Shown: positions 1 through 55,956 of the stretch, one piece after another
Numbering within the stretch: the first letter of the stretch is position 1
Layout of the letters: every line of letters begins with the position of its first letter
IMG/VR virus record: IMGVR_UViG_3300032303_001999
Span: 1 to 55,956 of that record
DNA length: 55,956 nt
Origin: a virus
Taxonomy: Duplodnaviria; Caudoviricetes
Reading direction: 5' to 3' (one strand)
Translations under genes and position numbers: made by a program
Notes under the pieces: generated by a model
Told to the model about the DNA's origin: nothing
The model's input: the letters and a program-made list of their open reading frames with translations, nothing else
Database searches by the model: none

Positions 1-118
1 ATCGGTCATACCGAGTGCCGACCTCGAACCCCGCCTCCACGAGGCGTTTGCCTTCCAGCCAGATACGGCTCGTTCCCTTGCCGTGGTTAGTTCCAATTAT
101 GGTTAGTTGTGTTCTCAT
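1..118 (-). CDS. Partial gene (runs off window start); N-terminus resembles the leader domain of phage/ICE DNA cytosine-5 methyltransferases
   Basis: Own translation from ATG at 118: MRTQLTIIGTNHGKGTSRIWLEGKRLVEAGFEVGTRYDR. The R[IV]WLEGxxL..GF..G.RY pattern is recalled from that family. Any catalytic domain would lie outside the window. Confidence 0.5.
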   Translation of the reverse strand, partial: MRTQLTIIGTNHGKGTSRIWLEGKRLVEAGFEVGTRYDR

Positions 119-121
119 AAG

Positions 122-397
122 TTAGAGTCCTCTCGTGTTGCCGAGTTTGAATTGGCTGGATTGCTTGTTTCGGTGCGTACCCCTGTGCCGTCGGCGCACT
201 TGGGGAGCATCCTTCTTCACCCAAAAAAGAGTCTTGTTGTCGTGGTCGTAGGAAATGAGTTCGCCAGCACCTTCCCAGAGTCGGATGTAGTCCAAATAAG
301 CCTGTGCCAGCTTCAAGTCGGGGAAGGGGATGGAATAGCCGTCAATGGAGACGTTCCATTTGTCAGCGATGTATTTCAGAATTCCAACCTGGCTCAT
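122..397 (-). CDS. Hypothetical protein
   Basis: 91-aa ORF whose stop lies 3 nt before the next minus-strand ATG (118). Confidence 0.55.
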   Translation of the reverse strand: MSQVGILKYIADKWNVSIDGYSIPFPDLKLAQAYLDYIRLWEGAGELISYDHDNKTLFWVKKDAPQVRRRHRGTHRNKQSSQFKLGNTRGL

Positions 398-427
398 GGG
401 TTGGAGTACGCATCTGTTCCAAAAGCT

Positions 428-438
428 ATGCGTCGCCT
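428..438 (+). promoter_or_regulatory. ATGCG(A/T)CGCAT-type motif copy (ATGCGTCGCCT)
   Basis: 61 bp upstream of ATG 489; same spacing as five other copies. Confidence 0.7.
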
Positions 439-488
439 ATACGCAGAAACCTTTTGGCTTACTTAAGGGAATGGCCACATTTCGACCT

Positions 489-845
489 ATGGCATTTACA
501 AAAGCACCTTCGGGCTGGCTGGGGTCGGGTTACACCGTCTCGGGCAGCGGAACTACAGCCGCAATCAATTTTGGGATCAGCGGGAATACTGCGGTAGGAG
601 AAGCTTTTCCACAGATTACATCTGCCGAAGCAAACGCATCAACTGGCGACATCCGCATGGTTTACTACGGAATAGTGGAACAGCTTTACCAATCCTACTT
701 AGGTAAAGCCGACGCTGACAAACCTAACAGGATGACGTTGGGCAAGTCTTCTAGCGTCAACTCTACGACTGGGCTTATTACAACCAACTACAGCATTCAG
801 TTTGTTCTGCAGGCTACTGGGCTGGATGTAACTGCTGAAGCTTAA
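489..845 (+). CDS. Hypothetical, probably virion-associated protein
   Basis: G/S/T/A-rich ORF MAFTKAPSGWLGSGY...; start chosen at ATG 489 (alternative 471) from motif spacing. Confidence 0.6.
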   Translation: MAFTKAPSGWLGSGYTVSGSGTTAAINFGISGNTAVGEAFPQITSAEANASTGDIRMVYYGIVEQLYQSYLGKADADKPNRMTLGKSSSVNSTTGLITTNYSIQFVLQATGLDVTAEA

Positions 846-895
846 TTTTTCACCTTACGCTTGACCTCGCTTTTCGTGAGGGTACAAGAAATGGT

Positions 896-1351
896 GTGAA
901 GCTATATCAGATCGAGGGGATGCTCTCTTTAGAGCAGATGAAGAGGGAGCATCCCTTCACTATTTCTGGAATACTTACCGAGGACGAGAGCCTTGTGGCA
1001 TTGGTCGGGCCAAATGCTGAGAGCCAGACTTGGACGGCCATGATTTCGATTAAGAGGAATACAGATACGTGGTCAACTAGAGCCTTTCTTTGGTGTCACC
1101 TAGAGCCAATGGAGATTCTTTACCAAAAATGGGGAGTAGACGCCCTGCCTCCGTTTCAATGGGGCAAAATGAAACAAGCTCCAGGACATGGGTTAGAATG
1201 GCAGATCGAGGAGCAGGGGAAAGAGATGAGCGAAGCCTTGGACAAGACCCTTGGGAGTATTACTAAATGCAGACAAGGCACACGCTTGGCTTTGGCTCAC
1301 CTTAAAGCAGAGGCCGTCAGACTCGACGCCAGCCTTGTCGGGCTTAACTAA
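896..1351 (+). CDS. Hypothetical protein
   Basis: 151-aa ORF; TTGACC-N16-TACAAG (861-888) ends 7 nt before the GTG, a possible leaderless sigma70 promoter. Confidence 0.6.
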   Translation: MKLYQIEGMLSLEQMKREHPFTISGILTEDESLVALVGPNAESQTWTAMISIKRNTDTWSTRAFLWCHLEPMEILYQKWGVDALPPFQWGKMKQAPGHGLEWQIEEQGKEMSEALDKTLGSITKCRQGTRLALAHLKAEAVRLDASLVGLN

Positions 1352-1500
1352 TCATTTTTGATATAATCCCAGAGTATTTTTGCTATCAAACAAGATAGCG
1401 GAACTCGTTTTTTTGTTGCGTGTTTTTTTAGCGCCTCCTTAAGAAAGCTAGTCGCCCAGAATCCTATAAACTTTCGAGTAGGGTGACGCTTGTTCGGCAT
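1348..1500 (-). CDS. Ribbon-helix-helix (Arc/CopG-like) DNA-binding protein
   Basis: Not in ORF track. MPNKRHPTRKFIGFWATSFLKEALKKHATKKRVPLSCLIAKILWDYIKND has a beta strand FIGFW plus two helices and is divergent from the early operon. Confidence 0.65.
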   Translation of the reverse strand: MPNKRHPTRKFIGFWATSFLKEALKKHATKKRVPLSCLIAKILWDYIKND

Positions 1501-1511
1501 ACCTAGGCGTA

Positions 1512-1575
1512 GGTGCATACAACTTGCATGCCAACATTAAATCATGGTGTTCAACACCTTGCGGTGTTTTCCACC
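1512..1575. promoter_or_regulatory. Putative operator repeats GGTG-N5-CACC
   Basis: Perfect copies at 1546-1558 and 1563-1575, degenerate copy at 1512-1524, in the divergent intergenic region. Confidence 0.45.
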
Positions 1576-1624
1576 TGTTTTTAGATTTGCTGAATTAGCT
1601 GACTCTTGGCTTTATTCATGAGTT

Positions 1625-2254
1625 GTGAAGATTATCTTTACACATCCACATCCAGCTATAGGCCCAGAGGGGGTACGGGGGTGGTGTTTAAGCCCTATTA
1701 GTCATGGTTTTATGGCGATAGCGCACGGATCAGTACCCGATTGCATGAAGAAATTAAGGTATTGTCCCTCTCGGAGCGTAGTGGATTCTCCTTGGGGAGC
1801 ATTGCCAGTCGGGTTCAAGGCTGGGGCTGATTGCATCCTCACGGAGGTAGATGGACGTTGGTACGCCAAGTCGGAGAGGGGAACAAACACCTATCCGCTC
1901 TTCCACGAGGCACAGGTAGAATCGGAGTTCCAGCCAGTCCTGTCTTGTTGGCGAGGCTCTAGGAAGGGTTGTGTGGACTGCTCCAGAGCCTGTCCAGAGA
2001 TCGACCCCGCAGTCAAAGCTAGGCGTGAAGCCCTAATGTCGCCAGCTGTCGTGGCCTCCCAGAGGGCAAAAAAAAGAGTCGAAAGATTTTTGTTGTCATA
2101 CGAGCCCCATTTAGCAATATCTTCGGAATGTCTCTCCGAGAAAGTCTCCAATCTGATGAAAGTTTTGGGAGCAAAAGGTGGGAGAGTTAAGAGTGAAAAG
2201 AAGCGTCTCGCCGCAAAACAAAACGCACTCAAACGATGGAGTGCGAAGCGATAG
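1625..2254 (+). CDS. Hypothetical protein with basic C-terminal LGxKGG...AAxxNxxKRW motif
   Basis: 209-aa ORF; CxxCxxxC cluster; C-terminal motif recalled from small phage proteins. Confidence 0.6.
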   Translation: MKIIFTHPHPAIGPEGVRGWCLSPISHGFMAIAHGSVPDCMKKLRYCPSRSVVDSPWGALPVGFKAGADCILTEVDGRWYAKSERGTNTYPLFHEAQVESEFQPVLSCWRGSRKGCVDCSRACPEIDPAVKARREALMSPAVVASQRAKKRVERFLLSYEPHLAISSECLSEKVSNLMKVLGAKGGRVKSEKKRLAAKQNALKRWSAKR

Positions 2255-2582
2255 CAATCAAATTCGACACAATATTTACTCTCCGCAGAGAGTCCCGCTT
2301 GGGATCGACATAGTATTATCTGAGAGTGAAATCGCTCTCCCAACCGAAAAAAAATCCGAAGTAGAAAAAAATTTTTGGTCAACTGTATCGGTTGGCACTC
2401 GCAAGCCGTTAAAGGGAACGCTCTCCTCCCGCCTCTCTCCTCTTGTACTCGCAAAGCGTCTTGGATTCTCTCTCTGCCAAGTATTCGAGCTGATCGAAGC
2501 TGGCTCAATTATTTGCCGTAACGGCTTTATCCCCGATGAGGAGGCCGAACGCCTTCTCCAACCCAAAATAGAAAAAGTATAG
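2178..2582 (+). CDS. Putative HTH (excisionase-like) protein; start uncertain
   Basis: C-terminal LSPLVLAKRLGFSLCQVFELIEAGSI...IPDEEAERLL. Confidence 0.45.
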   Translation: MGELRVKRSVSPQNKTHSNDGVRSDSNQIRHNIYSPQRVPLGIDIVLSESEIALPTEKKSEVEKNFWSTVSVGTRKPLKGTLSSRLSPLVLAKRLGFSLCQVFELIEAGSIICRNGFIPDEEAERLLQPKIEKV

Positions 2583-2589
2583 GAGAACC

Positions 2590-3453
2590 ATGACTCAACA
2601 AATAATGACCCCAGAATTGTATACACAGCTTGCAGACCCAACTGCTTTGCATCGCCGCTCCATTGCAGTTGCCAACGCCGTCCGTGATGGAGTGCTTGGG
2701 CAGACCATCGAAATCCAAGGGAAGAAATACATCCAGTCCCCAGGTTGGGCGATGATGGCGAACGCATTCGGTTTTGTGGTCAGCGGCGGCGAGGTTCGCA
2801 AGGAAGGCGAAGGGTTCGTGGCCAAGGCATATCTAAAACGTGTGGATGACGGAGTAGTGGTGGCAGAGGCCGAAGGATATTGTGACCGCACAGAACCCCG
2901 CTGGAAGACGGCGGCCGAATACGCAATCCGCTCCATGGCCCAAACACGAGCGGCGTCCAAAGTTTGCAAGATGGCTCTGGCCAGTTGCGTGCCCTTGATG
3001 GGAGTAAAGAACCTCTCTGTCACGCCAGCCGAAGAAGTCCCAGAAGGTGGCTTTCCTTCTTCCTCTTCCTACGCAACCCCTGTGAAGATTGTTTCTACTC
3101 CAGCTCCAGCCCCAAGGCTTGAGATTGTTGAAGAGAAGGCGTTAAAGAAGGAATTTGCAGAAGCAATCGTGCGTGAAGAGAAGGCCTTGCCGAAGCGTGA
3201 TCCCAACGCCCCTGTGCGGGATATGGCTCTTACTTTCGGCAAGTATAAGGGTCAGACCATCCGCCAAATCGCCAAGGATGAGGATGGTCTTCGCTACCTA
3301 GAATGGCTGGCCTCCCAAGAGCTGAAATTGGCCAATGACGGCAAGCCCTTCAAAAAGGATGTCGAGCGAAACGAGATCATCGCCGAAGTTCTGATTGAAA
3401 ACCCCGAGAAGCCACAAGGACAAGGAGAGTCTGACGATGATCTCCCCTTCTGA
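2590..3453 (+). CDS. Putative ssDNA-annealing/recombination protein with C-terminal FGKYKG (DUF3820-like) domain
   Basis: AGGAGA SD; GKKY..GW..MANAFG, AEGYC...YAIRSMAQTRA motifs; LTFGKYKGQTI..YLEWL; adjacent to an exonuclease. Confidence 0.65.
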   Translation: MTQQIMTPELYTQLADPTALHRRSIAVANAVRDGVLGQTIEIQGKKYIQSPGWAMMANAFGFVVSGGEVRKEGEGFVAKAYLKRVDDGVVVAEAEGYCDRTEPRWKTAAEYAIRSMAQTRAASKVCKMALASCVPLMGVKNLSVTPAEEVPEGGFPSSSSYATPVKIVSTPAPAPRLEIVEEKALKKEFAEAIVREEKALPKRDPNAPVRDMALTFGKYKGQTIRQIAKDEDGLRYLEWLASQELKLANDGKPFKKDVERNEIIAEVLIENPEKPQGQGESDDDLPF

Positions 3454-3598
3454 TTTTTCGTTATGGAAGGAACTCTGGTCATGGATCAACACCATAGTCT
3501 TCTGTCTTTTAGGCGTGGGGCTTGGGGTGTCGGGCTTGGTTTTCTTGGTGGCTTGCTTTTGCGTCCTTATCGACTGGGCGCGGAAGGAGCTGAATTGA
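3437..3598 (+). CDS. Small membrane protein
   Basis: AAGGAG SD, ATG 3437, one long hydrophobic segment. Confidence 0.5.
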   Translation: MISPSDFSLWKELWSWINTIVFCLLGVGLGVSGLVFLVACFCVLIDWARKELN

Positions 3599-3609
3599 AA
3601 ATCAACAAA

Positions 3610-3792
3610 ATGAAGACTGCCTCTATCAAGGAGGCGATTAACAGGCTTGAGGCGATGCGTGACGGCAAGTGGACAACGGAACAAGACAAAAAAACTTGGT
3701 CTGAATTCCCCAAAGGCCGTGAAACCCAAAGCCACTACTACAAACATCTAAGAAACGAAATACAGGCGAGAGCCTCGGAGGGCGCAATATGA
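3610..3792 (+). CDS. Hypothetical protein
   Basis: MKTASIKEA...; ATGA overlap with next gene. Confidence 0.55.
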   Translation: MKTASIKEAINRLEAMRDGKWTTEQDKKTWSEFPKGRETQSHYYKHLRNEIQARASEGAI

Positions 3793-4874
3793 CATTTGAT
3801 GACGGACGGATGGGGCTTCCTAGTGCATCGAAGGCCGAGCGGTGGACAAACTGCGTCGGGTCGGTGCAGTTGGAAGAGCTGATCCCAGACGCAGAGCAGG
3901 GACCAGAGGCAAGGAGAGGGGATCGTATTCACTTCGCCTTGGCTGACGGAAAGGTCAATGACCTACCCAACGCCGACGAGGTGGAATGTGCCGAGTTGCT
4001 TCAAGAGATGGAGAAACAGGCTGTGGAAGCCTTCCGCCTTGAGGTCAAGGCTGTTGACGAAACCTTCAAGGGCAAGCTGACGGCCAGCAGGGAACAGCGA
4101 CTTGTTTTGAGGCGTGGGGAAACCCCGCTTATGACAGGGAAGCCCGACCTTGTTATGTGGACGGACACCATCGTTAAGCGTGGTCTGATCGTAGACTACA
4201 AGACAGGGATGGGGATCGTTCCCACCGAGAAGAGCCAACAGCTTCGGGTGTTGGCTTTCTTGGCGGCCGATGAATACGGACTGGAGGAGGTCTATGTGAC
4301 CATTCTCCAGCCCAACAACCCAATCGTTTTGCAGAAGATGACTCGGTCAGAGATCCGACTGGAGCGGGAACGCACCTTGTTGGCTTTGGACAGGATCGCG
4401 GATAAGTCTGCCTCCCGCCAAGTTGGCCCTTGGTGTCAGTACTGCAAAGCCACAGGGATTTGCCCAGAGGCACAGGAAGCCACAAAGACCCTCACGACCA
4501 CCTCAACCTCGGCGGTTATCGACCCCAGTCAGCTCCCAAGGCTTCTGGAGGTCTGCACCCTTGCCGAGTCCGTGATCGAGAATGTTCGCAAGAGGGCAAG
4601 GGAGATCCTTGACGCTGGAGGCGAAGTTCCTGGTTGGAAGCTAATCAATAGCAAGCGGAGATCCATCACCAGTTCTGCCTCTGCCTATCACCTCATCAAA
4701 GAGGCGTTCGGCGAGGAAGTGGCGATGGGGGCGTCTTCTGTTTCGTTGACCGATGCGACCAAGAGCTTGGCCACCAAGGCGGGTCTCAAGGAGAAGGAAG
4801 CAAAGGCAAAAATTGAGTCGGTGCTCGCCGACATCATTGAGATGAAAAATTCACAACGACTGATGAGGTCATAA
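3789..4874 (+). CDS. DUF2800 / Cas4-like PD-(D/E)XK exonuclease
   Basis: SASKAERWTNC, GDRIH, GKPD...IVDYKTG, QL, WCQYCKA..C Fe-S-like motif. Confidence 0.85.
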   Translation: MTFDDGRMGLPSASKAERWTNCVGSVQLEELIPDAEQGPEARRGDRIHFALADGKVNDLPNADEVECAELLQEMEKQAVEAFRLEVKAVDETFKGKLTASREQRLVLRRGETPLMTGKPDLVMWTDTIVKRGLIVDYKTGMGIVPTEKSQQLRVLAFLAADEYGLEEVYVTILQPNNPIVLQKMTRSEIRLERERTLLALDRIADKSASRQVGPWCQYCKATGICPEAQEATKTLTTTSTSAVIDPSQLPRLLEVCTLAESVIENVRKRAREILDAGGEVPGWKLINSKRRSITSSASAYHLIKEAFGEEVAMGASSVSLTDATKSLATKAGLKEKEAKAKIESVLADIIEMKNSQRLMRS

Positions 4875-4882
4875 GGAGAAAT

Positions 4883-5380
4883 ATGGAATCCACATCCGAT
4901 AAAGTTGCTAAATTGGTGGCTCAATCTGAGATTGCAAACATACAGGAGCAGATTTGGTCACAGCACAAAACGATTATGTTCCTTGAAGAGCGGGTCATTG
5001 CATTTGAGCGACTCGTGCAGGGATACACAAGCGTCACAAAGGACTTGGCCAAAGAGATTAAGTTTGCGGTAGCCGAACACAACAAGGTCGCCTTAGTTCG
5101 GCGAAGCAAGTGTGGCCGATATGGGCGCCGAGAAGGCGAAGTAGCAAAGCGATGGGCTGAATGGAAGGCTTTGGAGGAAAGCGGCAAAACAATCTACCAG
5201 ATTGCAGAGATTTGGAAGGTTGACCATTCAACTGTGGCTTACGCGAAGAAAAAGGGCTACTCGAACGCAAAAAGCTTGTTACCAGCCAGCCTAATTGGAC
5301 ACGAGATCGTTTCGCTTCCACCTACTCGCAAGGGTCATCGAAAGCACAGGAACAGGATGCAACTGAGGTTGGCGGCGTGA
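4883..5380 (+). CDS. Coiled-coil plus HTH DNA-binding protein
   Basis: SGKTIYQIAEIWKVDHSTVAYA helix-turn-helix; AGGAGA SD. Confidence 0.7.
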   Translation: MESTSDKVAKLVAQSEIANIQEQIWSQHKTIMFLEERVIAFERLVQGYTSVTKDLAKEIKFAVAEHNKVALVRRSKCGRYGRREGEVAKRWAEWKALEESGKTIYQIAEIWKVDHSTVAYAKKKGYSNAKSLLPASLIGHEIVSLPPTRKGHRKHRNRMQLRLAA

Positions 5381-5583
5381 AGGCAGACGATAAGGCAATC
5401 AAGGCCATTTCTAGCCTTAAGGAGTCAAACGCTACCTACCTTGTGCTTGTCGAGTTCCAAGAAAGCCCAGATGTGTTTGTGGACAGCCGTGGCGACCAGA
5501 CCAAGGGACAGCGAAGCAAGTTCATGCAAGCCCTGTACCACCATTGGTCTGGGCAACCCAAGAAGGAGGAAGACGATGAATAG
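5377..5583 (+). CDS. Hypothetical protein
   Basis: GTGA overlap with upstream gene. Confidence 0.55.
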   Translation: MKADDKAIKAISSLKESNATYLVLVEFQESPDVFVDSRGDQTKGQRSKFMQALYHHWSGQPKKEEDDE

Positions 5584-5848
5584 GCCTCAAAAAACCAAGC
5601 CCGAACAAGTCGTTGGATCCGCACGGAAGCAGACGAACTTCTGGCAGAACGTGGTCGCCCTGTACGCTTTTCGGTATGGGGCGATGGAGATTACCGAGGA
5701 GTGTGCTTTCGAAGTGCTAAAAAGCACTGAGCAAGCCGTCGTGGATCTGGATAGGACAGGGGAGAACCTTGTGGTGGCCCTTCGGGGTAACAAGCGGAGC
5801 GTTTTGCAGAAACTGAAAGCGTGCTGGCAGACATGGAATTCAAACTAA
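5576..5848 (+). CDS. Hypothetical protein
   Basis: GGAGG SD before ATG 5576; operon packing. Confidence 0.55.
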   Translation: MNRPQKTKPEQVVGSARKQTNFWQNVVALYAFRYGAMEITEECAFEVLKSTEQAVVDLDRTGENLVVALRGNKRSVLQKLKACWQTWNSN

Positions 5849-6231
5849 ACATCGAACCGAAGTCTATTCAGTCTGGCCTTCGCTTTTCGGGCAAGGGCGG
5901 GAGACCCCGTGTTTTCCGCAACCTTTCCAGTAAGGCTTATGTGCGGGAGCTGATATTTGCATCAAAGCAGTACGCCAAGGAGCAGATCCAAGGCCCATTG
6001 CGTTGCGATGTTACTTTTGTGCTAAAGCGCCCACAGAGGCTTAAGGCGAGTGGCCGTCAGCCAGCTCCAGTCAGGCCAGACCGCGATAACCTATTAAAAC
6101 CGCTCCAGGATGCCCTTACACAGGCGATGTTCTGGGTGGACGATAGCCAGATCGTTGCTGGCGAAACCCTTAAACTATATGCGGGCAAGACTGAAAAGCC
6201 CTGCATTGAGGTGAAGATTACAAAGCTATGA
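5833..6231 (+). CDS. rusA: RusA-family Holliday junction resolvase
   Basis: RPDRDNLLKPLQDAL...DDSQIV signature. Confidence 0.9.
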   Translation: MEFKLNIEPKSIQSGLRFSGKGGRPRVFRNLSSKAYVRELIFASKQYAKEQIQGPLRCDVTFVLKRPQRLKASGRQPAPVRPDRDNLLKPLQDALTQAMFWVDDSQIVAGETLKLYAGKTEKPCIEVKITKL

Positions 6232-7025
6232 AACTACCTTGGATAAAATTTTTCTCATCGGATTGGCTTTCGGACGAGGCATTGAGGTCTTGCTCGATTG
6301 CCGCCAGAGGCATGTGGATTGATTTGCTGGCTATGATGGCCAAATCCAATACTCACGGATTCCTACTTGTAGGAGATGTGCCAGCTTCAGTTGAGCAGAT
6401 TGCCAGAATTGTTGGCGAGCCCACAGACGTAACTAGGAAACTTCTACAGGAGCTTGAAAGAAATGGGGTGTTTTCTAGGGACGAGAACAACGTGGTTTAC
6501 TCTCGCAGAATGAAGCGCGATGAGGATTCTCGTAAATCCAACGCTGTTAGGCAGATGCGATACAAGGAGGCCCATAAGGAGGATGATAGCCCAAAAGTAA
6601 TAAAGTACTTTAAGCCATCAAAGTTTGAGTGGATGGAGTATGCAAAGACTATCGCTGGATGGAATGATGCCGAGAGTGCCTATGACTATTACGAGTCCAT
6701 AGATTGGAAGGCTGGCGGGGGGCGAGAAATTACGGATTGGAAGGCTGTTGCCAGAAACTGCGCCAGAAGATCTGAAAAGAAGCAAAACTCAGTAGAGGTC
6801 AAATTTGGTTCGTTTAAGCCAGCCCCAAGAGAAGCCAAGTCCGCATGCGAAAGTCCCAAACTTCAGCCAATCAATTATAATTCAGTTGATGTGGTGGCTG
6901 ACCTAGTCACCACAGCACTTAAAGAGGGCTTAAGTCTTTCCATGCTCAAGGCTTCGGCTCCCAAGGATATTTGGGAAAAAGCCTTTGAAATGGCCAAAGC
7001 AAAGGAGTCTCTATGCCCAGCATAA
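6228..7025 (+). CDS. Phage replication initiator protein
   Basis: N-terminal LPWIKFFSSDWLSDEALR.CS.AARGMWIDLL; C-terminal YDYY...WK.G...I.DWKA..R domain. Confidence 0.8.
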   Translation: MKLPWIKFFSSDWLSDEALRSCSIAARGMWIDLLAMMAKSNTHGFLLVGDVPASVEQIARIVGEPTDVTRKLLQELERNGVFSRDENNVVYSRRMKRDEDSRKSNAVRQMRYKEAHKEDDSPKVIKYFKPSKFEWMEYAKTIAGWNDAESAYDYYESIDWKAGGGREITDWKAVARNCARRSEKKQNSVEVKFGSFKPAPREAKSACESPKLQPINYNSVDVVADLVTTALKEGLSLSMLKASAPKDIWEKAFEMAKAKESLCPA

Positions 7026-7417
7026 CCACCAGAGAAAAGGTTAACGAGCTATCCCGCAAGAAGACGGAGTGGCTTGAGAACGAACTCAATTCTCCAGAGA
7101 TGCAAAGATCTATTCTTTCCGTTCTCAAGGAGGGCTTAAGTGCCGTGAAGTTCCAATGGGACGGCAAAAAGCAACAGGCAGACGAGGTCGTTGATTTCCC
7201 CACTAGGCTTAAATCTTGCGAGCTTGCTCTTGCCTACGCAATTGGGCGGCCGCTGGAGCGCCAGCAAATTATGGTTGCCCACCAGCAGATCAAGGATCCA
7301 TCAGAGCTGGTGAAAGGATCGCCAGCACTCAAAGAAGCCCTTCGAGAACTTCTCGATGAGAAGGACGAAATCCAAACCATAAAAGCACAAAACGCAAAAG
7401 AGGTCACAAAACAATGA
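7013..7417 (+). CDS. Hypothetical protein (possibly terminase small subunit-like)
   Basis: RLKSCELALAYAIGRPLERQQI segment resembles TerS-like C-termini; location away from TerL weakens this. Confidence 0.4.
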   Translation: MPSITTREKVNELSRKKTEWLENELNSPEMQRSILSVLKEGLSAVKFQWDGKKQQADEVVDFPTRLKSCELALAYAIGRPLERQQIMVAHQQIKDPSELVKGSPALKEALRELLDEKDEIQTIKAQNAKEVTKQ

Positions 7418-7728
7418 TAAGCCAACAGGATCTAACCACAGGAATGGTTGCGGCACTGGGGTTGCGAGTAAAAAAGGTGGAGGAACGAGTCGATATCCTT
7501 GAGGGGAAGCGCCTTGTCAAACCCACCGAAACCGATGACGACCAGCTTGAAAAGGAATGCCAGAATGTCGGCGTTTCGATGGACATCGTCCTTCGCCATG
7601 ACCGATACGGCGCTGGAGCTGATGCCCGATACCAAGTCGCTCGTAATTTAAGCAAGCTGGGATGGGACACACGAAGGATTTCTAGGGTTCTTCGTCGTTC
7701 AGTTCGGTCAATCCAGAGGATGATATGA
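7414..7728 (+). CDS. HTH DNA-binding protein
   Basis: GWDTRRISRVLRRSVRSIQRM C-terminal HTH. Confidence 0.6.
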   Translation: MISQQDLTTGMVAALGLRVKKVEERVDILEGKRLVKPTETDDDQLEKECQNVGVSMDIVLRHDRYGAGADARYQVARNLSKLGWDTRRISRVLRRSVRSIQRMI

Positions 7729-7904
7729 ATCTAAGCATGTGTGAACTAGACATTCTTTTATTCGTTCTGGAAAACAAGACCGTGCGGAGAGTGTTTATTA
7801 AAGAAGCCCGCAGTTGGGATCATAGCCTTGCAGATGCAAAGGCTATGCACCTAAACGTGCATAACGAGGTTTCAAAGTGCATGTCAAAGGCTGTAAATGA
7901 CTGA
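7725..7904 (+). CDS. Small hypothetical protein (59 aa)
   Basis: Own translation MNLSMCELDILLFVLENK...; fills gap with ATGA overlap. Confidence 0.5.
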   Translation: MNLSMCELDILLFVLENKTVRRVFIKEARSWDHSLADAKAMHLNVHNEVSKCMSKAVND

Positions 7905-8223
7905 ACCACTTCAAGCCTTAGACTTTATCCGAGATAACGCCTTGCCATTGGCACAGGCCAAGGCCAACCGCATCTATCTGGAGGAATTCAGAAAGACCAA
8001 GAAGGCTATTTTGATGCGGGACGCCAGCGACGATGGCATGGTCACAATCGCCGCCCAGGAGCGAGAGGCTTACTCCAACGAGGAGTACCAGAAGCTATTG
8101 CTTGGCTTGAAGGAAGCAGTTCAAGAAGAAGAGCGTCTGCGTTGGCTCATGGTTGCGGCTCAAGCCAAGATTGAGGTCTGGCGCTCATTTGAGTCATCCA
8201 AGCGGGCGGAGATGAGACTATGA
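7897..8223 (+). CDS. Conserved phage coiled-coil protein (UvsY-like)
   Basis: AQAKANRIYLEEFRK...QEREAY...IEVWRS pattern. Confidence 0.6.
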   Translation: MTEPLQALDFIRDNALPLAQAKANRIYLEEFRKTKKAILMRDASDDGMVTIAAQEREAYSNEEYQKLLLGLKEAVQEEERLRWLMVAAQAKIEVWRSFESSKRAEMRL

Positions 8224-8426
8224 GCGTAAAGAGGTTCTCAAGGCTCGTGGAGGCCCTGCGTTATGGGAATGAATCCCTGCGGAGCGTGGTAAAGTCTGCT
8301 CCAACCCCCATGGCTCATTCGCTACAGGAGTGCCTCAATCATTTTGAGACAACTGCCTTGATGGCAAAAGAATCATTGGAACACGCCAAAAGGCACAAAA
8401 AGAAGGCTTTGGAGACCCGCCTGTGA
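8220..8426 (+). CDS. Hypothetical protein
   Basis: Overlapping start/stop coupling on both sides. Confidence 0.55.
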   Translation: MSVKRFSRLVEALRYGNESLRSVVKSAPTPMAHSLQECLNHFETTALMAKESLEHAKRHKKKALETRL

Positions 8427-8944
8427 TAGCCGTAAGACTTGAGGGCTACGAGGTTGAGGTAGCGGTCCTTGTTGGCTCGTCTAGGAACAAGTCTGCTCTT
8501 AAAAAAGAGTCTAGGGATGTTTACGCATGTGACCCTGTGATGTCTTGGGGTCAACACGTTGAGGCCGCTGGGGCCGAAATGGCTGTGGCCAAGTATCTGG
8601 GGTTGTATTGGGACGGATCTGTGGACACATACAGGAGTGGGAGCGGGGATCTTCCCTATACGAATGTAGACGTAAAACATTCCAAGGACGGCAAATGGAA
8701 AGTTAAGGAAAGGGACGAGGGAGAGCTTATTTTGGTCAAGGGCACTATGCCCGACTACATTATTGATGCCTACTGCTTCACGGAAGAGATAAAGGAAACC
8801 ACCAGTCCGATGAATATAGGCGAAAGCAAGTTGTGGTTTGTGCCAGACATGGCAAAGCATCGGGACTTTAGCGGGCTTAGAAAAACTTTATGGAGGAGGG
8901 CTTTTGACGCACGACAGGCGTTCCCGCCCTGCGACACAAAATGA
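8423..8944 (+). CDS. Putative PD-(D/E)XK nuclease-like protein
   Basis: AGAEMAVAKYL...GD....VDVK motif. Confidence 0.55.
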   Translation: MIAVRLEGYEVEVAVLVGSSRNKSALKKESRDVYACDPVMSWGQHVEAAGAEMAVAKYLGLYWDGSVDTYRSGSGDLPYTNVDVKHSKDGKWKVKERDEGELILVKGTMPDYIIDAYCFTEEIKETTSPMNIGESKLWFVPDMAKHRDFSGLRKTLWRRAFDARQAFPPCDTK

Positions 8945-9093
8945 GGGCTATGGCATGGGTTCTTTATTGGATCGGTGACTTTATATCCAACACCATCCTT
9001 CGGTTTGGATGGGGCTATTCGATCTACAACAAGGCTATGACTTGGTCCTTGAGGCTTGATAAAAAAGACGAGATCTGGAAGAGGGTCAAATGA
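8941..9093 (+). CDS. Small hypothetical protein (50 aa)
   Basis: Own translation MRAMAWVLYWIGDFISN...; ATGA overlaps on both sides. Confidence 0.55.
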   Translation: MRAMAWVLYWIGDFISNTILRFGWGYSIYNKAMTWSLRLDKKDEIWKRVK

Positions 9094-9317
9094 CAAGCTA
9101 TCTGCCAAGCCCTCGATGGGTTCAGACGCCTTTAGGACAAGCCCTGTGGATTGCCACTATCGACTACGGGATCTCCCATAACCCTATTTACTTGGTTGAG
9201 GTCTGCTCGACAGGGGAGCACCGATGCGTGGACATGAGGGAGATTCGTGGGATGGAGAATTACACCTTTGATATAGATAGGCCAGAAATGCCAAGAAAGA
9301 GAGACGAGTGGATATGA
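9090..9317 (+). CDS. Hypothetical phage protein
   Basis: WVQTPLG...IDYG...TGE...NYTF; operon packing. Confidence 0.6.
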   Translation: MTSYLPSPRWVQTPLGQALWIATIDYGISHNPIYLVEVCSTGEHRCVDMREIRGMENYTFDIDRPEMPRKRDEWI

Positions 9318-9628
9318 AGGAAGAAGACCCAAAACACGTTCCATCTATTGCAGAGATGGCCAGTGCGGCCGCCGAGATAACTTGGAGAATTATGAGTAAT
9401 GGATCGGACAAGTCGGCCTATGGTGAATGGCTTCACAAGGACAAACCGACATACGACTATCATATCTGTAGGGCAATCAAGCACGCCGTAACTGCCCAGC
9501 AACAGATCCACCTAAACGAACCCCAGCCCGACATCAACGGAGAGACGGCCATAGACCACCTAGAAAGGACTATTGTTCGTGGTCTTTTTGCATGGTTTCA
9601 GCTCAAGAGGAAAATGCCTAGACTATGA
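9314..9628 (+). CDS. DUF5664-like (dATP/dGTP diphosphohydrolase-like) protein
   Basis: G..K....W.....YH..RA.KH......D..GE...DHL pattern. Confidence 0.5.
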   Translation: MKEEDPKHVPSIAEMASAAAEITWRIMSNGSDKSAYGEWLHKDKPTYDYHICRAIKHAVTAQQQIHLNEPQPDINGETAIDHLERTIVRGLFAWFQLKRKMPRL

Positions 9629-10680
9629 AGGTTTATATCTGGGGATACTTGCACCAATGCGGCGGAGCTGGCCCCGAAACAGGCCACGCCATCGAGCTGT
9701 TCCGAGATAACGGAGTCGAGGTCACTTGCGTTGTTCCACAGGGAACAGATGTGCTTTCGACATCTGAGCCTAGGAGGAGGTACTTGGACTCCCTTGGGGT
9801 CGCTACAGAAGCCTATTCACCTGGCATGTTTAACGATCAGAATATCTGGTGTTGGTGCGAAGATAGCCTCTTTGAGTACTTGATAAGGCACGAGGAAACG
9901 CCTCGGCAAATAGTTTACTGGCCGTGCATGAATAATTTTAGGGACAGGGAGCTTATCGCCATTGCTAAGATCAAGAACTTGCGGATATTATGTCAAACCG
10001 AATATCAGCTTGGCCAGCTCACGCAACGCATTAACGATGTGGGGATTTCGGCGGATATGCGTCACGTTTACCCCTTCTTTAATTTGAACAGCAAATGGGG
10101 TAAATTCCGATTCAGCGACAAGCCTTTGGACAGGCTAAACGTGATAAGAATTGGCCGCGACAACGAGCCGTTTAAGTACCCAAGGGATATGTGGGACTTG
10201 TTTTACAAGGTGACAACCCCAAGCGGAGTAACATCAAAGCTGTTCGTAATCGGATGGGGCGAGGAGGGCGAAAAGCTTTTGGGGAACATAGGGGATCCAA
10301 TCAATTCATATTTTGGGAAGATCAATGCCGAGGTTATTCCGCATATTTATAGCCCCAGCGAGCTGGCGAACCACTTTAGGGATGCTCACGCACATCTTAT
10401 GTTTTACCCATTCCACGAGAATGCGCCACGAGCAATGTTTGAGGCTATGGCTTGCGGGTCGGTTGTTGTGGGTCCTACTCACGGCGGAATTCCAGAGTTT
10501 ATCAGAGACCAAGAGACTGGCTTTCTGGTTTCGAGCAACGACGAGGCTTCACACAGGCTTTCACAGCTTGCCTTTAGCCCAAATAAAGCAAGGCGGATGG
10601 CTGAGAACGCATACGACAACCTAAAAAAGGGTATTGGATGCCCCAAGTGTGCATACGAAAGGTTTTCTGAACACCTATGA
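9625..10680 (+). CDS. GT-B fold (family 4-like) glycosyltransferase
   Basis: N-terminal CGGAGPE; ENAPRAMFEAMACG..VVG...GGIPEFI..TGFL signature. Confidence 0.85.
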   Translation: MKVYIWGYLHQCGGAGPETGHAIELFRDNGVEVTCVVPQGTDVLSTSEPRRRYLDSLGVATEAYSPGMFNDQNIWCWCEDSLFEYLIRHEETPRQIVYWPCMNNFRDRELIAIAKIKNLRILCQTEYQLGQLTQRINDVGISADMRHVYPFFNLNSKWGKFRFSDKPLDRLNVIRIGRDNEPFKYPRDMWDLFYKVTTPSGVTSKLFVIGWGEEGEKLLGNIGDPINSYFGKINAEVIPHIYSPSELANHFRDAHAHLMFYPFHENAPRAMFEAMACGSVVVGPTHGGIPEFIRDQETGFLVSSNDEASHRLSQLAFSPNKARRMAENAYDNLKKGIGCPKCAYERFSEHL

Positions 10681-10943
10681 AAAGCGAGTGGGCAGTAGCA
10701 CTACAGAAACACTTAGTTGAAAAAGTTGCGCCGCCGCCAGATGGCTGGAAATCAATAAGGCAAATCTCCGAGGAGCTTGGACATAGCACTACCCATACAA
10801 GTAAAGTGGTTAACAAGATGGTTAAAAGGGGTTTAGCCGAAATGAAATCCTATAAATGCTTAATGTCTGTGGATGGCAAAAAGGCGGCTTACAGCAGAAT
10901 GGTTCCGCACTACCGACTTTTACCCAAGGCTAAATCTCCTTAA
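10677..10943 (+). CDS. Winged-helix DNA-binding protein
   Basis: PPDGWKSIRQISEELGHS..HTSKVVNKMVKRG...PHYR. Confidence 0.65.
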   Translation: MKSEWAVALQKHLVEKVAPPPDGWKSIRQISEELGHSTTHTSKVVNKMVKRGLAEMKSYKCLMSVDGKKAAYSRMVPHYRLLPKAKSP

Positions 10944-11676
10944 ACTCGGTAGGCAGAATCCACTTCCCAGAGATCTGGCGAGCTTGGTATACAACGAAAC
11001 TACCATCGTCAAAAATAAGGCCATAGACCCAGCCATTCTCGTGATTCAAGGTTCCCAGCATTGAGCGATTGTACTCGTAATCTAGCTGGCATAAGCATCC
11101 AGCCACCCAACCCTGTTTCGGGACAAGACCTTCTACGGAGATGGATTGGATGGTGTGGGTATGACCCATAACCACGTTCTCTCCGTAACTCTGGAGAGTC
11201 TTTCGCAGGGCATAGACCCCAGCGGCGTAGCCGTGAAGGAAGCAAAGGCGACCTTCCCGATGGATTCCAAGCCTTTTGGAGTAGGGATAAGTTTTGATCC
11301 CAAGGGTCTTGCATAGTTCGTCCAGCTCCTCGACCCCCTTTAGAGCCGCATCTCGCTTTAGTCCGTCTGATTCGCTCTCTGCAACGTCCCAGAGTCGCTG
11401 GCAATGGTTCCCGCGAAGCCAGACCTTTGTGCCTTTTCCATCCATCCATTTGCTCAAGAACTCAATCCCACAGGCTACGTCATCTGAGAGGCTTTCGGCC
11501 TGTTCGGCCTTGTCAGCCTTCTTCCTCAATCCACGGAAATCAAATAGGTCTCCGCCCATAATCTTGATGTCGGGCTTAAATGCCTCTGAAAACTGAAAGA
11601 ACTTTTTCACCACAGCTCGATCTTGCATATCTCCGTGGAGGTCGAACCCAGCCATAAACTTTTGGTATTTTTTCAT
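10930..11676 (-). CDS. Calcineurin-like metallophosphoesterase
   Basis: DLH, GDLFD, GNH, LHG, GHTH motifs. Confidence 0.9.
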   Translation of the reverse strand: MKKYQKFMAGFDLHGDMQDRAVVKKFFQFSEAFKPDIKIMGGDLFDFRGLRKKADKAEQAESLSDDVACGIEFLSKWMDGKGTKVWLRGNHCQRLWDVAESESDGLKRDAALKGVEELDELCKTLGIKTYPYSKRLGIHREGRLCFLHGYAAGVYALRKTLQSYGENVVMGHTHTIQSISVEGLVPKQGWVAGCLCQLDYEYNRSMLGTLNHENGWVYGLIFDDGSFVVYQARQISGKWILPTEFKEI

Positions 11677-11885
11677 CGGTAGTAGTTGTCGTCCTTTTGA
11701 GGCTCAAAGCGATCATCGTATCCGTCGTCTCGATCCTCGAAATCCCACGGCGTTCGTGTGCCAGGACGCTTGCTCCACAGCCAACGAGAAAAAGATGATC
11801 TTTCTTGTTCGGGTTTTCTTTCAACCCACAGCTCAATTACCCTTTTAACTAATTGGGCTATTATCATTTTAGCCAATCTCGGCAT
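11673..11885 (-). CDS. Hypothetical protein
   Basis: 70-aa ORF with ATGA overlap to phosphoesterase. Confidence 0.5.
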   Translation of the reverse strand: MPRLAKMIIAQLVKRVIELWVERKPEQERSSFSRWLWSKRPGTRTPWDFEDRDDGYDDRFEPQKDDNYYR

Positions 11886-12358
11886 AGGAGTGTCCTCATC
11901 GACCTTTTTCGGCGGTATACGCCGTCACCCCCGCCAGCACCCCGATCCCCAGCAGAGTTGGTATTGCCCTCAATTGTAGTAGCAAAGCCATTTTCAGTTT
12001 TCTCGATGATCCCTGTATGGGCTACACGACCAAGGGAACTAAAGTAGATCCCAAAGACAGAAGCAGGGGGCGAGTATTCGACCCGCTTGCCTCCAACCAC
12101 CCAAGAAGGACTCCATCCTGTTTGAGGTACTAGGTTCCCATACCCAGCCTCACGGAACACATAGTAGTTAAACGCAGCACACCAAGGATTTCCTGGTTCA
12201 AGGTTAACCGAGGAAAGCATGACATCGACCTCTGGCCCTGTGTTAACTCCCCATTCTTTTACGCCAATTTGCTTTCTGGCTTGGAATAAAACGCACCCTC
12301 GGTCATCCGACTGGCAAAAGGGGGCGGTTAAAAGTATTAACGCCAGCCAAGTAGGCAT
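11864..12358 (-). CDS. CHAP-domain endolysin with N-terminal signal/hydrophobic segment
   Basis: PWCAAF, AHTGII, TIEGNT motifs; likely start MPTWLALILLTAPF. Confidence 0.85.
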   Translation of the reverse strand: MPTWLALILLTAPFCQSDDRGCVLFQARKQIGVKEWGVNTGPEVDVMLSSVNLEPGNPWCAAFNYYVFREAGYGNLVPQTGWSPSWVVGGKRVEYSPPASVFGIYFSSLGRVAHTGIIEKTENGFATTIEGNTNSAGDRGAGGGDGVYRRKRSMRTLLCRDWLK

Positions 12359-12684
12359 ACCACGGCTCCTATAAAAAGGACGCACCATAGGCAAAGCACA
12401 ATGACAAGTCGGGCGGTTCTGGTTGTAGATCTCCAGTCCTGTAGCCAGCTCAAGGTATCGATATACTCGTTGATTGAAGGCCACTCCATTTGTACTACAA
12501 ACCACGCCAGCCACACAGCCAATAGGTAGGCAGAAGCCCCAAGGATTAGGCCATGCAGGGATCCTCGGTCATACGTCCCAGCCGATGGGTCAAACTGCTG
12601 GATCAGCGGGGCGGCCGACCAGAACACTATGATGGCTATGCAAAATGAACCAAGACCTTGGAACTTGGAGAGGAACTTCTTCAC
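12337..12684 (-). CDS. Putative holin (multi-TM)
   Basis: Three hydrophobic helices; between lipoprotein and endolysin. Confidence 0.6.
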   Translation of the reverse strand: MKKFLSKFQGLGSFCIAIIVFWSAAPLIQQFDPSAGTYDRGSLHGLILGASAYLLAVWLAWFVVQMEWPSINEYIDTLSWLQDWRSTTRTARLVIVLCLWCVLFIGAVVCLLGWR

Positions 12685-13070
12685 CAAGGGATCCCCACAA
12701 ACTTCCTAGCCACAAACATAATACCCCCAAATATGAATCCTCTAAACATCCATATCCCTAAAGCGATAAGCGCACCTCGATAGATCCAAAGCTCTTTTAA
12801 GGCTTTTCGCTGTTTGGACTTCCATACACCAGCGTCCTTAATTGCCTCGTTCTTGTCTTTGACGGCCTCGTCCAAGTCAATAGAGGTCTGCTTGCAGGCC
12901 TGTACGGCACTTTCTAATTGGGCTTTAGCTACGACTAGGTGTTTCTTGGCCTCTGGGTTGGCTACAGCAATTGCATCGTCGATGCGTGCCGCGGCAACGG
13001 AAAAATCTGCCGAATGCCTGACAGTCGAGCATCCGCACAGCAGCAATGCCAATGCAATTAACAATCGCAT
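12681..13070 (-). CDS. Putative unimolecular-type spanin (lipoprotein, coiled coil, C-terminal TM)
   Basis: Lipobox LLCGC; helical middle; C-terminal hydrophobic segment. Confidence 0.6.
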   Translation of the reverse strand: MRLLIALALLLCGCSTVRHSADFSVAAARIDDAIAVANPEAKKHLVVAKAQLESAVQACKQTSIDLDEAVKDKNEAIKDAGVWKSKQRKALKELWIYRGALIALGIWMFRGFIFGGIMFVARKFVGIPW

Positions 13071-13918
13071 GGGGTTCCTGAATATTTAGGGGTACTGATC
13101 TGACCTTGGCCTCCCCAAGTACCTTCTTCTTCGTTAAAAGTCCAAGATCCACGATCATTTGCCTCTAGGTGCTGTTCCGTCTGTCTAGAATTTTTTTTCT
13201 CTGACAACGTCCTTGCCCCAATGGAAACGCCTATTTCGGTTCCAGATTCGCTCTTTGTGCCTGTTTCGGTTCCAGCTCCGCTCTTTGTACCTGTTTCGGT
13301 TCCAGCTCCGCTCTTTGTGCCTGTTTCGGTTCCAGATCCGCTCTTTGTATCTACCTCTGTCCCAGATCCTCTCTTTGTATCTAACTCTGCTCCAGCTCCG
13401 CTCCTTGCGTCCAATTCCGATCCAGAGCCATTCTTATTTTCCATATCAGACCCTACGCCTTGCGTAGATTCAGCATCAGACCCAGTGCCCTTCCTCGACT
13501 CCGCTTCGCCTCCTGTGCCCCGCGTGCTTTCTGTGCCAACACCATTGGCTGTCCTTGTGTCTAACTCCTTTGCGTTTGCCTTTGCTGACGAGTTATCGAT
13601 GACCCTAGAGCTAGATGATTCGTAAACTTTTTCATTTGCTGATGACGTCTGACCTTCCAAGGATCTATTGGCATTCTTACCAATGCCAGTCGTAAATTCA
13701 AAATCATTGCGGTCCTCAATAGAATTACTTTGCCTTGATAAAGCTTGATAAGCCGAAGTTACCAAAATCTCATAATCAATCTTTTCGGGCAAGTCCACCA
13801 TTACGCCAAGAAGTGGATTGGCTTGAGTTGCGTTCCTAGAGTTGGCTATTCCTCGCCTTACCTCAAACAATGAATCACGGATAAATGTATCGAGATCAGA
13901 AAGATCAACGATGGTCAT
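13058..13918 (-). CDS. Trypco2-like N-half protein with 10-aa repeats (paralog of 14859..15674)
   Basis: LDTFIRDSLFEVRRGIA...NP..GVMVDLPEKIDYEI; repeats SGAGTETGTK. Confidence 0.75.
   Translation of the reverse strand: MTIVDLSDLDTFIRDSLFEVRRGIANSRNATQANPLLGVMVDLPEKIDYEILVTSAYQALSRQSNSIEDRNDFEFTTGIGKNANRSLEGQTSSANEKVYESSSSRVIDNSSAKANAKELDTRTANGVGTESTRGTGGEAESRKGTGSDAESTQGVGSDMENKNGSGSELDARSGAGAELDTKRGSGTEVDTKSGSGTETGTKSGAGTETGTKSGAGTETGTKSESGTEIGVSIGARTLSEKKNSRQTEQHLEANDRGSWTFNEEEGTWGGQGQISTPKYSGTPCDC
13228..13400. repeat. 30-nt coding tandem repeat
   Basis: Unit about CCTGTTTCGGTTCCAGCTCCGCTCTTTGTG, around 5-6 degenerate copies. Confidence 0.9.
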
Positions 13919-14166
13919 CTGTTTCTCCAGTTTATCGCCGCTTCAACAGCAAACCCAACCAGCGACCCAACTGCTGATGCGGTTAAAATAAAAAACTTCT
14001 TGAAGCTCTCTAGCGACGAAACCCTGTTGGCCAGATCTCCGAATGTTGAGTAACTCTTTTCCATGACATCCTTCATCTGGGAAATATCATTGGACATTGC
14101 GATCATTCGCTCTTCGATTCTGGCAATTCTTTCCGAAATAAATTCTCGATGCTCAGAGCGGCTCAT
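13915..14166 (-). CDS. Coiled-coil protein with C-terminal TM (XhlA-like)
   Basis: ERIARIEER...RVSSLE then hydrophobic helix. Confidence 0.65.
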   Translation of the reverse strand: MSRSEHREFISERIARIEERMIAMSNDISQMKDVMEKSYSTFGDLANRVSSLESFKKFFILTASAVGSLVGFAVEAAINWRNR

Positions 14167-14840
14167 TGAACGTCTCCAGGGTACTGAACAACAATTGGCA
14201 CGCTGAACCGAATCACACATCCAACGTCGTCTTTTTGCGTGTCTGTTCGCAATGAGTATCCCGATCGGCTGGTGCTGGAGGATTGCGAAGAGCTAGTGAA
14301 TCCACTTGAGCTCGCCGAAAGGCTATTAGATGCCAGCGTGGATCGGCTGTTGCTCGAGGAATTTGATGAGGAACGACTATTGCTGGACGAGGTTGAGGTA
14401 GATTTGCTTCCGCTCGAAGAATTGGATGTTGAGCGGCTGGCGCTGGAAGAGTTGCTTGTGGAACGACTTACACTTGTCGAGTTGCTCGTTGAGCGGCTCG
14501 CGCTTGAGGAATTACTCGTCGATCGGCTCGCGCTTGAGGAATTACTCGTCGAGCGGCTGGTGCTCGCAGAGTTGCTGGTTGAGCGACTGGTGCTCGAGGA
14601 ATTACTCGTGGAGCGGCTCGAACTAGAAGAGTCGCTATTTGAGCGACTTGAACTGCTTGAGTTTGAGGTCGAGCTACTTGAACTGGTAGAATTGCTTGTC
14701 GATCGGCTTGAGCTGTTTGAGTTTGAGGTCGAACGACTTGTGCTGGAGGAATTGCTTGTCGATGAAGACGAGCTTCCAGAAACGCTTGCCTTATTATTTG
14801 CTATTGAATCGTTTCTTGTGTCGACAAGTTGGTATCCCAT
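14163..14840 (-). CDS. Ser-rich repeat protein with Trypco2-like C-terminal strand
   Basis: AAGGAGA SD; (SRSTSNSSSA)n repeats; ends GCVIRFSVPIVVQYP. Confidence 0.75.
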   Translation of the reverse strand: MGYQLVDTRNDSIANNKASVSGSSSSSTSNSSSTSRSTSNSNSSSRSTSNSTSSSSSTSNSSSSSRSNSDSSSSSRSTSNSSSTSRSTSNSASTSRSTSNSSSASRSTSNSSSASRSTSNSTSVSRSTSNSSSASRSTSNSSSGSKSTSTSSSNSRSSSNSSSNSRSTLASNSLSASSSGFTSSSQSSSTSRSGYSLRTDTQKDDVGCVIRFSVPIVVQYPGDVQ

Positions 14841-14858
14841 AAATTCTCCTTATTCCAG

Positions 14859-15674
14859 TTATCTAGATATAACCCCTGTCTCTGTATCAAATTTGTCGTA
14901 AAGCCTGTTTCCCTTATGATTTTGATCCGTACAGCGATCTTCCTTTTCGTCTGCGGAGGTGCTGTTGTTTTCGGTCTCGGTTCCGCTGTTGGTGTTGGTT
15001 TCGGTCTCGGTTCCGCTGTTGGTGTTAGTGTCTGTCTCAGTCCCACTGGTGGTATTGGTTTCTGTATCTTGCCCGTTCTCCGTTCTGAGCGAGATATCAG
15101 TTCCGCTCATGCGATTCATATCAGTCTCGCCACCGCTCGACCTATTGGACTCCGTATCGCCCCCGCTAGACCTACTAGACTCCACATCAGTCCCCACAGC
15201 TCTGTCGGATTTATTCTCGGTTCCATTGGAACTGTTTCCGTCATTCTCTTGGTCGCTAGAGATGTTTCCCTCATTTGTGAGTTCGCTAGATGCATCTGTT
15301 TCAGATTGTAAGCTATTCTCGGTTGCAACTTCGCTTTCATTGGCCTGACTCGTCTCATACTCGATTCCAGCGCCAATGGACGCATCGGTTTTATTTTCAA
15401 GGCTAACCCTAGACGAACCATCGTATTCGTTTGAAAATGTTGATTGTTTATCTGTGCCGCTGTCACTTGCAGAGCTTGTAGATTCTCTTGTTTTGGATTG
15501 GTAGGACTTAAGCAGGGTCATCTCAAAATCTATTTTCTCTGGAAGGTCTACCATTACCCCTGTGTTGGGGTTGGCTTGTGAGGCGTTCCGAGACAAGGCA
15601 ATCCCCCTACGCACCTTAAAAAGTATGTTTTCGATGACGCTGGCCGATGAGGAGAGTGGTACGACAAGAGCCAT
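14859..15674 (-). CDS. Trypco2-like N-half protein with acidic 10-aa repeats
   Basis: VIENILFKVRRGIA..RNA.QANP.TGVMVDLPEKIDFEM; repeats SGTETETNTN. Confidence 0.75.
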   Translation of the reverse strand: MALVVPLSSSASVIENILFKVRRGIALSRNASQANPNTGVMVDLPEKIDFEMTLLKSYQSKTRESTSSASDSGTDKQSTFSNEYDGSSRVSLENKTDASIGAGIEYETSQANESEVATENSLQSETDASSELTNEGNISSDQENDGNSSNGTENKSDRAVGTDVESSRSSGGDTESNRSSGGETDMNRMSGTDISLRTENGQDTETNTTSGTETDTNTNSGTETETNTNSGTETENNSTSADEKEDRCTDQNHKGNRLYDKFDTETGVISR

Positions 15675-15675
15675 G

Positions 15676-16545
15676 CTAGAACCCCACAGGAGTCATTATC
15701 TTGTTCATCGCACCGCTGATAGGCTCGTGGTACGACTTCAAGAAGGCCAAGGACTCCGACGCCTTCTTTACGACAAGGTTTTTGTCTAGTTCTGGTTTAA
15801 GTAGGGAAGTTGTCGCAAGCTCCCCAGCGATTAGGGGAACTAGGAAAGCCTCGATGTCAGAGCTTGGGGTGTAGATCACAATAGGAATCTGTAGATCTGT
15901 GAGAACTAACTGCTGTGGCTCTAATGAGGCCGAGAAACGAATCGAGGAAGCCTTCGTAGGCAAGGGGATGACTCGAACTAAAGCCCTAGCCCCACCGCCA
16001 ATAGTGTCTCCGAGGTACTCGGCGGTATAATACGCTGGAAGCCCACTCTGCCTGTAGTAAGTGAGGGTGTCTTGACGTACTGGGGCTTCGGAAAGAAAGG
16101 TTAGGCGATGGTCTTCGTCCCAGATTACAGATCCCTCGATGCGACGGATTGGCGCCCACAGGGGGATCGCATCATCATAAAGCATGCCAGTATATGTCCC
16201 AGTAGCCAAAGACCACGGATCGCGAAGGGTAGATCCAATGCCAAGTGGACACTTGCGATCACCAACCTCAAGGGTATCCCCAATCCTGTCAGTATTAGAT
16301 GACAAGGTCAGGCCTGTCACATTCCTAGATCCTTGAGTTAGGCCAACCCTTACGCTTGCAGGGGCAAGCTGGAACGATGTGACAGGGGTTGTCTTACGTC
16401 CAGAAGGAGCTGAAAAATAGTATTTTGCAAACCCAGCATTGATCGCACCAATCAACGTAGCGGCTAGATCGGCTGGTATAGAGATTGGATCGCTCGGAAG
16501 ATTAGTGAATGAAATGACCCTTTGGGCGAGCTGTAATGATGTCAT
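15676..16545 (-). CDS. Putative head-tail adaptor/tail tubular protein
   Basis: N-terminal MT..QL..R helix, GLPAYY and RVIPLP motifs; position after capsid. Confidence 0.55.
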   Translation of the reverse strand: MTSLQLAQRVISFTNLPSDPISIPADLAATLIGAINAGFAKYYFSAPSGRKTTPVTSFQLAPASVRVGLTQGSRNVTGLTLSSNTDRIGDTLEVGDRKCPLGIGSTLRDPWSLATGTYTGMLYDDAIPLWAPIRRIEGSVIWDEDHRLTFLSEAPVRQDTLTYYRQSGLPAYYTAEYLGDTIGGGARALVRVIPLPTKASSIRFSASLEPQQLVLTDLQIPIVIYTPSSDIEAFLVPLIAGELATTSLLKPELDKNLVVKKASESLAFLKSYHEPISGAMNKIMTPVGF

Positions 16546-17219
16546 TTGGCCTCCTCCAGGGTTTTTAATGCCCTGTCATACTCGGCCTTTAGCAAAGGCT
16601 CTCTCTGTTTGCTTTTATCGGCAAAGAACAACGAACTGCTGGATAGATAGCGTGCAATAGGCAACAGCAGGGTCTCTGCGTAGTTGTGGGGCATCGGGAT
16701 AATTGTGGAGGCCGAATAGTCGCTAGTTGTAAAAGCAGGGGCTTTAATTGAAACCTCCACGGAAAGAGCCGTGCTTGTGGTGGGAGAAGGCACAACAAAC
16801 ATCGTGATCTTGGTGGAATCGGCGGCGTCTGGGGATGGCCGTTTCTCGTCGGCAAAATAAGCTTGAGGCGGTGCGCCAGTAAGGGCTGTCAGAGATCCAG
16901 CATAAATTGAGGCAAACGAATCGTACTCGCCCCTTGTGCGGATTGGACGAAGGCCTACGCCGTCAGAAACACGTTTTACAGGGCCGAGAACCGCTTCAAC
17001 CGAGTCATCGAGAGTGACGTTATTTGAGTTGGCTGAAATCGTCGCAGTAATCGTCTGGCGTGTGTAGTAATCCAAGAGCCGATGCCCCTTGGCCCAAATG
17101 AGTTGTAACGCCGAATTAAGGTCGTTGAATATCCGCCTCCGCATGATTTCGGGGGCAGATGCGTTATTAGGGATGCCGAACACTTCATAAATTGCATCTA
17201 TGGCTTGAGTGACGTTCAT
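16542..17219 (-). CDS. Putative head-tail adaptor (T7 gp11/P22 gp4-like)
   Basis: LN.ALQ.IW, GAPPQAY, VPSP, IPMP..YAETLL pattern. Confidence 0.65.
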   Translation of the reverse strand: MNVTQAIDAIYEVFGIPNNASAPEIMRRRIFNDLNSALQLIWAKGHRLLDYYTRQTITATISANSNNVTLDDSVEAVLGPVKRVSDGVGLRPIRTRGEYDSFASIYAGSLTALTGAPPQAYFADEKRPSPDAADSTKITMFVVPSPTTSTALSVEVSIKAPAFTTSDYSASTIIPMPHNYAETLLLPIARYLSSSSLFFADKSKQREPLLKAEYDRALKTLEEAK

Positions 17220-17506
17220 ACAGCCACCGCCTTGCGAGGCCTCCTAGGTTTTTCAACAGGGGCAGGGGTTTCATCAATAACAGGCTCATCTTTAAGAATC
17301 TTAACTGATGGCCTATAGAAAGCATCTTTCGTAGCGAAAATATCATCCACCGATGAGGAATCCTCTTGGCTAATAACGCCTCGATTCCAGACATGGGCAT
17401 TAAATTCGTTGTTCCAGATAAAAGTATAGTACCGACCAGAGCCACCAGAGAGTCTGATGGCTGGGTTGTAGCGTGAAGAACCAGTAATTGTGATGACGAG
17501 CTTCAT
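17216..17506 (-). CDS. Hypothetical head-associated protein
   Basis: 96-aa ORF directly after capsid gene; basic tail. Confidence 0.6.
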   Translation of the reverse strand: MKLVITITGSSRYNPAIRLSGGSGRYYTFIWNNEFNAHVWNRGVISQEDSSSVDDIFATKDAFYRPSVKILKDEPVIDETPAPVEKPRRPRKAVAV

Positions 17507-17546
17507 AAAAGGAAAGGCGGGGCCGAGGGTATCCCCCCGACCCCGC
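17507..17546 (-). terminator. Intrinsic terminator after major capsid gene
   Basis: GC-rich stem GCGGGGTCGGGGG/CCCTCGGCCCCGC followed by CTTTCCTTTT. Confidence 0.75.
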
Positions 17547-17558
17547 TCTCCAATAGAC

Positions 17559-19154
17559 TTAGACGTTGTCTACGGGCAACACCAAGCCTGCGTAACGAAC
17601 CGCATGGTTCAGTACGAGGTAGTTGGGTTGTTCGCCGTCAACACGGACATAAGGGCTTTGCCCAAAGATGCTCGTGATGTAGGTCTTGCGAATGAACTCG
17701 CCATCGAACGTCTCTTCGGAACGCTCGCCGTCCAAGGATCCGTAACCGCGAACTGCGGCCATAGCTCCCAGAACCATCGTGCGACCAATCGGTACGCCCG
17801 CCGCATTACACTCGATAACCAGATCCCCAACTGCGTGTGAGTTGGTGATCTTGGTGTCAGCAAATGCGTTGGCGTTGAGGGTGACGCCTTCGGTTGCATC
17901 CCATCCAGTCGAGGCCGTGGCCTTTTTGACTGCAAGGGTGTTGCTTGCGCCGACAGAGGCGTCGGAAGGAACCAATGCCTTGGTGATGTTCAGCGTGTTC
18001 CCGTCGTTCCCAGCGACTGCTCCTACGGTTGTATATTTGTACAAGCCGTATTTTCCGCTTGAGAGGATCAGAACGTACCCACCAGTGAACGAAGTCCCGC
18101 TGGCCGTGCCAGTAGGATTCGAGAAGTCAATTGACCCCTCGACGCCACTTGTGAATACCTGATTCCCACCAGTCGGATAGGTGTACCCGCTGAAGAACTT
18201 GAAGTACTTCGGCGCGGTTTTCGCGGCGGCGGTAGCAGATCCACCACCCTTGAGGGTGAGGGAGGTCTTGCTTGCGGCCAAGATATCAGAAGCAGAGACG
18301 ATTGCGACGCCCAAGCTGGCTTTGGCATTGATCGGAGATCCGATCGCACCGAAACCATCGTGGTCGGCAGGGTCAAACTGACGGATAACGTGACCATCGA
18401 GATCAACGTATCCACCAGTGAACTGCTTCGCGCCTTCACCTTCAGCGGCGGCGGCGGCGTTCAAGGCGGCCAGATAGTTCGATTCGCTCTTGAGGGAAAG
18501 CAAGCCTTCGCCTGTGGAAACGATAACGAACTTCTGGATCTTGTTCTTGCCAACTTGGCCAATGGTCGCGGGGCGAGCCCCACGAGTGCGGAGTTGCTGA
18601 CCAGCGGCGATCAAGCCGTTATAGGAGAGGGTATCGGTATGCGTCAGCGCATTGATCGAGGCCCTTCCGTTAGCCTGGTAGTAGTTCTTCGCAGTACCTT
18701 TGTGGAGGAACAGCTTCTGGAGTCGTTCGGTTTTCATCCGTCCGAGCCAGTTGCCGAGCATCACAGGCACATTGCTCTTCAATTCGCTGGCGAGAGCAGT
18801 TTTCTCCTCGAGCCGACGATTGTAAGAGACAGCGTGACGCAAGAAATCCACAGTCAGATTATAAGATCCGACTCGGAAGTCTTCCGTGTTGTCTTGGATT
18901 AAGGTTTCACCCTGCACGCCTTCGCCGTAGAGTTGAGCCATCGTGCGGAACGTGATTTTCGTCCCTGCACCTTTGCTCAAGTCCCGAACGGACATGACTG
19001 GGTAGCTTTCTGTGGGGCCTTCGAATTGCTGGAAGAAATTCTCCGCAGCCTCCGAGAGTTGCACCCCTTTCTTCCAAAGTTCGGGTAGAAAATTGGAAGT
19101 TTGTGACGAGATGTCGCTCGTCGCGTTGTTCGTAGGAATTAAAAGGTTAGCCAT
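17559..19154 (-). CDS. Major capsid protein (N4-gp56/DUF4043-like) with large insertion
   Basis: DLSKGAGTKITF..L.GEGV.G...L.VDFLRHAV motifs; follows scaffold, followed by terminator; AGGAGG SD. Confidence 0.85.
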   Translation of the reverse strand: MANLLIPTNNATSDISSQTSNFLPELWKKGVQLSEAAENFFQQFEGPTESYPVMSVRDLSKGAGTKITFRTMAQLYGEGVQGETLIQDNTEDFRVGSYNLTVDFLRHAVSYNRRLEEKTALASELKSNVPVMLGNWLGRMKTERLQKLFLHKGTAKNYYQANGRASINALTHTDTLSYNGLIAAGQQLRTRGARPATIGQVGKNKIQKFVIVSTGEGLLSLKSESNYLAALNAAAAAEGEGAKQFTGGYVDLDGHVIRQFDPADHDGFGAIGSPINAKASLGVAIVSASDILAASKTSLTLKGGGSATAAAKTAPKYFKFFSGYTYPTGGNQVFTSGVEGSIDFSNPTGTASGTSFTGGYVLILSSGKYGLYKYTTVGAVAGNDGNTLNITKALVPSDASVGASNTLAVKKATASTGWDATEGVTLNANAFADTKITNSHAVGDLVIECNAAGVPIGRTMVLGAMAAVRGYGSLDGERSEETFDGEFIRKTYITSIFGQSPYVRVDGEQPNYLVLNHAVRYAGLVLPVDNV

Positions 19155-19194
19155 TTTAATATCCTCCTATTCTTTTGGGTTTGTAAGCCTCGCC

Positions 19195-20160
19195 CTAAAG
19201 TCGAGCCATCAAGAGCTGATACGCCTCTAGGTCGTCCAGTTTGTCGGCCAAAGCTTTAGCATTGAGCGGGGCTGTTGGAGTTGTGCGGGCGTTACCGCTC
19301 GCGGGTTGAATAGACGGAGCCTTGCGGGCGACACTTGGCGAGGGTGCTTTTGCGCTAGGATTGCGGGGTGCAATCCCAAGCTCATTAGCGGCCATTTGTG
19401 TCAGCTTGAAGGGCATCGAAGGGTCTTTTACGAGGGGATTCCCTGTATCGACCATCGTGTCGAAGATTTCATTCATCTTCTTAACAAGGGCTGAATCAGC
19501 CTTGCCCGCATCGGGATAAAACTCCACGGCACGAGCCTTTGCTTCTTCGATTCCCTTGGCACGTTGCGTCTGCTGAACGGATTCACGTTCGGTAGCCATT
19601 CTTTCAGACTTCCGAAGTTCTTTGTTCAGTTTCAGCATTTCGACTTCAAGCTCGGCAACCTTGTCGAATTCAAGATTCTTAAATGCGGCGGCTTTCGCCT
19701 GGGCCACTTCGTCAATCTTGCCTTCGATGTCGGCGGGAGCAACAAACTGCTCCTCTTGTGCCTTGGGTTCCGCCTCTCCTTTGACCATGGCCATAGCCTG
19801 TTCAAGGGTGAGGTCTGGATTCCTAGCCCGAATTTTGAGAGCTTTGCGTTCAGTCTCAGACCAGCTTCCGATCCGCACCCTTTCGGGGAGTTCAGATTCT
19901 GATTCTTGAGTCTCGTCCTCGGCCTTAGTTTCGGTTGCAACTTCCTCGACCGCAGGGGCTTGTTCAGCCGTAGGCTCTTCCTTGGGAGCCTCTGGAGTCG
20001 GGGCGGGTTCCGCCGATTCTTTTAGACCTTGAACGAGTTCGTGATAAGCACGCTCATCAAGTGTCGCCACACCAGTTTCCGTCCGTGCAGTAACTTGTGG
20101 TTCTGCACCCGTTGTTTGAGGGGTTATCTCGGCTTGCGCCAGAGTATTATTTTCGCTCAT
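19195..20160 (-). CDS. Putative capsid scaffolding protein
   Basis: E/A/P-rich coiled-coil protein immediately upstream of capsid. Confidence 0.7.
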   Translation of the reverse strand: MSENNTLAQAEITPQTTGAEPQVTARTETGVATLDERAYHELVQGLKESAEPAPTPEAPKEEPTAEQAPAVEEVATETKAEDETQESESELPERVRIGSWSETERKALKIRARNPDLTLEQAMAMVKGEAEPKAQEEQFVAPADIEGKIDEVAQAKAAAFKNLEFDKVAELEVEMLKLNKELRKSERMATERESVQQTQRAKGIEEAKARAVEFYPDAGKADSALVKKMNEIFDTMVDTGNPLVKDPSMPFKLTQMAANELGIAPRNPSAKAPSPSVARKAPSIQPASGNARTTPTAPLNAKALADKLDDLEAYQLLMARL

Positions 20161-20209
20161 TACATAAGCCAAAAGATTCAGAGCAAGAACGGAAGAGATT
20201 TGTTAGTGG

Positions 20210-20220
20210 ATGCGACGCAT
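20210..20220. promoter_or_regulatory. Perfect interrupted palindrome ATGCGACGCAT centred between divergent genes
   Basis: 60 bp to minus ATG 20160 and 59 bp to plus ATG 20269 (distal edge to start). Confidence 0.8.
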
Positions 20221-20268
20221 AGTGATAGAGGTGATTGCTGGATAGGATCCTTGGCGGATTAGTTGAGC

Positions 20269-20811
20269 ATGAGCAACATGAAGTCACTTGGCCCGCTAGG
20301 TGTTAGTCCAGCTTCTGGGTACGGCCATGTTGTCGGGACATCCTCGAGGTTTTACGGCGAAGGGATGCTGAATCCCAAGTTCTATGCTTGGCACGCCTTT
20401 TTCCAGATTAGGGTCGGCGCGGTTTCGAGTGCGGGAATCCAAAACTACTACGTAGGTCCAAAGCTTGGATTTATATATGGCACAACATGCGCTGTGGAAG
20501 GCCTCGATGAGAAACAGGAAACAAAAGGAGCCATTACTTACGTCTATATTGATGGCGTTGTTACCGATGCAGCTATAACTAGCGCAAAGATAGAGGGTTA
20601 TGAAAGGGTACAACCGCTTTTTGAGCCAGAGGAGGAGTTAGCAAAACAGACTAAGGTAAGGCATTTCCTTGGAATGATTAAAAAAACGAAACCGTTCTTT
20701 AAGTTTGGCCACAATCTTGTTTATCCGATTGTTCAAAGCTCATTTTCAGTGCCAATAGCTATCCCTGCATGTGTTAATGGGTATCGTGGAGTGCTTATTA
20801 CAACAGCATGA
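20269..20811 (+). CDS. Hypothetical (probably structural) protein
   Basis: Beta-rich ORF; first gene of plus-strand module. Confidence 0.65.
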   Translation: MSNMKSLGPLGVSPASGYGHVVGTSSRFYGEGMLNPKFYAWHAFFQIRVGAVSSAGIQNYYVGPKLGFIYGTTCAVEGLDEKQETKGAITYVYIDGVVTDAAITSAKIEGYERVQPLFEPEEELAKQTKVRHFLGMIKKTKPFFKFGHNLVYPIVQSSFSVPIAIPACVNGYRGVLITTA

Positions 20812-23450
20812 AAGGTCGAACAACGTCCTACCAGAGGTTTGGATCTGCCTTAGGAACTACTGGTTCGGTTGTAAATAAATTCATTAGATCCCTAGGTGGT
20901 CCTAAAGGAAGAGACTCAGAAGGTGCTGGTAAGAGTCAAATAGACTCGTCCGAAGGCAAGGGGATATACAACCAAACAATCAAAAGCGAAGAATTGGTGT
21001 TTGATTTTAAGAAGGAGTTTGATTTAGGAGAAGCGGTTTATGGGTGCATATCGGCTTCATTCGGAGAAGGTTCTGGCATGGAAATAGACTCAAATGCGGC
21101 AATTAAAGGAAGAAAAACAAAAAGAAATGATTCCCCGCATTTCAAAGTCATGAAGAGGGAGTGGTATCATGATGTCGAAAAAAAGTCATTTCAAGAATGC
21201 GCTGCAATTCCGCAAGAAAACCTGCCATTGACAGTAAATTCCAAGTTTGAGATGAACTTTTGGGATCAAGATTCCGATGAGCTGACTCAAATTCCAAAAG
21301 GGATTGGGTTTACTTCTGGGGCTTTAATAAGGCCAGTTTCATTTAGTGATAATGCTATGCCTATTAAAGATGGATTTGGTGCATTTATTCCTCTCTCCTC
21401 TTTTTGTAGGGCACATATTTTAAAGGGAGTTCCGCTAGAAACAGCACACGGAATCATAAATCGTTGCAAGGAAATATCTCTTATTGGATCCGCAAGTTAC
21501 TCAATTAGTCGAGCTAACAAAAGATGTGGTGATGGGCCAACTACTAGCACTAAAGAATGGGAGGGCGAATCTGTCCATGGTTGTCCACCAGGAGATTGTA
21601 GGAATGAAGGCGGAAAACTAATCAACAGCTGCTTGTCTGGCAGTTTAAATACCACAATAGAGCTCAATGGTGATATCAAGATGACGGCATATAGGCATAA
21701 ACAAGTAGCAGACATTTGGGAGAAAGATAAACAGAAACAGAAAACTCTTGATATATCTGGAAATGTGTTTATTGGAACACTTGAGGATGCAGCTCTAACA
21801 AAAAAATCTGTTTCGCTTTGCGAAGCAGAGAACGACGACGACTCCGCTATACCAACGCCAAAATTGCCACCTCCAACACTTAAGCAACTCATAAAACTCG
21901 AGAAGCAGAAAATGTTAAGTTCTGGTTGTCTGGTTTACCCAGCCACAAACAACAGCATAATCATAGCCAAAGAAGACACCAACCTTAAAACAGAAGATCT
22001 TGATCTTCAATACTGCAAGCCAGGCACCGCAAAGACTGTCAATATCTTAATGGGTTCTCCGCAAATTAATCAATTATATCTCAGCTCGTATGGAGGTGGC
22101 ATTAATATTGATATTGATGCACCTCTTGTTTATCCAGGTGGCGCGGCATTTCGAATTGGCAAAACGGAAAATGAGTCAGTAAGGCCTTTTTATGTATCTG
22201 GCCCTAGTCTTCAATGTTATTTCGCTGGTATTGGATGGGACTACAGCGAAATAGGAAAAAAAGATCCAGAAGCTTTGTATAACGAACCAAAATGTACGGA
22301 AACGGAAAATAATTTCTATGATTGGAAGATGACATGGAGAAGCACTAACCTAAAAAAAACGGTTACTGGACTTTGTCCGCAGGGGTTCGAGGATGTTGGC
22401 GTTTACGATGCAAAGCCAAATTCGTGCGAATGTGATGACGACTGCAAAGATTGCGCGGTAGAATATGGGAAACTCCGCATGAGTTGCGAGTGTCAGCCAA
22501 TTTGTAAGCCTGACCCTGATGCTAAACTCAACCCATGCGCAGATGGTCACAAAAACAAAATAAAAACAGACGAAGGCTATGCTTGCGACGGAGTATACAG
22601 CATAGGGTTCTCAGTAGGCAAATATGTTGGCGTGCAACGCGAAGATGCAGCTGAACAACAAATCTATAATGTTGCGCCAGTTCCGCTGAGGACTTCTTCA
22701 AGGTACGACAAAACAGAGGATCTTGTTTTATGGTGGAGCGCATATGTAAGCGAAAGACTGCCCTACGAATTCTACAAGCAAACATCTAGTGATCTTGAAC
22801 TAAGGCTTTATGCAAATAAAGAATCTGCAGATTATGATATGAAAGCGTTCAAAGAAAATAGTTTTTATAGATATGAACTTATAAAAGCTGGTTCGCTAAA
22901 ACTTTTGTGCGATGAATGGTCTACTTCTACGGATATTTGGGTAATCCATCAGATACGTAAAGAAACTTCATGTTCGCCATCTCCAGCTGGAGCTGCGCGT
23001 AATTATGAAACGAGAACAAAAATTGGAGTTCCTTATTCAGAATGCAACGATTGTGGCGGCCCTCCTATTGATTTTTGCTGTTCTGAAAATGGTTGCGGTG
23101 GAGGCTTGGAAAAAGAATGCTGTGAGGAAGATCTGTGCGGTAAGTCGACAAACCCATGCGAATGGGCGGCTGAAATCAGTGGAGGGAAGGGGGCGTGCTA
23201 TCCCAACACGTTTTATGATTGCGGCGGGGATTGTGTCGAAGATCCAGGCGATTGTGGATGCTGTGGTTGTAATGACGGCAATGATGACTGCGAACCATGC
23301 AAAGCATATAAAGCATGCAAACCCTACCGTCTAATTTCGGATTTTGAGCCGCTGTCATGTTATGGTGATGCTTACAAGGAAGATAGGCATCAGACCTCAG
23401 TAAATCTTACAATTGAATTTATTTTATTTGAGGACGATGAAAAGGAGTAA
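20808..23450 (+). CDS. Large Cys-rich hypothetical protein
   Basis: 880 aa; dense CxxC/CC clusters, especially C-terminal. Confidence 0.8.
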   Translation: MKGRTTSYQRFGSALGTTGSVVNKFIRSLGGPKGRDSEGAGKSQIDSSEGKGIYNQTIKSEELVFDFKKEFDLGEAVYGCISASFGEGSGMEIDSNAAIKGRKTKRNDSPHFKVMKREWYHDVEKKSFQECAAIPQENLPLTVNSKFEMNFWDQDSDELTQIPKGIGFTSGALIRPVSFSDNAMPIKDGFGAFIPLSSFCRAHILKGVPLETAHGIINRCKEISLIGSASYSISRANKRCGDGPTTSTKEWEGESVHGCPPGDCRNEGGKLINSCLSGSLNTTIELNGDIKMTAYRHKQVADIWEKDKQKQKTLDISGNVFIGTLEDAALTKKSVSLCEAENDDDSAIPTPKLPPPTLKQLIKLEKQKMLSSGCLVYPATNNSIIIAKEDTNLKTEDLDLQYCKPGTAKTVNILMGSPQINQLYLSSYGGGINIDIDAPLVYPGGAAFRIGKTENESVRPFYVSGPSLQCYFAGIGWDYSEIGKKDPEALYNEPKCTETENNFYDWKMTWRSTNLKKTVTGLCPQGFEDVGVYDAKPNSCECDDDCKDCAVEYGKLRMSCECQPICKPDPDAKLNPCADGHKNKIKTDEGYACDGVYSIGFSVGKYVGVQREDAAEQQIYNVAPVPLRTSSRYDKTEDLVLWWSAYVSERLPYEFYKQTSSDLELRLYANKESADYDMKAFKENSFYRYELIKAGSLKLLCDEWSTSTDIWVIHQIRKETSCSPSPAGAARNYETRTKIGVPYSECNDCGGPPIDFCCSENGCGGGLEKECCEEDLCGKSTNPCEWAAEISGGKGACYPNTFYDCGGDCVEDPGDCGCCGCNDGNDDCEPCKAYKACKPYRLISDFEPLSCYGDAYKEDRHQTSVNLTIEFILFEDDEKE

Positions 23451-23452
23451 TA

Positions 23453-24063
23453 TGAATAAAGCAGAATTAACATGGACGGAATCTGGGATAGTTATGACCC
23501 AAGGCTTAATGTGTCTTGAAATAGACAGGCGATTATTCAAAATAGACACAAAATCTCCAGATCAACTGATGCAAGAGCTTTCTCAGACAAGGACTCTTCA
23601 ATACGAAAACTCCAGCCGATCCGTCTATCTGTTTATTGCGCCTATGGCAGAGGATGTTGAGCACTTAAGGCCTTTTGTTAGAAGAGGAATGATCGGGAGG
23701 TGTTACGAGCCAAATGCCTTAACCTATCAGAACATCACTCAAGACTGGGTGTGTGCTGTTGATGGGGACGTTCTTGTATCGCCTCGCCCTGTTTTGGAAC
23801 TGTTCTTCAAAACTCCGTCAATCATTCAGCAAGCAATGTCTCTTGGTTCTGCAATTAAAAAAGCCACTGCAGACGGAACGCTGGCTACAAGGGTAAGACC
23901 AGAAACATTTTCTTTGCGAAAAGAGATCTGCGTGGGCTGCGAGTATTATGATCCTTCGGCCTTTCTTGGTACTGGAAGGTGCAGAGTTTGTGGGTGCGGA
24001 GTTGGCAAGTTGCACATGCCTTCACAGAGCTGCCCCAAGGGTAAGTGGGGTAAGGAAGAATGA
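23453..24063 (+). CDS. Hypothetical protein with C-terminal Cys metal-binding domain
   Basis: AGGAG SD; R..IC..CE...GRC..CGC...K....SCPKGKW. Confidence 0.75.
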
Positions 24064-25448
24064 TCGTTGTAATTCAAATATGGGATGGCGATAAAGAGCT
24101 GTCTCTATCAACGGCCAAGAAGGTCAAGGAATGCTACCCAAATTGCCATCTTGGCATATTGGCAAATAACTGCGTACACCCAAGGGGACTTGAGGACTAC
24201 GCAGACCTAATCCACACGACAGCCGATGATGTTTATCATGATCGTAGCGGTGGTCTAGCCATCCACGAACTGCTTGTGCTTGGGCTTCGCATGTCTGGCA
24301 AAGTCATCATTAAGATTGATCCAAATACAGTTATATCACAACAGGATGGTCTTGAAGAAGATTTAGCTAAAAAAACAGGCGTCATAGGCCAAATAGATAT
24401 GATTAGGCATGGCGAGTTTGTTGTTAAATCGAGCGTTTTTGCGTTATCGAGAAATATTGCAAGAGAGATCGTGGATTCGTGCATTCTTTTGGATTCCGCA
24501 CTTCAAGATAAATCGTCTTGTAGCCAGTCTAGCCAGTCTAGGCTTCGCAGGTATTTTGCCTTGAAGGATGGGCTGTCGTCACATGACTGGCCGATTGCCT
24601 ACGCATCATCAGTCTTGGGGATACCCCATAACTTCTCTGAAAAGCTTTTGAATGCTTTTTATCACAAACCTAGAAAGCAAGTTTCGAGCATGATGTTTAA
24701 GAAAACCGCTAAAGAGAAGGCAAGCGGTATTGTAGTTCCTCCAAGCGCAACCGATCTTCGATCCGAGATTCTTGGTGAGTCGCCAGAACATATTGGGCTA
24801 AATAAAGCCGTGGAGTTCATTTCGATGATCTGGGGGAGCGAGGGGGTCTCGATATCCATGAAGAGTGACCCAGATGGGCGTATGTATATTGGAGATACGA
24901 TTGATTCTGATGGGGTTCTTCATCATTCAGCACCTAAGTTTGATGACATTTCCAAAGCCAAGAAGGTGCTAAAGGATGGGATATTTTCTTTTAAGATTAT
25001 GAATGCAAAACCAGATAATGGAGCTGGGGTTTCAATGCTTGTTTTGGACGTTGACCGCCCAGTCCCAGACGACTGCAAAGCCTCCGTGGTCTCAACCTCG
25101 CATACTCATTCCCAGATCTTCATGCTGATGGATCAAAACATCACACAAAAACAAGCCCTAGAGCTTATCAAAGAAGCCGACTTTGCCGACAAGAGCGGAA
25201 GCAAGGCCACAACCTTACTGGTGGGAGTCCGAGTACCAGGATCTGCGTCTTATGAGGAGGTTTGCCTACACAATACAACTGAGGACAAATGCACCGCCCA
25301 TAAAGTATTGGCCGATGAAAAGGTTCGGCTGGTTAAGTTCGTGGATAAATTCTTTACTTACGACGAGGCTCTGGCCGTGATTCGTGACCTTGCAAAATCC
25401 TATAAAGTGCCGCCTCCTGCGAGGGAACCAGAGCCAGCACTTCCTTAA
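24060..25448 (+). CDS. Glycosyltransferase-like N-terminus fused to RepB-primase-like C-terminus
   Basis: IIKIDPN (degenerate DxD) and HDW in the N-half; LVLDVD, VSTS..HSQ, VRVPGS in the C-half. Confidence 0.45.
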   Translation: MIVVIQIWDGDKELSLSTAKKVKECYPNCHLGILANNCVHPRGLEDYADLIHTTADDVYHDRSGGLAIHELLVLGLRMSGKVIIKIDPNTVISQQDGLEEDLAKKTGVIGQIDMIRHGEFVVKSSVFALSRNIAREIVDSCILLDSALQDKSSCSQSSQSRLRRYFALKDGLSSHDWPIAYASSVLGIPHNFSEKLLNAFYHKPRKQVSSMMFKKTAKEKASGIVVPPSATDLRSEILGESPEHIGLNKAVEFISMIWGSEGVSISMKSDPDGRMYIGDTIDSDGVLHHSAPKFDDISKAKKVLKDGIFSFKIMNAKPDNGAGVSMLVLDVDRPVPDDCKASVVSTSHTHSQIFMLMDQNITQKQALELIKEADFADKSGSKATTLLVGVRVPGSASYEEVCLHNTTEDKCTAHKVLADEKVRLVKFVDKFFTYDEALAVIRDLAKSYKVPPPAREPEPALP

Positions 25449-25623
25449 CTGCCATATAGGCCGAATGCCTGTTTTGACGTTCTTCGGGGGTAATTCCAGC
25501 CTCTAAAACTGCCTCTTTAAGGCCTTCTAAATGCCTTGAAAGGGCAGGGAGATACCACTCGTTATACCCAGAATTGTCTTTTAACCGCTCTATGAGTGCC
25601 AGTTGGCTGGCGGGATCGCTCAT
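25354..25623 (-). CDS. Portal-adjacent hypothetical protein
   Basis: ATGA overlap with portal stop. Confidence 0.6.
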   Translation of the reverse strand: MSDPASQLALIERLKDNSGYNEWYLPALSRHLEGLKEAVLEAGITPEERQNRHSAYMAVKEVLALVPSQEAALYRILQGHESRPEPRRK

Positions 25624-27845
25624 GCGGGTGTCGGATTACCGCCAGCTAGGCCAGCGTCAACAGGGACACTTTTCGTTCCGCCAACGCTAGGAGCGGGTGA
25701 GCCAGGGGATCCAGCTTGGCCAAATACTCGTCCGTCTGGAGTGATCCCATTCTGGGTGGGAGGCGGGGCAAAAGGCTGAATGATGGCCTCTGCATCCACA
25801 ATCCCGAGGGCTTTGAGGCTCTGGTTGTAGAACAAGGCGACTTTCTGCTGAACCTCTGGAGGAAGGCCGTAGAATTGGGTTACAAGGCCAGCGGCCTGTG
25901 CGTTGCTTTGTAATTGCTGTTCCCCATGATAGCGGGTCAATAGGAGCCGAATATTGATGTTTATATCGGTTATTTCCTCTGGGGTGATCGTCACAAGTTG
26001 GAGTGCATCGCCTTCCAAATAGTTGAACATTTCCTTTTTGTTCATGTTGTCCAACAGGATCAAGACCAGCCGATTGACCACTTGGGACAGGGCTGGCTCT
26101 AAGGACATTAGGTACTGCGAGAACATTTCGTTGCCCGCTTGGTCGATGCTTCGGATGCCAGTAGCCAGCTTGCTTGAGGGCAAGCCAGAGAACTCTTGGT
26201 CGCCTCCGTTCATCACCCCTGACTCGAGTTGGACGAGCTGGGTAAAGTATTGAAGCATGAAATTGAGATCCTTTTCCTTTGACTCTGGTAGAGCCACATA
26301 GGTCAAGGCGTCGGCGGCCGCAAAACCTGGGCGAAGCGTATAAGTGCCTCCCGAATTGAGGATTAAATTGGGATTTGCTGACCCTTCAAAGGTCGCATCT
26401 GGACGCCAGAAAGTGACTCGCCCGCTTGAGCTTTGGCTGAAATTAAGGCGGTTAATGGTCAGATCCATGAAGTCCTGAGAGGTCTTGAACTGCTCCACTC
26501 CGCCCATTCCGTACCAGCGTCCGTCCACAGGGTTCACTCGTACTACGGTGAATGGCCTACGACCATCGGAGGTCACATTGGCCACATACTCGTAGAAGAT
26601 TGCCCGCTGATTGCGAACATCCAGAAGAAGCATGATTTCCTCGGTGATTCCGTCTCCGTTTGCATCGTACCGCAGATAGCATTCTGCAATTTCCATCGTT
26701 GGATTGTTGAAGGTGTTGTTTGGCTCATAGGCTTCGCCACGCTCCGTTCTGGCCTGTTTAGCACCAGTCTTTGGGATGCCAGACTCGCTGGCAGAAAGGC
26801 GGATCTGGTCAATCGCCGCTTGGATTCGGAGCATCTCCTCTTCGGGAGTCTCTTCGCTTTTCGACCCTTTCTTGTTGTAAAGGTCGGCCAACTCCATAAT
26901 AGGAGCGTCATAAAGGTGAGCCACGAAGTCGGCATCATCCACAGAGGTTGCATTGAGTGGGCAGATAAAGTCTTGGTAGTAGACAGGCTCGGCAGTCGGC
27001 CCTTCGGAGATAATTGCCCTTCGTGTAATTGTCTGCTCAATAAACACAGGAACAGGGGGCTGAATTGTGGCCATATCCCGCCTCAAAAGCATAATAGGTT
27101 CACCAATCTCGTTCTGGGCTGGGACAAAGCTGTCCTTATCGGTAATGAAATCTCCGTCCGTTGCGAGGATTGGCTGGCCGTTTAGATCCACCAGAACCTT
27201 TGCATTCCTCTGATAGACTTGCTCTTTTTTAACGTGGGTCGTCTTGACCACGCATTCGCCACGGACAAACGCCAATTGCAAAGCCATTGCCAAGGCATCT
27301 TTCACTCCAAGCCTGTTAAACTTGTAGCGGGAGTACCGCTCTACCTTTTCTGCGATGTCCCTGTCGGCCGCTCCTTCGGGCAGGGCGGAGAACCAAGGAT
27401 CTGTGCCAAGGAAGTATTTTTGAGCTTTGGCGATCATTTGCCGAACGATACGGCGGGTGACAGGCACGATTAGGTTGCTCTGCTCAAAGATCCCGCCCAT
27501 GACCGCTGGACGCCAGGACACATTGTTTTCGTAGATCCACTCAAAGATCTGACGGCGACCAAGGAATGTCTCGAAGGCCATCAACGAGGTCGGGTTGGTG
27601 TTGTAAGCAGTATTACGGACGATACTTCGCCCCATCTCCACCTCGAGCTTGCGGAGGCGCTCCCATGCGTGGCGAACTAACTCCTTTTCTTGTTCTTCGG
27701 TCAACTTATAGGCTGTTGGGAAGGCAACCGCAGTAGGGGTTCCGCCACCCAAAGCCCGAGCGTTCGGTCCGCTTCGGGCAGAATCAAGAGCTTTCTCGAG
27801 CTCTTCGGCCTTTTTTACGAGGTTATCTACTTGATTCTCAGCCAT
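25620..27845 (-). CDS. Portal protein
   Basis: About 740 aa; IAECY..YD.NGDGI.E, RPF...NP...RWYG.G, LATGI motifs of P22/N4-like portals. Confidence 0.85.
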   Translation of the reverse strand: MAENQVDNLVKKAEELEKALDSARSGPNARALGGGTPTAVAFPTAYKLTEEQEKELVRHAWERLRKLEVEMGRSIVRNTAYNTNPTSLMAFETFLGRRQIFEWIYENNVSWRPAVMGGIFEQSNLIVPVTRRIVRQMIAKAQKYFLGTDPWFSALPEGAADRDIAEKVERYSRYKFNRLGVKDALAMALQLAFVRGECVVKTTHVKKEQVYQRNAKVLVDLNGQPILATDGDFITDKDSFVPAQNEIGEPIMLLRRDMATIQPPVPVFIEQTITRRAIISEGPTAEPVYYQDFICPLNATSVDDADFVAHLYDAPIMELADLYNKKGSKSEETPEEEMLRIQAAIDQIRLSASESGIPKTGAKQARTERGEAYEPNNTFNNPTMEIAECYLRYDANGDGITEEIMLLLDVRNQRAIFYEYVANVTSDGRRPFTVVRVNPVDGRWYGMGGVEQFKTSQDFMDLTINRLNFSQSSSGRVTFWRPDATFEGSANPNLILNSGGTYTLRPGFAAADALTYVALPESKEKDLNFMLQYFTQLVQLESGVMNGGDQEFSGLPSSKLATGIRSIDQAGNEMFSQYLMSLEPALSQVVNRLVLILLDNMNKKEMFNYLEGDALQLVTITPEEITDININIRLLLTRYHGEQQLQSNAQAAGLVTQFYGLPPEVQQKVALFYNQSLKALGIVDAEAIIQPFAPPPTQNGITPDGRVFGQAGSPGSPAPSVGGTKSVPVDAGLAGGNPTPA

Positions 27846-27879
27846 ATTCGATTTCAACCATCAATGGCGAGGCGTGCGA

Positions 27880-30800
27880 CTACTTTGTCTGCTTTGCGTC
27901 GCTCATCGCATATCTCTGTCTGACAATCTGTTCCTCGTATTTATTGCGGAGCTTGGAGGCTAAATCTTGGATTTTCTTCTTCTTTGCGTCAGTCGGGTTG
28001 GCGATATCGGCTTCGGTGATGTTCACCTCGAACAAGGCCTGTAGCTGGGGCTGGACAATGGAGTTCAGCGTCTCCTGTTCCCGCAGAGTCAGCCTAACTT
28101 TCTTTTTGCTGTAGGGATCTGTGATTTCGGCTCTGGGTGAGTTGAGGATCCAAGTCTTCCCATCCGTTGAGATCTGTTGCCTGTTGTAGGATTCCACGAA
28201 CCGATTGAGCTTAGAGGCTGGCTTTTTCTTGTAGACGGCCACAGGGGAGAGATTCCTAAGTGCGAACTTCGCAACCTTGCCAGCCGTGCTGTTGGGCACG
28301 ACCTCTGTGAACGGCTTAACAACCTTTTTGCCCTCGTAGTCGTAAGCGTATGGAGTCCTGTATCCAGTCGCATTCGGGTATGCTCCCACAAGAGGAGCAA
28401 ACTTTGACAGCATCCTGTCTTTGTTTAACAGGCTTGGCTCTTCGGATTTAGTTCTCGATACATAATCTCTTGAGGCCTCTATAAGACCCCTAGCGGCTGG
28501 AGGGGCTGTAAATACAGATGCAAAATCAATAACAGGGTCAACCACGTTCCAGTCAACGAACAATGTCTTTGCTGTACGGAGTTGTCCTCCGAATGTCTTC
28601 TGGGCAAGGATTCTGCTGAAATCGCCAACAAGGTTTTGAGAAACGGCAATGCCCCCGCCACGATGAACTGCGTCTTTTACTGCTGTTCCTAGTGCAACAC
28701 CAAAGCCCATAGTTGACGCAAACGGCTCAATTCTGCTGATATCGAACTCTTTGTCCCCAATTCGGATCATATAAGATCTGTGGCCATAGCGAGTGGTTCT
28801 CCCAGCTGAATCAGCCTGGGCGGCGGGGCCAGTAATCAACAGGAACTTCTTATCGTCATCCTTGTCTCCTTCCATGCTTCTAAACAGAGCCATCAGAATT
28901 GCTGTTCCGATTGCTCCTTCGGTAAGGCCAGCGACAGAGTTCTCGTAGTTGCTCAGATCCATAAACCTCTGGCCTTCTCTGTTTTTCTTAATGGAATTCA
29001 TTGCTCCGATTGCTGAGTCGGCAAGGCCGATAGGGGTGAAGGCAAGTCCACGAGCCAGCACATTGTAGGAGATTCTGGCGAACAGGGTAAGGCCTCGAAG
29101 AACTTGCAGACCCATTGACCCAGTAAAGGCCACAGGAGCGGTGACAGCCCTTGCTCCATTGTTCGGATCAAATCCCCAGCTTTCAAGGTTTTTGGAAAGA
29201 TCAGAGATGCTCCTGCTTAACTTGTTCAGTGCTCGAGGGGCGGCCTTACCGAGCCTCTTGAAAGTAAATGGCTCGTCTTTGTTGTCGGCTACATCCTCGT
29301 TAAGGGTTTCACGAGAAGACCGCTCAACCGCAATCTTCCACGAATCAGATCCGAATTCGCTGACTTGGTTTCTTACATAGTCGACAATCTCTTGGCCTTT
29401 CAGCCCCTTTGCCTTTGCCATTCTAAATGCAATGGATCCGACAAGAGTTTCTGCGGCAAACGATTTTGCGAACTCGTCAGCGGCCAATAAAGCTCGCAGG
29501 GGCAATCGAACCTTCTTTCCGAGGGGTCCAGGGATCTTGGGATCGTTCTCGTAGAACTTCTGATCGCCTTCGTCCAGCATGGTCGCATCGGTATGATCGA
29601 TATTGTAGTAAGGCTTCTCGGTATTGAATGCCAAGCGGGCGTATCTCGTTCCGTTAATTACGGAAGGCAACATAGCCATAAACCCAAGCTTTGCCTCATC
29701 GGTGGCTCCGTTGACCACGTCAGACAAACTGGCGTATGGATTGCCAATCGTTCCGTCTGGAAGCCTTACATTGAGGCCAGCCTTGCCCATGATGTAAGAC
29801 ATACCCGCCTCGACCATTCTGTAGAATGGGTTTAGAAATGTGAGAGGGGTCTTTGATACGTTGGCAAGCTGGGTTGAGGTGCTGGATACAAGCAGGGCAA
29901 CGTGGGCTTCAAATACTGCATCGCCGATGCTGGCCTGTTTGCCTTGAGACCTACGAACCATCTGCATGGCGACTCCAATGTTGCTTGGCTTTCTCCAGTC
30001 AAACAGAGAGCTTTTGCCGTCCACATTATGCCAATCGGCCTTACCAGAAGTATCGGACTGCCCTGCGTAATCAAATCCCATGGCTGACACAATCTCTGCG
30101 AGAATCTCTTCCTTGGTGAGGGGAGCCTCTTCTTGGTTGGCTTCGATACCCCTAGACCGCAGGGATGCTCCGTTGGCAAATGCGGTCAACTTTGCTTTCA
30201 ACTGGCTTCTTGTGATCCCTTGGGTCGCAAGCTCTCCAGCTACTTGGTCAAACCTCTGTTTTGTGTTTGTCTCAAGTGATTTCATTAACTGCATCACTCT
30301 GGCTGGCTTGATTCCAGCTTGTTTGGCGGCCGCCATCGGAACCATACCAGCCATCACGAGTCGGATCGCCTCGGCGTCATCTTTAGACATCTTGATTGTG
30401 TCCAGCACGTCTTGAGCTGATTTGCTCTCACGGATCTTGAGCTGGGCTGTCTCCCAGTCCATCTGCTCGAGGCTTGTGTTTGCTTTAGCCAGCTCTGCTT
30501 GTAAGGCCTCGATCTTCCTTGCGGATTCCTGTTCCAGGACTTGATATTTGTCCAACTGATCTGCCCATAGTTGATTGGCGTCTTGGAACTCTTTAATCCG
30601 TCCCTCCATATACGCCCCCCATTTCTGCCATTGTTCGTTAGCATTAAAGGCCTCTCCAGCTTGGCTTTTTGCTTTGTCTAGCTCGGCTTGAAGGATAGCA
30701 ATTTGTTCATTGTGACCAGCAATCGTTCTCTTTTTGAGGGTTCTTGAGATGGCGTTCTTGTACAGCTCGTTAGAATCTGGGCTTCTTCTGTAGAGTTCCG

Positions 30801-33800
30801 CATTGAAGAATGACCGATTCCGCTCTTCTGGGGTCATCTGGCTATCCCGCCCAATACGGAACGCACGAGCCAGATTTGTCCTCTGGATATCGTTAGCCAT
30901 TGTTAGAATCGCAATTTCACGAAGCTGCTCTGGTGTCTTTGCTGTCTTTGCATCCTCGGCAAGGGCTAGGTAGACCGCCGCTTGATTCGTTGCCGATGTC
31001 TCGAGAGTTCCTTCAAGGAGATCCTCGTAAAGTTGTGCTTTGTGAGTAGCGACCAAGGCTCTGGCGGCCGCCTCAACGGATGCGTCAGTCTCAACTGTGT
31101 CAGTCGGTCTACGTAGTTCTCTGGCTACTCGTTGCACATCACGGAACTGATCGTTTGCAAATGGGCCAGCACTACGGACATCTTGACCTACATAGGGGGC
31201 GCCGACTTCATAGGGAGCGTTCTCTTCGGATGCCCTTTGGTAGGTGGCGTCAATCTCCTCGTCGGTAATGACGCTTCCAGATGCTCCCAAAAAGGAGGCA
31301 AGCAAGTCGTTCAGCGGAGCTTGTTGTGCTCCATTATTGATTGGTTCTTCCTCTGGCATCGGGGGAAGTCCTCGTGAATAGAGCTTAGTACTTGGATTTT
31401 TACCGCTCTCTTTATACAACAACCTCTTGAGTACTTCTGGATTTTGCTTGAGGTACTCAGCTCGGAGTTTAACTGGACTCAATCCTTTGCCTTGATATTT
31501 TGCCTCAAACGACTCTGGAAGCATTGCGTTTTGCATGAAATCTGTGAAAGCATTTTCTCTTTGTTTCCCATAAAGACCGCCTTTAGGGAGAGCCTCTACT
31601 GCCTTTGCCATTGGGGATTCTCCACTCAAAGCAGATGAAACCTCCATCAGCCCTCGTGAGAACAAGGATAGTTGCTCCATCTTAGGCTTGGGAACTGCTG
31701 ACTCTTGCTCCAAGACCAAGTCCTCTGCTGGGGCGGGGGGCTTTACGCTTTCATCTACTTGCATGAGATCCGATTGGAAGGCAATTCCAGGCCATTTTTC
31801 TTCACGAGCTTTGTTCATCAGCATTGTGTAAAGGGCTTCCTCTTGCGGCGATAGCGACTGGGGAGGAACAGGCCGATAGTAACCATCGTCCTCTTTCTGA
31901 TAGGATCCGTGCTTCTTTTTGTGGAGCTGTAAGAGCTTGGTCTTTAGGACATCAATGTTGTTCCTGTCTTTGTCTTGAATCTTGATTCCACGAGAAAACA
32001 GGGTGGCCTGTTCGAGCTTTTTCTCGACGTTGCCTTGGCGGAGATTCTCAACCATCTTCATAAAGTCGAAGGGCTGGCTGGATAGTTCCAAGGCGGCAGA
32101 TTGCCCTTGGGTCAGAATGGTCGGCTTGATTGCCGAGTTCTGCATCATTGCGTTTCTGGCTTCTTGAGGAAGCTCGGCCGCCAAGGCTTGCATGTACTCT
32201 TTGAGGTTTCCGTTAATCTCAATTCCAGCCTGTCCTGGTATCGAGGCCATCTCAGTTTGGAATCTGCTGTCGCTGTACATTTCGGTGACAAATTCGTGAA
32301 TGTTCCCAAGGCCGTAGTAGATCGAGCGAACCTTCTGCGGGTCAGTCTGGATGTCTGTGACCTTTGTTCGGAACATTGGGGCTGTCGCACGAACCTTGTA
32401 AGATGCGTAGAAGAGGGGTTCTAGGTTTTGCTGGCGAAGTTTCTCAATGCCGCTTGGGGTCAGAACAAGGGTCGTGTTCTGCACTCCATTTGTTTCCATT
32501 CCGCCCAATGCCTCTTCATCCGTCTGGTTCAAAAACACAAAGTCTGGGGATCCCTTGGAGGCCACAAGGCTCATCCCAGAGTTCCGACCCATTGGGCGTG
32601 TTCCTTCCAGCCCTTGATCCTTTAGGTACTTGAGGAGAGGGAAGGTGTTCTCGCTGGTGATTTCGGCCTTCATGTGAATCCCATCCTGACCAATTGGCTC
32701 TTCGTAAGGAGCCATGTGCAGGGTCACGTCATAGGTAGATGCCAATCCAGTCCCGAAAACAGCGTCTGCCACAGGGTTGCCAGCGGTATCCTTAGATACG
32801 TTAACAGCCGCTAAATAGGCCTTAATTAGGGCTTTGAGGGGCTTGTATCCTCCCTTACTTCCGCTTGCCAAGGGCAGGGGATTGCCTTCTGCGTCCATTT
32901 CTATATCTGGGCGGTTTGCGTACTCGACAAGTCTATCCAGCTCCTTCTTGCCTGTGGCCGTACCGATTCCTTCTTTGACTAAAAGGTTGTGAGTCAGAAC
33001 GTGCTTGTATTCGTGAATCGTGGTTTCAATTGGTTCACCGCTGTTTTTGATCCCATTAAGGCTCAATACGACCATTCCGTTACCCTCTTTGGATGGCTTG
33101 TAGTACGACCTTACAAAAGTCGGATCTGGGTTGATTTCGGCTGGGACATATAGCCCAGCGGTCATCATGCTTTGCTTGGTGTTTGGGGTGGTCAGCAGTT
33201 TAGCCAATGCTCTTTGGCTTGGTAGTGCGTCTGGCTCGTTCGCAACGGCTGTAAGGAGATCCCTAAACAAGACGCTATTTCCAGCGTTCTTGTCCAAGTA
33301 GCTCACCAGGCCACGAGAGAACAGGGTCATCTGACCCTTGGTTTCTTCAATAGCCTTAAAGCCTTCCATCGGGCTGGCTTCGGTAGGCTCTTGGTCTTCT
33401 TTTGCCGTGGGAGCGTCGATTCCTAGGAAATTCGCATATTTGGATAGTTGACCCTTGAGGCTCTGGATGTGCTTAAAGACCCACGTTCTGTCTGGGGCGA
33501 CTTCTCCATCGAGGTTGCCCACGTTCCTCGATTTGTAGGCCTCGGGAGTCTCGGAGATCTGCTGATAGCTTGCTCCGCTGACATACATCATAAAAATCTT
33601 CCTGTCGGAATCGGCCAGCGAGGCCATGACCTTTTCGAGCTTGTCGTAGAGTTCTTTGTTGGATTCTGGGGCTTCTTTTAGGGCCATGTAGTCTCCCACG
33701 GACGCTTCTTCCTGTTCGACATCGCCCTCTTCATTGAATGTCCCGCTTATCGGAGCGTCTTTTGATATGGTCTCCCGATTCTTGGCTTCCTCTTGCATCT

Positions 33801-36800
33801 GCTTAATGCGGTTATCAACGGCAGACAGGATGAAGTTAGGCACGTTCTCGATTAGTTCGCCTTTGGTGTTTTGGCCGTGACGCTGGTTAATCTGTGCCTG
33901 TAGGGCGATTGCGTAGTCGTATAGGTTCTCGTGGATCTCGTCCTCACCCAAGTTTCCAGCTTGGAGCCATCCGTCATCCGATGCCTTCATCGCCTTGTAG
34001 CGAATGTTTCTTCCAATGACTCCTTCTGGCGCGAAGTCTTTTGCGTTATCGTCGGTTAAGAATCCTTCTACGACTTGCTCTTTGGCTCGGCCTTGACCAG
34101 CTTCACGTTTTAGACCCCTTGAGCGTAGCGAGAACCCATTCTTTGGTCCTCGATACATCCAAGCATCATGTCCTTGATTGATTTTAGCCACGATCATCGT
34201 TGCGATGGCGTTGCTGTTGTCTAATGCCTCTTTCCTATACCCCTCGTTCTTGTCATCGAGGAATGCTTTGTCTGGGATATAGAGGTTGTGACCAGAGATC
34301 ATTGACCCATCGCTGAACACTACAGGCCGAGGCTTACCTTCCTCGTCCATAATGTTGTCCATAACTTTGCCGACTGGCCCAAGCAAGGATCCTTGGCCTT
34401 TGGCTACTTCTGACTTGAGATTTACTAGGTTGTCGGAGTTGACCCCAGCGGGCATCACTACGCCAGTTGTCTTGCCACCATCCTTGGTCGTGAAGGTGGT
34501 GACCGCCGCTGGGACATTAGCCCCGAACATAGAGGAAACAAAATTCGCCCCTGTGAGGAGATTGCCCTCGACCACAAACTGGTCTCTCTGGGTCGCGTTC
34601 TGCCTTGATCTATCGTAGGTCTTGCCGAATCCGTCACCCTTACGGCTTTCAGGCATCTTTTCCTCAACGTATCTATTCCAAGAATCTGGATCTAAGGCGT
34701 TATCTCCAGTAGTAAGCACCTTGTTGATTGCCTCGTTGAATACTCGGTTCTCGATCTCAGATTCTTCCATTCCGCTCTCGTGCATCTGAACTGCCATCTC
34801 GTATGCAACTGCATTAACCTCTCGCAGTTGTTCTGGGGGAAGAGTGTCCACGTCTACACGGCGAGACCCGCGCATAAAAACGACCAGACCAGATCCGTCC
34901 GTGTTGCGGTAAATGCCAGTCGGAAGGTTGGCAATCGGAACGCTTGGGTCGCGGGTAGGGGCTTCGTTTTCGCCGATTGGTGACTTATCCAGAGAGACCT
35001 TGAAGGGGTTTACGTGAGCGAGTTCTGATGCTTGTAGCGGGATTCTGACTTTGTTCTCAAACCCAGAGGTCTGGAGAACTAGGTACTGCCGACTTTCGGC
35101 GTGGGGGAAGCGGTTGTTTAGCTCAACCCCTACGACATAGGAGGGGATCTGCTTTGTGTCTTTTCCAAACCAAGCTCCTTTGCCCACTAGGTCTAAGGCT
35201 CGTTCTACATTGGCCCTTACCTCTGCTGACTTCTTTCTCGTGTTCTCCAAAGCCCTTACCTTTGCCAGTTGCTCCATCCGTGGGTTGCTTGAAATGCGGG
35301 CCAGCTTGTCCTTTAGGACAGAGTCGCTGGCTTTTAAGAAGTCTGATACGGCTGTTTCGGCCTGTTGCTTGGCCTTTTCGAGGGTCGGGATTAGCTCTGC
35401 CGAGGTCGGAGGAGGAATCGGGTTATTGAATCGGTATTTGGCGATGCGGGCTGGTTTAGAAAATGCGTCTTCACCAGACTTGGATTCTGGAACGCTTGGA
35501 TTATCCCTAAGAACATCTTCTAGCTGAGTCCAGTTGCCAGACCCATCTTCCAGCTCGTTTTGTGCTTTAAGCAGAATTTCAGATCCAAAGCTGGTAGTGT
35601 TCTCGCTTGCTTTATATACAAGCGTGTCTTTTGATATTTTTGAAGAGAAACGAGGAGTTCCAAGCACAAGGCCAGCATTAAGCTCTCTTAGTGTTACAGG
35701 CCCAAGTACCTCTCCACCCTCTGGATTTGCGTAAAAATACAGCTTGTCGGCGTTCTTTTGCGGTAGTGTTTTGTCCGAACTTGCAACCCCATACGCATCC
35801 CAAGCCTTCTCGTCAGACAGCTTCTCGGCCTTGTAGTCTTTCTCTTGCGATTCCAGCTCGTAGGTTCCGTTCTGCTTGGCGAAATCCACCATAGCAACGT
35901 ATTCGGCTGTGATTTCCTCGAAGAAATGCCTCTGATCTTCAATATCCAAGATCAAGGCCTTGTGGATCATCCTCCGCATTCCGTCCCCTGGCTCACCAGA
36001 AGTTAGGATCCTTCGGATGTCATCGTACTTCTCGGGGAAGTTCGTTCCAGCTCTGGTGTTGTAGGCCGTTCGTAGCTCTGGTTCGTTAGCCAATACACGG
36101 GCAACGGCGTTGTCTCCGTAGGTATTGAGCATATCCAGCCCAAGGTTCTCGCCAGCGGCGGTTGCGTCTTTGCCAGTTGTGGATGCACCTAGCCGACGCA
36201 TCTTCTTTTGGGTCATCGCCATGATCCGAGCTTCGGCAGGGATGTCTTCGCTATAGATGTAGATGAGTTTCGGAAGGCTCTGCTGGCTGTTGCGGTTTGT
36301 TCTGCCAAGCATTTGAAGCGTATCCGTAATGTCGGCCGCTGGTTGCATAACGATGTGGGTTCTTGGAGCCGCAACTTTATTTCTGGGATCGTCTTGAGCC
36401 GACATCCCTGTTGATGCTGGACGCCCAACTACCAAGGCTCTGAGGTTTTCGCTATTCCTAAATCCTAGCAAAGCATTCTGCTTGTCTTGGTCGGTCATAG
36501 ATCTCTGGGCAAATTCGCCAGACGGGGTGACTACAATGTCTCGACCCGATATTTCACCACTTAAGATTTGCCGTCTTTGTAGTTCCGCACGCAAGGCATC
36601 AAATGGACTGATCGGGAGCTTATTGAGGGTCTCGGCGTTGTCTTTGATGATTAGGGCTAGATCCTTGAACCCAGTCTCCATTAAGGAGTCGTGAAGCTCG
36701 ATGGACTTTTGACTTACCCAGCTAGGAATTCTGGACTTGCCGTTGGTCTTGTTCCAATCAATCGTGAATTCAAGGGCAGGGGCATTGCTCTTTTCATCCG

Positions 36801-39800
36801 CTGGCTCGATCTTGACCTTGTTTGTGTTGAGCTTCCTTGCGTACCGCTCCATGAAATCCTTAAAGGTGACTTTTGCGGTCTTGTCGTAGCTTTGAAGGCT
36901 TCCGCCCTCCATAATCTCTCTGGCATCACGAAGGAATGTCTCTCCTGTTGTATCTAGTGATATGAAAGCTTTCCGCCCTGCTTTGATCTCGGCTTCGGCT
37001 AGGTCTGCTGTGTCTTTGATTTTAGCTCCAAGAACCATGTTAGCGGCGACATTATGGAATTGCCCAGAAAGAGGATAGATAAGAGCTTTTGCTGTCGTGC
37101 CTTCATATTCTTCCTGTGCATCTACTACAAGCTGTTCGGTCAACTTCTTCATCTTTTCGCCGATCTCGATCTGCCTCATTTCGCCGAGGATTTCATTTGC
37201 GGCGTTATGGGCATCAATGACCTCTTGCTTGGCTTTGATTGGTGTTGGAATGAAGGGGATCTTCTGTCCCTTCCAAGTAAATCCACTCTGGAGTCGGAAC
37301 ATCTGCCCAGCCCGAGCCAGCATACTGCTGGTCATCTGCATAAATGGATTGCCGAACCGCTTGGCGAGTCTCTCAAACTCACTTGCGGTAGGTACAGCCA
37401 TTGGGATGCTGGTCTTGGGGAAGTAGGTGGCGATGTTGGCGGGGCTTTTGATAGCCGTTGCCGAAGAGAACACCGCTCCTCGTGATCTCGGAATTACACT
37501 TCTAAAGAATTCGCCGATAGAGCTGTCTGTTCCCGCCGCAGTATGGCTTTCGTCGAGAATGAAGATTGCCCTGTCTGCAATTGCATTAAGGGCGGGGATA
37601 ACATCCTTTTTGGCTGAAGAGCTGATCTGGGCATAGGTAGTAAAGATTGCGTTATGTTCGCTGGGCAATTTCCCGCTCTGTGCGATAAGTCGGAGCTTCT
37701 GGATCGGGTTCTTCATCGTAACAGGGCGACCCTTGCTACGCATTGAACTCCAGTTGTTATTTGTGATGAGAGGCTTGATCTGCCCTTCAAATCCGACGTC
37801 CTCAATATCGTCCATCATTGCTACATACAGAGGCTCTGATTTAGTCACAAAAACTGGGATAAGGCCCTTGGGCAGGGCGTAAGTAAAGATAAGCGCCCCT
37901 ACTGGGCGACCCTTACCAACGCCCATCTCGTGTCCAATAATAACGCTTTTGCCTTTATCAATCTGATTGATGGTAAGGGCGATGGTCTCTAAGGCTTCTG
38001 CTGAAAGCCGTTCCTCGCCGTCATCCCGTTTGAAAATCTTGTCTAAAGGAATTCCCAAAGTCTTTGAGACGTACTGCGGGATTGGGCCGACTTCTTTAAC
38101 AAGCTCGTCAAACGCAAAACGCTGTTCTGGTGCTAGGTTGGCGGGGGATGATAGGCCTAAAGAGTAGTAGCCATCTATCTTCTTGGATTCTTCCTCTCCA
38201 ACTGGAGTCCAGCTCTCTTGTAGCTCGGCCTTTTCTTGGTCTTTGTCGATCTGCTCTTCCCGAGGATCTGGGGCAGGGAGGCCTCTGGAACTTAACGACG
38301 AGCTTGGCCTTGTTTTGGCGAGCGTCTTCTCGACGGCCTTCTGGGCGGCTGAACTTATCGTCCCAGCGTAATCATCGACCAGAGGAATTGGTTGTCCAAA
38401 GATATCTGTTTCGCCCATATCCTTGCGGTCTTGGATCTTGGCTTCCAGCTCTGAGGCCAGATTGTTTAGGTAGCTGGAGAGCTTTGCGCTGGAATCTCTG
38501 AAATCGTAAATAGGCTGGAAGACATCGGCGGCAGTTTGGTCAAGGATGTTTTCCGCAAGTCCAGGGATCTGGCTTCGGTTGTTCTCGACGAACGACTGCC
38601 AATCCTTTGGAGTGTTCACTCCTCCAGCCCTCTTAGCCTCGAGATAGGCCTGTAGTGATTTTGCTATTGGGACAAGAGGGTCGAGCTTCTCGGCTTTTTC
38701 TGCTCCTAGAACCTCTGTGGCTATCTGCCGCAATGAAACAAGTCGGGTAACTGATTTCGTTAGGGCGGCGGCCAAGGTCTTTATACCAGAATTGCCATTC
38801 TCTGGGTCGGTAATTGCAGATATGATGATCTTTTCGGAGTCCGATATTACTCCATTGTTGGAGCTGGCAATCGCATCGGCCAGAAGGGCAGAGGTTACTC
38901 GATCCTTGAAGGCCTTGGTAAAGCTCTCGTCGTTGTTCCTGTACTGCTGTGGCGAGCCGAATATCTCAAAGAACTTCTGCTGAATCGCAACGCTTTCTGG
39001 ACTTTCCGACAGATCTCCGTTTTCGTTTTGCTTGATATCTCGGAGTTCTGGGTTGTCTTGTATTTCACGAGCATCGGAGACGGCAAGCTCTTCAGTCGCC
39101 AAAGTCCCTGTATTTGCCCTTACCGCAAGCCTCCTCAAAAACTGCTCTGGCGTTTTGTTGACGCCCAACCCAGTTGCCGTCTTGTTGGACTCTTCAAAAC
39201 TCGCCATTAGATCCATCTCGGTGACCACAATCGGCATCTTCATAGATCGGATCTGTTCGGCCATTTCTGGGAACTTCTCCATCAGCTTGGCTCGGTAGGC
39301 GGCCGCCCGCTCTGGGTAGCGACGGAACATTTCTATCATTGCCTTGATCCGTCCGTGACCGCTTACGATTTCGTTCTTATCGGTAAGGATGGGTGCGCCG
39401 TCTCCTGTAGATGTTCCTGGCATCGCTTTGTCTGGATCCCAGTTGCGAGCCATAGTCTCAATCTGTGTTTTATAAGCATCCCGATCTTTTCGGTTTCTGG
39501 GCTGGATGTCCGTGCCTTCCATGTCCTTGGCTTCGGTGGCCTCGATGATTTTTGGATTTCCAACAATTGTTGAACCAGTAAAGCCCTGCGTGAAGGCTTT
39601 AATTGTGTTTTCTTTGGCTTTTGGTGCGGGCGGGGCAGGGGGAACAGGCGGAGCGGGCGGAGCTGGTGGCTCTGGAGGAGTTGGAGGGGCGGGTGGCTCT
39701 ACTTGTTCTGTGACTGGCTCTGGCTGTGTCTGAGCCTCTTGGGCAGGGGCTGTCGTGGGTCTAGGATTTGCTCCAGTCGATGGAAGGTTGGGCTGAACTA

Positions 39801-42800
39801 GGCCACCAGAACGCTCTCCAGTCACGGACGGAGAAGGGACGCCAAAATCAGACCAAGCCTGTTTGTTGCCTTTTAACGCTTCTTGAATGCGGTTTAAGAC
39901 ATCATCCAGTTCAGCGCCTACCTTGGGATTTGCGGAAGAAAGAGCCTTACGCATCCGACTTAGGGATTTGTAAACGGCCATGATATACTGCTTAATCTGG
40001 GCGATAAGATCCTTAACCTTTGTTCCAACAGCTCTTTCTCCAGAAGCATATCGCCCTTGAGCGGCAGTCCGAAGCTCAACCCTGTTTTCGGTAAGGCCAG
40101 ATTTGTTTTCAATCTGACCAAGCTGTCTGAGCATTTCGCTCATTACCTGCATTGTTTTTACTTTGTCTCCTCCAAGATAAGTTCGGATTTCTTGAGCTCC
40201 AGCAGGGGAGGAATCAAAATCGGTATTTGGATCGTACAGGGAAATTGAAGAAATTAGTGCTTTTAGGACTTGTTCGTTGCCTTCCGCCACCTCAAGGATG
40301 TCGTTAAATTGCTTGTTTCTTCTCTCAACGTGGTAAGCCCCGTATTCTTCGGGTCTTAATCCCTTTGCCTTGGCCTCCTTAATTGAGACAGAAAAATCGC
40401 CAACATGAAGAAGTTCCTCGTGGAACGCTCTGTTGTTTAGTTCTGGATCTTGGGAATCTTGTAATTTGAAATAGCTTGGATCCACCTTGAGGGAGATAGA
40501 TCCATCGTCTCCAATGGTGGCGTTCATCGAGGTTCCGCCAATTTCGCCCTCTTCGTAGGACAGTTTTACCCCGTCCACGGATAGGCTTTTTGAAAGTTCC
40601 TCTGTCTTGGCTTTTGCCGATGCGATTCTGTCAACCGATGTGCCCCCAGAAAGCCTGTTCCCAGCTCTTTCCATTAACTTTTGCGGAGTGTTTAATAGTG
40701 GCTCTTCCTCTTGCTCGACCTCTCCTCGGTTTCTTCTCCATAGATCAGCGCCAGCCATTCCAGAGGCAGATGGTTCAAATGAATCTACCGCAAACTCTAG
40801 TCTCTCGATGTCTGCCTTGACCTCCTGATATCTTGAAATGGCTGGAACGTCTTTTGCAAACTTCTCGGCAAAAGCGGGCTCAAGAATTGTGTTTCCGTCA
40901 GTTGTGTGTTGAAAAATTGGAACGCCGTTAAGTTTGTATTTTTCAGACTCAATGGTCGGTTTGCCACCAGTAATCACAAATGCGGCCGCAATGGCCGCTT
41001 GTCTTGGACTTACATCGCTTTTGGAAGCTGGAGTATCGGAAAGAGATTGGATTTGCTCTCTGGCTTGGTTTTGAGATACGGCAAGGGTTTGAAGCGAGTT
41101 GGCTATGTCAGCCCTTACTGCCCAGTAATAGGCCTGTTTATTTGCATCAAGGCCCGCTGACAGCCTTGCATCCAATTCTTTACCAGCGGCAATCAGTCGT
41201 TCGGCTGGTTTTAATCCTTTTGCCTCTGGCTCAGACTCGGCGATTGGCCTTGCGTTGAGGACTACTTCTGATTGGCCTGTGGCCCCAAGGCTATTTGCCC
41301 ATGCTTCCCATCCCCCCATCGGAACGTCGGCTGACCCCTTTTTAAGTTCGTTTATGACTTGCTCGTGACCAGCCTCTTCGTTGCCTTCGATGCCATGGAT
41401 AAACCCAGAATATCCGCCTATAGTTGCACCGCCTAGGAAGCCGAGTGCTCCAGAATTGATGTAATCTTGCCAAGCCGACTTATCGTTTAGGGTTTGACCA
41501 GCCCCAAGTCTTTCTAGCCAAGTTTGACCGAATTCTGTTCCGCCTTCCAATGCGCCAGTCCATCCAAAACCAAGGAGACCAGCGATTGCCTTTGAATCTT
41601 TTGCTATGTTCTTAAATTTTTGCGGGATAAGGGGAAATTGTCCGTGAAACAAAACTTCAAGGCCCAGCTTGTCAGAAAGGCTTTCCATTCCGCCAGCCAC
41701 TATTCCAGTAGCCCAAACGCGAGCCAGATCCGTGCCAGTAATTTCTTCTCCAGATTTCTTTTTTTCGTCTACAAGGGTTGGATAAATTGTTCCAAGCTCT
41801 TGGGTAAAAGCGTTTGCGCCGATAAGTGCGGTTGAGCCAGCCCCTTTTGCTATTTGCTTAATTGCCTGTTCGGACGAGATTTTTACACCAGTCTTAACTG
41901 AGGTTTCTTCAATTTCCTTGGCAATCATTTTCCCGACAAGTTTCCCAGCCGCTTCGCGCACCATGCCTTTGGCAACCGCTCCAGTTCCGACTCCAGCTAA
42001 AGTTCCGAGCCCAGGCTCGGCCGCAGAACCCGCTATACCGCCAATAATCGACATGGCTACAGTTTCAGTCAGTTGGCCTCCAAGGTATCCAAGTCCATAG
42101 GTCATCCAGTCGACCATTGCCCCCACATCTCCATCTTTGGCCTTGGCCCATGCGGTTGTTACCTCGTCATTGTCTTGGTGAAGAGCCTCTGCACCAGCCA
42201 TGCCCTCCTTGTATCCGTTGTATCCCCAGTTCTTGACGTCTGTAGACACACCGCCTTGTCCAAAGAACTTTTCAGCCGTGGCTCCGCCCAAGGCTACCAT
42301 TCCCTTAACGATTGGGATGGTTTGGCGTAAGGCTACCTCGCCTCCTCGATAAATGTTTTTTAGATCTTTATAAGAATCGTCCCACTCGTCTTTTGTCGAT
42401 TGCCTTACAGCCTCGCTGTAGTTGGCGGCTTTCTGCTGAACAGCTTTAATCTCATTGTTAAGGGCTGTTTTGGCTTGCGGGTTTTCTTGGATGGCCTTGC
42501 TGGCCTTCACCGCAACTGAAATTGGGATATCCTTATTTTTGACAGCCTCTGGAAGTTTGTTGACTGCTTCTTTTGGATCCTCTGGAAGGATGGGTGGCTT
42601 GGGAGATTCCTTGGGGTTACCCAAGAAAACTCGCTGATTTGTTGCTCCAGCCATTTGGCTTGCTTGAGCGTCTATGCTTTCTTTTTGCGTCTTTGCTTCT
42701 TGTTTTGCGCTGTCGATAGTGTCTTTTTCAAGTTGCTGGGCTGATTCGAGGGACTGGTTGCCCATAATGACGCTTGGAAGCTTTTGCTTGAGGTCGGCCT

Positions 42801-44208
42801 CGAGGACGTTGATGGCCCTGTTGGATGCGTCAATTTCATCCTGTGGCGCTCCAGATTTGATAAGTTCATTGTGCTGGGCAATTGCCAGATCCGTTTTCTT
42901 TCGCAACAGAGTCCATACAGCCCTCGCGTTAATTGCGGGCTTTTTTATCTCGTCGGTATATTCGGAGAGTTTCTGCTTGCGATTTTCTAGGTTTGCATCG
43001 ACTGATTTCTTGGCTTGTTCCGCCTCTTTCCGTACTCCCTTTGCTTCTTCGGATTCTGGTAGGCCGATCATCATTCCGTTAACTGCGGAAGGGATCATGC
43101 CCTCAAGAGCTTTGGGAAGGGCAGGGGCTTCTGGGTCGAGATTGCCTAAATTGAGGGACGATGCTGATTCTTGTAGTGCTTTATATATCGGATCATCCTT
43201 GGGGTCGCTTGACTTGGAGCCGTCAGCTTTGACAATGCCTTGCTTGCGAACGTCTTGACCTCTTTGCATGAGGGCATTGAAGGTTGCTTCTTTTTTCTTT
43301 TGGTTTCCAAGTTCCGCTTGGAGCATTTTGTGTTTCGCGAGTTGCGATTCTTTTTCATTTAGCTCCTTTGTGCGGGCCATTTCTTCGTCTGCTATTTTCT
43401 TGGCGTATTCCGCTCTTTGGTCGTCTGTTGCGTCCGCGGATATTGGAGGCGGGTTGTTTTTGGCTGTTTCTATTTGGCTCTTAAGATCTCCAATCCCAGC
43501 CCGCAGCTCGTCTTCGGTTGCCTTTAGACCCTTGAATGCCTCGCCGTAAATCTGGTCGTCTCTATTCGTCCTTGCGGGTCTGGCAACATTCCGAATGGCC
43601 TCGTCGTCAGAATTAACAAGCTCATCAATGCTCCCGATCCTCTTGGATTTGCGGGTTGCGTCACGCTCTGGAGTCGCACCCTCGACTTGGGGTTTGCCCA
43701 TGGGGACTCGATAGATTGCATTTGGATCTTCCCCGTAGTCTTTATTCCCTGTCTTAATTTGGACTGGAACTTCTGGCTTGTTGATTGGGTTACCAAATTC
43801 GTCAAACTTTGTTGTACCGCCCAGCTCGTTTGGGGTTTCCCCAGATCCCCACTCCAGAGTTGCCATTCCCTTGTTGTCGGACGTGACTTTTGGCTCAACG
43901 CCTCCGCCAGCTACTTGCCGATGTTTTACTCCAGCGGTATCTAGGGTGCGTTCGGTCTGGGCATTGGAGCGATCCTCCGAGGCCTTCGCTTCTTGTTTTG
44001 CAATCTGGTTAAGTTTGTTGGCGTCGCTTCTTGAAATGTAAGTCGGGGTAGGGGCGGGTTTGGGGTTTTGCGCTTCCAGCGCATCTTCTCGTTTCTTGCG
44101 AACACGAGCCAATAATTTGTCTGCTTCGTCTGGTTCGGGGCCAGCAAAAGCAGTTCCTTGGATGCGGTTAGGGCGTACCGAGGGATTCAGCTCGCTGGGC
44201 AATCCCAT
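27880..44208 (-). CDS. Giant polyvalent/ejection-type protein: hydrophobic N-region, ddrB-ParB-like domain, strawberry-notch SF2 helicase, GYF_2, sigma-70-like module, HExxH peptidase, coiled coil, helical C-terminus
   Basis: 5442-aa ORF; GAPIL...IVSGHGR; GHEMGVGKGR, FILDESH, SSAT, QMLGRTNR; TIHEYKH...HEFVTE. Confidence 0.85.
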   Translation of the reverse strand: MGLPSELNPSVRPNRIQGTAFAGPEPDEADKLLARVRKKREDALEAQNPKPAPTPTYISRSDANKLNQIAKQEAKASEDRSNAQTERTLDTAGVKHRQVAGGGVEPKVTSDNKGMATLEWGSGETPNELGGTTKFDEFGNPINKPEVPVQIKTGNKDYGEDPNAIYRVPMGKPQVEGATPERDATRKSKRIGSIDELVNSDDEAIRNVARPARTNRDDQIYGEAFKGLKATEDELRAGIGDLKSQIETAKNNPPPISADATDDQRAEYAKKIADEEMARTKELNEKESQLAKHKMLQAELGNQKKKEATFNALMQRGQDVRKQGIVKADGSKSSDPKDDPIYKALQESASSLNLGNLDPEAPALPKALEGMIPSAVNGMMIGLPESEEAKGVRKEAEQAKKSVDANLENRKQKLSEYTDEIKKPAINARAVWTLLRKKTDLAIAQHNELIKSGAPQDEIDASNRAINVLEADLKQKLPSVIMGNQSLESAQQLEKDTIDSAKQEAKTQKESIDAQASQMAGATNQRVFLGNPKESPKPPILPEDPKEAVNKLPEAVKNKDIPISVAVKASKAIQENPQAKTALNNEIKAVQQKAANYSEAVRQSTKDEWDDSYKDLKNIYRGGEVALRQTIPIVKGMVALGGATAEKFFGQGGVSTDVKNWGYNGYKEGMAGAEALHQDNDEVTTAWAKAKDGDVGAMVDWMTYGLGYLGGQLTETVAMSIIGGIAGSAAEPGLGTLAGVGTGAVAKGMVREAAGKLVGKMIAKEIEETSVKTGVKISSEQAIKQIAKGAGSTALIGANAFTQELGTIYPTLVDEKKKSGEEITGTDLARVWATGIVAGGMESLSDKLGLEVLFHGQFPLIPQKFKNIAKDSKAIAGLLGFGWTGALEGGTEFGQTWLERLGAGQTLNDKSAWQDYINSGALGFLGGATIGGYSGFIHGIEGNEEAGHEQVINELKKGSADVPMGGWEAWANSLGATGQSEVVLNARPIAESEPEAKGLKPAERLIAAGKELDARLSAGLDANKQAYYWAVRADIANSLQTLAVSQNQAREQIQSLSDTPASKSDVSPRQAAIAAAFVITGGKPTIESEKYKLNGVPIFQHTTDGNTILEPAFAEKFAKDVPAISRYQEVKADIERLEFAVDSFEPSASGMAGADLWRRNRGEVEQEEEPLLNTPQKLMERAGNRLSGGTSVDRIASAKAKTEELSKSLSVDGVKLSYEEGEIGGTSMNATIGDDGSISLKVDPSYFKLQDSQDPELNNRAFHEELLHVGDFSVSIKEAKAKGLRPEEYGAYHVERRNKQFNDILEVAEGNEQVLKALISSISLYDPNTDFDSSPAGAQEIRTYLGGDKVKTMQVMSEMLRQLGQIENKSGLTENRVELRTAAQGRYASGERAVGTKVKDLIAQIKQYIMAVYKSLSRMRKALSSANPKVGAELDDVLNRIQEALKGNKQAWSDFGVPSPSVTGERSGGLVQPNLPSTGANPRPTTAPAQEAQTQPEPVTEQVEPPAPPTPPEPPAPPAPPVPPAPPAPKAKENTIKAFTQGFTGSTIVGNPKIIEATEAKDMEGTDIQPRNRKDRDAYKTQIETMARNWDPDKAMPGTSTGDGAPILTDKNEIVSGHGRIKAMIEMFRRYPERAAAYRAKLMEKFPEMAEQIRSMKMPIVVTEMDLMASFEESNKTATGLGVNKTPEQFLRRLAVRANTGTLATEELAVSDAREIQDNPELRDIKQNENGDLSESPESVAIQQKFFEIFGSPQQYRNNDESFTKAFKDRVTSALLADAIASSNNGVISDSEKIIISAITDPENGNSGIKTLAAALTKSVTRLVSLRQIATEVLGAEKAEKLDPLVPIAKSLQAYLEAKRAGGVNTPKDWQSFVENNRSQIPGLAENILDQTAADVFQPIYDFRDSSAKLSSYLNNLASELEAKIQDRKDMGETDIFGQPIPLVDDYAGTISSAAQKAVEKTLAKTRPSSSLSSRGLPAPDPREEQIDKDQEKAELQESWTPVGEEESKKIDGYYSLGLSSPANLAPEQRFAFDELVKEVGPIPQYVSKTLGIPLDKIFKRDDGEERLSAEALETIALTINQIDKGKSVIIGHEMGVGKGRPVGALIFTYALPKGLIPVFVTKSEPLYVAMMDDIEDVGFEGQIKPLITNNNWSSMRSKGRPVTMKNPIQKLRLIAQSGKLPSEHNAIFTTYAQISSSAKKDVIPALNAIADRAIFILDESHTAAGTDSSIGEFFRSVIPRSRGAVFSSATAIKSPANIATYFPKTSIPMAVPTASEFERLAKRFGNPFMQMTSSMLARAGQMFRLQSGFTWKGQKIPFIPTPIKAKQEVIDAHNAANEILGEMRQIEIGEKMKKLTEQLVVDAQEEYEGTTAKALIYPLSGQFHNVAANMVLGAKIKDTADLAEAEIKAGRKAFISLDTTGETFLRDAREIMEGGSLQSYDKTAKVTFKDFMERYARKLNTNKVKIEPADEKSNAPALEFTIDWNKTNGKSRIPSWVSQKSIELHDSLMETGFKDLALIIKDNAETLNKLPISPFDALRAELQRRQILSGEISGRDIVVTPSGEFAQRSMTDQDKQNALLGFRNSENLRALVVGRPASTGMSAQDDPRNKVAAPRTHIVMQPAADITDTLQMLGRTNRNSQQSLPKLIYIYSEDIPAEARIMAMTQKKMRRLGASTTGKDATAAGENLGLDMLNTYGDNAVARVLANEPELRTAYNTRAGTNFPEKYDDIRRILTSGEPGDGMRRMIHKALILDIEDQRHFFEEITAEYVAMVDFAKQNGTYELESQEKDYKAEKLSDEKAWDAYGVASSDKTLPQKNADKLYFYANPEGGEVLGPVTLRELNAGLVLGTPRFSSKISKDTLVYKASENTTSFGSEILLKAQNELEDGSGNWTQLEDVLRDNPSVPESKSGEDAFSKPARIAKYRFNNPIPPPTSAELIPTLEKAKQQAETAVSDFLKASDSVLKDKLARISSNPRMEQLAKVRALENTRKKSAEVRANVERALDLVGKGAWFGKDTKQIPSYVVGVELNNRFPHAESRQYLVLQTSGFENKVRIPLQASELAHVNPFKVSLDKSPIGENEAPTRDPSVPIANLPTGIYRNTDGSGLVVFMRGSRRVDVDTLPPEQLREVNAVAYEMAVQMHESGMEESEIENRVFNEAINKVLTTGDNALDPDSWNRYVEEKMPESRKGDGFGKTYDRSRQNATQRDQFVVEGNLLTGANFVSSMFGANVPAAVTTFTTKDGGKTTGVVMPAGVNSDNLVNLKSEVAKGQGSLLGPVGKVMDNIMDEEGKPRPVVFSDGSMISGHNLYIPDKAFLDDKNEGYRKEALDNSNAIATMIVAKINQGHDAWMYRGPKNGFSLRSRGLKREAGQGRAKEQVVEGFLTDDNAKDFAPEGVIGRNIRYKAMKASDDGWLQAGNLGEDEIHENLYDYAIALQAQINQRHGQNTKGELIENVPNFILSAVDNRIKQMQEEAKNRETISKDAPISGTFNEEGDVEQEEASVGDYMALKEAPESNKELYDKLEKVMASLADSDRKIFMMYVSGASYQQISETPEAYKSRNVGNLDGEVAPDRTWVFKHIQSLKGQLSKYANFLGIDAPTAKEDQEPTEASPMEGFKAIEETKGQMTLFSRGLVSYLDKNAGNSVLFRDLLTAVANEPDALPSQRALAKLLTTPNTKQSMMTAGLYVPAEINPDPTFVRSYYKPSKEGNGMVVLSLNGIKNSGEPIETTIHEYKHVLTHNLLVKEGIGTATGKKELDRLVEYANRPDIEMDAEGNPLPLASGSKGGYKPLKALIKAYLAAVNVSKDTAGNPVADAVFGTGLASTYDVTLHMAPYEEPIGQDGIHMKAEITSENTFPLLKYLKDQGLEGTRPMGRNSGMSLVASKGSPDFVFLNQTDEEALGGMETNGVQNTTLVLTPSGIEKLRQQNLEPLFYASYKVRATAPMFRTKVTDIQTDPQKVRSIYYGLGNIHEFVTEMYSDSRFQTEMASIPGQAGIEINGNLKEYMQALAAELPQEARNAMMQNSAIKPTILTQGQSAALELSSQPFDFMKMVENLRQGNVEKKLEQATLFSRGIKIQDKDRNNIDVLKTKLLQLHKKKHGSYQKEDDGYYRPVPPQSLSPQEEALYTMLMNKAREEKWPGIAFQSDLMQVDESVKPPAPAEDLVLEQESAVPKPKMEQLSLFSRGLMEVSSALSGESPMAKAVEALPKGGLYGKQRENAFTDFMQNAMLPESFEAKYQGKGLSPVKLRAEYLKQNPEVLKRLLYKESGKNPSTKLYSRGLPPMPEEEPINNGAQQAPLNDLLASFLGASGSVITDEEIDATYQRASEENAPYEVGAPYVGQDVRSAGPFANDQFRDVQRVARELRRPTDTVETDASVEAAARALVATHKAQLYEDLLEGTLETSATNQAAVYLALAEDAKTAKTPEQLREIAILTMANDIQRTNLARAFRIGRDSQMTPEERNRSFFNAELYRRSPDSNELYKNAISRTLKKRTIAGHNEQIAILQAELDKAKSQAGEAFNANEQWQKWGAYMEGRIKEFQDANQLWADQLDKYQVLEQESARKIEALQAELAKANTSLEQMDWETAQLKIRESKSAQDVLDTIKMSKDDAEAIRLVMAGMVPMAAAKQAGIKPARVMQLMKSLETNTKQRFDQVAGELATQGITRSQLKAKLTAFANGASLRSRGIEANQEEAPLTKEEILAEIVSAMGFDYAGQSDTSGKADWHNVDGKSSLFDWRKPSNIGVAMQMVRRSQGKQASIGDAVFEAHVALLVSSTSTQLANVSKTPLTFLNPFYRMVEAGMSYIMGKAGLNVRLPDGTIGNPYASLSDVVNGATDEAKLGFMAMLPSVINGTRYARLAFNTEKPYYNIDHTDATMLDEGDQKFYENDPKIPGPLGKKVRLPLRALLAADEFAKSFAAETLVGSIAFRMAKAKGLKGQEIVDYVRNQVSEFGSDSWKIAVERSSRETLNEDVADNKDEPFTFKRLGKAAPRALNKLSRSISDLSKNLESWGFDPNNGARAVTAPVAFTGSMGLQVLRGLTLFARISYNVLARGLAFTPIGLADSAIGAMNSIKKNREGQRFMDLSNYENSVAGLTEGAIGTAILMALFRSMEGDKDDDKKFLLITGPAAQADSAGRTTRYGHRSYMIRIGDKEFDISRIEPFASTMGFGVALGTAVKDAVHRGGGIAVSQNLVGDFSRILAQKTFGGQLRTAKTLFVDWNVVDPVIDFASVFTAPPAARGLIEASRDYVSRTKSEEPSLLNKDRMLSKFAPLVGAYPNATGYRTPYAYDYEGKKVVKPFTEVVPNSTAGKVAKFALRNLSPVAVYKKKPASKLNRFVESYNRQQISTDGKTWILNSPRAEITDPYSKKKVRLTLREQETLNSIVQPQLQALFEVNITEADIANPTDAKKKKIQDLASKLRNKYEEQIVRQRYAMSDAKQTK
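27894..27904 (-). promoter_or_regulatory. Motif copy GAGCGACGCAA inside 3' end of giant gene
   Basis: 59 bp upstream of portal ATG 27845. Confidence 0.6.
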
Positions 44209-44210
44209 TG

Positions 44211-45452
44211 CTACGATTTCCTAGGGAATGGGCCTGGGCCAGCATACTTTTTGTTTAGTTCATTTACGCTGTTTTGGCGTGCGGCTTGACGTTTCCGTTC
44301 CATCGCGTCGGCATTGTCTTGTTTTTGATTTTCCCCTGCGTTTGCAAAAGCCTTTGCTCTTTGATTGTACTCGGCTTGCGAGCTTGCTGGTTTGTTGGTC
44401 ATTGGGCCGACAGCTACAGTTTCCGTTTCTGGCTTGTAATTATACCCAGCTCTTAGAAGCGCATTTGCATCGGAGCCTCCTCTTGGAGTTTCATTAAAAT
44501 CAATCGTGCCCCCTCTTGCGCCAGAAGTGATATTCTCTTGATACCCTCCAAGCGGGGAAAGTTCTGGAGGTTTTTCTTTCTGCCTAAAAGATTTTCCTCC
44601 GTCTGGGCCATTTGGATTCCCAAACATCTTTTCGTTTGCGGATTGTTTTCTAGCCAACAATTCAGAATCTTGGTTGTATTGCTTTTTAATTCCTTCCCTT
44701 GCGTCTTGAGCGTTGTTTCGCTCTGCCGCCAAGGCCATGCGTTCGCCCGCATCCCGAGTGCGGTACATTGCGGCATTGGCGGTTTCCTGTCTTGCAGTTG
44801 CTTCGTCAGCCCCTGCTTGGTCATACTTTGGCTCCGTTGGACCTCGATATGTGTCTAGCCTTGGCCCCTTGGAAGTCTCTTGCGTTGGGGTTTGGGTTGG
44901 CTCTGGAGCTGGAGTTGTGGGGGGATTAATTGCGCTCATTGAAGTACTTTGAGCTGTCTGAGGGGTGGACTCTGGTACTCGCGGCTTGTTTTCTGTCGGG
45001 GCAGGGGGAGTTACTTCTGCTCCTCCGTTGACTGCGTCTACTAATGAGGTGGATGGCGTGCGAGAAACTCTTCCTCGAGAACCCCCGCCTTCAAGTGCCG
45101 CATATTGGGATGCCGCTTTTTTCCTTGCCTCGTCAGGAGCATTTTCGAGGTTTGTGGTTTGTTTCTTATTGGAATCCATCCCGCTATTGTTTGATGTCGG
45201 TGTTCCAAATACGTTAATTCCAGCTCCTTGGAGTGCCGCATATTCTGGGCTGGCCTTTGCCATTTTCATCCCTTTGGCCGAGCGTCCGTACTTTTCGTAA
45301 ATGCCCATTACAGAAGCTTTAAGGGTTTCTGGTGAAACATTTTCGGTTTCATCAACTGGGCTTGGGCCTCCGTAAACAGGGGAAGCCCCGCCACCTACTC
45401 CACCTTCAAACTTTTTGTTTCTGTAAATTCCAGTTAAATCTTGTAGGGCCAT
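44211..45452 (-). CDS. Low-complexity putative internal virion/ejection protein
   Basis: 413 aa, P/T/Q/G-rich, directly upstream of giant gene. Confidence 0.65.
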   Translation of the reverse strand: MALQDLTGIYRNKKFEGGVGGGASPVYGGPSPVDETENVSPETLKASVMGIYEKYGRSAKGMKMAKASPEYAALQGAGINVFGTPTSNNSGMDSNKKQTTNLENAPDEARKKAASQYAALEGGGSRGRVSRTPSTSLVDAVNGGAEVTPPAPTENKPRVPESTPQTAQSTSMSAINPPTTPAPEPTQTPTQETSKGPRLDTYRGPTEPKYDQAGADEATARQETANAAMYRTRDAGERMALAAERNNAQDAREGIKKQYNQDSELLARKQSANEKMFGNPNGPDGGKSFRQKEKPPELSPLGGYQENITSGARGGTIDFNETPRGGSDANALLRAGYNYKPETETVAVGPMTNKPASSQAEYNQRAKAFANAGENQKQDNADAMERKRQAARQNSVNELNKKYAGPGPFPRKS

Positions 45453-45501
45453 CTACAACAACTGGCCAAGGGAAGTTAGCCCTCAACTGATTTTATGCTT
45501 G

Positions 45502-45512
45502 ATGCGACGCAT
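45502..45512. promoter_or_regulatory. Perfect palindrome ATGCGACGCAT at terminase stop
   Basis: 60 bp upstream of ATG 45452. Confidence 0.8.
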
Positions 45513-47260
45513 TAGGAGTAGCTGGCAACAGGGGTTCTAGCCATATAGATTGGCTGAAGATCCTTCGGCAAAGTTCTTACCGCCGCTGGCGTGTTAAATC
45601 TAGTAGCCCCCGCAATAGTGGTAATTCCAATAGCTATTGCCAGAACATCGTCATCGTGCCTCCCAGCGGCCGCCTCGGATCTACCGCTTTCGGTAATAAC
45701 GAAGGTTTTTAGTTCCTCGATGGCGTGACGACAATATATGTCAATTCCAGACCCTTTTTCATCGTGGTCTCTAATAGCTGACGCAAGTTCCTCAATGACA
45801 ATACGTCTGGTCTTGTCTGTGGTCTGCCATCCCAAGGCTTTGCTACGCCTAGATTCTCGTAAATTGAAGATTTCACGCTGATAAAGGTTAACGCTGGACT
45901 CTTTAAGTAACTCAATAAGAGCCAGTCCTGGGCCGTTGACCTCTGGGACTACCAAACACCCTCCATAATGCAGGGAAAGTCTCTCTATAAACTCGGCCAA
46001 TACGTCAATATCGACTCGGCATGGAGGTCTTACCCTTGCCACGAGGGCAGGGCGGATCCACGAGCCGTCAGCATCAAAGTATCCAGCCCTTAAAACGACT
46101 ACAGAGTGGGAATCTGGGTCAGATCCAGAGACTTGGGAGTTTCCTGTCATGCAATCTGCTGAAATTAGGTATCTGCCGTTCTCTTTGGGGTTTTCCCATA
46201 TCCACGCCCAACTTTCGGCCATAGAACAGCTCCTAAATATGGGTTTTGTGAAGTTAGTAGGGACGTCGATTGTCCCATAAATTGGATCTTTTATGGTTTT
46301 TTCAAGGGCGGAGATTCCAGATAGGTCAAAACGAGGCCGTCCAGACGCCAAAAAGCAACTGATCGGGTCAGAAGGGTACTCTTGCTCAAATTGCTTAACA
46401 TCTCCACCGCACTTCTCCTTGATAACTCGGCGTCTCCACGCCAATTGATTGTCTGTCAGCAAAAATTCGTCCCTTAAAGATTGCTCCTTAAAGGACAGAT
46501 CAAGAGGCTCCGTATCTATTTCTTGGTTTTCCTCGAAGTTATGCCAAGCGGCGAAGATTCGGATGTATCCGTTTCCTGTTTTACCGCTTTTGTACTCGTC
46601 AAATGTGACCGCACTCTGCCATGTGTTGTAAAAAGCACCGCCAGCTCCGTTTGGGGTGGATTCCTCGATGACGATTGTGTTAGGTGAGGTGGGTACGCAG
46701 TTACGAATAGCCAACAGGATCTTCTCCCCAGACCGCTCCCCAGCTCGACGATAGTGGGCAACCTCGGAGCAGAGAAGGGCTTGGAGTGTCATGGATCGCC
46801 CTGCACCAGGATCGTTGGCGGTTTCCTTGGCTATTCGGCTTCCGTTGGATAATTCGCCTCGTGACACGCTGAATGTTTGCCCCCAGTCGAGGTTGTCGTT
46901 TTCTACATACCGATTGACCATATTCAAAAGGTTCTGGGAAGTATCCAGCTCGTCACCCAGAACACAGGCCGTGGCGTTTTCGGTGCTACGAATGAAATGG
47001 GTTATAACGGCAGCCGTTATAGTGCTTGAACCCATCTGCCGAGGCTTCAAAACAACAAGCCGAATGGGCTTTTGATTCTTTTTTAGCCAGCGGATGACTT
47101 GGGCAACGTGCTTCTGAAGATAGTTAGCCCTTGGGCTTACCAGTTTTGCGTCCTTAGTAAGGATTTTTGTGTAGGTCTCCCACCACGCAAGGAAATCGGC
47201 TTTTGCAACCGCCTCGATGGTTTCGAGAGTTACTTGCGCTTTTTCTTGTTCTTCGGCCAT
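45512..47260 (-). CDS. terL: Terminase large subunit
   Basis: VLKPRQMGSST Walker A, LLCSE Walker B, ESTPNG, FEQEYP, ISAD and HDDDV nuclease motifs; likely start MAEEQEK. Confidence 0.92.
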   Translation of the reverse strand: MAEEQEKAQVTLETIEAVAKADFLAWWETYTKILTKDAKLVSPRANYLQKHVAQVIRWLKKNQKPIRLVVLKPRQMGSSTITAAVITHFIRSTENATACVLGDELDTSQNLLNMVNRYVENDNLDWGQTFSVSRGELSNGSRIAKETANDPGAGRSMTLQALLCSEVAHYRRAGERSGEKILLAIRNCVPTSPNTIVIEESTPNGAGGAFYNTWQSAVTFDEYKSGKTGNGYIRIFAAWHNFEENQEIDTEPLDLSFKEQSLRDEFLLTDNQLAWRRRVIKEKCGGDVKQFEQEYPSDPISCFLASGRPRFDLSGISALEKTIKDPIYGTIDVPTNFTKPIFRSCSMAESWAWIWENPKENGRYLISADCMTGNSQVSGSDPDSHSVVVLRAGYFDADGSWIRPALVARVRPPCRVDIDVLAEFIERLSLHYGGCLVVPEVNGPGLALIELLKESSVNLYQREIFNLRESRRSKALGWQTTDKTRRIVIEELASAIRDHDEKGSGIDIYCRHAIEELKTFVITESGRSEAAAGRHDDDVLAIAIGITTIAGATRFNTPAAVRTLPKDLQPIYMARTPVASYS

Positions 47261-47370
47261 GACCAGTAGATTTCGGTGCCATGCCCAGACCCAAGGGTGG
47301 CGGTCTTCCACTCACCGAATTTGTTGGCTTTGCGTTTTTCTGAAAGGCTTTTGAGCTTATTCTTTTTCAT
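47230..47370 (-). CDS. Small Lys-rich hypothetical protein (46 aa)
   Basis: Own translation MKKNKLKSLSEKRKANKFGEWKTATLGSGHGTEIYWSWPKNKKKRK; fills gap. Confidence 0.45.
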   Translation of the reverse strand: MKKNKLKSLSEKRKANKFGEWKTATLGSGHGTEIYWSWPKNKKKRK

Positions 47371-47563
47371 GTTTCCACCAGTCGGCGGAGTCAGTTGGCT
47401 TGGCTTTTTTGGCTAGTTCTGAAATTGTTTTTCTGGCCTCCCGAAGCCCAATGGTAAGCCGAACGCATGGGGTTCCGTTTTTGTCTAAAAAACATTCAAG
47501 GAAACCCTCTGAATGAAGGTAAGCTATGGCCGCTAGGGCTTCTTTTTCTCGGTTATAGCTCAT
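47357..47563 (-). CDS. Hypothetical protein
   Basis: MSYNREKEALAAIAYL...DSADWWK. Confidence 0.55.
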   Translation of the reverse strand: MSYNREKEALAAIAYLHSEGFLECFLDKNGTPCVRLTIGLREARKTISELAKKAKPTDSADWWKHEKE

Positions 47564-47606
47564 TGAACTCAAGGGCTTGCGTGACTAGGGTTTCTTTGCT
47601 CATGGA

Positions 47607-47924
47607 TTAGATACCGTCAGGAACACTGGGAGCCACAAACTGCACCGCATCAGCCTCATCATTTGTCTGGGAGGCTAGGATCAATCCCTTGCACCGCAGG
47701 TATTCGTTGCGGCAAGCGGCGATGTAGGACTTGATGGCCTCGCAACGCTCGGGTGGATAGATTCCAAGAGCGGCGTTTTGTTGCGTGGATTCGTCTAGGC
47801 CAGCAGATGATATTGTTAGACTTGTTATTTCCCTAACAAACTCAAGTTTTGCGTTTTTGCTTTCATCAAGAGATGATGCAATAGTTTCGACCAAAAACCC
47901 ATTTTGATAAATATCATTTTTCAT
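47607..47924 (-). CDS. Tail-fibre-associated/assembly-like protein
   Basis: Follows fibre-like genes; ATGA overlap. Confidence 0.55.
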   Translation of the reverse strand: MKNDIYQNGFLVETIASSLDESKNAKLEFVREITSLTISSAGLDESTQQNAALGIYPPERCEAIKSYIAACRNEYLRCKGLILASQTNDEADAVQFVAPSVPDGI

Positions 47925-48634
47925 TGATACCTCACATATATACACGGCGTGCCTTGGTTTGATATTGTTGGAGAAGCGGAGCTTGGAAATGTTGAAGATG
48001 ATATTGAAATTACAAATGGAAAATTAGCAAAAGTTAATGTACTTCCAGATAGGTCAACTCCGAAGAAAAACGTATGCGAAGATTCGGAGGATTGAACTAC
48101 GCCTCTAAATTGATTGGTGTTTGACGAACCAAACAAAGCTGTATAATACAATCCAGCATTGATTGAGAGGGTGGATGTTAAGACAACTGTTTTATGAGTA
48201 TTGTCATCGGTTGTTGCGGTTGTGGTAAAACTATTTCCAGTTGATGCTGTGAGTAACGTGCTTGGCTTTCCGTCTGAATCAGAATCGTATAATGCAACAT
48301 AGTTGGTAGAATTTGCAAATTGCTGTCCAAGCCTTATTGATAACGCATCTATTGTTCCTGCCTTTAGGAAGATTGGCGTACAATATGCTGTTGTTGCAAA
48401 ATTCGGATAGGTTGTAAGACCATTATCACCTCTTGCCCCAACTGGCGCATAAAGCCTTGTTGAGGCAAATGCCGTGATGTTTGGACGGATTAAAGCTGGC
48501 TTAAATGTTGCGTCACCAGCAAGACAAGTGAATTGGTTCCGTTGAGCAGGAGCAGGAACCAAACCCGCCGTGCCTCCGCTGGAACTGGTAGCTCCAACTA
48601 GATTCGATGGACTGCCGCCGCCAAGGAATCCCAT
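47921..48634 (-). CDS. Tail fibre/virion surface protein
   Basis: GATSSSGGTAGLVPAPA...L.GD.TF fibre repeat; S/T-rich beta domain. Confidence 0.65.
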   Translation of the reverse strand: MGFLGGGSPSNLVGATSSSGGTAGLVPAPAQRNQFTCLAGDATFKPALIRPNITAFASTRLYAPVGARGDNGLTTYPNFATTAYCTPIFLKAGTIDALSIRLGQQFANSTNYVALYDSDSDGKPSTLLTASTGNSFTTTATTDDNTHKTVVLTSTLSINAGLYYTALFGSSNTNQFRGVVQSSESSHTFFFGVDLSGSTLTFANFPFVISISSSTFPSSASPTISNQGTPCIYVRYQ

Positions 48635-48637
48635 ACC

Positions 48638-49753
48638 TTAACCCTCCCAAGCCACGAAAGCCTTACCAGTCGTGGCGCATAATACGTTGATGGCTTGCGT
48701 AGGAATAAAGCTGGTCTCAAAGATCATCCCGCCCCCGTTTGCGGATAGAAGCAATCCAGTGGTGGTAGTTGGCGTATATCCAACCCCAAGATACATCGCA
48801 GTGTCGGAGATATTCTGAATTACAAAATACTTTCTGGACGAGTTGGATGCCGCAACCTGTTGCGAGGTTCCTCCTGTCGTAATGGTGGACGAGCGAGTAG
48901 TAATTGTTCCAGTGGAGGAGAGCGCAGTAACGCTTCCGCTAACTGGCTGGGTTGTCTGCCAGAAAGTACCAGTTACTGGCGTAGTAGGTGCGGCAGCAAG
49001 AGAGACGGGCTGAGTAACTCCCGATCCGTCAACTGGAATCCTGCCCGATACAAGAGCTGGAATCTTCGCAAGAAGACTCGTCCAGTTCTGAAGTCCACGC
49101 TTAATAAATGCAATTACAGAGAATGTTCCAGTATCTGTTGTGGCAACCGCATCAGCCTTAGCCCCAAGATCCACCGCCGTCACTGCGCCAATGCTGTTTG
49201 TGCCTGGGGGAATAGCGGCGAGTAGCACGGAATAAACAGCGCCACTTGTATTTACTGAAATTTGTTTCCCGCCACCGCTAATATTTTCGTAACCGTAAAC
49301 ACCAACCGAGCCAGAAACAGGAAAATCACGATCAATCCCAAAGGTCGCTCCATCGCCATCTTGTAGGCCATACAATACATTATCAACATTTACCGTGCCA
49401 GAAATGGGCTGTGCATACGAACCAGCTGCTGCTGGTTGCAGTGCGACAAGCAAATTCCCGTCACTATCTAAGTTCATATCTGAAATTGCTTGGTCATCGT
49501 AATAAATAGTCAAAGCATCTCCGTTTGCGTGTGCTGACGATGCGGTTATGACAGAGCTATTTAGAGTAAGTGAAGTATTTGCTCCCTGCGTAAAGGCTTG
49601 GAGTGTTGTCGCTGAATCAGCGAAGTTATAGTAAGTTACATTCCTCGTCGTGTTGACGATTAGAAGTAACTGATCCCTGTCAATATTCACCCCTGTTAGG
49701 GTGATTACTCCAGTGGTTTTATTATAGGTATAATTTGGGGCGATTTGTTTCAT
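48638..49753 (-). CDS. Virion structural/fibre-like protein
   Basis: LLLIVN.T.NV.YYNFAD N-domain; QP[IV]SG repeats; C-terminal RKYFVIQNIS domain. Confidence 0.65.
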   Translation of the reverse strand: MKQIAPNYTYNKTTGVITLTGVNIDRDQLLLIVNTTRNVTYYNFADSATTLQAFTQGANTSLTLNSSVITASSAHANGDALTIYYDDQAISDMNLDSDGNLLVALQPAAAGSYAQPISGTVNVDNVLYGLQDGDGATFGIDRDFPVSGSVGVYGYENISGGGKQISVNTSGAVYSVLLAAIPPGTNSIGAVTAVDLGAKADAVATTDTGTFSVIAFIKRGLQNWTSLLAKIPALVSGRIPVDGSGVTQPVSLAAAPTTPVTGTFWQTTQPVSGSVTALSSTGTITTRSSTITTGGTSQQVAASNSSRKYFVIQNISDTAMYLGVGYTPTTTTGLLLSANGGGMIFETSFIPTQAINVLCATTGKAFVAWEG

Positions 49754-49756
49754 GCT

Positions 49757-51193
49757 TTATCCTAGGGCGATAGCAAATGCGATTAGGGTTGCTTGAAGGC
49801 TGGTTACTTCTGATATCGAGTGAGAATGAGAAGTTGGAGTTCTGCTATTTGAAAGCCTGGAATCATCTCCAGCACAGAAACTATTCGAAGTAGTTCCAAA
49901 TGTTCCTGTCGTTACAACGCCAGAGGTTGTCGTGATTAGCGGAAGATTGGCGGTTGAGCCTATTTTACCATCAGAGGTAAGATTGCCGTGAGTGTGAGAA
50001 GTAAGGGCAATCGTTCCAGTTGCATTTGGAAGGGTGATTGTCTTGTTGCTTCCGCTTGCAGAGCCTTTGAGCGTTGTTCTGGTTCCAGTAAAACCAAGTT
50101 GTATTGAGCCAGTTGCACGAGTGTCGATTGCTCCTCCACCATTTGAGGTATTGATGTATCCACCTACAGTTTGTGCCCCCAAACTAATTCTCACAATACG
50201 ACTCCCGACACCCTCTGGTTGTGACCAATAATCTCCTATTGGAATATCATTCCTTCCAATTTGAGAATTGCTCAAGTAGGCCAACACGGATTCTTCGCCT
50301 AAGATTCCCCATCCAGTGTAGTTAGGAGCAATCTGCGTAGTAAGCCCTAGAGGTCCAACTCCGTTAGTGAAATACATTAGTATTGGGTATATCCCTCCAC
50401 CCATATCAATCGTGCCAGCATACGAAAGCTCTGTTCCTATATACTGTGGTTCGTAAGAAGAATTGTAGTACCCGCTAGAACTATTGCTTCCGACTAACCC
50501 CCACCCGCCATGCGTAAAGATTGACCCGCCATTATACGAGGTGACGATAGATCCGCCTCGATACCCGCCAGCAACTCCAGACATAACCAAGCTCCCACCT
50601 CTGTCATTAAACGTAATATTATCGGATCCGATAAAAATAGATTTTCCAGAACCTTCTTCTACGGTTAATCCAGTTGGCTCGATGTAGGCATTTGCATAGT
50701 TCGCAGCCGCTCCGCCAGCCACTCCGAATCCCCATGCGCGTATTTCTGAACTAGTCCCGCCCGAAGCGGAACCTCCTACGGTTAATCCAGTTGGCTCGAT
50801 GTAGGCTTCTGCATAGTTCGCAGATACTCCGAATCCCCATGCGCCTATTTCTGAGTTGCCGTCACCACCTGACTGATTAAATGTTACAGCCTTATCTGTG
50901 TTTGGGCTAACTGCATTTGAGTGAATTAACTCGGCTGTATTTGCAATTCCGTGAACTGATGTAGTTGCGGAGTTATGGGTTGTTATTTTGCCATCAACCT
51001 CTACGGCGGCTTGATCAGGAAGATTGGCTGTTGGGACTTTTGAATTTGCGTCCAGCGGAGCGTATCCGTTCGCAACACCCTTATTAGCCTTGTCTTCCTT
51101 AAGCGTAAGGTTGATTATACCGCCGCCGTTTGTGTACGGAGTTGGTAGCGTCTCGTCCGTTGTTCCGCCTGTATATGGAAGTTGTATTGCCAC
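49757..51193 (-). CDS. Tail fibre-like protein with internal duplication
   Basis: KGVANGYAPLDAN.KVP, HTHGN, DDSRLSNSRTPTSHSH fibre motifs. Confidence 0.75.
   Translation of the reverse strand: MAIQLPYTGGTTDETLPTPYTNGGGIINLTLKEDKANKGVANGYAPLDANSKVPTANLPDQAAVEVDGKITTHNSATTSVHGIANTAELIHSNAVSPNTDKAVTFNQSGGDGNSEIGAWGFGVSANYAEAYIEPTGLTVGGSASGGTSSEIRAWGFGVAGGAAANYANAYIEPTGLTVEEGSGKSIFIGSDNITFNDRGGSLVMSGVAGGYRGGSIVTSYNGGSIFTHGGWGLVGSNSSSGYYNSSYEPQYIGTELSYAGTIDMGGGIYPILMYFTNGVGPLGLTTQIAPNYTGWGILGEESVLAYLSNSQIGRNDIPIGDYWSQPEGVGSRIVRISLGAQTVGGYINTSNGGGAIDTRATGSIQLGFTGTRTTLKGSASGSNKTITLPNATGTIALTSHTHGNLTSDGKIGSTANLPLITTTSGVVTTGTFGTTSNSFCAGDDSRLSNSRTPTSHSHSISEVTSLQATLIAFAIALG
50659..50854. repeat. Near-identical direct repeat (about 80-90 nt x2) within fibre gene
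   Basis: 50659-50749 vs 50776-50854, differing by a 12-nt indel and few substitutions. Confidence 0.9.
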
Positions 51194-51242
51194 AGATCAC
51201 ACGCTCCAACTTATAAGCAATCCAGCAAACAGGATCTGCGGT

Positions 51243-51253
51243 ATGCGTCGTTA
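51243..51253 (-). promoter_or_regulatory. Motif copy (plus strand ATGCGTCGTTA)
   Basis: 60 bp upstream of GTG 51193. Confidence 0.65.
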
Positions 51254-51520
51254 TCGTTTAACCATGTAATCCTTGGCGTATGCCCAAGCTGGGTTGTGAT
51301 GGATCTGGTTGTGGCAAGAAAAGCATACTCCAAGAAAGTACCCAGTATCGTTTAGCCTGTCCCCAAATCGCCCTTTTTTGTGATGGATTTGGTCTGCGAG
51401 CCTGGAATGGCAGACTTCGCACATAGGTTTCCTGTCTAGGTAATCCTTGCGGATCTTTGCGTAGAGCCTGTTTTGTTTGGCACGTTTCTTGGAGACCCTG
51501 CGGAGAGGCGACCTTTTCAA
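51251..51520 (-). CDS. HNH endonuclease
   Basis: CEVC...IHHKKGR...C..CH..IH. Confidence 0.85.
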   Translation of the reverse strand: MKRSPLRRVSKKRAKQNRLYAKIRKDYLDRKPMCEVCHSRLADQIHHKKGRFGDRLNDTGYFLGVCFSCHNQIHHNPAWAYAKDYMVKR

Positions 51521-51678
51521 TCCTGATTCTGGTCTCCGTACCCAAACGCTTTATTCTTAGCGCCTTCAAGTGCGCCAGTAATCCCGCCAATGTTTTCGAT
51601 TGCCTCCGTGTCTTGTTTCTTCTTTTTCTTGGACAGGCCTGTATCTGGGGTCGGGCCAGCGTATTCGTTTGCGTCCAT
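51517..51678 (-). CDS. YAGP-tag micropeptide (53 aa)
   Basis: Own translation MDANEYAGPTPDTGLSKKKKKQDTEAIENIGGITGALEGAKNKAFGYGDQNQD. Confidence 0.65.
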   Translation of the reverse strand: MDANEYAGPTPDTGLSKKKKKQDTEAIENIGGITGALEGAKNKAFGYGDQNQD

Positions 51679-51680
51679 AT

Positions 51681-52049
51681 TTAACCCAAGGTAAGGAGAT
51701 ACTTGAGCTGGTTGGCTGTCCCCAGCATTTCATCACGCAAGTTGAGTAAATCGGTATCTTTGGGCGAGAGCAGGGTAGGGAGGATTTCTACCAGGAACTT
51801 GATGAATCCGTTTATGTAGACCAAGAACTGGCCAGAGTAATCATCGAGCTGTATGTCGGCGCCGCCTGTAGGCCGTGAGTACTTTCCAATATAGACCTCG
51901 ATGAATTCGTCAATTGTCTCAGTCAATTCCTCGTAGGCTTTACCAAAGGCTTGGTGCTGGGCATAGGACTTGGTCTGCCAATGAAACAGCTTGATCTGGT
52001 TTTGGAATCCAAGAAATGAGCTTACGATGGCTTTGCCAGAGTTCTTCAT
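51681..52049 (-). CDS. Ferritin/Dps-like (DUF5856-like) protein
   Basis: KLFHWQTKSYAQHQAFG..YE....D.F.E...LRDEM...YLL. Confidence 0.8.
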   Translation of the reverse strand: MKNSGKAIVSSFLGFQNQIKLFHWQTKSYAQHQAFGKAYEELTETIDEFIEVYIGKYSRPTGGADIQLDDYSGQFLVYINGFIKFLVEILPTLLSPKDTDLLNLRDEMLGTANQLKYLLTLG

Positions 52050-52171
52050 TTTTTCTTTTTGGGAATGCAGTTAGGAACTGATTTCCCTTTTATCTCCTTA
52101 GTCCCAGCCATCTCGTAGTTTCTCCAGCATGGATCACTCTTTTTGGGGAGTGGCCCCGCATAGCTCTTCAT
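52046..52171 (-). CDS. YAGP-tag micropeptide with CW.NY..G.K...GK.VPNC motif (41 aa)
   Basis: Own translation MKSYAGPLPKKSDPCWRNYEMAGTKEIKGKSVPNCIPKKKK. Confidence 0.7.
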   Translation of the reverse strand: MKSYAGPLPKKSDPCWRNYEMAGTKEIKGKSVPNCIPKKKK

Positions 52172-52401
52172 TACTCGGAATAGGATTTACGGATGTCAAT
52201 CTTAGGAGCTTTGTCGGCGTATTTTGCACGTGCCATCTTAGTGTTTGGAACAAAGTCTTTAATTTTTTTGTATTTCGTTTTATTCCAGTTGGGATCGTTA
52301 ATGGAATTATCCGCCCCCATTCCAACGGCGTTATTCTGGTTCTCGGCGTCGGTGGCCATGTAGTTTGGGCCAGAGTATTTCGATGAAGGATAGTCTCCCA
52401 T
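52171..52401 (-). CDS. YSGP-tag small protein (76 aa)
   Basis: MGDYPSSKYSGPNY...KIDIRKSYSE; TAATG coupling to next gene. Confidence 0.65.
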   Translation of the reverse strand: MGDYPSSKYSGPNYMATDAENQNNAVGMGADNSINDPNWNKTKYKKIKDFVPNTKMARAKYADKAPKIDIRKSYSE

Positions 52402-52404
52402 AAA

Positions 52405-52563
52405 TTACTCTTGGTAGGATTTCTTTACGTCAATCTTGCGGGCCTTGCGGACTGGCTTTTTAGTCTCCAAGTCTGCCTCTCTTTTGGCTTCTTGGCTGTT
52501 TGGTGCCTCATCTTCTGGCCCCTCATCTGGGCTGGGGCCAACGTACTTCTTCATGTCTCTCAT
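52405..52563 (-). CDS. YVGP-tag micropeptide (52 aa)
   Basis: Own translation MRDMKKYVGPSPDEGPEDEAPNSQEAKREADLETKKPVRKARKIDVKKSYQE. Confidence 0.65.
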   Translation of the reverse strand: MRDMKKYVGPSPDEGPEDEAPNSQEAKREADLETKKPVRKARKIDVKKSYQE

Positions 52564-52613
52564 TCGGCGAGAATGGGAACGGCGACATTATTCCAAAAGC
52601 AGTATTAGGGTTG

Positions 52614-52624
52614 CGGCGACGCAT
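52614..52624. promoter_or_regulatory. Motif copy CGGCGACGCAT centred between divergent genes
   Basis: 61 bp to minus ATG 52563 and 61 bp to plus ATG 52675. Confidence 0.75.
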
Positions 52625-52674
52625 CGCTCCGCGGGGTGTGGTATCGCTTTTTATTTCAGATATTTGTCTTTGAA

Positions 52675-53253
52675 ATGGCCGACACAAAAGAGGCTTGGGA
52701 CAGATTGAAGACCGAGGGGTTCTTCACGCCACACCTGCGAGTCAAGCAAGCTGGCAACAAGGGGCTGGGTGTTTTTGCAGAAATTGATGTTGAGAAGGGG
52801 AAGCCGATTGAGTTTTGTCATTCTATTGTGATGGAGCATCGCAACCGCTACCAGCATGACCCAGAGTTTCGTCGCTATTCGTACTGGGCTAGTTGCGAGT
52901 GTGAAGAATGCAAAAGACACGGATCTCAGGCCGTCCTACCTTTGGGTAATGGTTGTATTTACAATTGCGCTGACTCAAAAGATTTGGCTAATTGCGCCTA
53001 CCAAGTGATTGCAAAAGAGAGGTTGGTTGTGTTTTTTGCCATTAAAGACATTAAAGCAGGGGAAGAAATTCTGACTTGGTGGGGGCAGGGGTATTACAAC
53101 CAATACTGCAAGGCTAGTTCTGCCCCCGATACGAAGGTGGCTGATGGTACAGCGTTGGCCACTTCTGATTCTTATCCAGCATCTCGTACTGAATCTTCGG
53201 ATCCACTCCCTGTCGAAATTTCGGTAGAATCACAAGCCGAGACCAGCCAGTAA
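52675..53253 (+). CDS. SET-domain protein (lysine methyltransferase-like)
   Basis: KGLGVFA..D...G..IE, LGNGCIYNC...NC, FFAIKDIKAGEEI motifs. Confidence 0.85.
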   Translation: MADTKEAWDRLKTEGFFTPHLRVKQAGNKGLGVFAEIDVEKGKPIEFCHSIVMEHRNRYQHDPEFRRYSYWASCECEECKRHGSQAVLPLGNGCIYNCADSKDLANCAYQVIAKERLVVFFAIKDIKAGEEILTWWGQGYYNQYCKASSAPDTKVADGTALATSDSYPASRTESSDPLPVEISVESQAETSQ

Positions 53254-53303
53254 GCTTATTAAAGACAGCAGACCTTCCAGCCTTGGGGATTTCTGTAAGT
53301 AGT

Positions 53304-53942
53304 TTAATCATCTTGGCTTCTCGTTGTTGCCTTTTCCTTAAGCACCTTTCGCCACAGCCGCCAAGCTGTTCCTGGTGAAAGGCCTAGGGTTCGCGACAAA
53401 TGACGGACGCTAACCACCTCACCAGAATCAATCACAAGCCTAGCGAGCTGGAGCTGTTCTTGGGTAACGGATGTAGTCCGACCACAATGAACGCCTCGAT
53501 CCATGGCGGCACGCATCCCAGCTTTGGTACGTTCCCTAATCAGATCTCGCTCAAACTCAGCCACGGCCGCCAACACATTGAGCTGTAGCTTGGAGGCGGG
53601 GTTCATTGTACCGCCTGTCGTGTCGATACCTTGGGAGGGGACACATAACCCGCAATCATACGAAAGAAGGTCGTTAATCAACCCAGCCAAGTGTTGGGTA
53701 GACCTGCCAAGCCTATCCAGCTTCCAAGCCAAGATAACTTGGATTTCCTTGTCCATAGCCGCCCGCATCATCTTGTCCAAGGCTGGGCGTTCGGTAACCG
53801 ACCCAGATATGCCGTGATCTTCGTAAAATACAGGAGTCCAACCGCGAGCCTTGCAGATCTGGGTAAGGTTATCCTTTTGGAGGTCGGTGTTCTGCTCGTC
53901 CGTCGATACCCTCAAGTATATGCCCGCATTTGATGTAGTCAT
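53304..53942 (-). CDS. Small serine recombinase (resolvase/invertase family)
   Basis: YLRVSTDEQ, GISG...RP, KLDRLGRS, AEFERDLIRERT, C-terminal HTH. Confidence 0.93.
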   Translation of the reverse strand: MTTSNAGIYLRVSTDEQNTDLQKDNLTQICKARGWTPVFYEDHGISGSVTERPALDKMMRAAMDKEIQVILAWKLDRLGRSTQHLAGLINDLLSYDCGLCVPSQGIDTTGGTMNPASKLQLNVLAAVAEFERDLIRERTKAGMRAAMDRGVHCGRTTSVTQEQLQLARLVIDSGEVVSVRHLSRTLGLSPGTAWRLWRKVLKEKATTRSQDD

Positions 53943-54052
53943 GCCCTGTAGTCCTCAAGTGTTGCCAGAAGTTGACTAGGGGCGTGTACACCGCTGGTCT
54001 GTAGTCCCCCCGTAGTCCCCCAGTACAGCTCCAGTGGCACTCCCAAAAAACT

Positions 54053-54225
54053 GGTAACGCTCAAGGTAACGGCCAAGTAACGAAAAGGTAACGGCAAAGT
54101 AACGGCAGAATAACGCCTCCGTAGTCAATTCAATCCAATGACTTGCGCTGATTGTAAGAAAAAGTAACGGCAAAGTAACGGCAAGGTAACGAAGAAGTAA
54201 CGCCTCTGGTAACGCAAAAGTAACA
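54053..54225. repeat. Iteron-like array (GTAACG core, 11-bp period, two blocks); candidate replication origin
   Basis: About 12 copies of (A/G)GTAACG spaced one helical turn apart, followed by an AT-rich tract near 54345-54365. Confidence 0.75.
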
Positions 54226-54830
54226 GGCAGAGTCCAGAAGCCAGAGGCTAGAAGCCAGATAATACACACATACAAAGCCGTCCAAAGTGCGTTCAACCCT
54301 ATGATGAATTTTGGACGCACAGACCAGAGGTGGCTTACGCCACTTTGTTTTTTTGTTTCTTAAAATGGGATTTGGGGAGACTGGGCTAACATTGGTCGAT
54401 CTAACGACTCAAATCAATTCTAGGGCCATTTATGAGCGATTGCGTGGCTTTTAATGTTAGAGTCTAACGTCAGAAAAGGGGGAGGGGGGTTATAGGGGTA
54501 AAAAATTTTTAGGGGGGGGTGGCTATTTCAAGTACCAGGACAAAGTAAGCGGCAGGGGGTGGGTGGGCTGTTGAAGTGGGGGAGGGTAGCTGTCTATTTC
54601 TTTTTATCGCAGACCACGACCAACTCGGATGCGTGGAATTGGGGGTTGGGTAGGGGTGGCCTCTGGGAATTTGCCTCTGTGCGCTGTCTCTGTCCCGCCT
54701 CTGTCCATCCGTGCCTAGCGTCCGTAAGCCTCCCTCATCGGACACCGCCCCATCTGCCCACCCTTTCGGACACTCCCGACCCCCATTCACGCACGTACCC
54801 CTAAACGCAAGAGGGGACATCCTTGCCCCT

Positions 54831-55091
54831 TTATTTAATGCCTACGCTCCGCATATTCCTCAATCGACAAAGGCCATCCCAATCAATGCCTACAAAGACC
54901 CGCTTCGCATACTCCCCAAACGATTCGCCCCAAACCTCCTTTTCACCTTCGGGCAGTTTCGACAAGCTGACCATGTATCCGCAAGCGATTCCCTCCACAC
55001 CCTCGATTCTGTGGCCGTCATTTACCAAAGAGCGCAAGGTTTCCAGTTCCTCGGCCGTCCTCACTTTAATCCATTCCGAGTTTTGTTTCAT
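54831..55091 (-). CDS. Hypothetical protein
   Basis: 86-aa ORF, ATGA overlap with upstream gene. Confidence 0.55.
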   Translation of the reverse strand: MKQNSEWIKVRTAEELETLRSLVNDGHRIEGVEGIACGYMVSLSKLPEGEKEVWGESFGEYAKRVFVGIDWDGLCRLRNMRSVGIK

Positions 55092-55375
55092 ATTTTCTCC
55101 AAGGTAATCGTCTTGGCCTTATGGTTGCACCGCATAAAAATTGCCTCCTTGTTTCGGGGTTCGGTCTTTAGGGATGCCCAGCACCTTTCCACCGCTGACA
55201 AGTCGGGCATTTCGGGGCAAATGGGGTGCGATATCGAGGACACATAAGCCCAGCCGTTTTCCAATTCTTCGAGCCTGTATTCCTCTATCCCGCACCTGTG
55301 CTTTGCCCGCTCTAAAGCTATGCGGGGATCTTCCTTAAATCCGTTCCACAATGTTTCCCAGTTCGTTGTATTCAT
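55088..55375 (-). CDS. Hypothetical protein
   Basis: MNTTNWETLW...; ATGA overlaps. Confidence 0.55.
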   Translation of the reverse strand: MNTTNWETLWNGFKEDPRIALERAKHRCGIEEYRLEELENGWAYVSSISHPICPEMPDLSAVERCWASLKTEPRNKEAIFMRCNHKAKTITLEKI

Positions 55376-55548
55376 ACCCTTGCGTCCTTGCCTGTTGCAA
55401 ACCACGCAAGCCTAGGTAGCTTTTTGATTTCTTGGGGCTTCAATCCTTTCCGTGATTCCAATACGCTTGCCTGTGCTTTTTTCAATAAAACCATCAATTC
55501 AAATTTATATTTTTCTGGTATCGTGTCGTTATCCCATTCGTTGCTCAT
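55372..55548 (-). CDS. Small hypothetical protein (58 aa)
   Basis: Own translation MSNEWDNDTIPEKYKFEL...; GGGGG SD-like; ATGA overlap. Confidence 0.5.
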   Translation of the reverse strand: MSNEWDNDTIPEKYKFELMVLLKKAQASVLESRKGLKPQEIKKLPRLAWFATGKDARV

Positions 55549-55785
55549 TTGTTCCCCCTTTGGTTAGTTTCTTAAAGAGTTTCCGTTGTTTGCTGATTGT
55601 CATGGTTGGGTTGGCCGTGGGGTTGAACCTTGGCCGTTGGTGTTAGCTCAACGCCATCACGCCGACATACGACCCGCAAAGGTCATACACCGACAGCGTC
55701 AAGTCAGTTGAAGTTTCGTTTTGGGTTTCCGTCCAGTTCAGTTCGTTGTTGTTGCTCATAGTCTGGAGTCCGTTGGCGTTGCGTT

Positions 55786-55956
55786 TCAGACCCTGCTTGC
55801 ACAAATCGGCCCGATTCCACGCTCCACGCTGTCGGGGTCTGTGAGTCTTGCCCCGCACACAACGCACCGCCCGATTGCCCGCCCTATCTCTTGGCATTGT
55901 GCCAGCGTCAGCCTCATGGATTCGTCAAGGCTTCCCATCGCACCCCGCACAAAATC
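55786..55956 (-). CDS. Partial DUF6011-like Zn-finger protein (enters from window end)
   Basis: Own translation ...IGRCVVCGARLTDPDSVERGIGPICASRV*. Confidence 0.75.
   Translation of the reverse strand, partial: DFVRGAMGSLDESMRLTLAQCQEIGRAIGRCVVCGARLTDPDSVERGIGPICASRV

Follow-up and report, generated by a model that had tools for sequence, protein, structure and literature searches.

The window analyzed here, a stretch of 55,956 nucleotides, comes from an uncultured freshwater phage in which every operon of structural genes is preceded by a short GC-rich box, some 55 bases ahead of its first start codon, which raises the question of what a box placed so regularly is for. Most likely, it is where an activator of late transcription, made by the phage itself, binds to the DNA. 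A first-pass annotation had described these sites as a palindrome, ATGCG(A/T)CGCAT, lying 59 to 61 bp upstream of eight start codons, and had proposed that they define the late regulon. Comparative data back the idea that a fixed box before the first gene of structural operons would define such a regulon, while the palindrome itself stood only in part.

Indeed, the exact palindrome occurs just twice in the window, at 20210-20220 and 45502-45512 (it is matched in 0 of 100 shuffles), and the other four claimed sites are degenerate, with one mismatch at 428 (ATGCGTCGCCT), two at 52614 (CGGCGACGCAT) and three each at 27894 (TTGCGTCGCTC) and 51243 (ATGCGTCGTTA). When up to two mismatches are allowed, the 11-nt pattern is not enriched in the window (14 observed versus 10.35 expected), and it is not conserved as such, its outer A being replaced by G in relatives. 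Common to all six sites is a 7-nt core, GCGWCGC (variant GCGTCGT at 51245), and this 7-mer occurs 7 times in the window, close to our estimate from base composition. The perfect ATGCG half is distal in boxes a and c, and the better CGCAW half is proximal in boxes e and f. The boxes and associated elements are:

428-438, plus strand: box a, ATGCGTCGCCT, core 430-436, before the gene starting at 489 (118 aa, function unassigned, probably structural)
454-460, plus strand: -35-like TTGGCTT of unit a, at -35 to -29 from ATG 489
17517-17546, minus strand: terminator-like hairpin with a T-rich tail, 3' of the capsid gene, within the b- operon
20189-20195, minus strand: -35-like CTTCCGT of unit b-, within a conserved block from -45 to -25
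20210-20220, unstranded: box b, exact palindrome ATGCGACGCAT, core 20212-20218, assigned to two divergent operons, scaffold-capsid-adaptor (ATG 20160, minus strand) and tail-fibre-like (ATG 20269, plus strand)
20234-20240, plus strand: -35-like ATTGCTG of unit b+
27894-27904, minus strand: box f, GAGCGACGCAA in gene direction, core 27896-27902, before the portal ATG at 27845
45481-45487, minus strand: -35-like GTTGAGG of unit c
45502-45512, minus strand: box c, exact palindrome, core 45504-45510, overlapping the terminase stop codon and assigned to the 413-aa gene (ATG 45452), the giant polyvalent protein and the portal
51243-51253, minus strand: box e, TAACGACGCAT in gene direction, core GCGTCGT at 51245-51251, before the tail gene GTG at 51193
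52614-52624, unstranded: box d/SET, CGGCGACGCAT, core 52616-52622, between two divergent genes, a small ORF (ATG 52563, minus strand) and the SET-domain gene (ATG 52675, plus strand)

It is the position of the boxes, not their number, that lies far beyond chance. Re-measurement at the named sites confirmed the distances of 59 to 61 between site edge and start codon, and placed the core centre 54 to 56 nt from the start codon in all eight named units. In a positional enrichment test, 7 of 14 strand-specific cores have a start codon 57 to 60 nt downstream against a background of 0.030 (binomial P = 6e-8), under a liberal null in which any ATG or GTG opening an ORF of at least 50 aa counts. The same geometry recurs around GCGWCGC in relatives (8/18 in G001, 7/16 in G002, 8/14 in G003 and 4/10 in G006) and at all five occurrences of GCGGCAC in G004; swapped-motif controls gave 1/7 and 0/8, and the clade-4 genome G008 gave 0/8 cores. 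Cores without the geometry, at 18304 and 44021, are both within genes. Comparative data also uphold the two sites described as centred between divergent genes (starts 20160/20269 and 52563/52675). Since boxes are used in both orientations, and boxes b and d are each common to two divergent genes, a symmetric binder would explain this arrangement better than contact by a sigma factor at a -35 element.

The sites are kept in three genomes that are about 80 to 90% identical. The 9-mer ATGCGTCGC is present in four copies in each of four genomes (80 to 92% identical), always 60 to 61 nt before the same ATGs; at box a it stands, exact, 61 nt before the ATG in G000 to G003, and at box d the exact 9-mer is 60 to 61 nt before the small ORF in four genomes. 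In unit a, four genomes are identical from -66 to -27, and the sequence onward to the ATG is variable. The footprints at b-, b+ and c consist of the box and -45 to -27, both conserved, a variable stretch from -25 to -15, and a conserved one from -14 to -4. TGCGACGCAT of box b is kept in 13 of 13 distinct aligned sequences, three of which (L008, L003 and L013) differ in the right flank and keep box b and the scaffold side. TTGCTGGAT of unit b+ lies at offset +25 to +33 from the box start, as it does in unit e, where the box is kept in 4/4 distinct aligned sequences and TTGCTGG occupies -35 to -29. At box d/SET, GCGACGCAT is invariant in five sequences, and on the SET side a 2-nt deletion in G001 alters the spacing between box and start. 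Box f lies within the last codons (3' end) of the giant ORF, its core centre 54 nt from the portal ATG.

Homologous genes in more distant genomes have boxes of their own: the portal gene of a distant clade has one 60 nt before its ATG, that of G006 has a core 62 nt before its GTG, the homologue of the 413-aa gene has boxes 59 to 60 nt upstream in G004 and G006, and the homologue of the box-e tail gene in the distant clade has GCGGCACAGAGC 59 nt before its GTG. In the 63 to 65% clades, GCGWCGC precedes the genes for the scaffold, the portal, the 414-aa protein and the small ORF by 58 to 62 nt. The clade with 55% capsid identity (clade 2) carries a different box, GCGGCACAsAGC, at an unchanged position, 59 to 60 nt before the scaffold, portal, post-terminase and tail genes; this box is asymmetric and has a single orientation in 5/5 cases. 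From the 51% clade (clade 4) the box is absent, and the scaffold gene there is preceded by TTGACA-16-CATACT, which matches the sigma-70 consensus at 10/12 positions and stops 8 nt short of the ATG; from such a consensus promoter, transcription would begin at that ATG. TTGAC[AT] is kept at -35/-36 from the scaffold ATG in clade 4 and in a 40% relative. These comparisons directly show the boxes, their placement and conservation, and their replacement in particular clades.

What lies between box and start codon was examined in 16 units from three clades, homologous promoters included, anchored on the start codon. A T is found at -34 in 15/16 (the SET unit is the one without it), T at -33 in 11/16, G at -32 in 9/16, A at -40 in 11/16 and A at -11 in 10/16, the last being nominal, with an estimated p of about 0.002 for one pre-specified position that would fail correction over all positions. 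No clear TAnnnT -10 is seen, and window positions 20100-20330 contain no sigma-70 consensus promoter (TTGACA, 16 to 18 nt, TATAAT, at least 9/12). This pattern fits an upstream activator box joined to a weak promoter of the sigma-70 type, from which transcription would begin at the ATG or close to it and yield leaderless mRNA. The start sites had been said to have no obvious Shine-Dalgarno sequence, unlike many operon-internal genes: seven of the eight indeed have no Shine-Dalgarno 4-mer, but 51193 has GGAG (not kept in relatives), and the contrast with other genes, 23 of 49 of which have such a 4-mer, is not significant by itself (Fisher p = 0.12). The annotation's suggestion of leaderless or fixed-leader transcripts is nonetheless consistent with TTG at -34 to -32, A at -11 and the missing Shine-Dalgarno sites. 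Seven of the eight start codons are ATG and the one at 51193 is GTG, a codon that also opens unit e in G004 and unit f in G006; GUG is a poor start for leaderless translation in E. coli. In G006 the portal gene carries a good GGAGG, placed after the TTG and 8 nt ahead of the GTG, implying a leader, or translation from read-through RNA, for that gene.

RNA contigs from four studies span the adaptor, capsid and scaffold genes and, among the pieces listed, end at 20149, 20149, 20134 and 20125, that is, 11 to 35 nt inside the scaffold ORF (ATG 20160; box 20210-20220), and one portal contig among them ends at 27833, near the ATG at 27845. Contig ends cannot show start sites, and these give a weak hint of starts at the scaffold and portal ATGs. 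RNA contigs of three of the four runs bridge box f (27894).

Which protein might read the box? Helix-turn-helix (HTH) genes at 4883, 7414 and 10677 and a 'sigma-like module' had been put forward. The presence and absence of genes 4883 and 10677 across clades does not follow that of the box, and the module comes down to a single sub-threshold Sigma70_r4_2 match (20.3 bits, cut-off 25.7) at 33550-33645 within the giant ORF. Sigma70_r2 was found in 0/3 genomes (G000, G001 and G004) at E<=10, no RNA polymerase domain was detected in the scanned parts of the giant protein, and neither Ogr/Delta (PF04606) nor the Mor family (PF08765) was found at E<=10 in four genomes (G000, G001, G004 and G006). 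The remaining gene tracks the box across clades and is a plausible candidate:

7414-7728, plus strand: candidate activator gene, 104 aa, with a long N-terminal helix and a C-terminal helix-turn-helix

It is present in clades 1, 2, 3 and 3b, and no homologue was found at E<=1 in two complete clade-4 genomes. In every GCGWCGC clade its last helix is RRS[VC]RSIQRM, although overall identity is about 42%; the GCGGCAC clade has KRHTRNIQKRW there. With a helix that changes with the box and a gene that is absent with the box, the 7414 product is the best candidate activator; the co-variation rests on one change and one loss, and six other genes show the same presence/absence pattern. A structure model has a long N-terminal helix (coiled coil) and a confident C-terminal HTH, for which the top Foldseek matches are DnaA DNA-binding domains (3pvp and 1j1v; rmsd 1.8 to 2.2 over 60 to 65 columns), with a probability of 0.99 but E-values of 0.3 to 1.9 (top 0.34) that are not significant. 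Pfam searches of the family gave only sub-threshold HTH_23 (6/6 members) and no Bac_DnaA_C. The phage's serine recombinase was also considered as box reader and rejected: its HTH is similar in G000 and G004 despite their different boxes, and G006, which has G000's box, has a different one.

An activator is not the only way to account for these data. An alternative sigma factor, or another polymerase specificity subunit, from phage or host, could read the box as its -35 and TTGnnn as its -10 element; transcription would then start about 37 nt after the box start and produce a fixed leader of about 22 nt devoid of a Shine-Dalgarno site. The box-to-TTG distance of about 23 nt, start to start, is the usual -35 to -10 spacing, no TATAAT-like conservation is seen downstream, conservation in unit a stops at about +33 and then gives way to variation up to the ATG, and the Shine-Dalgarno sequence of the G006 portal gene falls between TTG and GTG. 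The asymmetric clade-2 box, always in one orientation, points the same way, although a monomeric reader fits it too. Such a factor, however, would leave unexplained both the constant distance of 58 to 62 over eight genes and three clades and the TTGAC[AT] before the scaffold ATG in the 40% relative and in clade 4; clade-1 boxes face either way with respect to their genes; the searches for Sigma70_r2 in G000, G001 and G004 and for polymerase domains in the scanned parts of the giant protein found nothing, leaving the sub-threshold r4_2 match; and the listed RNA contigs, at 400 to 900x word depth, break off 11 nt into the ORF and not ahead of it, a weak argument. On balance we regard this explanation as unlikely.

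We give far less credit to the boxes belonging to some other DNA transaction, as repressor operators, as sites for the serine recombinase (53304-53942) or as iterons for a replication protein with a DnaA-like domain. The HTH-bearing resolvase does have the same clade presence/absence as the box, the nearest fold to 7414 is the DNA-binding domain of a replication initiator, and a palindrome at a fixed promoter position could equally be an operator. Yet the resolvase HTH does not track the box sequence, recombination or replication sites need not sit 54 to 56 nt before eight starts, nor would their in-place replacement in another clade be expected, and for a repressor it is unusual that the box lies upstream of the -35-like element and not over the core promoter; moreover, the box-less clade has a consensus -35, as expected once an activator is not needed. 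Chance or composition, a short GC-rich word happening to fall near some start codons, is scarcely credible, even though neither the core 7-mer nor the pattern with up to two mismatches is over-represented and some starts were picked among alternatives (489 not 345, 20160 not 20172, 27845 not 27857, 52675 not 52636). The starts picked are those with conserved N-termini, the positional P value and the negative swapped-word controls speak against coincidence, and the geometry repeats in three relatives and, with a different word, in another clade.

An activator acting from the box would resemble several known systems without matching any of them. The P2 Ogr site is TGT-N12-ACA, whereas the site here is a compact GC-rich 7- to 11-mer, no Ogr_Delta match was found, and two sites are common to divergent promoters; the distance here is moreover fixed to the start codon, which suggests leaderless mRNAs. 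In the account of late promoters given in PMC3152322, the sites of P2 Ogr are inverted repeats with centres near -55, from which this small phage protein recruits host RNA polymerase by contact with the alpha subunit. The likeness to P2/P4 Ogr/Delta, as far as that account goes, lies in several late operons with a box centre at about -55, if transcription starts at the start codon, and in a short run of A's around -40 that could accommodate the alpha C-terminal domain. Mor and C of phage Mu, produced in the early or middle phase, are small dimeric proteins with a C-terminal HTH, and the candidate would likewise be a small HTH protein, made early or middle, with a site upstream of late promoters. 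The same account places Mu C at -30 to -55, just upstream of or over the -35 (PMC3152322); by comparison, the box here is farther upstream and separate from a recognisable TTG, and there is no Mor match. DnaA domain IV is the best structural match of the 7414 C-terminal domain, and the DnaA box is 9 bp, so that a 9-bp box like ATGCGTCGC has the right size; the match is weak, however, Bac_DnaA_C and an AAA+ module are missing, and the sites are at promoters, not at an origin. The sigma-54 consensus is TGGCAC-N5-TTGC, and the clade-2 box has GGCAC with a second element that is often TTGC; a sigma-54 promoter was rejected, as these lie about 22 nt apart in clade 2, not 12, and the window's clade has no GGCAC. 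The lambda cI mRNA from PRM is an example of a leaderless mRNA, and the likeness consists of the missing Shine-Dalgarno site and of a start codon lying where a promoter-like arrangement would put +1; here, by contrast, the whole late regulon is predicted to be leaderless, and one of the eight starts is GTG. A remark made in passing in PMC5312081 has phage transcripts as often leaderless.

We therefore return to an activator, and think it probable, with real room for error, that the six boxes are upstream elements of eight late promoters that use a phage activator and start at or near the ATG, which would make the system a variant of the known phage late activators. Together these promoters would drive all structural modules, their targets being gene 489; scaffold, capsid and adaptor; the tail-fibre module; the 413-aa gene, giant polyvalent protein and portal; the portal again; the tail genes through terminase; the small ORF; and the SET gene. 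In each, a -35-like TTGnnn, at -34/-35 relative to the start codon, would follow the box by about 20 bp, together with a brief run of A's near -40 and a weak -10 region, A(-11)/T-rich. A phage protein from an early or middle operon would bind the box and bring host RNA polymerase to a sigma-70-type promoter that is otherwise poor; transcription would begin on the start codon or no more than a few bases away, so that the first gene of each late operon would be translated without a Shine-Dalgarno site. The two boxes midway between divergent genes could serve both. As binder, the 7414-7728 product is favoured, a coiled coil plus an HTH resembling DnaA domain IV. Binding, activation, start site and the identity of the activator are deduced.

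More tentatively, as a possibility about which we have considerable doubt, all of this may hold jointly: a whole lineage of about 64-kb freshwater phages would be leaderless in every late operon, with a new box-binding activator, a previously undescribed coiled-coil protein with a DnaA-domain-IV-like HTH, placing RNA polymerase; GCGWCGC would have co-evolved with RRSxRSIQRM, and GCGGCACAsAGC with KRHTRNIQKRW; and one clade would have escaped through a consensus -35/-10 and loss of the gene.

The first-pass annotation had described an 11-nt palindrome, ATGCG(A/T)CGCAT, at six sites of the window: 428 (site a), 20210 (b), 45502 (c), 51243 (e), 27894 (f) and 52614 (d/SET). The palindrome is exact at 20210 and 45502, while the other four sites carry 1, 2, 3 and 3 mismatches, and the loose pattern is not enriched in the window (14 matches against 10.35 expected). 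The feature common to all six is a 7-nt core, GCGWCGC (GCGTCGT at 51245), hereafter the box, and its number of copies (seven) is near chance by our own composition estimate. The fixed distance to eight named starts, on the other hand, was borne out: the core centre lies 54-56 nt from each, and seven of the 14 strand-specific cores fit this geometry, against 3.0% of all positions (P = 6e-8), under a deliberately liberal null that accepted an ATG or GTG 57-60 nt downstream if it opened, in whichever frame, an ORF of 50 aa or more. Two misfitting cores, at 18304 and 44021, are both intragenic. Two sites are indeed centred between divergent genes (55/54 nt at b, 56/56 nt at d/SET), and both orientations of the box relative to the gene occur in the window. 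It is the placement of the box in the window, and not its frequency, that is striking.

The window is an entire IMG/VR virus record (55,956 bp) with an estimated completeness of 87%, and family searches (Pfam, PHROGs) assigned the following genes:

Genes of the window assigned by family search
16542-17219, minus strand: SU10-type adaptor
17559-19154, minus strand: major capsid protein
25620-27857, minus strand: SU10-type portal
27880-44208, minus strand: 5,442-aa ORF with ddrB-ParB and Strawberry-notch-type helicase domains
45512-47311, minus strand: large terminase
49757-51193, minus strand: tail protein
52636-53253, plus strand: SET-domain protein
53304-53942, minus strand: serine recombinase

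In the 5,442-aa ORF, the ddrB-type ParB domain occupies residues about 1552-1664, the helicase consists of AAA_34 and Helicase_C_4, and the C-terminal ~1,900 residues are without a family match; positions 33550-33645 resemble Sigma70_r4_2 below the threshold, and no RNA polymerase domain was found by family search in the scanned parts of the protein. The product, which we take to belong to the class of polyvalent proteins, is probably delivered with the virion, because its gene is placed between a late promoter and the portal. The gene of the SET-domain protein (lysine methyltransferase-like) is preceded by a late-type box and is retained in a distant clade at 44% identity; phage late genes do not usually encode such a protein. 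No tRNA genes were found in the window, and no isolated phage matched it by blastn or tblastn; nor did any prophage among genome contigs match its portal. Relatives are present in lake and freshwater metagenomes and metatranscriptomes of several studies. A 75-kb record classed as a provirus (63% G+C), whose capsid, portal and terminase share 37-42% identity with those of the window, might point to the host phylum of the wider phage group.

Three close relatives (G001-G003, 80-92% DNA identity to the window) keep the spacing. The 9-mer ATGCGTCGC occurs exactly four times in each of them and in the window, 60 or 61 nt before the same ATGs, namely those of the gene at 489, the scaffold gene, the 413-aa post-terminase gene and the small ORF opposite SET. 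The 11-nt palindrome itself is not what is conserved, since its outer A is changed to G at sites b and c in relatives. Around the two starts of site b (b-, scaffold; b+, the divergent operon starting at 20269) and that of site c, the box is conserved, as are positions -45 to -27 and -14 to -4, with a variable stretch at -25 to -15. Three loci (L003, L008 and L013) carry a different gene to the right of site b and retain the box and the scaffold side. Across 20001-24000, over the operon starting at 20269, G+C falls to 43% against a window mean of 49%, and the 880-aa protein of this operon is 41% identical to the G001 copy, against 68-81% for its neighbours; these sequence features suggest a tail-fibre or host-range cassette acquired by exchange. 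A gene-free stretch of 390 bp (54321-54710), which adjoins the serine recombinase, has long G runs (GGGGGAGGGGGG, AGGGGGGGGTGG and GGGGGTGGGTGGG) and does not align to G001.

The key result, read from the aligned promoter regions of more distant clades, is that the box appears to have been swapped in place. In a clade of about 55% capsid identity (G004, G005, L018, L020 and L033), GCGWCGC is missing at the homologous places and replaced by GCGGCACA[GC]AGC, which sits 59-60 nt before the scaffold, portal, post-terminase and tail genes, the last of these having a GTG start. In G004, all five GCGGCAC words are on the coding strand, and all five have the right geometry (P = 4e-8). The two weakest sites of the first-pass annotation, those of the portal (27894) and the tail gene (51243), gain support from this positional homology, as both have a box at the homologous place in the 55% clade. 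The GCGWCGC core returns in the 63-65% clades, where its flanks are free and it sits 58-62 nt ahead of the start codons of the scaffold, portal, 414-aa and small-ORF genes, and four of ten cores in their member G006 have the start-codon geometry (P = 1.6e-4). The box-preceded small ORF of G006 (about 9925-10212, minus strand) and that behind site d (52405-52563, minus strand; 52 aa in the window, 87-103 aa in close relatives) both begin M..(K/N)KY(V/A)GP, and may encode a conserved lysine-rich late protein.

The 51% clade has no box, and none of the eight cores of its member G008 is at start-codon geometry. Upstream of its scaffold gene stands TTGACA, 16 nt, then CATACT, the latter hexamer ending 8 nt before the ATG; judged on sequence, the two hexamers form a near-consensus sigma-70 promoter, from which transcription would be expected to begin at the start codon itself. 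The scaffold ATG of a 40% relative is preceded by TTGACT at -36. In G008, of the 51% clade, a different palindrome, ATCTTTTTAAGAT (L105, 9263-9275), occurs once, immediately 5' of the consensus -35 element before the scaffold gene, and could be the site of another regulator.

Base counts over 16 units (box plus start codon) of three clades, anchored on start codons and not fully independent, gave A at -40 (11/16), T at -34 (15/16), T at -33 (11/16), G at -32 (9/16), A at -11 (10/16) and T at each position from -9 to -5 (7-8/16). These counts define the second element as a TTGnnn hexamer, placed at -35 relative to the start codon. The A at -11, only nominally significant, would be the base expected in a -10 hexamer were transcription to start at the A of the ATG. 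The word TTGCTGGAT is common to units b+ and e at an identical offset. We rejected CTTTTGGCTTA as one second motif, as in unit a it corresponds to the -35-like hexamer and in b- it falls within the -14 to -4 block. No sigma-70 consensus promoter was found at site b, as expected of an activator-dependent promoter, and the units of the window depart from that consensus. Bacteroidetes-type promoters have the form TTTG / TAnnTTTG; this type was dropped because many genes of the phage have good Shine-Dalgarno sites. Before the early/middle operon, the intergenic region 1352-1624 contains TGATATAAT, read as an extended -10 with a perfect TATAAT, which a simple promoter scan missed because no -35 fits; early genes, in contrast to the late units, thus seem to be read by the host polymerase from ordinary sigma-70 signals.

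Four metatranscriptome runs, belonging to four studies, supplied contigs for positions 16500-28500. These contigs span adaptor, capsid and scaffold, and among the pieces listed end at 20149, 20149, 20134 and 20125, so that they stop 11-35 nt into the scaffold ORF (ATG at 20160), on the downstream side of the box; box b is bridged by none of the pieces listed. At the portal (ATG at 27845), one contig among those listed ends at 27833, and contigs from three runs cross the portal box out of the giant gene. These ends give a weak hint of 5' ends near the start codons, with the portal also served by read-through RNA, as contigs are unable to show a start site. Directly 3' of the capsid gene lies a strong terminator-like hairpin (17517-17546, minus strand), with 11 G-C pairs in its 13-pair stem and a T-rich tail; it may attenuate rather than stop transcription, since contigs of three runs extend across it to 17020.

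Because the distance is fixed to the start codon, the simplest account is that box and start codon would both be positioned relative to a transcription start at or next to the start codon, which would place the box near -55. This distance is kept across eight different genes and several clades, even those without the box, and a boxless clade with a consensus -35 is what one would predict if an activator becomes dispensable once the -35 is good. In the main rival reading, an alternative sigma factor would recognise the box as its -35 and the TTG as its -10, and transcripts would carry a constant leader of some 22 nt. Several observations count against a leaderless start: three of the 16 units begin with GTG, a good GGAGG lies between TTG and GTG at the G006 portal, the units have no genuine -10 consensus, and the box of the 55% clade is asymmetric and one-way. 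The SET unit is the worst fit, having no T at -34 and, in G001, a 2-nt deletion that shifts the spacing. The absence of a Shine-Dalgarno sequence noted earlier at the eight starts holds for seven of them (no 4-mer match), and clear sites precede operon-internal genes such as the capsid gene, but the contrast with other genes is not significant alone (p = 0.12). As for the alternative sigma, no sigma region 2 was found in three genomes, and such a factor gives no reason for a frozen leader length. Occurrence in both orientations, together with two symmetric boxes shared by divergent genes, favours a two-fold symmetric protein over a sigma -35 contact.

Apart from weak HTH matches at 4883, 7414 and 10677, no transcription factor is annotated among the window ORFs (Pfam, PHROGs), and none was found by Pfam among ten ORFs of the G001 region missing in the window. 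All three HTH genes had been proposed as activators; 7414 tracks the box across clades, and neither 4883 nor 10677 was kept as first choice, since both are missing in G006 (box) and present in G008 (no box). Comparison of the box-bearing window, G001, G006 and G004 with boxless G008 gave seven genes present in all of the former and absent from the latter (896, 5441, RusA 5821, 7414, 7897, 47357 and the resolvase), among which 7414-7728 and the resolvase have a predicted DNA-binding domain. The resolvase was discarded, as its helix does not follow the box sequence. The 7414 product (104 aa) has a long N-terminal helix, with a weak match of residues 9-28 to designed coiled coils, and a C-terminal four-helix HTH modelled at pLDDT about 88; its closest folds, at E-values that are not significant, are those of DnaA DNA-binding domains in complex with DnaA boxes. 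The family profile finds it in the clade of the window, the 55% clade and both 63-65% clades, with no match at E<=1 in two complete genomes of the 51% clade. Wherever the box is GCGWCGC, its last helix is RRS[VC]RSIQRM, at overall identities down to about 42%; in the GCGGCAC clade this helix is KRHTRNIQKRW. We nevertheless give this protein less than an even chance of being the box-binding activator, because the co-variation amounts to one change and one loss. A homodimer prediction (score 0.02, mark 0.42) weighs neither way, a scan of viral contigs with the 7414 alignment gave 16 loci and no new clade, and a homologous-protein search gave only four clusters, all close.

According to PMC3152322, P2 Ogr binds inverted repeats near -55 and acts through the alpha subunit; the window box would lie in the same place if transcription starts at the start codon. 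The arrangement would work like those of the P2 Ogr and Mu C/Mor late activators and belongs to neither family, nor is it a sigma-54 promoter, since the spacing is wrong. Full-text literature searches by box words returned only unrelated primer-type matches, and searches on leaderless late promoters gave no description of the arrangement among the records and abstracts covered.

These results map the late regulon of a widespread but uncultured freshwater phage group from sequence alone, and provide a testable pair formed by a DNA box and a candidate protein of no described family. The box can be used to annotate operon-first genes and true start codons in relatives. If transcription does start at the start codon, this regulon would be a clean natural case in which promoter-to-start-codon geometry is kept throughout, and related genomes would show the gain or loss of activator dependence.

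Follow-up and report, generated by a model that had tools for sequence, protein, structure and literature searches.

Three clustered genes of an uncultured, short-tailed phage, here called A, B, and C, carry hypervariable low-complexity segments whose lengths agree exactly, residue for residue, across no fewer than 14 distinct values. This matching is accompanied by a sequence period of two, by conserved ends of the proteins, and by a tail-module context. We lean, with modest confidence, toward a reading in which the three products are late proteins of the tail module and assemble together in register, each residue facing its counterpart, to form a long hydrophilic β-ribbon.

The A, B, and C genes and their neighborhood

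The genes lie on the minus strand of a 55,956-nucleotide stretch of viral DNA (the window), and all three open reading frames (ORFs) were confirmed as initially annotated. Gene A (271 aa; 14859..15674) encodes an N-terminal head, an acidic low-complexity arm, and a conserved C-terminal end, RCTDQNH...YDKFDTETG. Gene C (286 aa; 13058..13918), which has its own conserved C-terminal end, H.EANDR...F.EEEG.WGGQG...PC.C, had been described as a paralogue of A with a common head motif, and the two proteins indeed carry that motif and align with a BLASTP E value of 1e-35 and 34% identity. Between them, gene B (225 aa; 14163..14840) runs from an N-terminal end, MGYQLVD..ANN.AS, through a Ser-rich basic arm to a conserved hydrophobic C-terminal strand, GCVIRFSVPIVVQYPGDV, the C-terminal end reading ...DDVGCVIRFSVPIVVQYPGDVQ. 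The head and C-end columns of A were invariant in an alignment with nine relatives. The C-terminal ends of A and C are conserved, as is the N-terminal end of B, and these ends had been absent from the initial annotation.

Neither A nor B matched any Pfam or PHROG family, a sequence search of PDB chains found no similarity, and we found no solved structure related to A, B, or C and no annotated relatives of them. A search with a hidden Markov model (HMM) of the head recovered 67 relatives, with the head at the N terminus in every one. The head of A (residues 1 to 66; 15477..15674, minus strand) was modeled by AF2 from a 58-sequence alignment with a mean pLDDT of 84.5 as a short strand (residues 3 to 6), a long helix (7 to 34), an extended segment, and a strand (52 to 55); a Foldseek search with this model gave no match.

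The source phage has a portal and an adaptor of the SU10 type, as indicated by a Pfam scan of the window (SU10_portal, PF23899, E value of 1.6e-25) and by the head-to-tail adaptor at 16542..17219 on the minus strand, whose match to SU10_adaptor (PF24175, E value of 3.3e-7) passes the curated cutoff. Directly upstream of A is a second, adaptor-like gene (15676..16545, minus strand), the product of which is 289 aa long in 10/10 related loci. The AF2 model of this protein (mean pLDDT of 65) had phage connector or adaptor chains as its best Foldseek matches in the PDB, all of them weak, namely, P1 9ums_A (E value of 5e-3), N4 9lc0_H, B2 9d83_B, GP4 8jov_2, and SU10 7z47_B. The earlier placement of A, B, and C right after the head-tail adaptors was thus borne out by the PF24175 match and these weak fold matches. 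No nozzle or needle homologues were identified. In SU10 itself, the genes past the adaptor gp11 are numbered gp12 and gp13 and encode long-tail-fiber proteins (PMC9509320).

On the side opposite the two adaptor-like genes, the cluster is flanked by a lysis cassette. Its first gene (12681..13070, minus strand), which overlaps the end of C, encodes a unimolecular-spanin-like lipoprotein with the lipobox LLCGCS and a C-terminal hydrophobic stretch forming a membrane helix, and next come a holin-like gene and a gene for a CHAP endolysin. A small fourth gene, H, separates B from C (13915..14166, minus strand) and encodes a coiled coil with a C-terminal membrane helix; it is 83 aa long from the ATG that overlaps the B stop and 101 aa from the first ATG, and the form of 83 to 91 aa is kept in relatives. 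In clade 2, a small coiled-coil/membrane gene is located between the two adaptor-like genes. The distant locus L063 has only A and B, between adaptor-like genes and a collagen-like fiber gene, with a GP4 gp80-like fiber gene (PF23140, E value of 7e-34) just upstream of the cluster; this PF23140 match was found only in L063, and the window gave none at an E value of ≤1. Gene order, including the fiber genes that flank the L063 pair, suggests that A, B, and C belong to the tail module.

The overlap of C with the spanin-like gene, the holin-like and endolysin genes that follow, and weak subthreshold matches of H to XhlA (PF10779, E value of 0.006) and to a holin (phrog_689, E value of 0.009) raise the alternative that A, B, H, and C are an envelope-spanning part of the lysis cassette, acting late at the host envelope. 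We regard this as very improbable. The sequences of A, B, and C show neither a signal peptide nor a lipobox or membrane segment, such features being found only in H and the downstream genes, and no lysis gene is present in the stretch read around A and B of L063, where the pair lies between adaptor-like and fiber genes. The position of the coiled-coil/membrane gene in clade 2, between two adaptor-like genes, also argues against a lysis function. Moreover, the arms vary in length, whereas the spanin-like protein is constant, with a mature length of 113 to 116 aa in 18 loci (the window copy was missed by the search pattern).

Arm lengths match to the exact residue

We defined the arm as the low-complexity middle between the conserved ends and measured its length from anchor to anchor. 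In the window, the arms of A (residues 60 to 246; 14937..15497), B (residues 20 to 198; 14247..14783), and C (residues 59 to 250; 13169..13744), all on the minus strand, are 187, 179, and 192 aa long, respectively, and among relatives the arms range from 51 to 192 residues. The C arm exceeded the B arm by exactly 13 residues in 18/19 distinct B/C pairs, which include 11 B-arm lengths between 99 and 179. The A arm was longer than the B arm by a constant number of residues within each of three subclades, namely, 8 in 4/4, 10 in 8/8, and 6 in 3/3 distinct pairs. In an independent clade (L064 to L067), with B arms of 51, 119, and 131 residues, A exceeded B by 25 and C exceeded B by 22 in all four loci. 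The initial annotation had proposed checking whether arm lengths co-vary among relatives; they do so more strongly than expected, exactly to the residue. The sole exception was L028, whose B arm is 10 residues, or one repeat, below the value predicted from its C arm. As this locus lies on a 3.2-kb metagenome contig, the mismatch may reflect a repeat collapse, or it may be a sign that a mismatch is tolerated.

As a control, we compared B-arm length, in up to 10 loci, with the lengths of the window ORFs within ±10 kb. It was tracked by none of them except A, B, and C (r = 1.00), and the adaptor, 289-aa, capsid, and fiber-candidate genes showed no correlation over the same range. The arms are hypervariable in sequence, in contrast to neighboring genes that are 86 to 97% identical. 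Gene conversion cannot explain B, since its DNA repeats form a family distinct from the A and C repeats and no inverted repeats were found between the arms. All 15 distinct B-arm lengths were odd, with steps that include 4, 8, and 14 residues; such even-step changes could stem in part from slippage among dipeptide-coding repeats that share a phase, instead of from selection for parity. A narrow full-text literature search found no description of exact length matching of this kind among several genes.

Strand signature, charge, and orientation of the arms

Tandem Repeats Finder detected 30-nt arrays, corresponding to 10 residues, in all three genes, at 13229-13407 in C, 14428-14763 in B, and 14963-15062 and 15127-15183 in A. 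The earlier description of the arms as 10-residue repeats applies to most of the B arm and to the head-distal part of the A and C arms, to which the period-10 repeat of A is confined, but the remainder is nonrepetitive low complexity. Repeat periods agree between the chains of one phage, being 10/10/10 in the window and in L001, 6 in A and 12/6 in B and C of L014, and 6/6 in L063.

The B arm of the window, with a repeat period of 10, carries Ser at every second position with an unbroken phase, and 96% of its residues at the fixed phase are small; across loci, this fraction is 86 to 100%. The fixed-phase Ser residues of the window arm are encoded by 44 AGY and 41 TCN codons. Hydrophobic residues are almost absent from the arms. 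The pattern is not the collagen-like one of Gly at every third residue, as the periodicity is 2, the units are of 6, 10, or 12 residues, and identity is low at odd lags. A period of two together with a conserved parity is consistent with β-strands.

B arms contain 0 to 1 acidic and 6 to 15 basic residues in 15/15 sets (1 and 15, respectively, in the window), while across the 15 sets the net charge of the A arm is 0 to -35 (-29 in the window) and that of the C arm -2 to -31. The proposed charge complementarity is therefore present in the window's clade, with basic B arms and net acidic A and C arms. A scan of charge registers gave no single pairing offset that stood out. When the repeat-regularity profile of B was reversed, its mean correlation was +0.42 with A and +0.41 with C, versus -0.38 and -0.10 in the parallel direction, and the reversed profile was the better one in 11/12 loci for A and for C each, counts that are not independent because the loci are phylogenetically related. 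Cys residues occur at the C-terminal ends of A and C and, in clade 2, also at the N-terminal end of B. The reversed profiles and the Cys positions indirectly favor an arrangement with B antiparallel to A and C.

The same arms might instead be matched disordered tethers, i.e., flexible hydrophilic linkers of chains that are joined only at their conserved ends, with equal lengths favored by selection since all three have to cover the same distance. Their composition (Ser, Thr, Gly, Asn, Asp, Glu, and Lys, with almost no hydrophobic residues) is typical of disorder, their hypervariability beside genes of 86 to 97% identity would suit such linkers, and single-chain models have low confidence, the whole-chain ESMFold model of A in the Atlas being poor (pLDDT of 0.47). 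Flexible linkers, however, do not need the single-residue matching seen in 18/19 and 4/4 sets, nor one parity in 15/15 B-arm lengths, a Ser phase held over up to 179 residues with both codon families, or agreement of repeat periods between chains, and we consider this reading rather unlikely.

A proposed β-ribbon with clamped ends

In the β-ribbon that we favor, A and C would run parallel, with B antiparallel and most simply placed between them. At one end, the A and C heads, each made of a short strand, a long helix, and an extended hydrophobic-alternating segment, GVMVDLPEKIDFEMTLL, would be completed by the C-terminal strand of B, CVIRFSVPIVV, which is the only hydrophobic element of that protein. 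A second clamp may form at the opposite end, where the Cys/His-bearing C termini of A and C join the N-terminal strand of B. Between the clamps, each chain would be one continuous strand of 51 to 192 residues, with one face of Ser, Thr, Gly, and Ala and an opposite face of polar or charged residues. Since such a ribbon would be held fixed at its two ends, an insertion in one chain would need a match in the others, and only even length steps would be tolerated since these keep the strand faces in place. The ribbon geometry, the orientation of its chains, the end clamps, and the location in the virion are what we infer; presence in the virion is deduced from gene order only, and a cultured relative was not found. 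The likeliest form would be an elongated external tail appendage of evolvable length near the adaptor rings, either a fiber shaft or a "rope" that docks other tail proteins. The membrane-anchored H inside the cluster is unaccounted for by a fiber model.

We know of no solved precedent for an uninterrupted strand of 50 to 190 residues without a hydrophobic core. The length matching is direct evolutionary evidence that sequences of disordered appearance form a precise, in-register multichain structure, which would be a hetero-oligomeric β-ribbon with no hydrophobic core and a freely tunable length. If confirmed, phage tails would gain a further building principle that is new, and the assembly would offer both a natural model for how polar β-sheets are stabilized and how several genes change length in concert and a candidate scaffold for the design of rods of chosen length. 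Length co-variation of neighboring genes can expose complexes where homology and structure prediction yield nothing.

Relation to Trypco2 and Pepco proteins

The initial annotation had read the three genes as a split Trypco2-like fold. In a sharpened form of that reading, A+B and C+B would be halves of Pepco-like barrel subunits whose hairpin became longer and was severed at the turn, and 6 to 12 units around the tail axis, with a lumen lined by Ser, Thr, and Gly, would extend the short tail for DNA delivery; we consider such a tube unlikely. The more specific version, with C as a second A, a hairpin of up to ~190 residues, and a water-soluble barrel of 6 to 12 units and ~15 to 50 nm, is likewise doubtful, and the 65 to 70 nm given earlier is a maximum that applies to the arms of the window alone, at full extension. 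If true, such a barrel would provide a short-tailed phage with a new type of tube for DNA delivery, one with an evolutionary link to a pore that bacteria use against phages.

Trypco1 and Trypco2 ("Pepco") proteins form heat- and detergent-resistant β-barrels of 9 to 10 subunits with basal amphipathic helices (bioRxiv 10.1101/2025.11.14.688446), and this capacity for stable barrels speaks for a tube. They are protease-activated pore effectors of bacterial defense systems and oligomerize into a barrel through their strands. The phage proteins may resemble them in the pattern of a small N-terminal amphipathic helix, a hydrophobic-alternating strand, and a last strand ending near Pro. The AF2 head of A, with helix 7 to 34 followed by an extended, strand-forming segment, could fit this pattern; the PDB holds no Trypco2 structure for comparison. 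A barrel would also agree with the evidence for antiparallel chains, with the small-residue face, which suits a lumen, and with the pure A+B pair of L063, as a hairpin model requires.

Sequence comparisons did not sustain the proposed homology. Pfam gave no Trypco2 match with whole proteins (E value of ≤1) or with isolated heads, tails, and ends of the window and L040 (E value of ≤10), PF19631 had no six-frame match in the window at an E value of ≤10, and hhalign against 15 natural Trypco2 domains returned probabilities of 0.7% for the heads and 0.3% for the B tail. A widened 85-sequence head profile was colinear with Trypco2 positions 2 to 43, pairing helix with helix and IDFE..V with VELELQV in the same order, but with a P value of 0.015 and a probability of 3% this is a hint only. 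The B-tail motif occurred in 0/67 head relatives, so no unsplit intermediate was found. Unlike Pepco, the phage version is distributed over two or three genes in a tail module, its strands are 51 to 192 residues of polar low complexity without the hydrophobic face that the Pepco exterior has, and a Pfam scan of 30 proteins or protein halves from the window revealed no protease family. Furthermore, the B arm varies 3.5-fold (51 to 179 residues), while the spanin-like protein that crosses the same periplasm is fixed at 113 to 116 residues, a contrast that fits poorly with a conduit that must have a set length.

Comparison with other elongated assemblies

Within phage tails, the favored β-ribbon would resemble the "rope" proteins of the chain-like podophage fibers of GP4, VP1, and A1002, described as an extended polypeptide of ~300 Å that holds other subunits by β-sheet augmentation and is encoded near nozzle or adaptor genes (PMC13730344). 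The GP4 gp80-like fiber gene beside the L063 cluster adds to this likeness, but the ropes are described there as single chains, in contrast to three length-matched chains here. The SU10 gp12/gp13 fibers and gp18 needle and the P22 gp26 protein are also elongated, have three chains, and are encoded after the adaptor in the tail module (PMC9509320). These shafts, however, are homotrimers of parallel chains with coiled-coil, β-helix, or β-prism cores, whereas the present cluster encodes three distinct chains (two in L063), of which one is probably antiparallel, and their arms have dipeptide periodicity and no hydrophobic core.

Among other proteins, the G5-E repeats of SasG, the central sheet of OspA, silk (GA)n, and staphylococcal Ser-Asp stalks are extended without a hydrophobic core; SasG strands run along the rod, silk has its small residues on one face, and Ser-Asp dipeptide repeats serve as stalks that give length. 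All of these are single polypeptides, and we know of none in which separate genes supply the chains and lengths co-vary exactly. Tape-measure proteins, which are single α-helical proteins of long-tailed phages, offer a further parallel in that a physical dimension appears to be set by how long a protein segment is. Unlike tape measures, the three chains described here measure each other, no fourth gene co-varies with them, and they accompany an SU10-type portal and adaptor.

Three adjacent genes with conserved ends and hypervariable arms

The window, a linear record of 55,956 bases with an estimated completeness of 87%, carries three minus-strand genes with low-complexity middles, A (14859..15674, 271 aa), B (14163..14840, 225 aa), and C (13058..13918, 286 aa). 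A small gene between B and C, H (13915..14166, minus strand), encodes a coiled coil followed by a C-terminal membrane helix. Two candidate starts would give H 101 or 83 aa (span 13915..14220, minus strand); the 83-aa form, whose ATG overlaps the B stop codon, is the one kept in relatives. The genes are tightly packed, with overlaps between B and H, between H and C, and between C and the next gene, and a gap of 18 nt between A and B. As the initial annotation had stated, A and C were found to be paralogues with a common N-terminal head (BLASTP E value of 1e-35, 34% identity). The C-terminal end of B is GCVIRFSVPIVVQYPGDVQ. Tandem Repeats Finder detected 30-nt arrays in all three genes, and neither the whole A, B, and C proteins nor their isolated ends matched any Pfam or PHROGs family. 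The long open frames antisense to the repeats (14239..14901, 13221..13625, and 14959..15348, all on the plus strand, with translations such as LEELLVERL... and PVSVPAPLF...) are by-products of low-complexity coding repeats, not genes.

The A-B-H-C gene order recurs on uncultured viral and metagenome contigs. In alignments of these relatives, each of A, B, and C proved to be conserved at both ends and hypervariable in between; this middle part is the arm. The conserved ends are the head and a C-end RCT.Q.H...YDKFDTDTG in A, the head and a C-end H.EANDR...F.EEEG.WGGQG...PC.C in C, and an N-end MGYQLVD..N.S.ANN.AS and the tail TQKDD.GC.IRFSVPIVVQYPGDV in B. The arm sequences were wholly different among phages (TETETNTNSG, GSDTETATMG, GNGQGK, ADADAEAK, SDSESDSK, or non-repetitive) whose neighboring adaptor, 289-aa, capsid, and phosphoesterase proteins were 91-97% identical.

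A head HMM searched against 1.84 billion representatives retrieved 67 proteins, about 45 of them A- or C-like and about 21 distant. The distant ones (P0046-P0067; 5001..5930 in the distantly related locus L063) are proteins of 98-163 aa with a head, a short polar arm, the motif MENIVRI...ELPE.V.F...WQ.LE, and Tyr-rich ends. Genomic context for them came from one case, L063, where a B-like partner comes next, which suggests that short-armed two-gene versions are widespread in other uncultured phages. Two proteins from the head search, P0051 and P0039, returned no viral contig as scan queries. A word-index search with the B tail gave two candidates at the "longer" setting, neither of which scored, and none at the "near" setting; since relatives clearly exist, the latter result reflects a limit of the method on so short a stretch. 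In tblastn searches against cultured phages, A, the capsid protein, the adaptor, and a 287-aa protein of L063 had no match, and the portal had two weak matches only. B had no relative in one genome per species from 185,579 species, and there was therefore no prophage and no clue to the host.

Arm lengths vary in step in the three genes

We defined arm length as the span between conserved anchor motifs. Among 43 sequence sources (42 loci and the window, several of the loci being one contig present twice), 37 carried both B and C, giving 19 distinct B/C arm pairs. The initial annotation had called for a comparison of arm lengths among related phages, and co-variation was indeed found: across these related loci, C minus B was exactly 13 in 18 of the 19 distinct pairs, a difference that held over 11 B-arm lengths (99, 113, 117, 125, 129, 141, 159, 163, 167, 173, and 179). 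A minus B was 8, 10, or 6 depending on the sub-clade (4 of 4, 8 of 8, and 3 of 3 distinct pairs, respectively), the offsets being unequal because small indels adjoin the anchors. Clade 2 (L064-L067), a second group of loci reached via a distant head relative, had A/B/C arms of 156/131/153 in one locus, 144/119/141 in two that differ in sequence, and 76/51/73 in another, with A minus B at 25 and C minus B at 22 in all four loci. These constant differences indicate that each length change was matched in three genes.

The exception was L028, a 3.2-kb contig in which B is one 10-residue repeat short compared with the otherwise near-identical L001 (L028 379..966 versus L001 7040..7657); its C, and its A as far as visible, do not differ from those of L001. 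Either short-read assembly collapsed a repeat here, or this one mismatch seen is an intermediate that is tolerated as arm lengths change stepwise.

We compared the lengths of window ORFs within ±10 kb with the B arm, using up to 10 loci; A, B, and C alone correlated with it (r = 1.00). The single further high value, 0.93, belonged to a spurious ORF within the phosphoesterase gene, and two candidate fiber genes gave r = -0.27 (880 aa) and -0.07 (462 aa); a fourth co-varying partner was rejected for this ±10-kb range. At the DNA level, the B repeats formed a family of their own, the C repeats were related only to those of A, and no inverted repeats were found between the arms. DNA copying between genes thus cannot make B track A and C. 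A role of the arms as a head-length ruler was also rejected, as arms of both 109 and 169 residues occur on related contigs of about 64 kb.

Composition and orientation of the arms

All 15 distinct B-arm lengths were odd, so length changes always involved even residue numbers, not multiples of 3 or 10, with the caveat that slippage between in-phase repeats would favor even steps by itself. In one phase, 86-100% of the B-arm residues were small, essentially Ser, without a phase slip over up to 179 residues. The fixed-phase Ser codons of the window B arm comprised 44 AGY and 41 TCN, and the use of both codon types indicates that the pattern is maintained at the protein level. The A and C arms showed the same small/polar alternation in their repetitive parts, and the genes of any one phage had matching repeat periods: the window and L001 had 10/10/10, L063 had 6/6, and L014 had 6 in A with 12/6 in B and C. 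Hydrophobic residues were nearly absent from the arms, which could also be read as disordered tethers of matched length; next to the unbroken Ser phase, we hold that reading to be unlikely. An alpha-helical coiled coil was rejected on composition and the period of 2, and collagen was rejected since there is no Gly-X-Y. SasG, OspA, silk, and Ser-Asp stalks may offer comparison structures for the arms.

The regular, recently expanded repeats were head-distal in A and C and N-proximal in B. The regularity profile of B correlated with those of A and C at a mean r of +0.42 and +0.41 when reversed, against -0.38 and -0.10 when parallel. The reversed value was the higher one in 11 of 12 loci for each of A and C, a count that is no probability because the loci are related. 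Conserved Cys residues were seen in both the A and the C C-ends; in clade 2 they also occur near the N-end of B, which, like the repeat profiles, is indirect evidence that the B N-end lies beside these two C-ends.

Consistent with the annotated charge complementarity, in all 15 arm sets of the window's clade the B arm was basic, with 0-1 acidic and 6-15 basic residues, and the net arm charge was neutral to negative in A (0 to -35) and -2 to -31 in C. In clade 2, B was near neutral, the A counterpart acidic, and the C counterpart mostly basic. In a charge-register scan, the antiparallel arrangement scored slightly better, but the signal was periodic and singled out no unique register.

Comparison of the heads with Trypco2

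The initial annotation had regarded the conserved ends as a split Trypco2-like fold, a similarity that our searches failed to recover. Neither the window nor the separated protein ends matched PF19631, the Trypco2 family. When the heads were compared by hhalign with 15 natural Trypco2 domains from bacterial genomes, the probability was 0.7%, and for the B tail it was 0.3%. A profile of 85 heads gave a colinear match to Trypco2 positions 2-43 (P of 0.015, probability of 3%), which counts as a lead rather than a result. None of the 67 head relatives carried the B-tail motif, and hence no unsplit form was seen.

The head alone had a confident predicted fold (pLDDT of 84.5), consisting of a short strand, a helix (7-34), an extended segment, and a strand. 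Foldseek with this model returned two BFVD matches, both with E > 1, and none in the PDB, where no Trypco2 structures are deposited. A PDB sequence search gave no match for the heads and low-complexity chains only for A and B of L063, and an Atlas search with the head gave no usable feature match and structural neighbors that were meaningless.

Trypco1/2 proteins ("Pepco"; the original Trypco naming is covered in PMC7159879) have been shown in a 2025 preprint to assemble into stable beta-barrels of 9-10 subunits that carry amphipathic helices at their base (10.1101/2025.11.14.688446). By analogy, such barrels would give the annotated tube idea a concrete form; homology is not thereby established, and with the profile probabilities at this level, we consider it quite improbable that A, B, and C build a Pepco-like barrel tube.

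Genome context of the cluster

The position of the cluster downstream of the adaptors was confirmed: A is preceded by genes for an SU10-type adaptor (PF24175) and for the 289-aa protein, whose AF2 model was moderate (pLDDT of 65) and had weak best matches to phage adaptor/connector chains. The portal is likewise SU10-type. In SU10, the adaptor gp11 is followed in numbering by the long-fiber proteins gp12 and gp13, and the nozzle, needle, and ejection proteins are numbered later (PMC9509320).

Downstream of C are genes for a spanin-like lipoprotein (12681..13070, minus strand) with a lipobox, LLCGCS, and a C-terminal membrane helix, i.e., a unimolecular-spanin architecture; a holin-like protein of 116 aa with multiple membrane helices (12337..12687); and a CHAP endolysin (11864..12514; phrog_9589, 1e-13) whose N-terminus is hydrophobic. 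A lysis role for A, B, and C might be considered beside such neighbors. However, A and B of L063 sit between adaptor-like and fiber genes, and we regard that role as highly improbable. The L063 order is a GP4 gp80-like fiber protein (PF23140, 7e-34), an adaptor-like protein, the 287-aa homologue, an A-like protein with (TSTGTD)n, a B-like protein with (SSSKSG)n and the tail ACRITFSVPI, and a collagen-like fiber protein; this stretch has neither C nor H. Because of this gene order, we assign the cluster to a putative tail module rather than to lysis. The mature spanin-like protein measured 113-116 residues in 18 loci (relatives within L028-L067) with B arms of 51-173, so arm length does not follow periplasm width.

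Clade 2 has a small coiled-coil/membrane gene between two adaptor-like genes (about 2884..3141 in L064-L067). BLASTP found no similarity between it and the window H of the same architecture, and we therefore do not call the two homologues.

A possible ribbon assembly

Three chains, or two in L063, have polar arms of equal length and parity and conserved ends, and are encoded in a tail gene module. We propose that the arms would pair in register as a single continuous beta-ribbon in which B runs antiparallel to the other two chains. One ribbon end would be closed by the heads and the B tail, the only hydrophobic elements, and the other by the Cys/His ends of A and C together with the B N-terminal strand. 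Fully extended, the ribbon would range in length from about 17 nm for 51 residues up to 63 nm for 192. We favor an external appendage, a fiber shaft or rope, because near-identical phages differ freely in arm length and sequence and because A and B of L063 have fiber genes around them. A complex prediction of A, C, and B from L008, the shortest relative (13-row alignments), gave a score of 0.27, below the threshold of 0.32, and carries no weight for or against binding. In GP4, VP1, and A1002, extended "rope" chains hold fiber dimers by beta-augmentation (PMC13730344); the window itself has no Gp80 match.

Other features of the genome

A plus-strand island (20263..25448) of four genes (182, 880, 216, and 462 aa) lies inside the minus-strand structural block and has a low G+C content (0.40-0.45 versus about 0.50). 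Its 880-aa protein is about 35% identical among relatives with neighbor genes at >90%. Its proteins had no family matches, and these genes are likely to encode exchangeable receptor-binding proteins. A 478-aa protein (49757..51193, minus strand) weakly matched tail-protein families of PHROG in its C-terminal part (phrog_1197, 7e-9); as its gene is upstream of the terminase and far from the adaptor genes, this genome has its tail genes in two separate locations. An ORF of 5,442 aa (27880..44208, minus strand) lies between the portal and a 413-aa gene adjoining the large terminase; its first half contains a ddrB-like ParB domain (6.6e-16) and Strawberry-notch-type helicase domains (AAA_34 and Helicase_C_4), and its second 2,742 aa had no Pfam match. 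The product may be a giant protein that is packaged or injected.

What the first reader, a model, noticed from the sequence alone, without database searches (positions are those of the whole stretch)
27880..44208. Giant protein punctuated by seven L-x-S-R-G-[LI] motifs: candidate self-cleaving polyprotein
Seen: LSSRGL (38278-38295), LRSRGL (34111-34128), LFSRGL (33307-33324), LFSRGI (31984-32001), LFSRGL (31648-31665), LYSRGL (31366-31383), LRSRGI (30145-30162). Codons differ between copies, so the motif appears conserved at protein level. The motifs fall at module boundaries: helicase, sigma-like module, HExxH peptidase, two small domains of about 90-110 aa, coiled coil, C-terminal helical domain. 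Known: phage polyvalent proteins carry zincin-like metallopeptidases proposed to release their domains. Inference: the internal HEYKH peptidase (33001-33015) cuts at these sites to release separate effectors after ejection or during head maturation.
Basis: partly seen in the sequence, partly recalled or inferred. Interest (0 to 1): 0.9.

Follow-up and report, generated by a model that had tools for sequence, protein, structure and literature searches.

The report
Giant phage protein with junction motifs
A 5442-residue protein that this phage probably carries inside its head has the same six-residue signature at every border between its modules, and relatives carry their own versions at the same borders, so it looks like a polyprotein cut into pieces, though the enzyme that would cut it is not identified.

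Summary
All seven L-x-S-R-G-[LI] motifs lie at the stated coordinates in one 5442-aa ORF (27880-44208, minus strand). Composition predicts 0.015 copies, and none occurs in any other frame of the window. The motif is kept in every close homologue that covers each site, with S->A tolerated. Extra cassettes inserted in relatives bring their own copy.

Distant relatives (21-33% identity) carry lineage-specific variants at the same module borders: AQRI, L-x-A-R-x-[ILA], L-x-A-R-x-P-D, L-x-A-R-[TLS]-S, LKSQNL. The shared core is L-x-[AS]-[RKQ].

The protein is a phage polyvalent protein (ddrB-ParB, Strawberry-notch-like helicase). Its C-terminal domain has the fold of podophage "internal virion proteins". 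The gene lies between the terminase and portal genes.

Cleavage sites are the best reading (about 0.55). The proposed cutter is not supported across the family. Three lineages keep strong junction motifs with no HExxH anywhere in the giant protein. One of them is a complete 64.9-kb genome with no credible HExxH gene. No library or fold search recognises the HEYKH module as a peptidase. No protease was identified at all.

The parts
27880..44208 (-). Giant ORF, 5442 aa (P0001): a polyvalent internal virion protein
41242..41259 (-). Candidate eighth junction site, LNARPI (aa 984-989)
   Evidence: LNAR[PS][IL] in 10 of 10 close homologues that cover it. P0018 has LQARSL at aa 878, a comparable distance from its N-terminus; this part was not aligned.
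39889..40719 (-). Conserved module of unknown function (aa about 1164-1440) with invariant PE..NR...EE..H..D
   Evidence: No PDB or Atlas lead.
39217..39558 (-). ddrB-like ParB domain (aa about 1551-1664)
   Evidence: PF18763, E 5.8e-17
38278..38295 (-). Junction motif 1, LSSRGL (aa 1972-1977)
   Evidence: kept in 11 of 11 homologues that cover it
35854..38010 (-). Strawberry-notch-like SF2 helicase (aa about 2067-2785)
   Evidence: PF13872 E 1.6e-7; PF13871 E 7e-14 and 8.4e-16
34111..34128 (-). Junction motif 2, LRSRGL (aa 3361-3366)
   Evidence: (13 of 13)
33325..34110 (-). Helical module with a weak sigma-70 region-4 / HTH signal (aa 3367-3628)
   Evidence: PF08281, E 0.0024, below cut-off; better-predicted block at about aa 3520-3600.
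33307..33324 (-). Junction motif 3, LFSRGL (aa 3629-3634)
   Evidence: 13 of 13
32002..33306 (-). HExxH module (aa 3635-4069; HEYKH at 33001-33015): candidate zincin, unconfirmed
   Evidence: H3732, E3733, H3736, E3746, E3972 and E3976 invariant in 17 rows. No family or fold match.
31984..32001 (-). Junction motif 4, LFSRGI (aa 4070-4075)
   Evidence: 13 of 13, of which 6 read LFARGI
31666..31983 (-). Small module 1 (aa 4076-4181)
   Evidence: pLDDT 60-78 block. No family.
31648..31665 (-). Junction motif 5, LFSRGL (aa 4182-4187); site of cassette insertion in relatives
   Evidence: (101 inserted alignment columns)
31384..31647 (-). Small module 2 (aa 4188-4275)
   Evidence: also present in P0020
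31366..31383 (-). Junction motif 6, LYSRGL (aa 4276-4281); site of cassette insertion in relatives
   Evidence: (72 inserted columns)
30163..31365 (-). Helical / coiled-coil module (aa 4282-4682)
30145..30162 (-). Junction motif 7, LRSRGI (aa 4683-4688)
   Evidence: 12 of 12; lies in the pLDDT<50 stretch 20-33 of a model in which only 92 of 783 residues are below 50.
27883..30144 (-). Conserved C-terminal domain (aa 4689-5442), with the fold of phage internal virion proteins and of polyvalent-protein C-termini
   Evidence: the one module shared by all lineages; pLDDT 69.7, pTM 0.66; 40 BFVD matches at E<=1e-3, best 3.4e-16; no PDB match.
45512..47311 (-). Terminase large subunit (context)
25620..27857 (-). 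Portal protein, SU10 type (context)
   Evidence: PF23899, E 1.6e-25
19195..20172 (-). Scaffold-like acidic helical protein upstream of the capsid gene (context)
   Evidence: 50% identical to its G001 counterpart. No family. 'Scaffold' is my reading from position and composition.
17559..19154 (-). Major capsid protein (context)

Best explanation
The ORF encodes a polyvalent internal virion protein: a chain of effector and structural modules that ends in a conserved 'internal virion protein' domain. It is made late, packaged in the head and delivered with the DNA. The L-x-[SA]-R-G-[LI] hexapeptides are short linear motifs in flexible linkers at each module border. The most likely function is recognition sites for a sequence-specific protease that cuts the chain into about eight pieces: about 983, 988, 1389, 268, 441, 112, 94, 407 and 755 aa if the LNARPI site is also used. 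Cutting would happen during head maturation or after ejection. Shown: the motif, its position at module borders, its conservation, its lineage-specific co-variation, and the virion-protein nature of the C-terminal domain. Inferred: packaging, cleavage, its timing and the scissile bond. The cutter is unresolved. The family-wide core L-x-[AS]-[RKQ] persists in lineages without any HExxH, so a protease other than the HEYKH module is the more economical reading. That could be an unrecognised phage or host enzyme, or an unrecognised module of the protein itself. Of the 0.55 given here, about 0.2 is for the internal HEYKH module doing the cutting in this lineage.
For: The motif count is far above chance and confined to this ORF. 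Every site is kept in the close homologues that cover it: 13/13, 13/13, 13/13, 13/13, 13/13, 12/12, 11/11, and 10/10 for LNARPI, with only S->A, L->V and L<->I changes. Across 61 distinct site contexts, R and G are 61/61, [SA] 61/61, [LIM] 61/61 and L/V 61/61, while the flanks vary. Extra cassettes in P0002, P0009, P0010 and P0013 are each bounded by their own copy. Two of the three largest insertions in that alignment (101, 73 and 72 columns) fall exactly at motifs 5 and 6. Distant relatives have their own variant at the aligned borders. P0017 has [LMI]xAQR[LIMV] 8 times against 0.07 expected. P0018 has L-x-A-R-x-[ILA] (11 matches against 2.0, seven at borders). L016/G001 has L.AR.P 5 times against 0.11. 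L021 has LK.Q.L 5 times against 0.07. P0015 has L.AR.S 6 times against 0.22. L026 has Q.MA.P 6 times against 0.02. Site 7 lies in a pLDDT<50 linker of a reasonably confident model. Flanks are modestly enriched in disorder-promoting residues (0.618 against 0.56; 1.9% of random site sets reach this). The C-terminal domain matches internal virion proteins and polyvalent-protein C-termini, and the gene lies between terminase and portal. Precedent from passages read: Iyer et al. 2017 (PMC5512222) propose that embedded peptidases process polyvalent proteins and report that P1 DdrB (ParB plus MPTase) is processed before packaging. Prohead proteases of giant phages cut many head and ejection proteins at short motifs such as AXE (PMC5694885).
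Against: No protease was identified. No S78 family match was found in 5 of 5 related records, including 4 that are 100% complete. No Pfam peptidase was found in the giant proteins of the window, G001 or L021, or in 30 other window ORFs scanned. No cleavage product can be seen with these tools. The first structure model is poor (mean pLDDT 45.7; 614 of 961 residues below 50), so finding five sites in low-confidence stretches is weak evidence. No relative was found in which the gene is split at a junction; the one candidate, P0019, is a contig-edge truncation. Not every lineage shows an enriched motif: no clear junction word was found in L017, L023, L025, L027, L029, L030 and L032. N4 virion RNA polymerase and ArdC are polyvalent proteins delivered uncut, according to the passages read.
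Confidence: 0.55

Rival explanations
1. The first reader's version, nested within the cleavage reading: the internal HEYKH module is a zincin that cuts the chain at the seven motifs, in cis or in trans.
For: HExxH and several downstream Glu residues are invariant in the 17-row alignment, which includes two lineages at 25-28% identity. The hydrophobic residues before HExxH look zincin-like. The module is itself bounded by motifs 3 and 4. Iyer et al. propose this role for MPTase domains. A snapalysin chain ranks second in Foldseek, but at E 0.97, which is not significant.
Against: No match to any Pfam or PHROG peptidase family, to PDB sequences, to PDB folds or in the Atlas. The module is found only in the window clade, the P0017-like lineage and P0018. 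G001/L016 (6 sites; complete genome; no HExxH in the giant protein and only one elsewhere, in a 101-aa ORF I judge spurious), P0015 (7 to 9 sites; full 5141-aa protein) and L021 (5 sites; full 5664-aa ORF) keep junction motifs with no HExxH. In L014 a different HExxH-bearing cassette, which also holds a GHKL ATPase, sits between two sites that lie 17 aa apart in L016. HExxH modules therefore behave as exchangeable cargo.
Confidence: 0.2
2. The motifs are not cut. They are docking peptides, one per module. They might bind a common partner such as the capsid interior, scaffold, portal or a chaperone, and so load, order or unfold and refold the modules during packaging and ejection.
For: The motifs are short linear motifs in linkers. 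No protease was found. The scaffold-like protein ends in ...LLMARL (ELMAKL in G001), which resembles the core L-x-A-R. Lineage-specific variation would also fit co-evolution with a binding partner.
Against: Portal, capsid and scaffold proteins are 56-72% identical between the window and G001, yet the motifs differ in the residues after R (G-[LI] against x-P-D). The strict demand for a small residue followed by R/K/Q, and placement exactly at every module border, is what viral polyprotein sites look like (general knowledge, recalled). No partner is known.
Confidence: 0.25
3. The motif is a passive signature of cassette joints. Modules spread by duplication and recombination and carry a common linker end with them, with no biochemical function of its own.
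For: Cassettes come and go exactly at the motifs, leaving tandem copies 10-17 aa apart in P0002 and L016. The module content is a strong mosaic across lineages.
Against: The 18-nt coding strings differ at synonymous positions and are too short and too varied to guide homologous recombination. The residues are invariant while the flanks drift. Each lineage has homogenised its own variant across non-homologous borders, which implies selection on the peptide.
Confidence: 0.12
4. The motifs are beta-sliding-clamp binding motifs (QL[SD]LF type, consensus recalled) that tether modules to the host replisome.
For: Three sites read QMTLF, QATLF and QLSLF.
Against: Only 3 of 7 sites have Q-x-x-L-F. The invariant residues are S/A-R-G-[LI], not Q or F. 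Other lineages (LEARVPD, LKSQNLD, LQARTS) lack the pattern.
Confidence: 0.03

Closest known systems
Polyvalent proteins of phages and conjugative elements (Iyer, Burroughs, Anand, de Souza, Aravind 2017, PMC5512222; passages read)
   Same: A very large multidomain protein encoded among late virion genes. It has a DdrB-like ParB domain, an SWI2/SNF2-type (Strawberry-notch-like) helicase and an HExxH module. The architecture is a mosaic that changes between relatives. Processing by embedded peptidases has been proposed.
   Different: None of the Pfam LPD, MPTase-PolyVal or MuF families matches. The passages I read do not mention any recurrent border motif. Here the border motif persists without any HExxH module.
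Phage P1 DdrB (as described in PMC5512222)
   Same: A ParB-family domain plus an HExxH module in a head protein that is proteolytically processed before packaging.
   Different: P1 DdrB is far smaller, has a single reported processing event and no reported repeated site motif.
Prohead-protease processing of head and ejection proteins in T4, phiKZ and SPN3US (PMC5694885, passages read)
   Same: Short motifs with a fixed residue pattern are cut at many places in internal head proteins. In T4 the capsid-targeting propeptides end in such a site.
   Different: Those sites are spread over many separate proteins and end in Glu (AXE, S/A/G-X-E, L/I-x-E). Those phages encode a recognisable gp21/assemblin-like protease. 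None is detectable here (the S77 search had no working control).
Polyproteins of eukaryotic RNA viruses (analogy drawn in PMC5512222; site patterns recalled)
   Same: One chain of unrelated enzymes separated by a repeated, lineage-specific site with a small residue and a Q/R/K-type residue.
   Different: This is a dsDNA tailed phage. The domains are unrelated and no protease is identified.
Internal virion proteins of T7-like cyanophages and pelagiphages (names as given in BFVD)
   Same: The C-terminal 750 aa share their predicted fold (TM normalised to the query about 0.4-0.5; E 1e-7 to 1e-10).
   Different: Those are stand-alone proteins of about 770-1230 aa. Here the domain is the last module of a 5442-aa chain. 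No solved structure matches.

Membership tests
Polyvalent protein (sensu Iyer et al. 2017) | A large single polypeptide that combines several unrelated effector domains | tested here: met
   5442 aa with a ddrB-ParB domain, a Strawberry-notch-type helicase, an HTH-like module, an HExxH module and further modules
Polyvalent protein (sensu Iyer et al. 2017) | Encoded by a phage or mobile element among virion or transfer genes | tested here: met
   Lies between terminase and portal; capsid and adaptor genes are nearby
Polyvalent protein (sensu Iyer et al. 2017) | Delivered into the host with the DNA | not testable with these tools
   Inferred only from the fold of the C-terminal domain and from gene position
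Zincin-like metallopeptidase (MPTase) | Conserved HExxH on a helix | tested here: met
   H3732, E3733 and H3736 are invariant in 17 rows, including P0017 and P0018
Zincin-like metallopeptidase (MPTase) | Sequence match to a curated metallopeptidase family | tested here: not met
   No Pfam or PHROG peptidase hit at E<=0.1 / 0.01. Best PDB sequence hit has E 0.32 and is an ejection protein, not significant.
Zincin-like metallopeptidase (MPTase) | Zincin fold with a third metal ligand | tested here: inconclusive
   The model is too poor (pLDDT about 50-74 in the core). Foldseek against the PDB gives a best E of 0.92. Invariant E3746, E3972 and E3976 are candidate ligands.
Virus polyprotein with protease sites | A repeated sequence-specific site at each domain border | tested here: met
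Virus polyprotein with protease sites | Sites accessible in linkers | tested here: met
   Clear for site 7. Weak for sites 2-6 because the model is poor. Flank composition gives p about 0.02.
Virus polyprotein with protease sites | A cognate protease | tested here: not met
   None recognised in the window, G001 or L021
Virus polyprotein with protease sites | Cleavage products observed | not testable with these tools
   Needs proteomics
Substrate of an assemblin/gp21-like prohead protease | The phage encodes an S78- or S77-type protease | tested here: not met
   S78: 0 of 5 records, and the control genomes did match. S77: 0 of 5, but the control matched nowhere, so that search is uninformative.
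Beta-clamp binding motif | Q-x-x-[LM]-F core at each copy (consensus recalled) | tested here: not met
   3 of 7 sites; absent from the variants of other lineages
Phage internal virion / ejection protein | Fold shared with annotated internal virion proteins | tested here: met
   40 BFVD matches at E<=1e-3. They include four rows named 'Internal virion protein' and many polyvalent-protein C-termini. The names are the database's own and the functions are untested.

The most novel reading that the evidence does not exclude
Tailed phages of this group use a true polyprotein strategy. A chain of 4000-5700 aa of swappable anti-host and structural cassettes is packaged as one molecule and then cut at a lineage-specific 'junction code' (core L-x-[AS]-[RKQ]). 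The protease belongs to no described family. It could be a module of the giant protein itself, for instance the conserved PE..NR...EE..H..D module in most lineages, or an unrecognised phage gene. The code and the protease co-evolve, while the cargo cassettes are exchanged freely between phages.
Probability: 0.3. Interest if true: 0.85.

Novelty: new variant of a known kind. Interest (0 to 1): 0.72.

Why it matters
Polyvalent proteins are thought to be the first weapons that a phage or plasmid delivers into a cell, but how a chain of many enzymes is deployed is unknown. A repeated border motif that co-varies between lineages gives a concrete, testable handle. It predicts the exact pieces and the residues to mutate, and it gives a way to search for the missing protease by matching motif variants to gene content across relatives. 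The family is not rare: 32 loci were recovered from one virus collection, and most are giant ORFs in genomes of about 60-65 kb. The giant gene diverges far faster than the portal or capsid genes (about 24% against 64-72% identity between the window and G001), as expected for an arms-race gene. If cleavage is confirmed, this would be an explicit polyprotein system in tailed phages, and the cassettes between sites would form a catalogue of candidate counter-defence effectors.

Tried and rejected
Split-gene evidence. P0019 (1222 aa) appeared to be a stand-alone coiled-coil plus C-terminal form that starts 5 residues before a junction motif. Its contig begins 11 nt upstream and the frame is open to the edge, so it is a truncation. 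L023 and L027 are complete, shorter giant ORFs preceded by small unrelated ORFs, so they are not split forms.

Internal translation start at the conserved Met before site 5. By eye, I saw no Shine-Dalgarno-like sequence upstream.

Prohead-protease link through other head proteins. The strict motif does not occur in the portal, capsid or scaffold-like proteins. G001's scaffold-like protein has IRARNPD, which fits G001's own variant, but the window's protein has the same IRARNPD, so it does not co-vary.

The conserved EE..H..D module as a universal cutter. It is present in P0001, P0015, P0017, P0018, P0020, G001, L014, L019 and L022, but is not detected in the complete L021 ORF, which still has junction motifs. 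It has no PDB or Atlas lead.

The HExxH modules of other lineages (L014, L019, L026, L027, L032, L028). None matches a Pfam peptidase. The L014 cassette carries a GHKL ATPase.

tblastn of the C-terminal 2106 aa against 50,697 deposited phage genomes gave no match.

The search for the L014 cassette in G001 found nothing. That search also missed the known, more distant HExxH modules of L019 and L009, so it only excludes a close copy. The regex scan of the whole G001 genome is the stronger test.

Complex prediction with the HExxH module, Zn and the junction-5 linker returned 'no answer' (score 0.00). It counts neither way.

Foldseek of the poor first model against the PDB gave nothing significant. 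The ESM Atlas gave no named lead for the HExxH module or the EE..H..D module, apart from one cluster in which LPD23 is on 18% of members.

Literature. Six full-text searches listed no paper that describes a repeated border motif in a phage polyvalent or ejection protein. I read passages only of PMC5512222, PMC5694885, PMC4498786 and the bioRxiv preprint 10.64898/2026.04.10.717836. Supplementary files, and the domain-architecture files of Iyer et al. on an ftp site, were not seen and might bear on this. The herpesvirus assemblin site (V/L/I)-x-A|S, the T4 gp21 site L/I-x-E, the clamp-binding consensus and the C5-methyltransferase motifs that I read by eye in P0015 are recalled, not taken from a call. 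PMC4498786 did not give the assemblin consensus in the passages shown.
Full report
WHAT IS THERE. The window is a whole IMG/VR virus record of 55,956 nt, estimated 87% complete. On the minus strand a single ORF runs from 44208 to 27880 and encodes 5442 aa. It starts 4 nt before the end of the upstream 413-aa ORF. Its neighbours are the terminase large subunit (45512-47311) upstream and an SU10-type portal (25620-27857) downstream. A scaffold-like protein (19195-20172), the major capsid protein (17559-19154) and an SU10-type adaptor (16542-17219) lie further down. It is therefore a late, head-module gene of a podophage-like virus.

THE OBSERVATION. All seven L-x-S-R-G-[LI] hexapeptides are at the coordinates given, each encoded by a different 18-nt string. 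Composition predicts 0.015 copies. None of 1000 shuffles gave more than one copy, and no other frame of the window has the motif. An unbiased count of gapped words puts L.SRG at the top, apart from words from one polyproline linker. HEYKH is at 33001-33015. I add a probable eighth site, LNARPI at aa 984. Three near-matches inside the C-terminal domain lie in confidently predicted helices, are not conserved in distant relatives and are probably decoys.

THE MODULES. Pfam finds a ddrB-like ParB domain (E 5.8e-17) and a Strawberry-notch-type helicase (AAA_34 and Helicase_C_4). It also gives a sub-threshold sigma-70 region-4 signal between sites 2 and 3, and nothing elsewhere. PHROGs adds only families of unknown function. 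The motifs lie between these units:
- about 983 aa, then LNARPI;
- about 980 aa with a conserved unknown module and ParB, then site 1;
- 1383 aa with the helicase, then site 2;
- 262 aa, HTH-like, then site 3;
- 435 aa with HEYKH, then site 4;
- 106 aa, then site 5;
- 88 aa, then site 6;
- 401 aa, helical, then site 7;
- 754 aa, the C-terminal domain.

HOMOLOGUES. A word-indexed search found 13 close relatives (73-95% identical over the last 2143 aa) and one distant relative. An exhaustive HMMER search with aa 3601-4703 found only 8 proteins, three of them distant giants. Each site is kept in every close relative that covers it: 10/10, 11/11, 13/13 for five sites, and 12/12. The only changes are S->A, L->V and L<->I. 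Over 61 distinct site contexts the five defining positions are invariant in class, while the flanks vary. Where relatives have extra sequence it comes as cassettes that bring their own motif copy (P0002, P0009, P0010, P0013). Two of the three largest insertions in that alignment fall exactly at motifs 5 and 6.

DISTANT LINEAGES. This is the strongest evidence that the motif matters. In an alignment of the last 2200 aa, the borders that carry L-x-S-R-G-[LI] in the window carry other words in relatives: [LMI]-x-A-Q-R-[ILM] in P0017 and L-x-A-R-x-[ILA] in P0018. A scan of IMG/VR with the C-terminal alignment gave 32 loci. In 30 of them the ORF runs off the 5' end of the fetched DNA, so these are again giant genes, in records of up to about 65 kb.

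De novo word counts show lineage-specific repeated words: AQRI (L009, L013), L.AR.P (L014, L022, L016), LKSQ.L (L021), Q.MA.P (L026), L-x-A-K (L019, P0020) and L.AR.S (P0015). Each is 20 to 250 times above expectation. The common core is L-x-[AS]-[RKQ] followed by lineage-specific residues. Seven of the fifteen distant loci examined showed no clear junction word (L017, L023, L025, L027, L029, L030, L032).

ARE THE SITES IN LINKERS? The AlphaFold model of aa 3340-4300 is poor (mean pLDDT 45.7). All five sites in it fall in or straddle stretches below 50, between better-predicted blocks. However, 64% of the model is below 50, so this is weak evidence. The model of aa 4660-5442, built on 23 diverse sequences, is usable (pLDDT 69.7, pTM 0.66). 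Site 7 lies in one of its few disordered stretches, residues 20-33. The flanks of the seven sites are modestly enriched in disorder-promoting residues (p about 0.02).

WHAT THE PROTEIN IS. The C-terminal domain is the only module shared by all lineages. It has no PDB match. It matches 40 predicted viral structures at E<=1e-3. These include C-terminal parts of proteins named polyvalent, MuF or ART-PolyVal, and 'internal virion proteins' of Synechococcus and Pelagibacter podophages. Together with ParB, the helicase and the gene's position, this makes it a polyvalent internal virion protein in the sense of Iyer et al. 2017. The architecture is a mosaic: the helicase, ParB, HExxH and small modules are present in some lineages and absent in others. 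Between the window and the complete relative G001, the portal, capsid and terminase proteins are 64-72% identical, but the giant protein's C-terminal domain is only about 24% identical.

WHO CUTS? In its favour, HExxH and several Glu residues are invariant across three lineages. Against it, nothing recognises the module as a peptidase, and it is restricted to those three lineages.

The decisive point is that junction motifs persist without HExxH:
- G001, the record of L016, is 64,882 nt with 127-nt terminal repeats and is rated 100% complete. It encodes a giant ORF of 4783 codons (stop to stop) with six L-x-[AS]-R-x-P-D sites and no HExxH. The only HExxH in any ORF of at least 100 aa in that genome is in a 101-aa ORF.
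- In its relative L014, an HExxH-bearing cassette that also holds a GHKL ATPase sits between two sites that are 17 aa apart in L016. The HExxH module there is removable cargo.
- P0015 (5141 aa, 7 to 9 sites) and the full L021 ORF (5664 aa, 5 sites) also lack HExxH.

No Pfam peptidase is found in the G001 or L021 giants. No S78 prohead protease is found in 5 of 5 records. The S77 search had no working control. A second conserved module (PE..NR...EE..H..D, aa about 1164-1440) is present in most motif-bearing lineages but not in L021, and it has no known relative. The cutter, if there is one, is unknown.

MECHANISM AND ODDS. A repeated, strictly conserved, lineage-specific peptide at every module border of a virus protein is what protease sites in polyproteins look like. 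I give cleavage about 0.55. About 0.2 of that is for the HEYKH module acting in this lineage. A non-proteolytic docking or loading motif gets 0.25. It would explain the missing protease, and the scaffold-like protein's C-terminus (...LLMARL) resembles the core. A passive cassette-joint signature gets about 0.12. It is disfavoured because codons differ and each lineage has homogenised its own variant. Clamp binding gets about 0.03 (3 of 7 sites only). The scissile bond cannot be placed. The invariant hydrophobic-x-small pattern recalls assemblin-type sites, which are cut after the small residue (recalled). Cutting after R/K/Q is equally possible.

NOVELTY. Polyvalent proteins, and the idea that peptidases release their domains, are in print (PMC5512222). 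The passages I read and six full-text searches did not turn up a repeated border motif, its co-variation between lineages, or its independence from the HExxH module. Supplements and the authors' ftp files were not seen. I rate this a new variant of a known kind, with interest 0.72.

LIMITS. Nothing here shows a cut. The close homologues are too similar to be independent, so the weight rests on the distant lineages. The complex prediction gave no answer.

Noticed in passing
window 20263-25448 (+ strand) and 53304-53942 (-): A block of four plus-strand ORFs (182, 880, 216 and 462 aa) with low G+C (0.43 against about 0.50) lies between the portal and scaffold-like genes. Its first ORF matches a G001 gene that lies in the opposite orientation relative to the portal. 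A serine recombinase (Resolvase, E 6.9e-41) is encoded at 53304-53942. This may be an invertible or recently acquired segment.
   Followed up: partly
window 39889-40719 (aa about 1164-1440 of the giant protein): A conserved module with invariant PE..NR...EE..H..D is found in nine lineages or proteins at about the same distance from the N-terminus. It has no Pfam, PDB or Atlas relative. It is a possible catalytic module of unknown kind.
   Followed up: partly
window 19195-20172 (-): The scaffold-like protein (50% identical to its G001 counterpart) contains a conserved ERKAL[KQ]IRARNPD and ends in LLMARL (ELMAKL in G001). Both resemble the family core L-x-A-R. This may be chance.
   Followed up: partly
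window 27883-30144 compared with G001: Portal, capsid and terminase proteins are 72%, 64% and 69% identical between the window and G001, but the giant protein's C-terminal domain is only about 24% identical. The giant gene either diverges much faster or is exchanged between phages.
   Followed up: partly
window 52636-53253 (+): A SET-domain protein (E 2.5e-10), that is, a lysine-methyltransferase-like gene in a phage.
   Followed up: no
window 9625-10680 (+), 10930-11676 (-), 11864-12514 (-), 3789-4874 (+): A group-1 glycosyltransferase, a calcineurin-like phosphoesterase, a weak CHAP-domain protein (likely the lysin) and a DUF2800 / PD-(D/E)XK nuclease.
   Followed up: no
L014:5849-7921 (a cassette absent from L016/G001): The cassette between two junction motifs carries a GHKL-type ATPase (HATPase_c_3, E 3.3e-12) followed by an HEITH motif. 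In L016 the two flanking motifs are 17 aa apart.
   Followed up: partly
P0015, about aa 3500-3750: Where the window has the HExxH module, P0015 has a stretch that by eye shows C5-cytosine methyltransferase-like motifs (recalled patterns, not tested with a family search).
   Followed up: no
window about 39800-39890 (aa about 1440-1470): A polyproline linker (PPAPP repeats) before the ParB region. It is the only word class more enriched than the junction motif.
   Followed up: no
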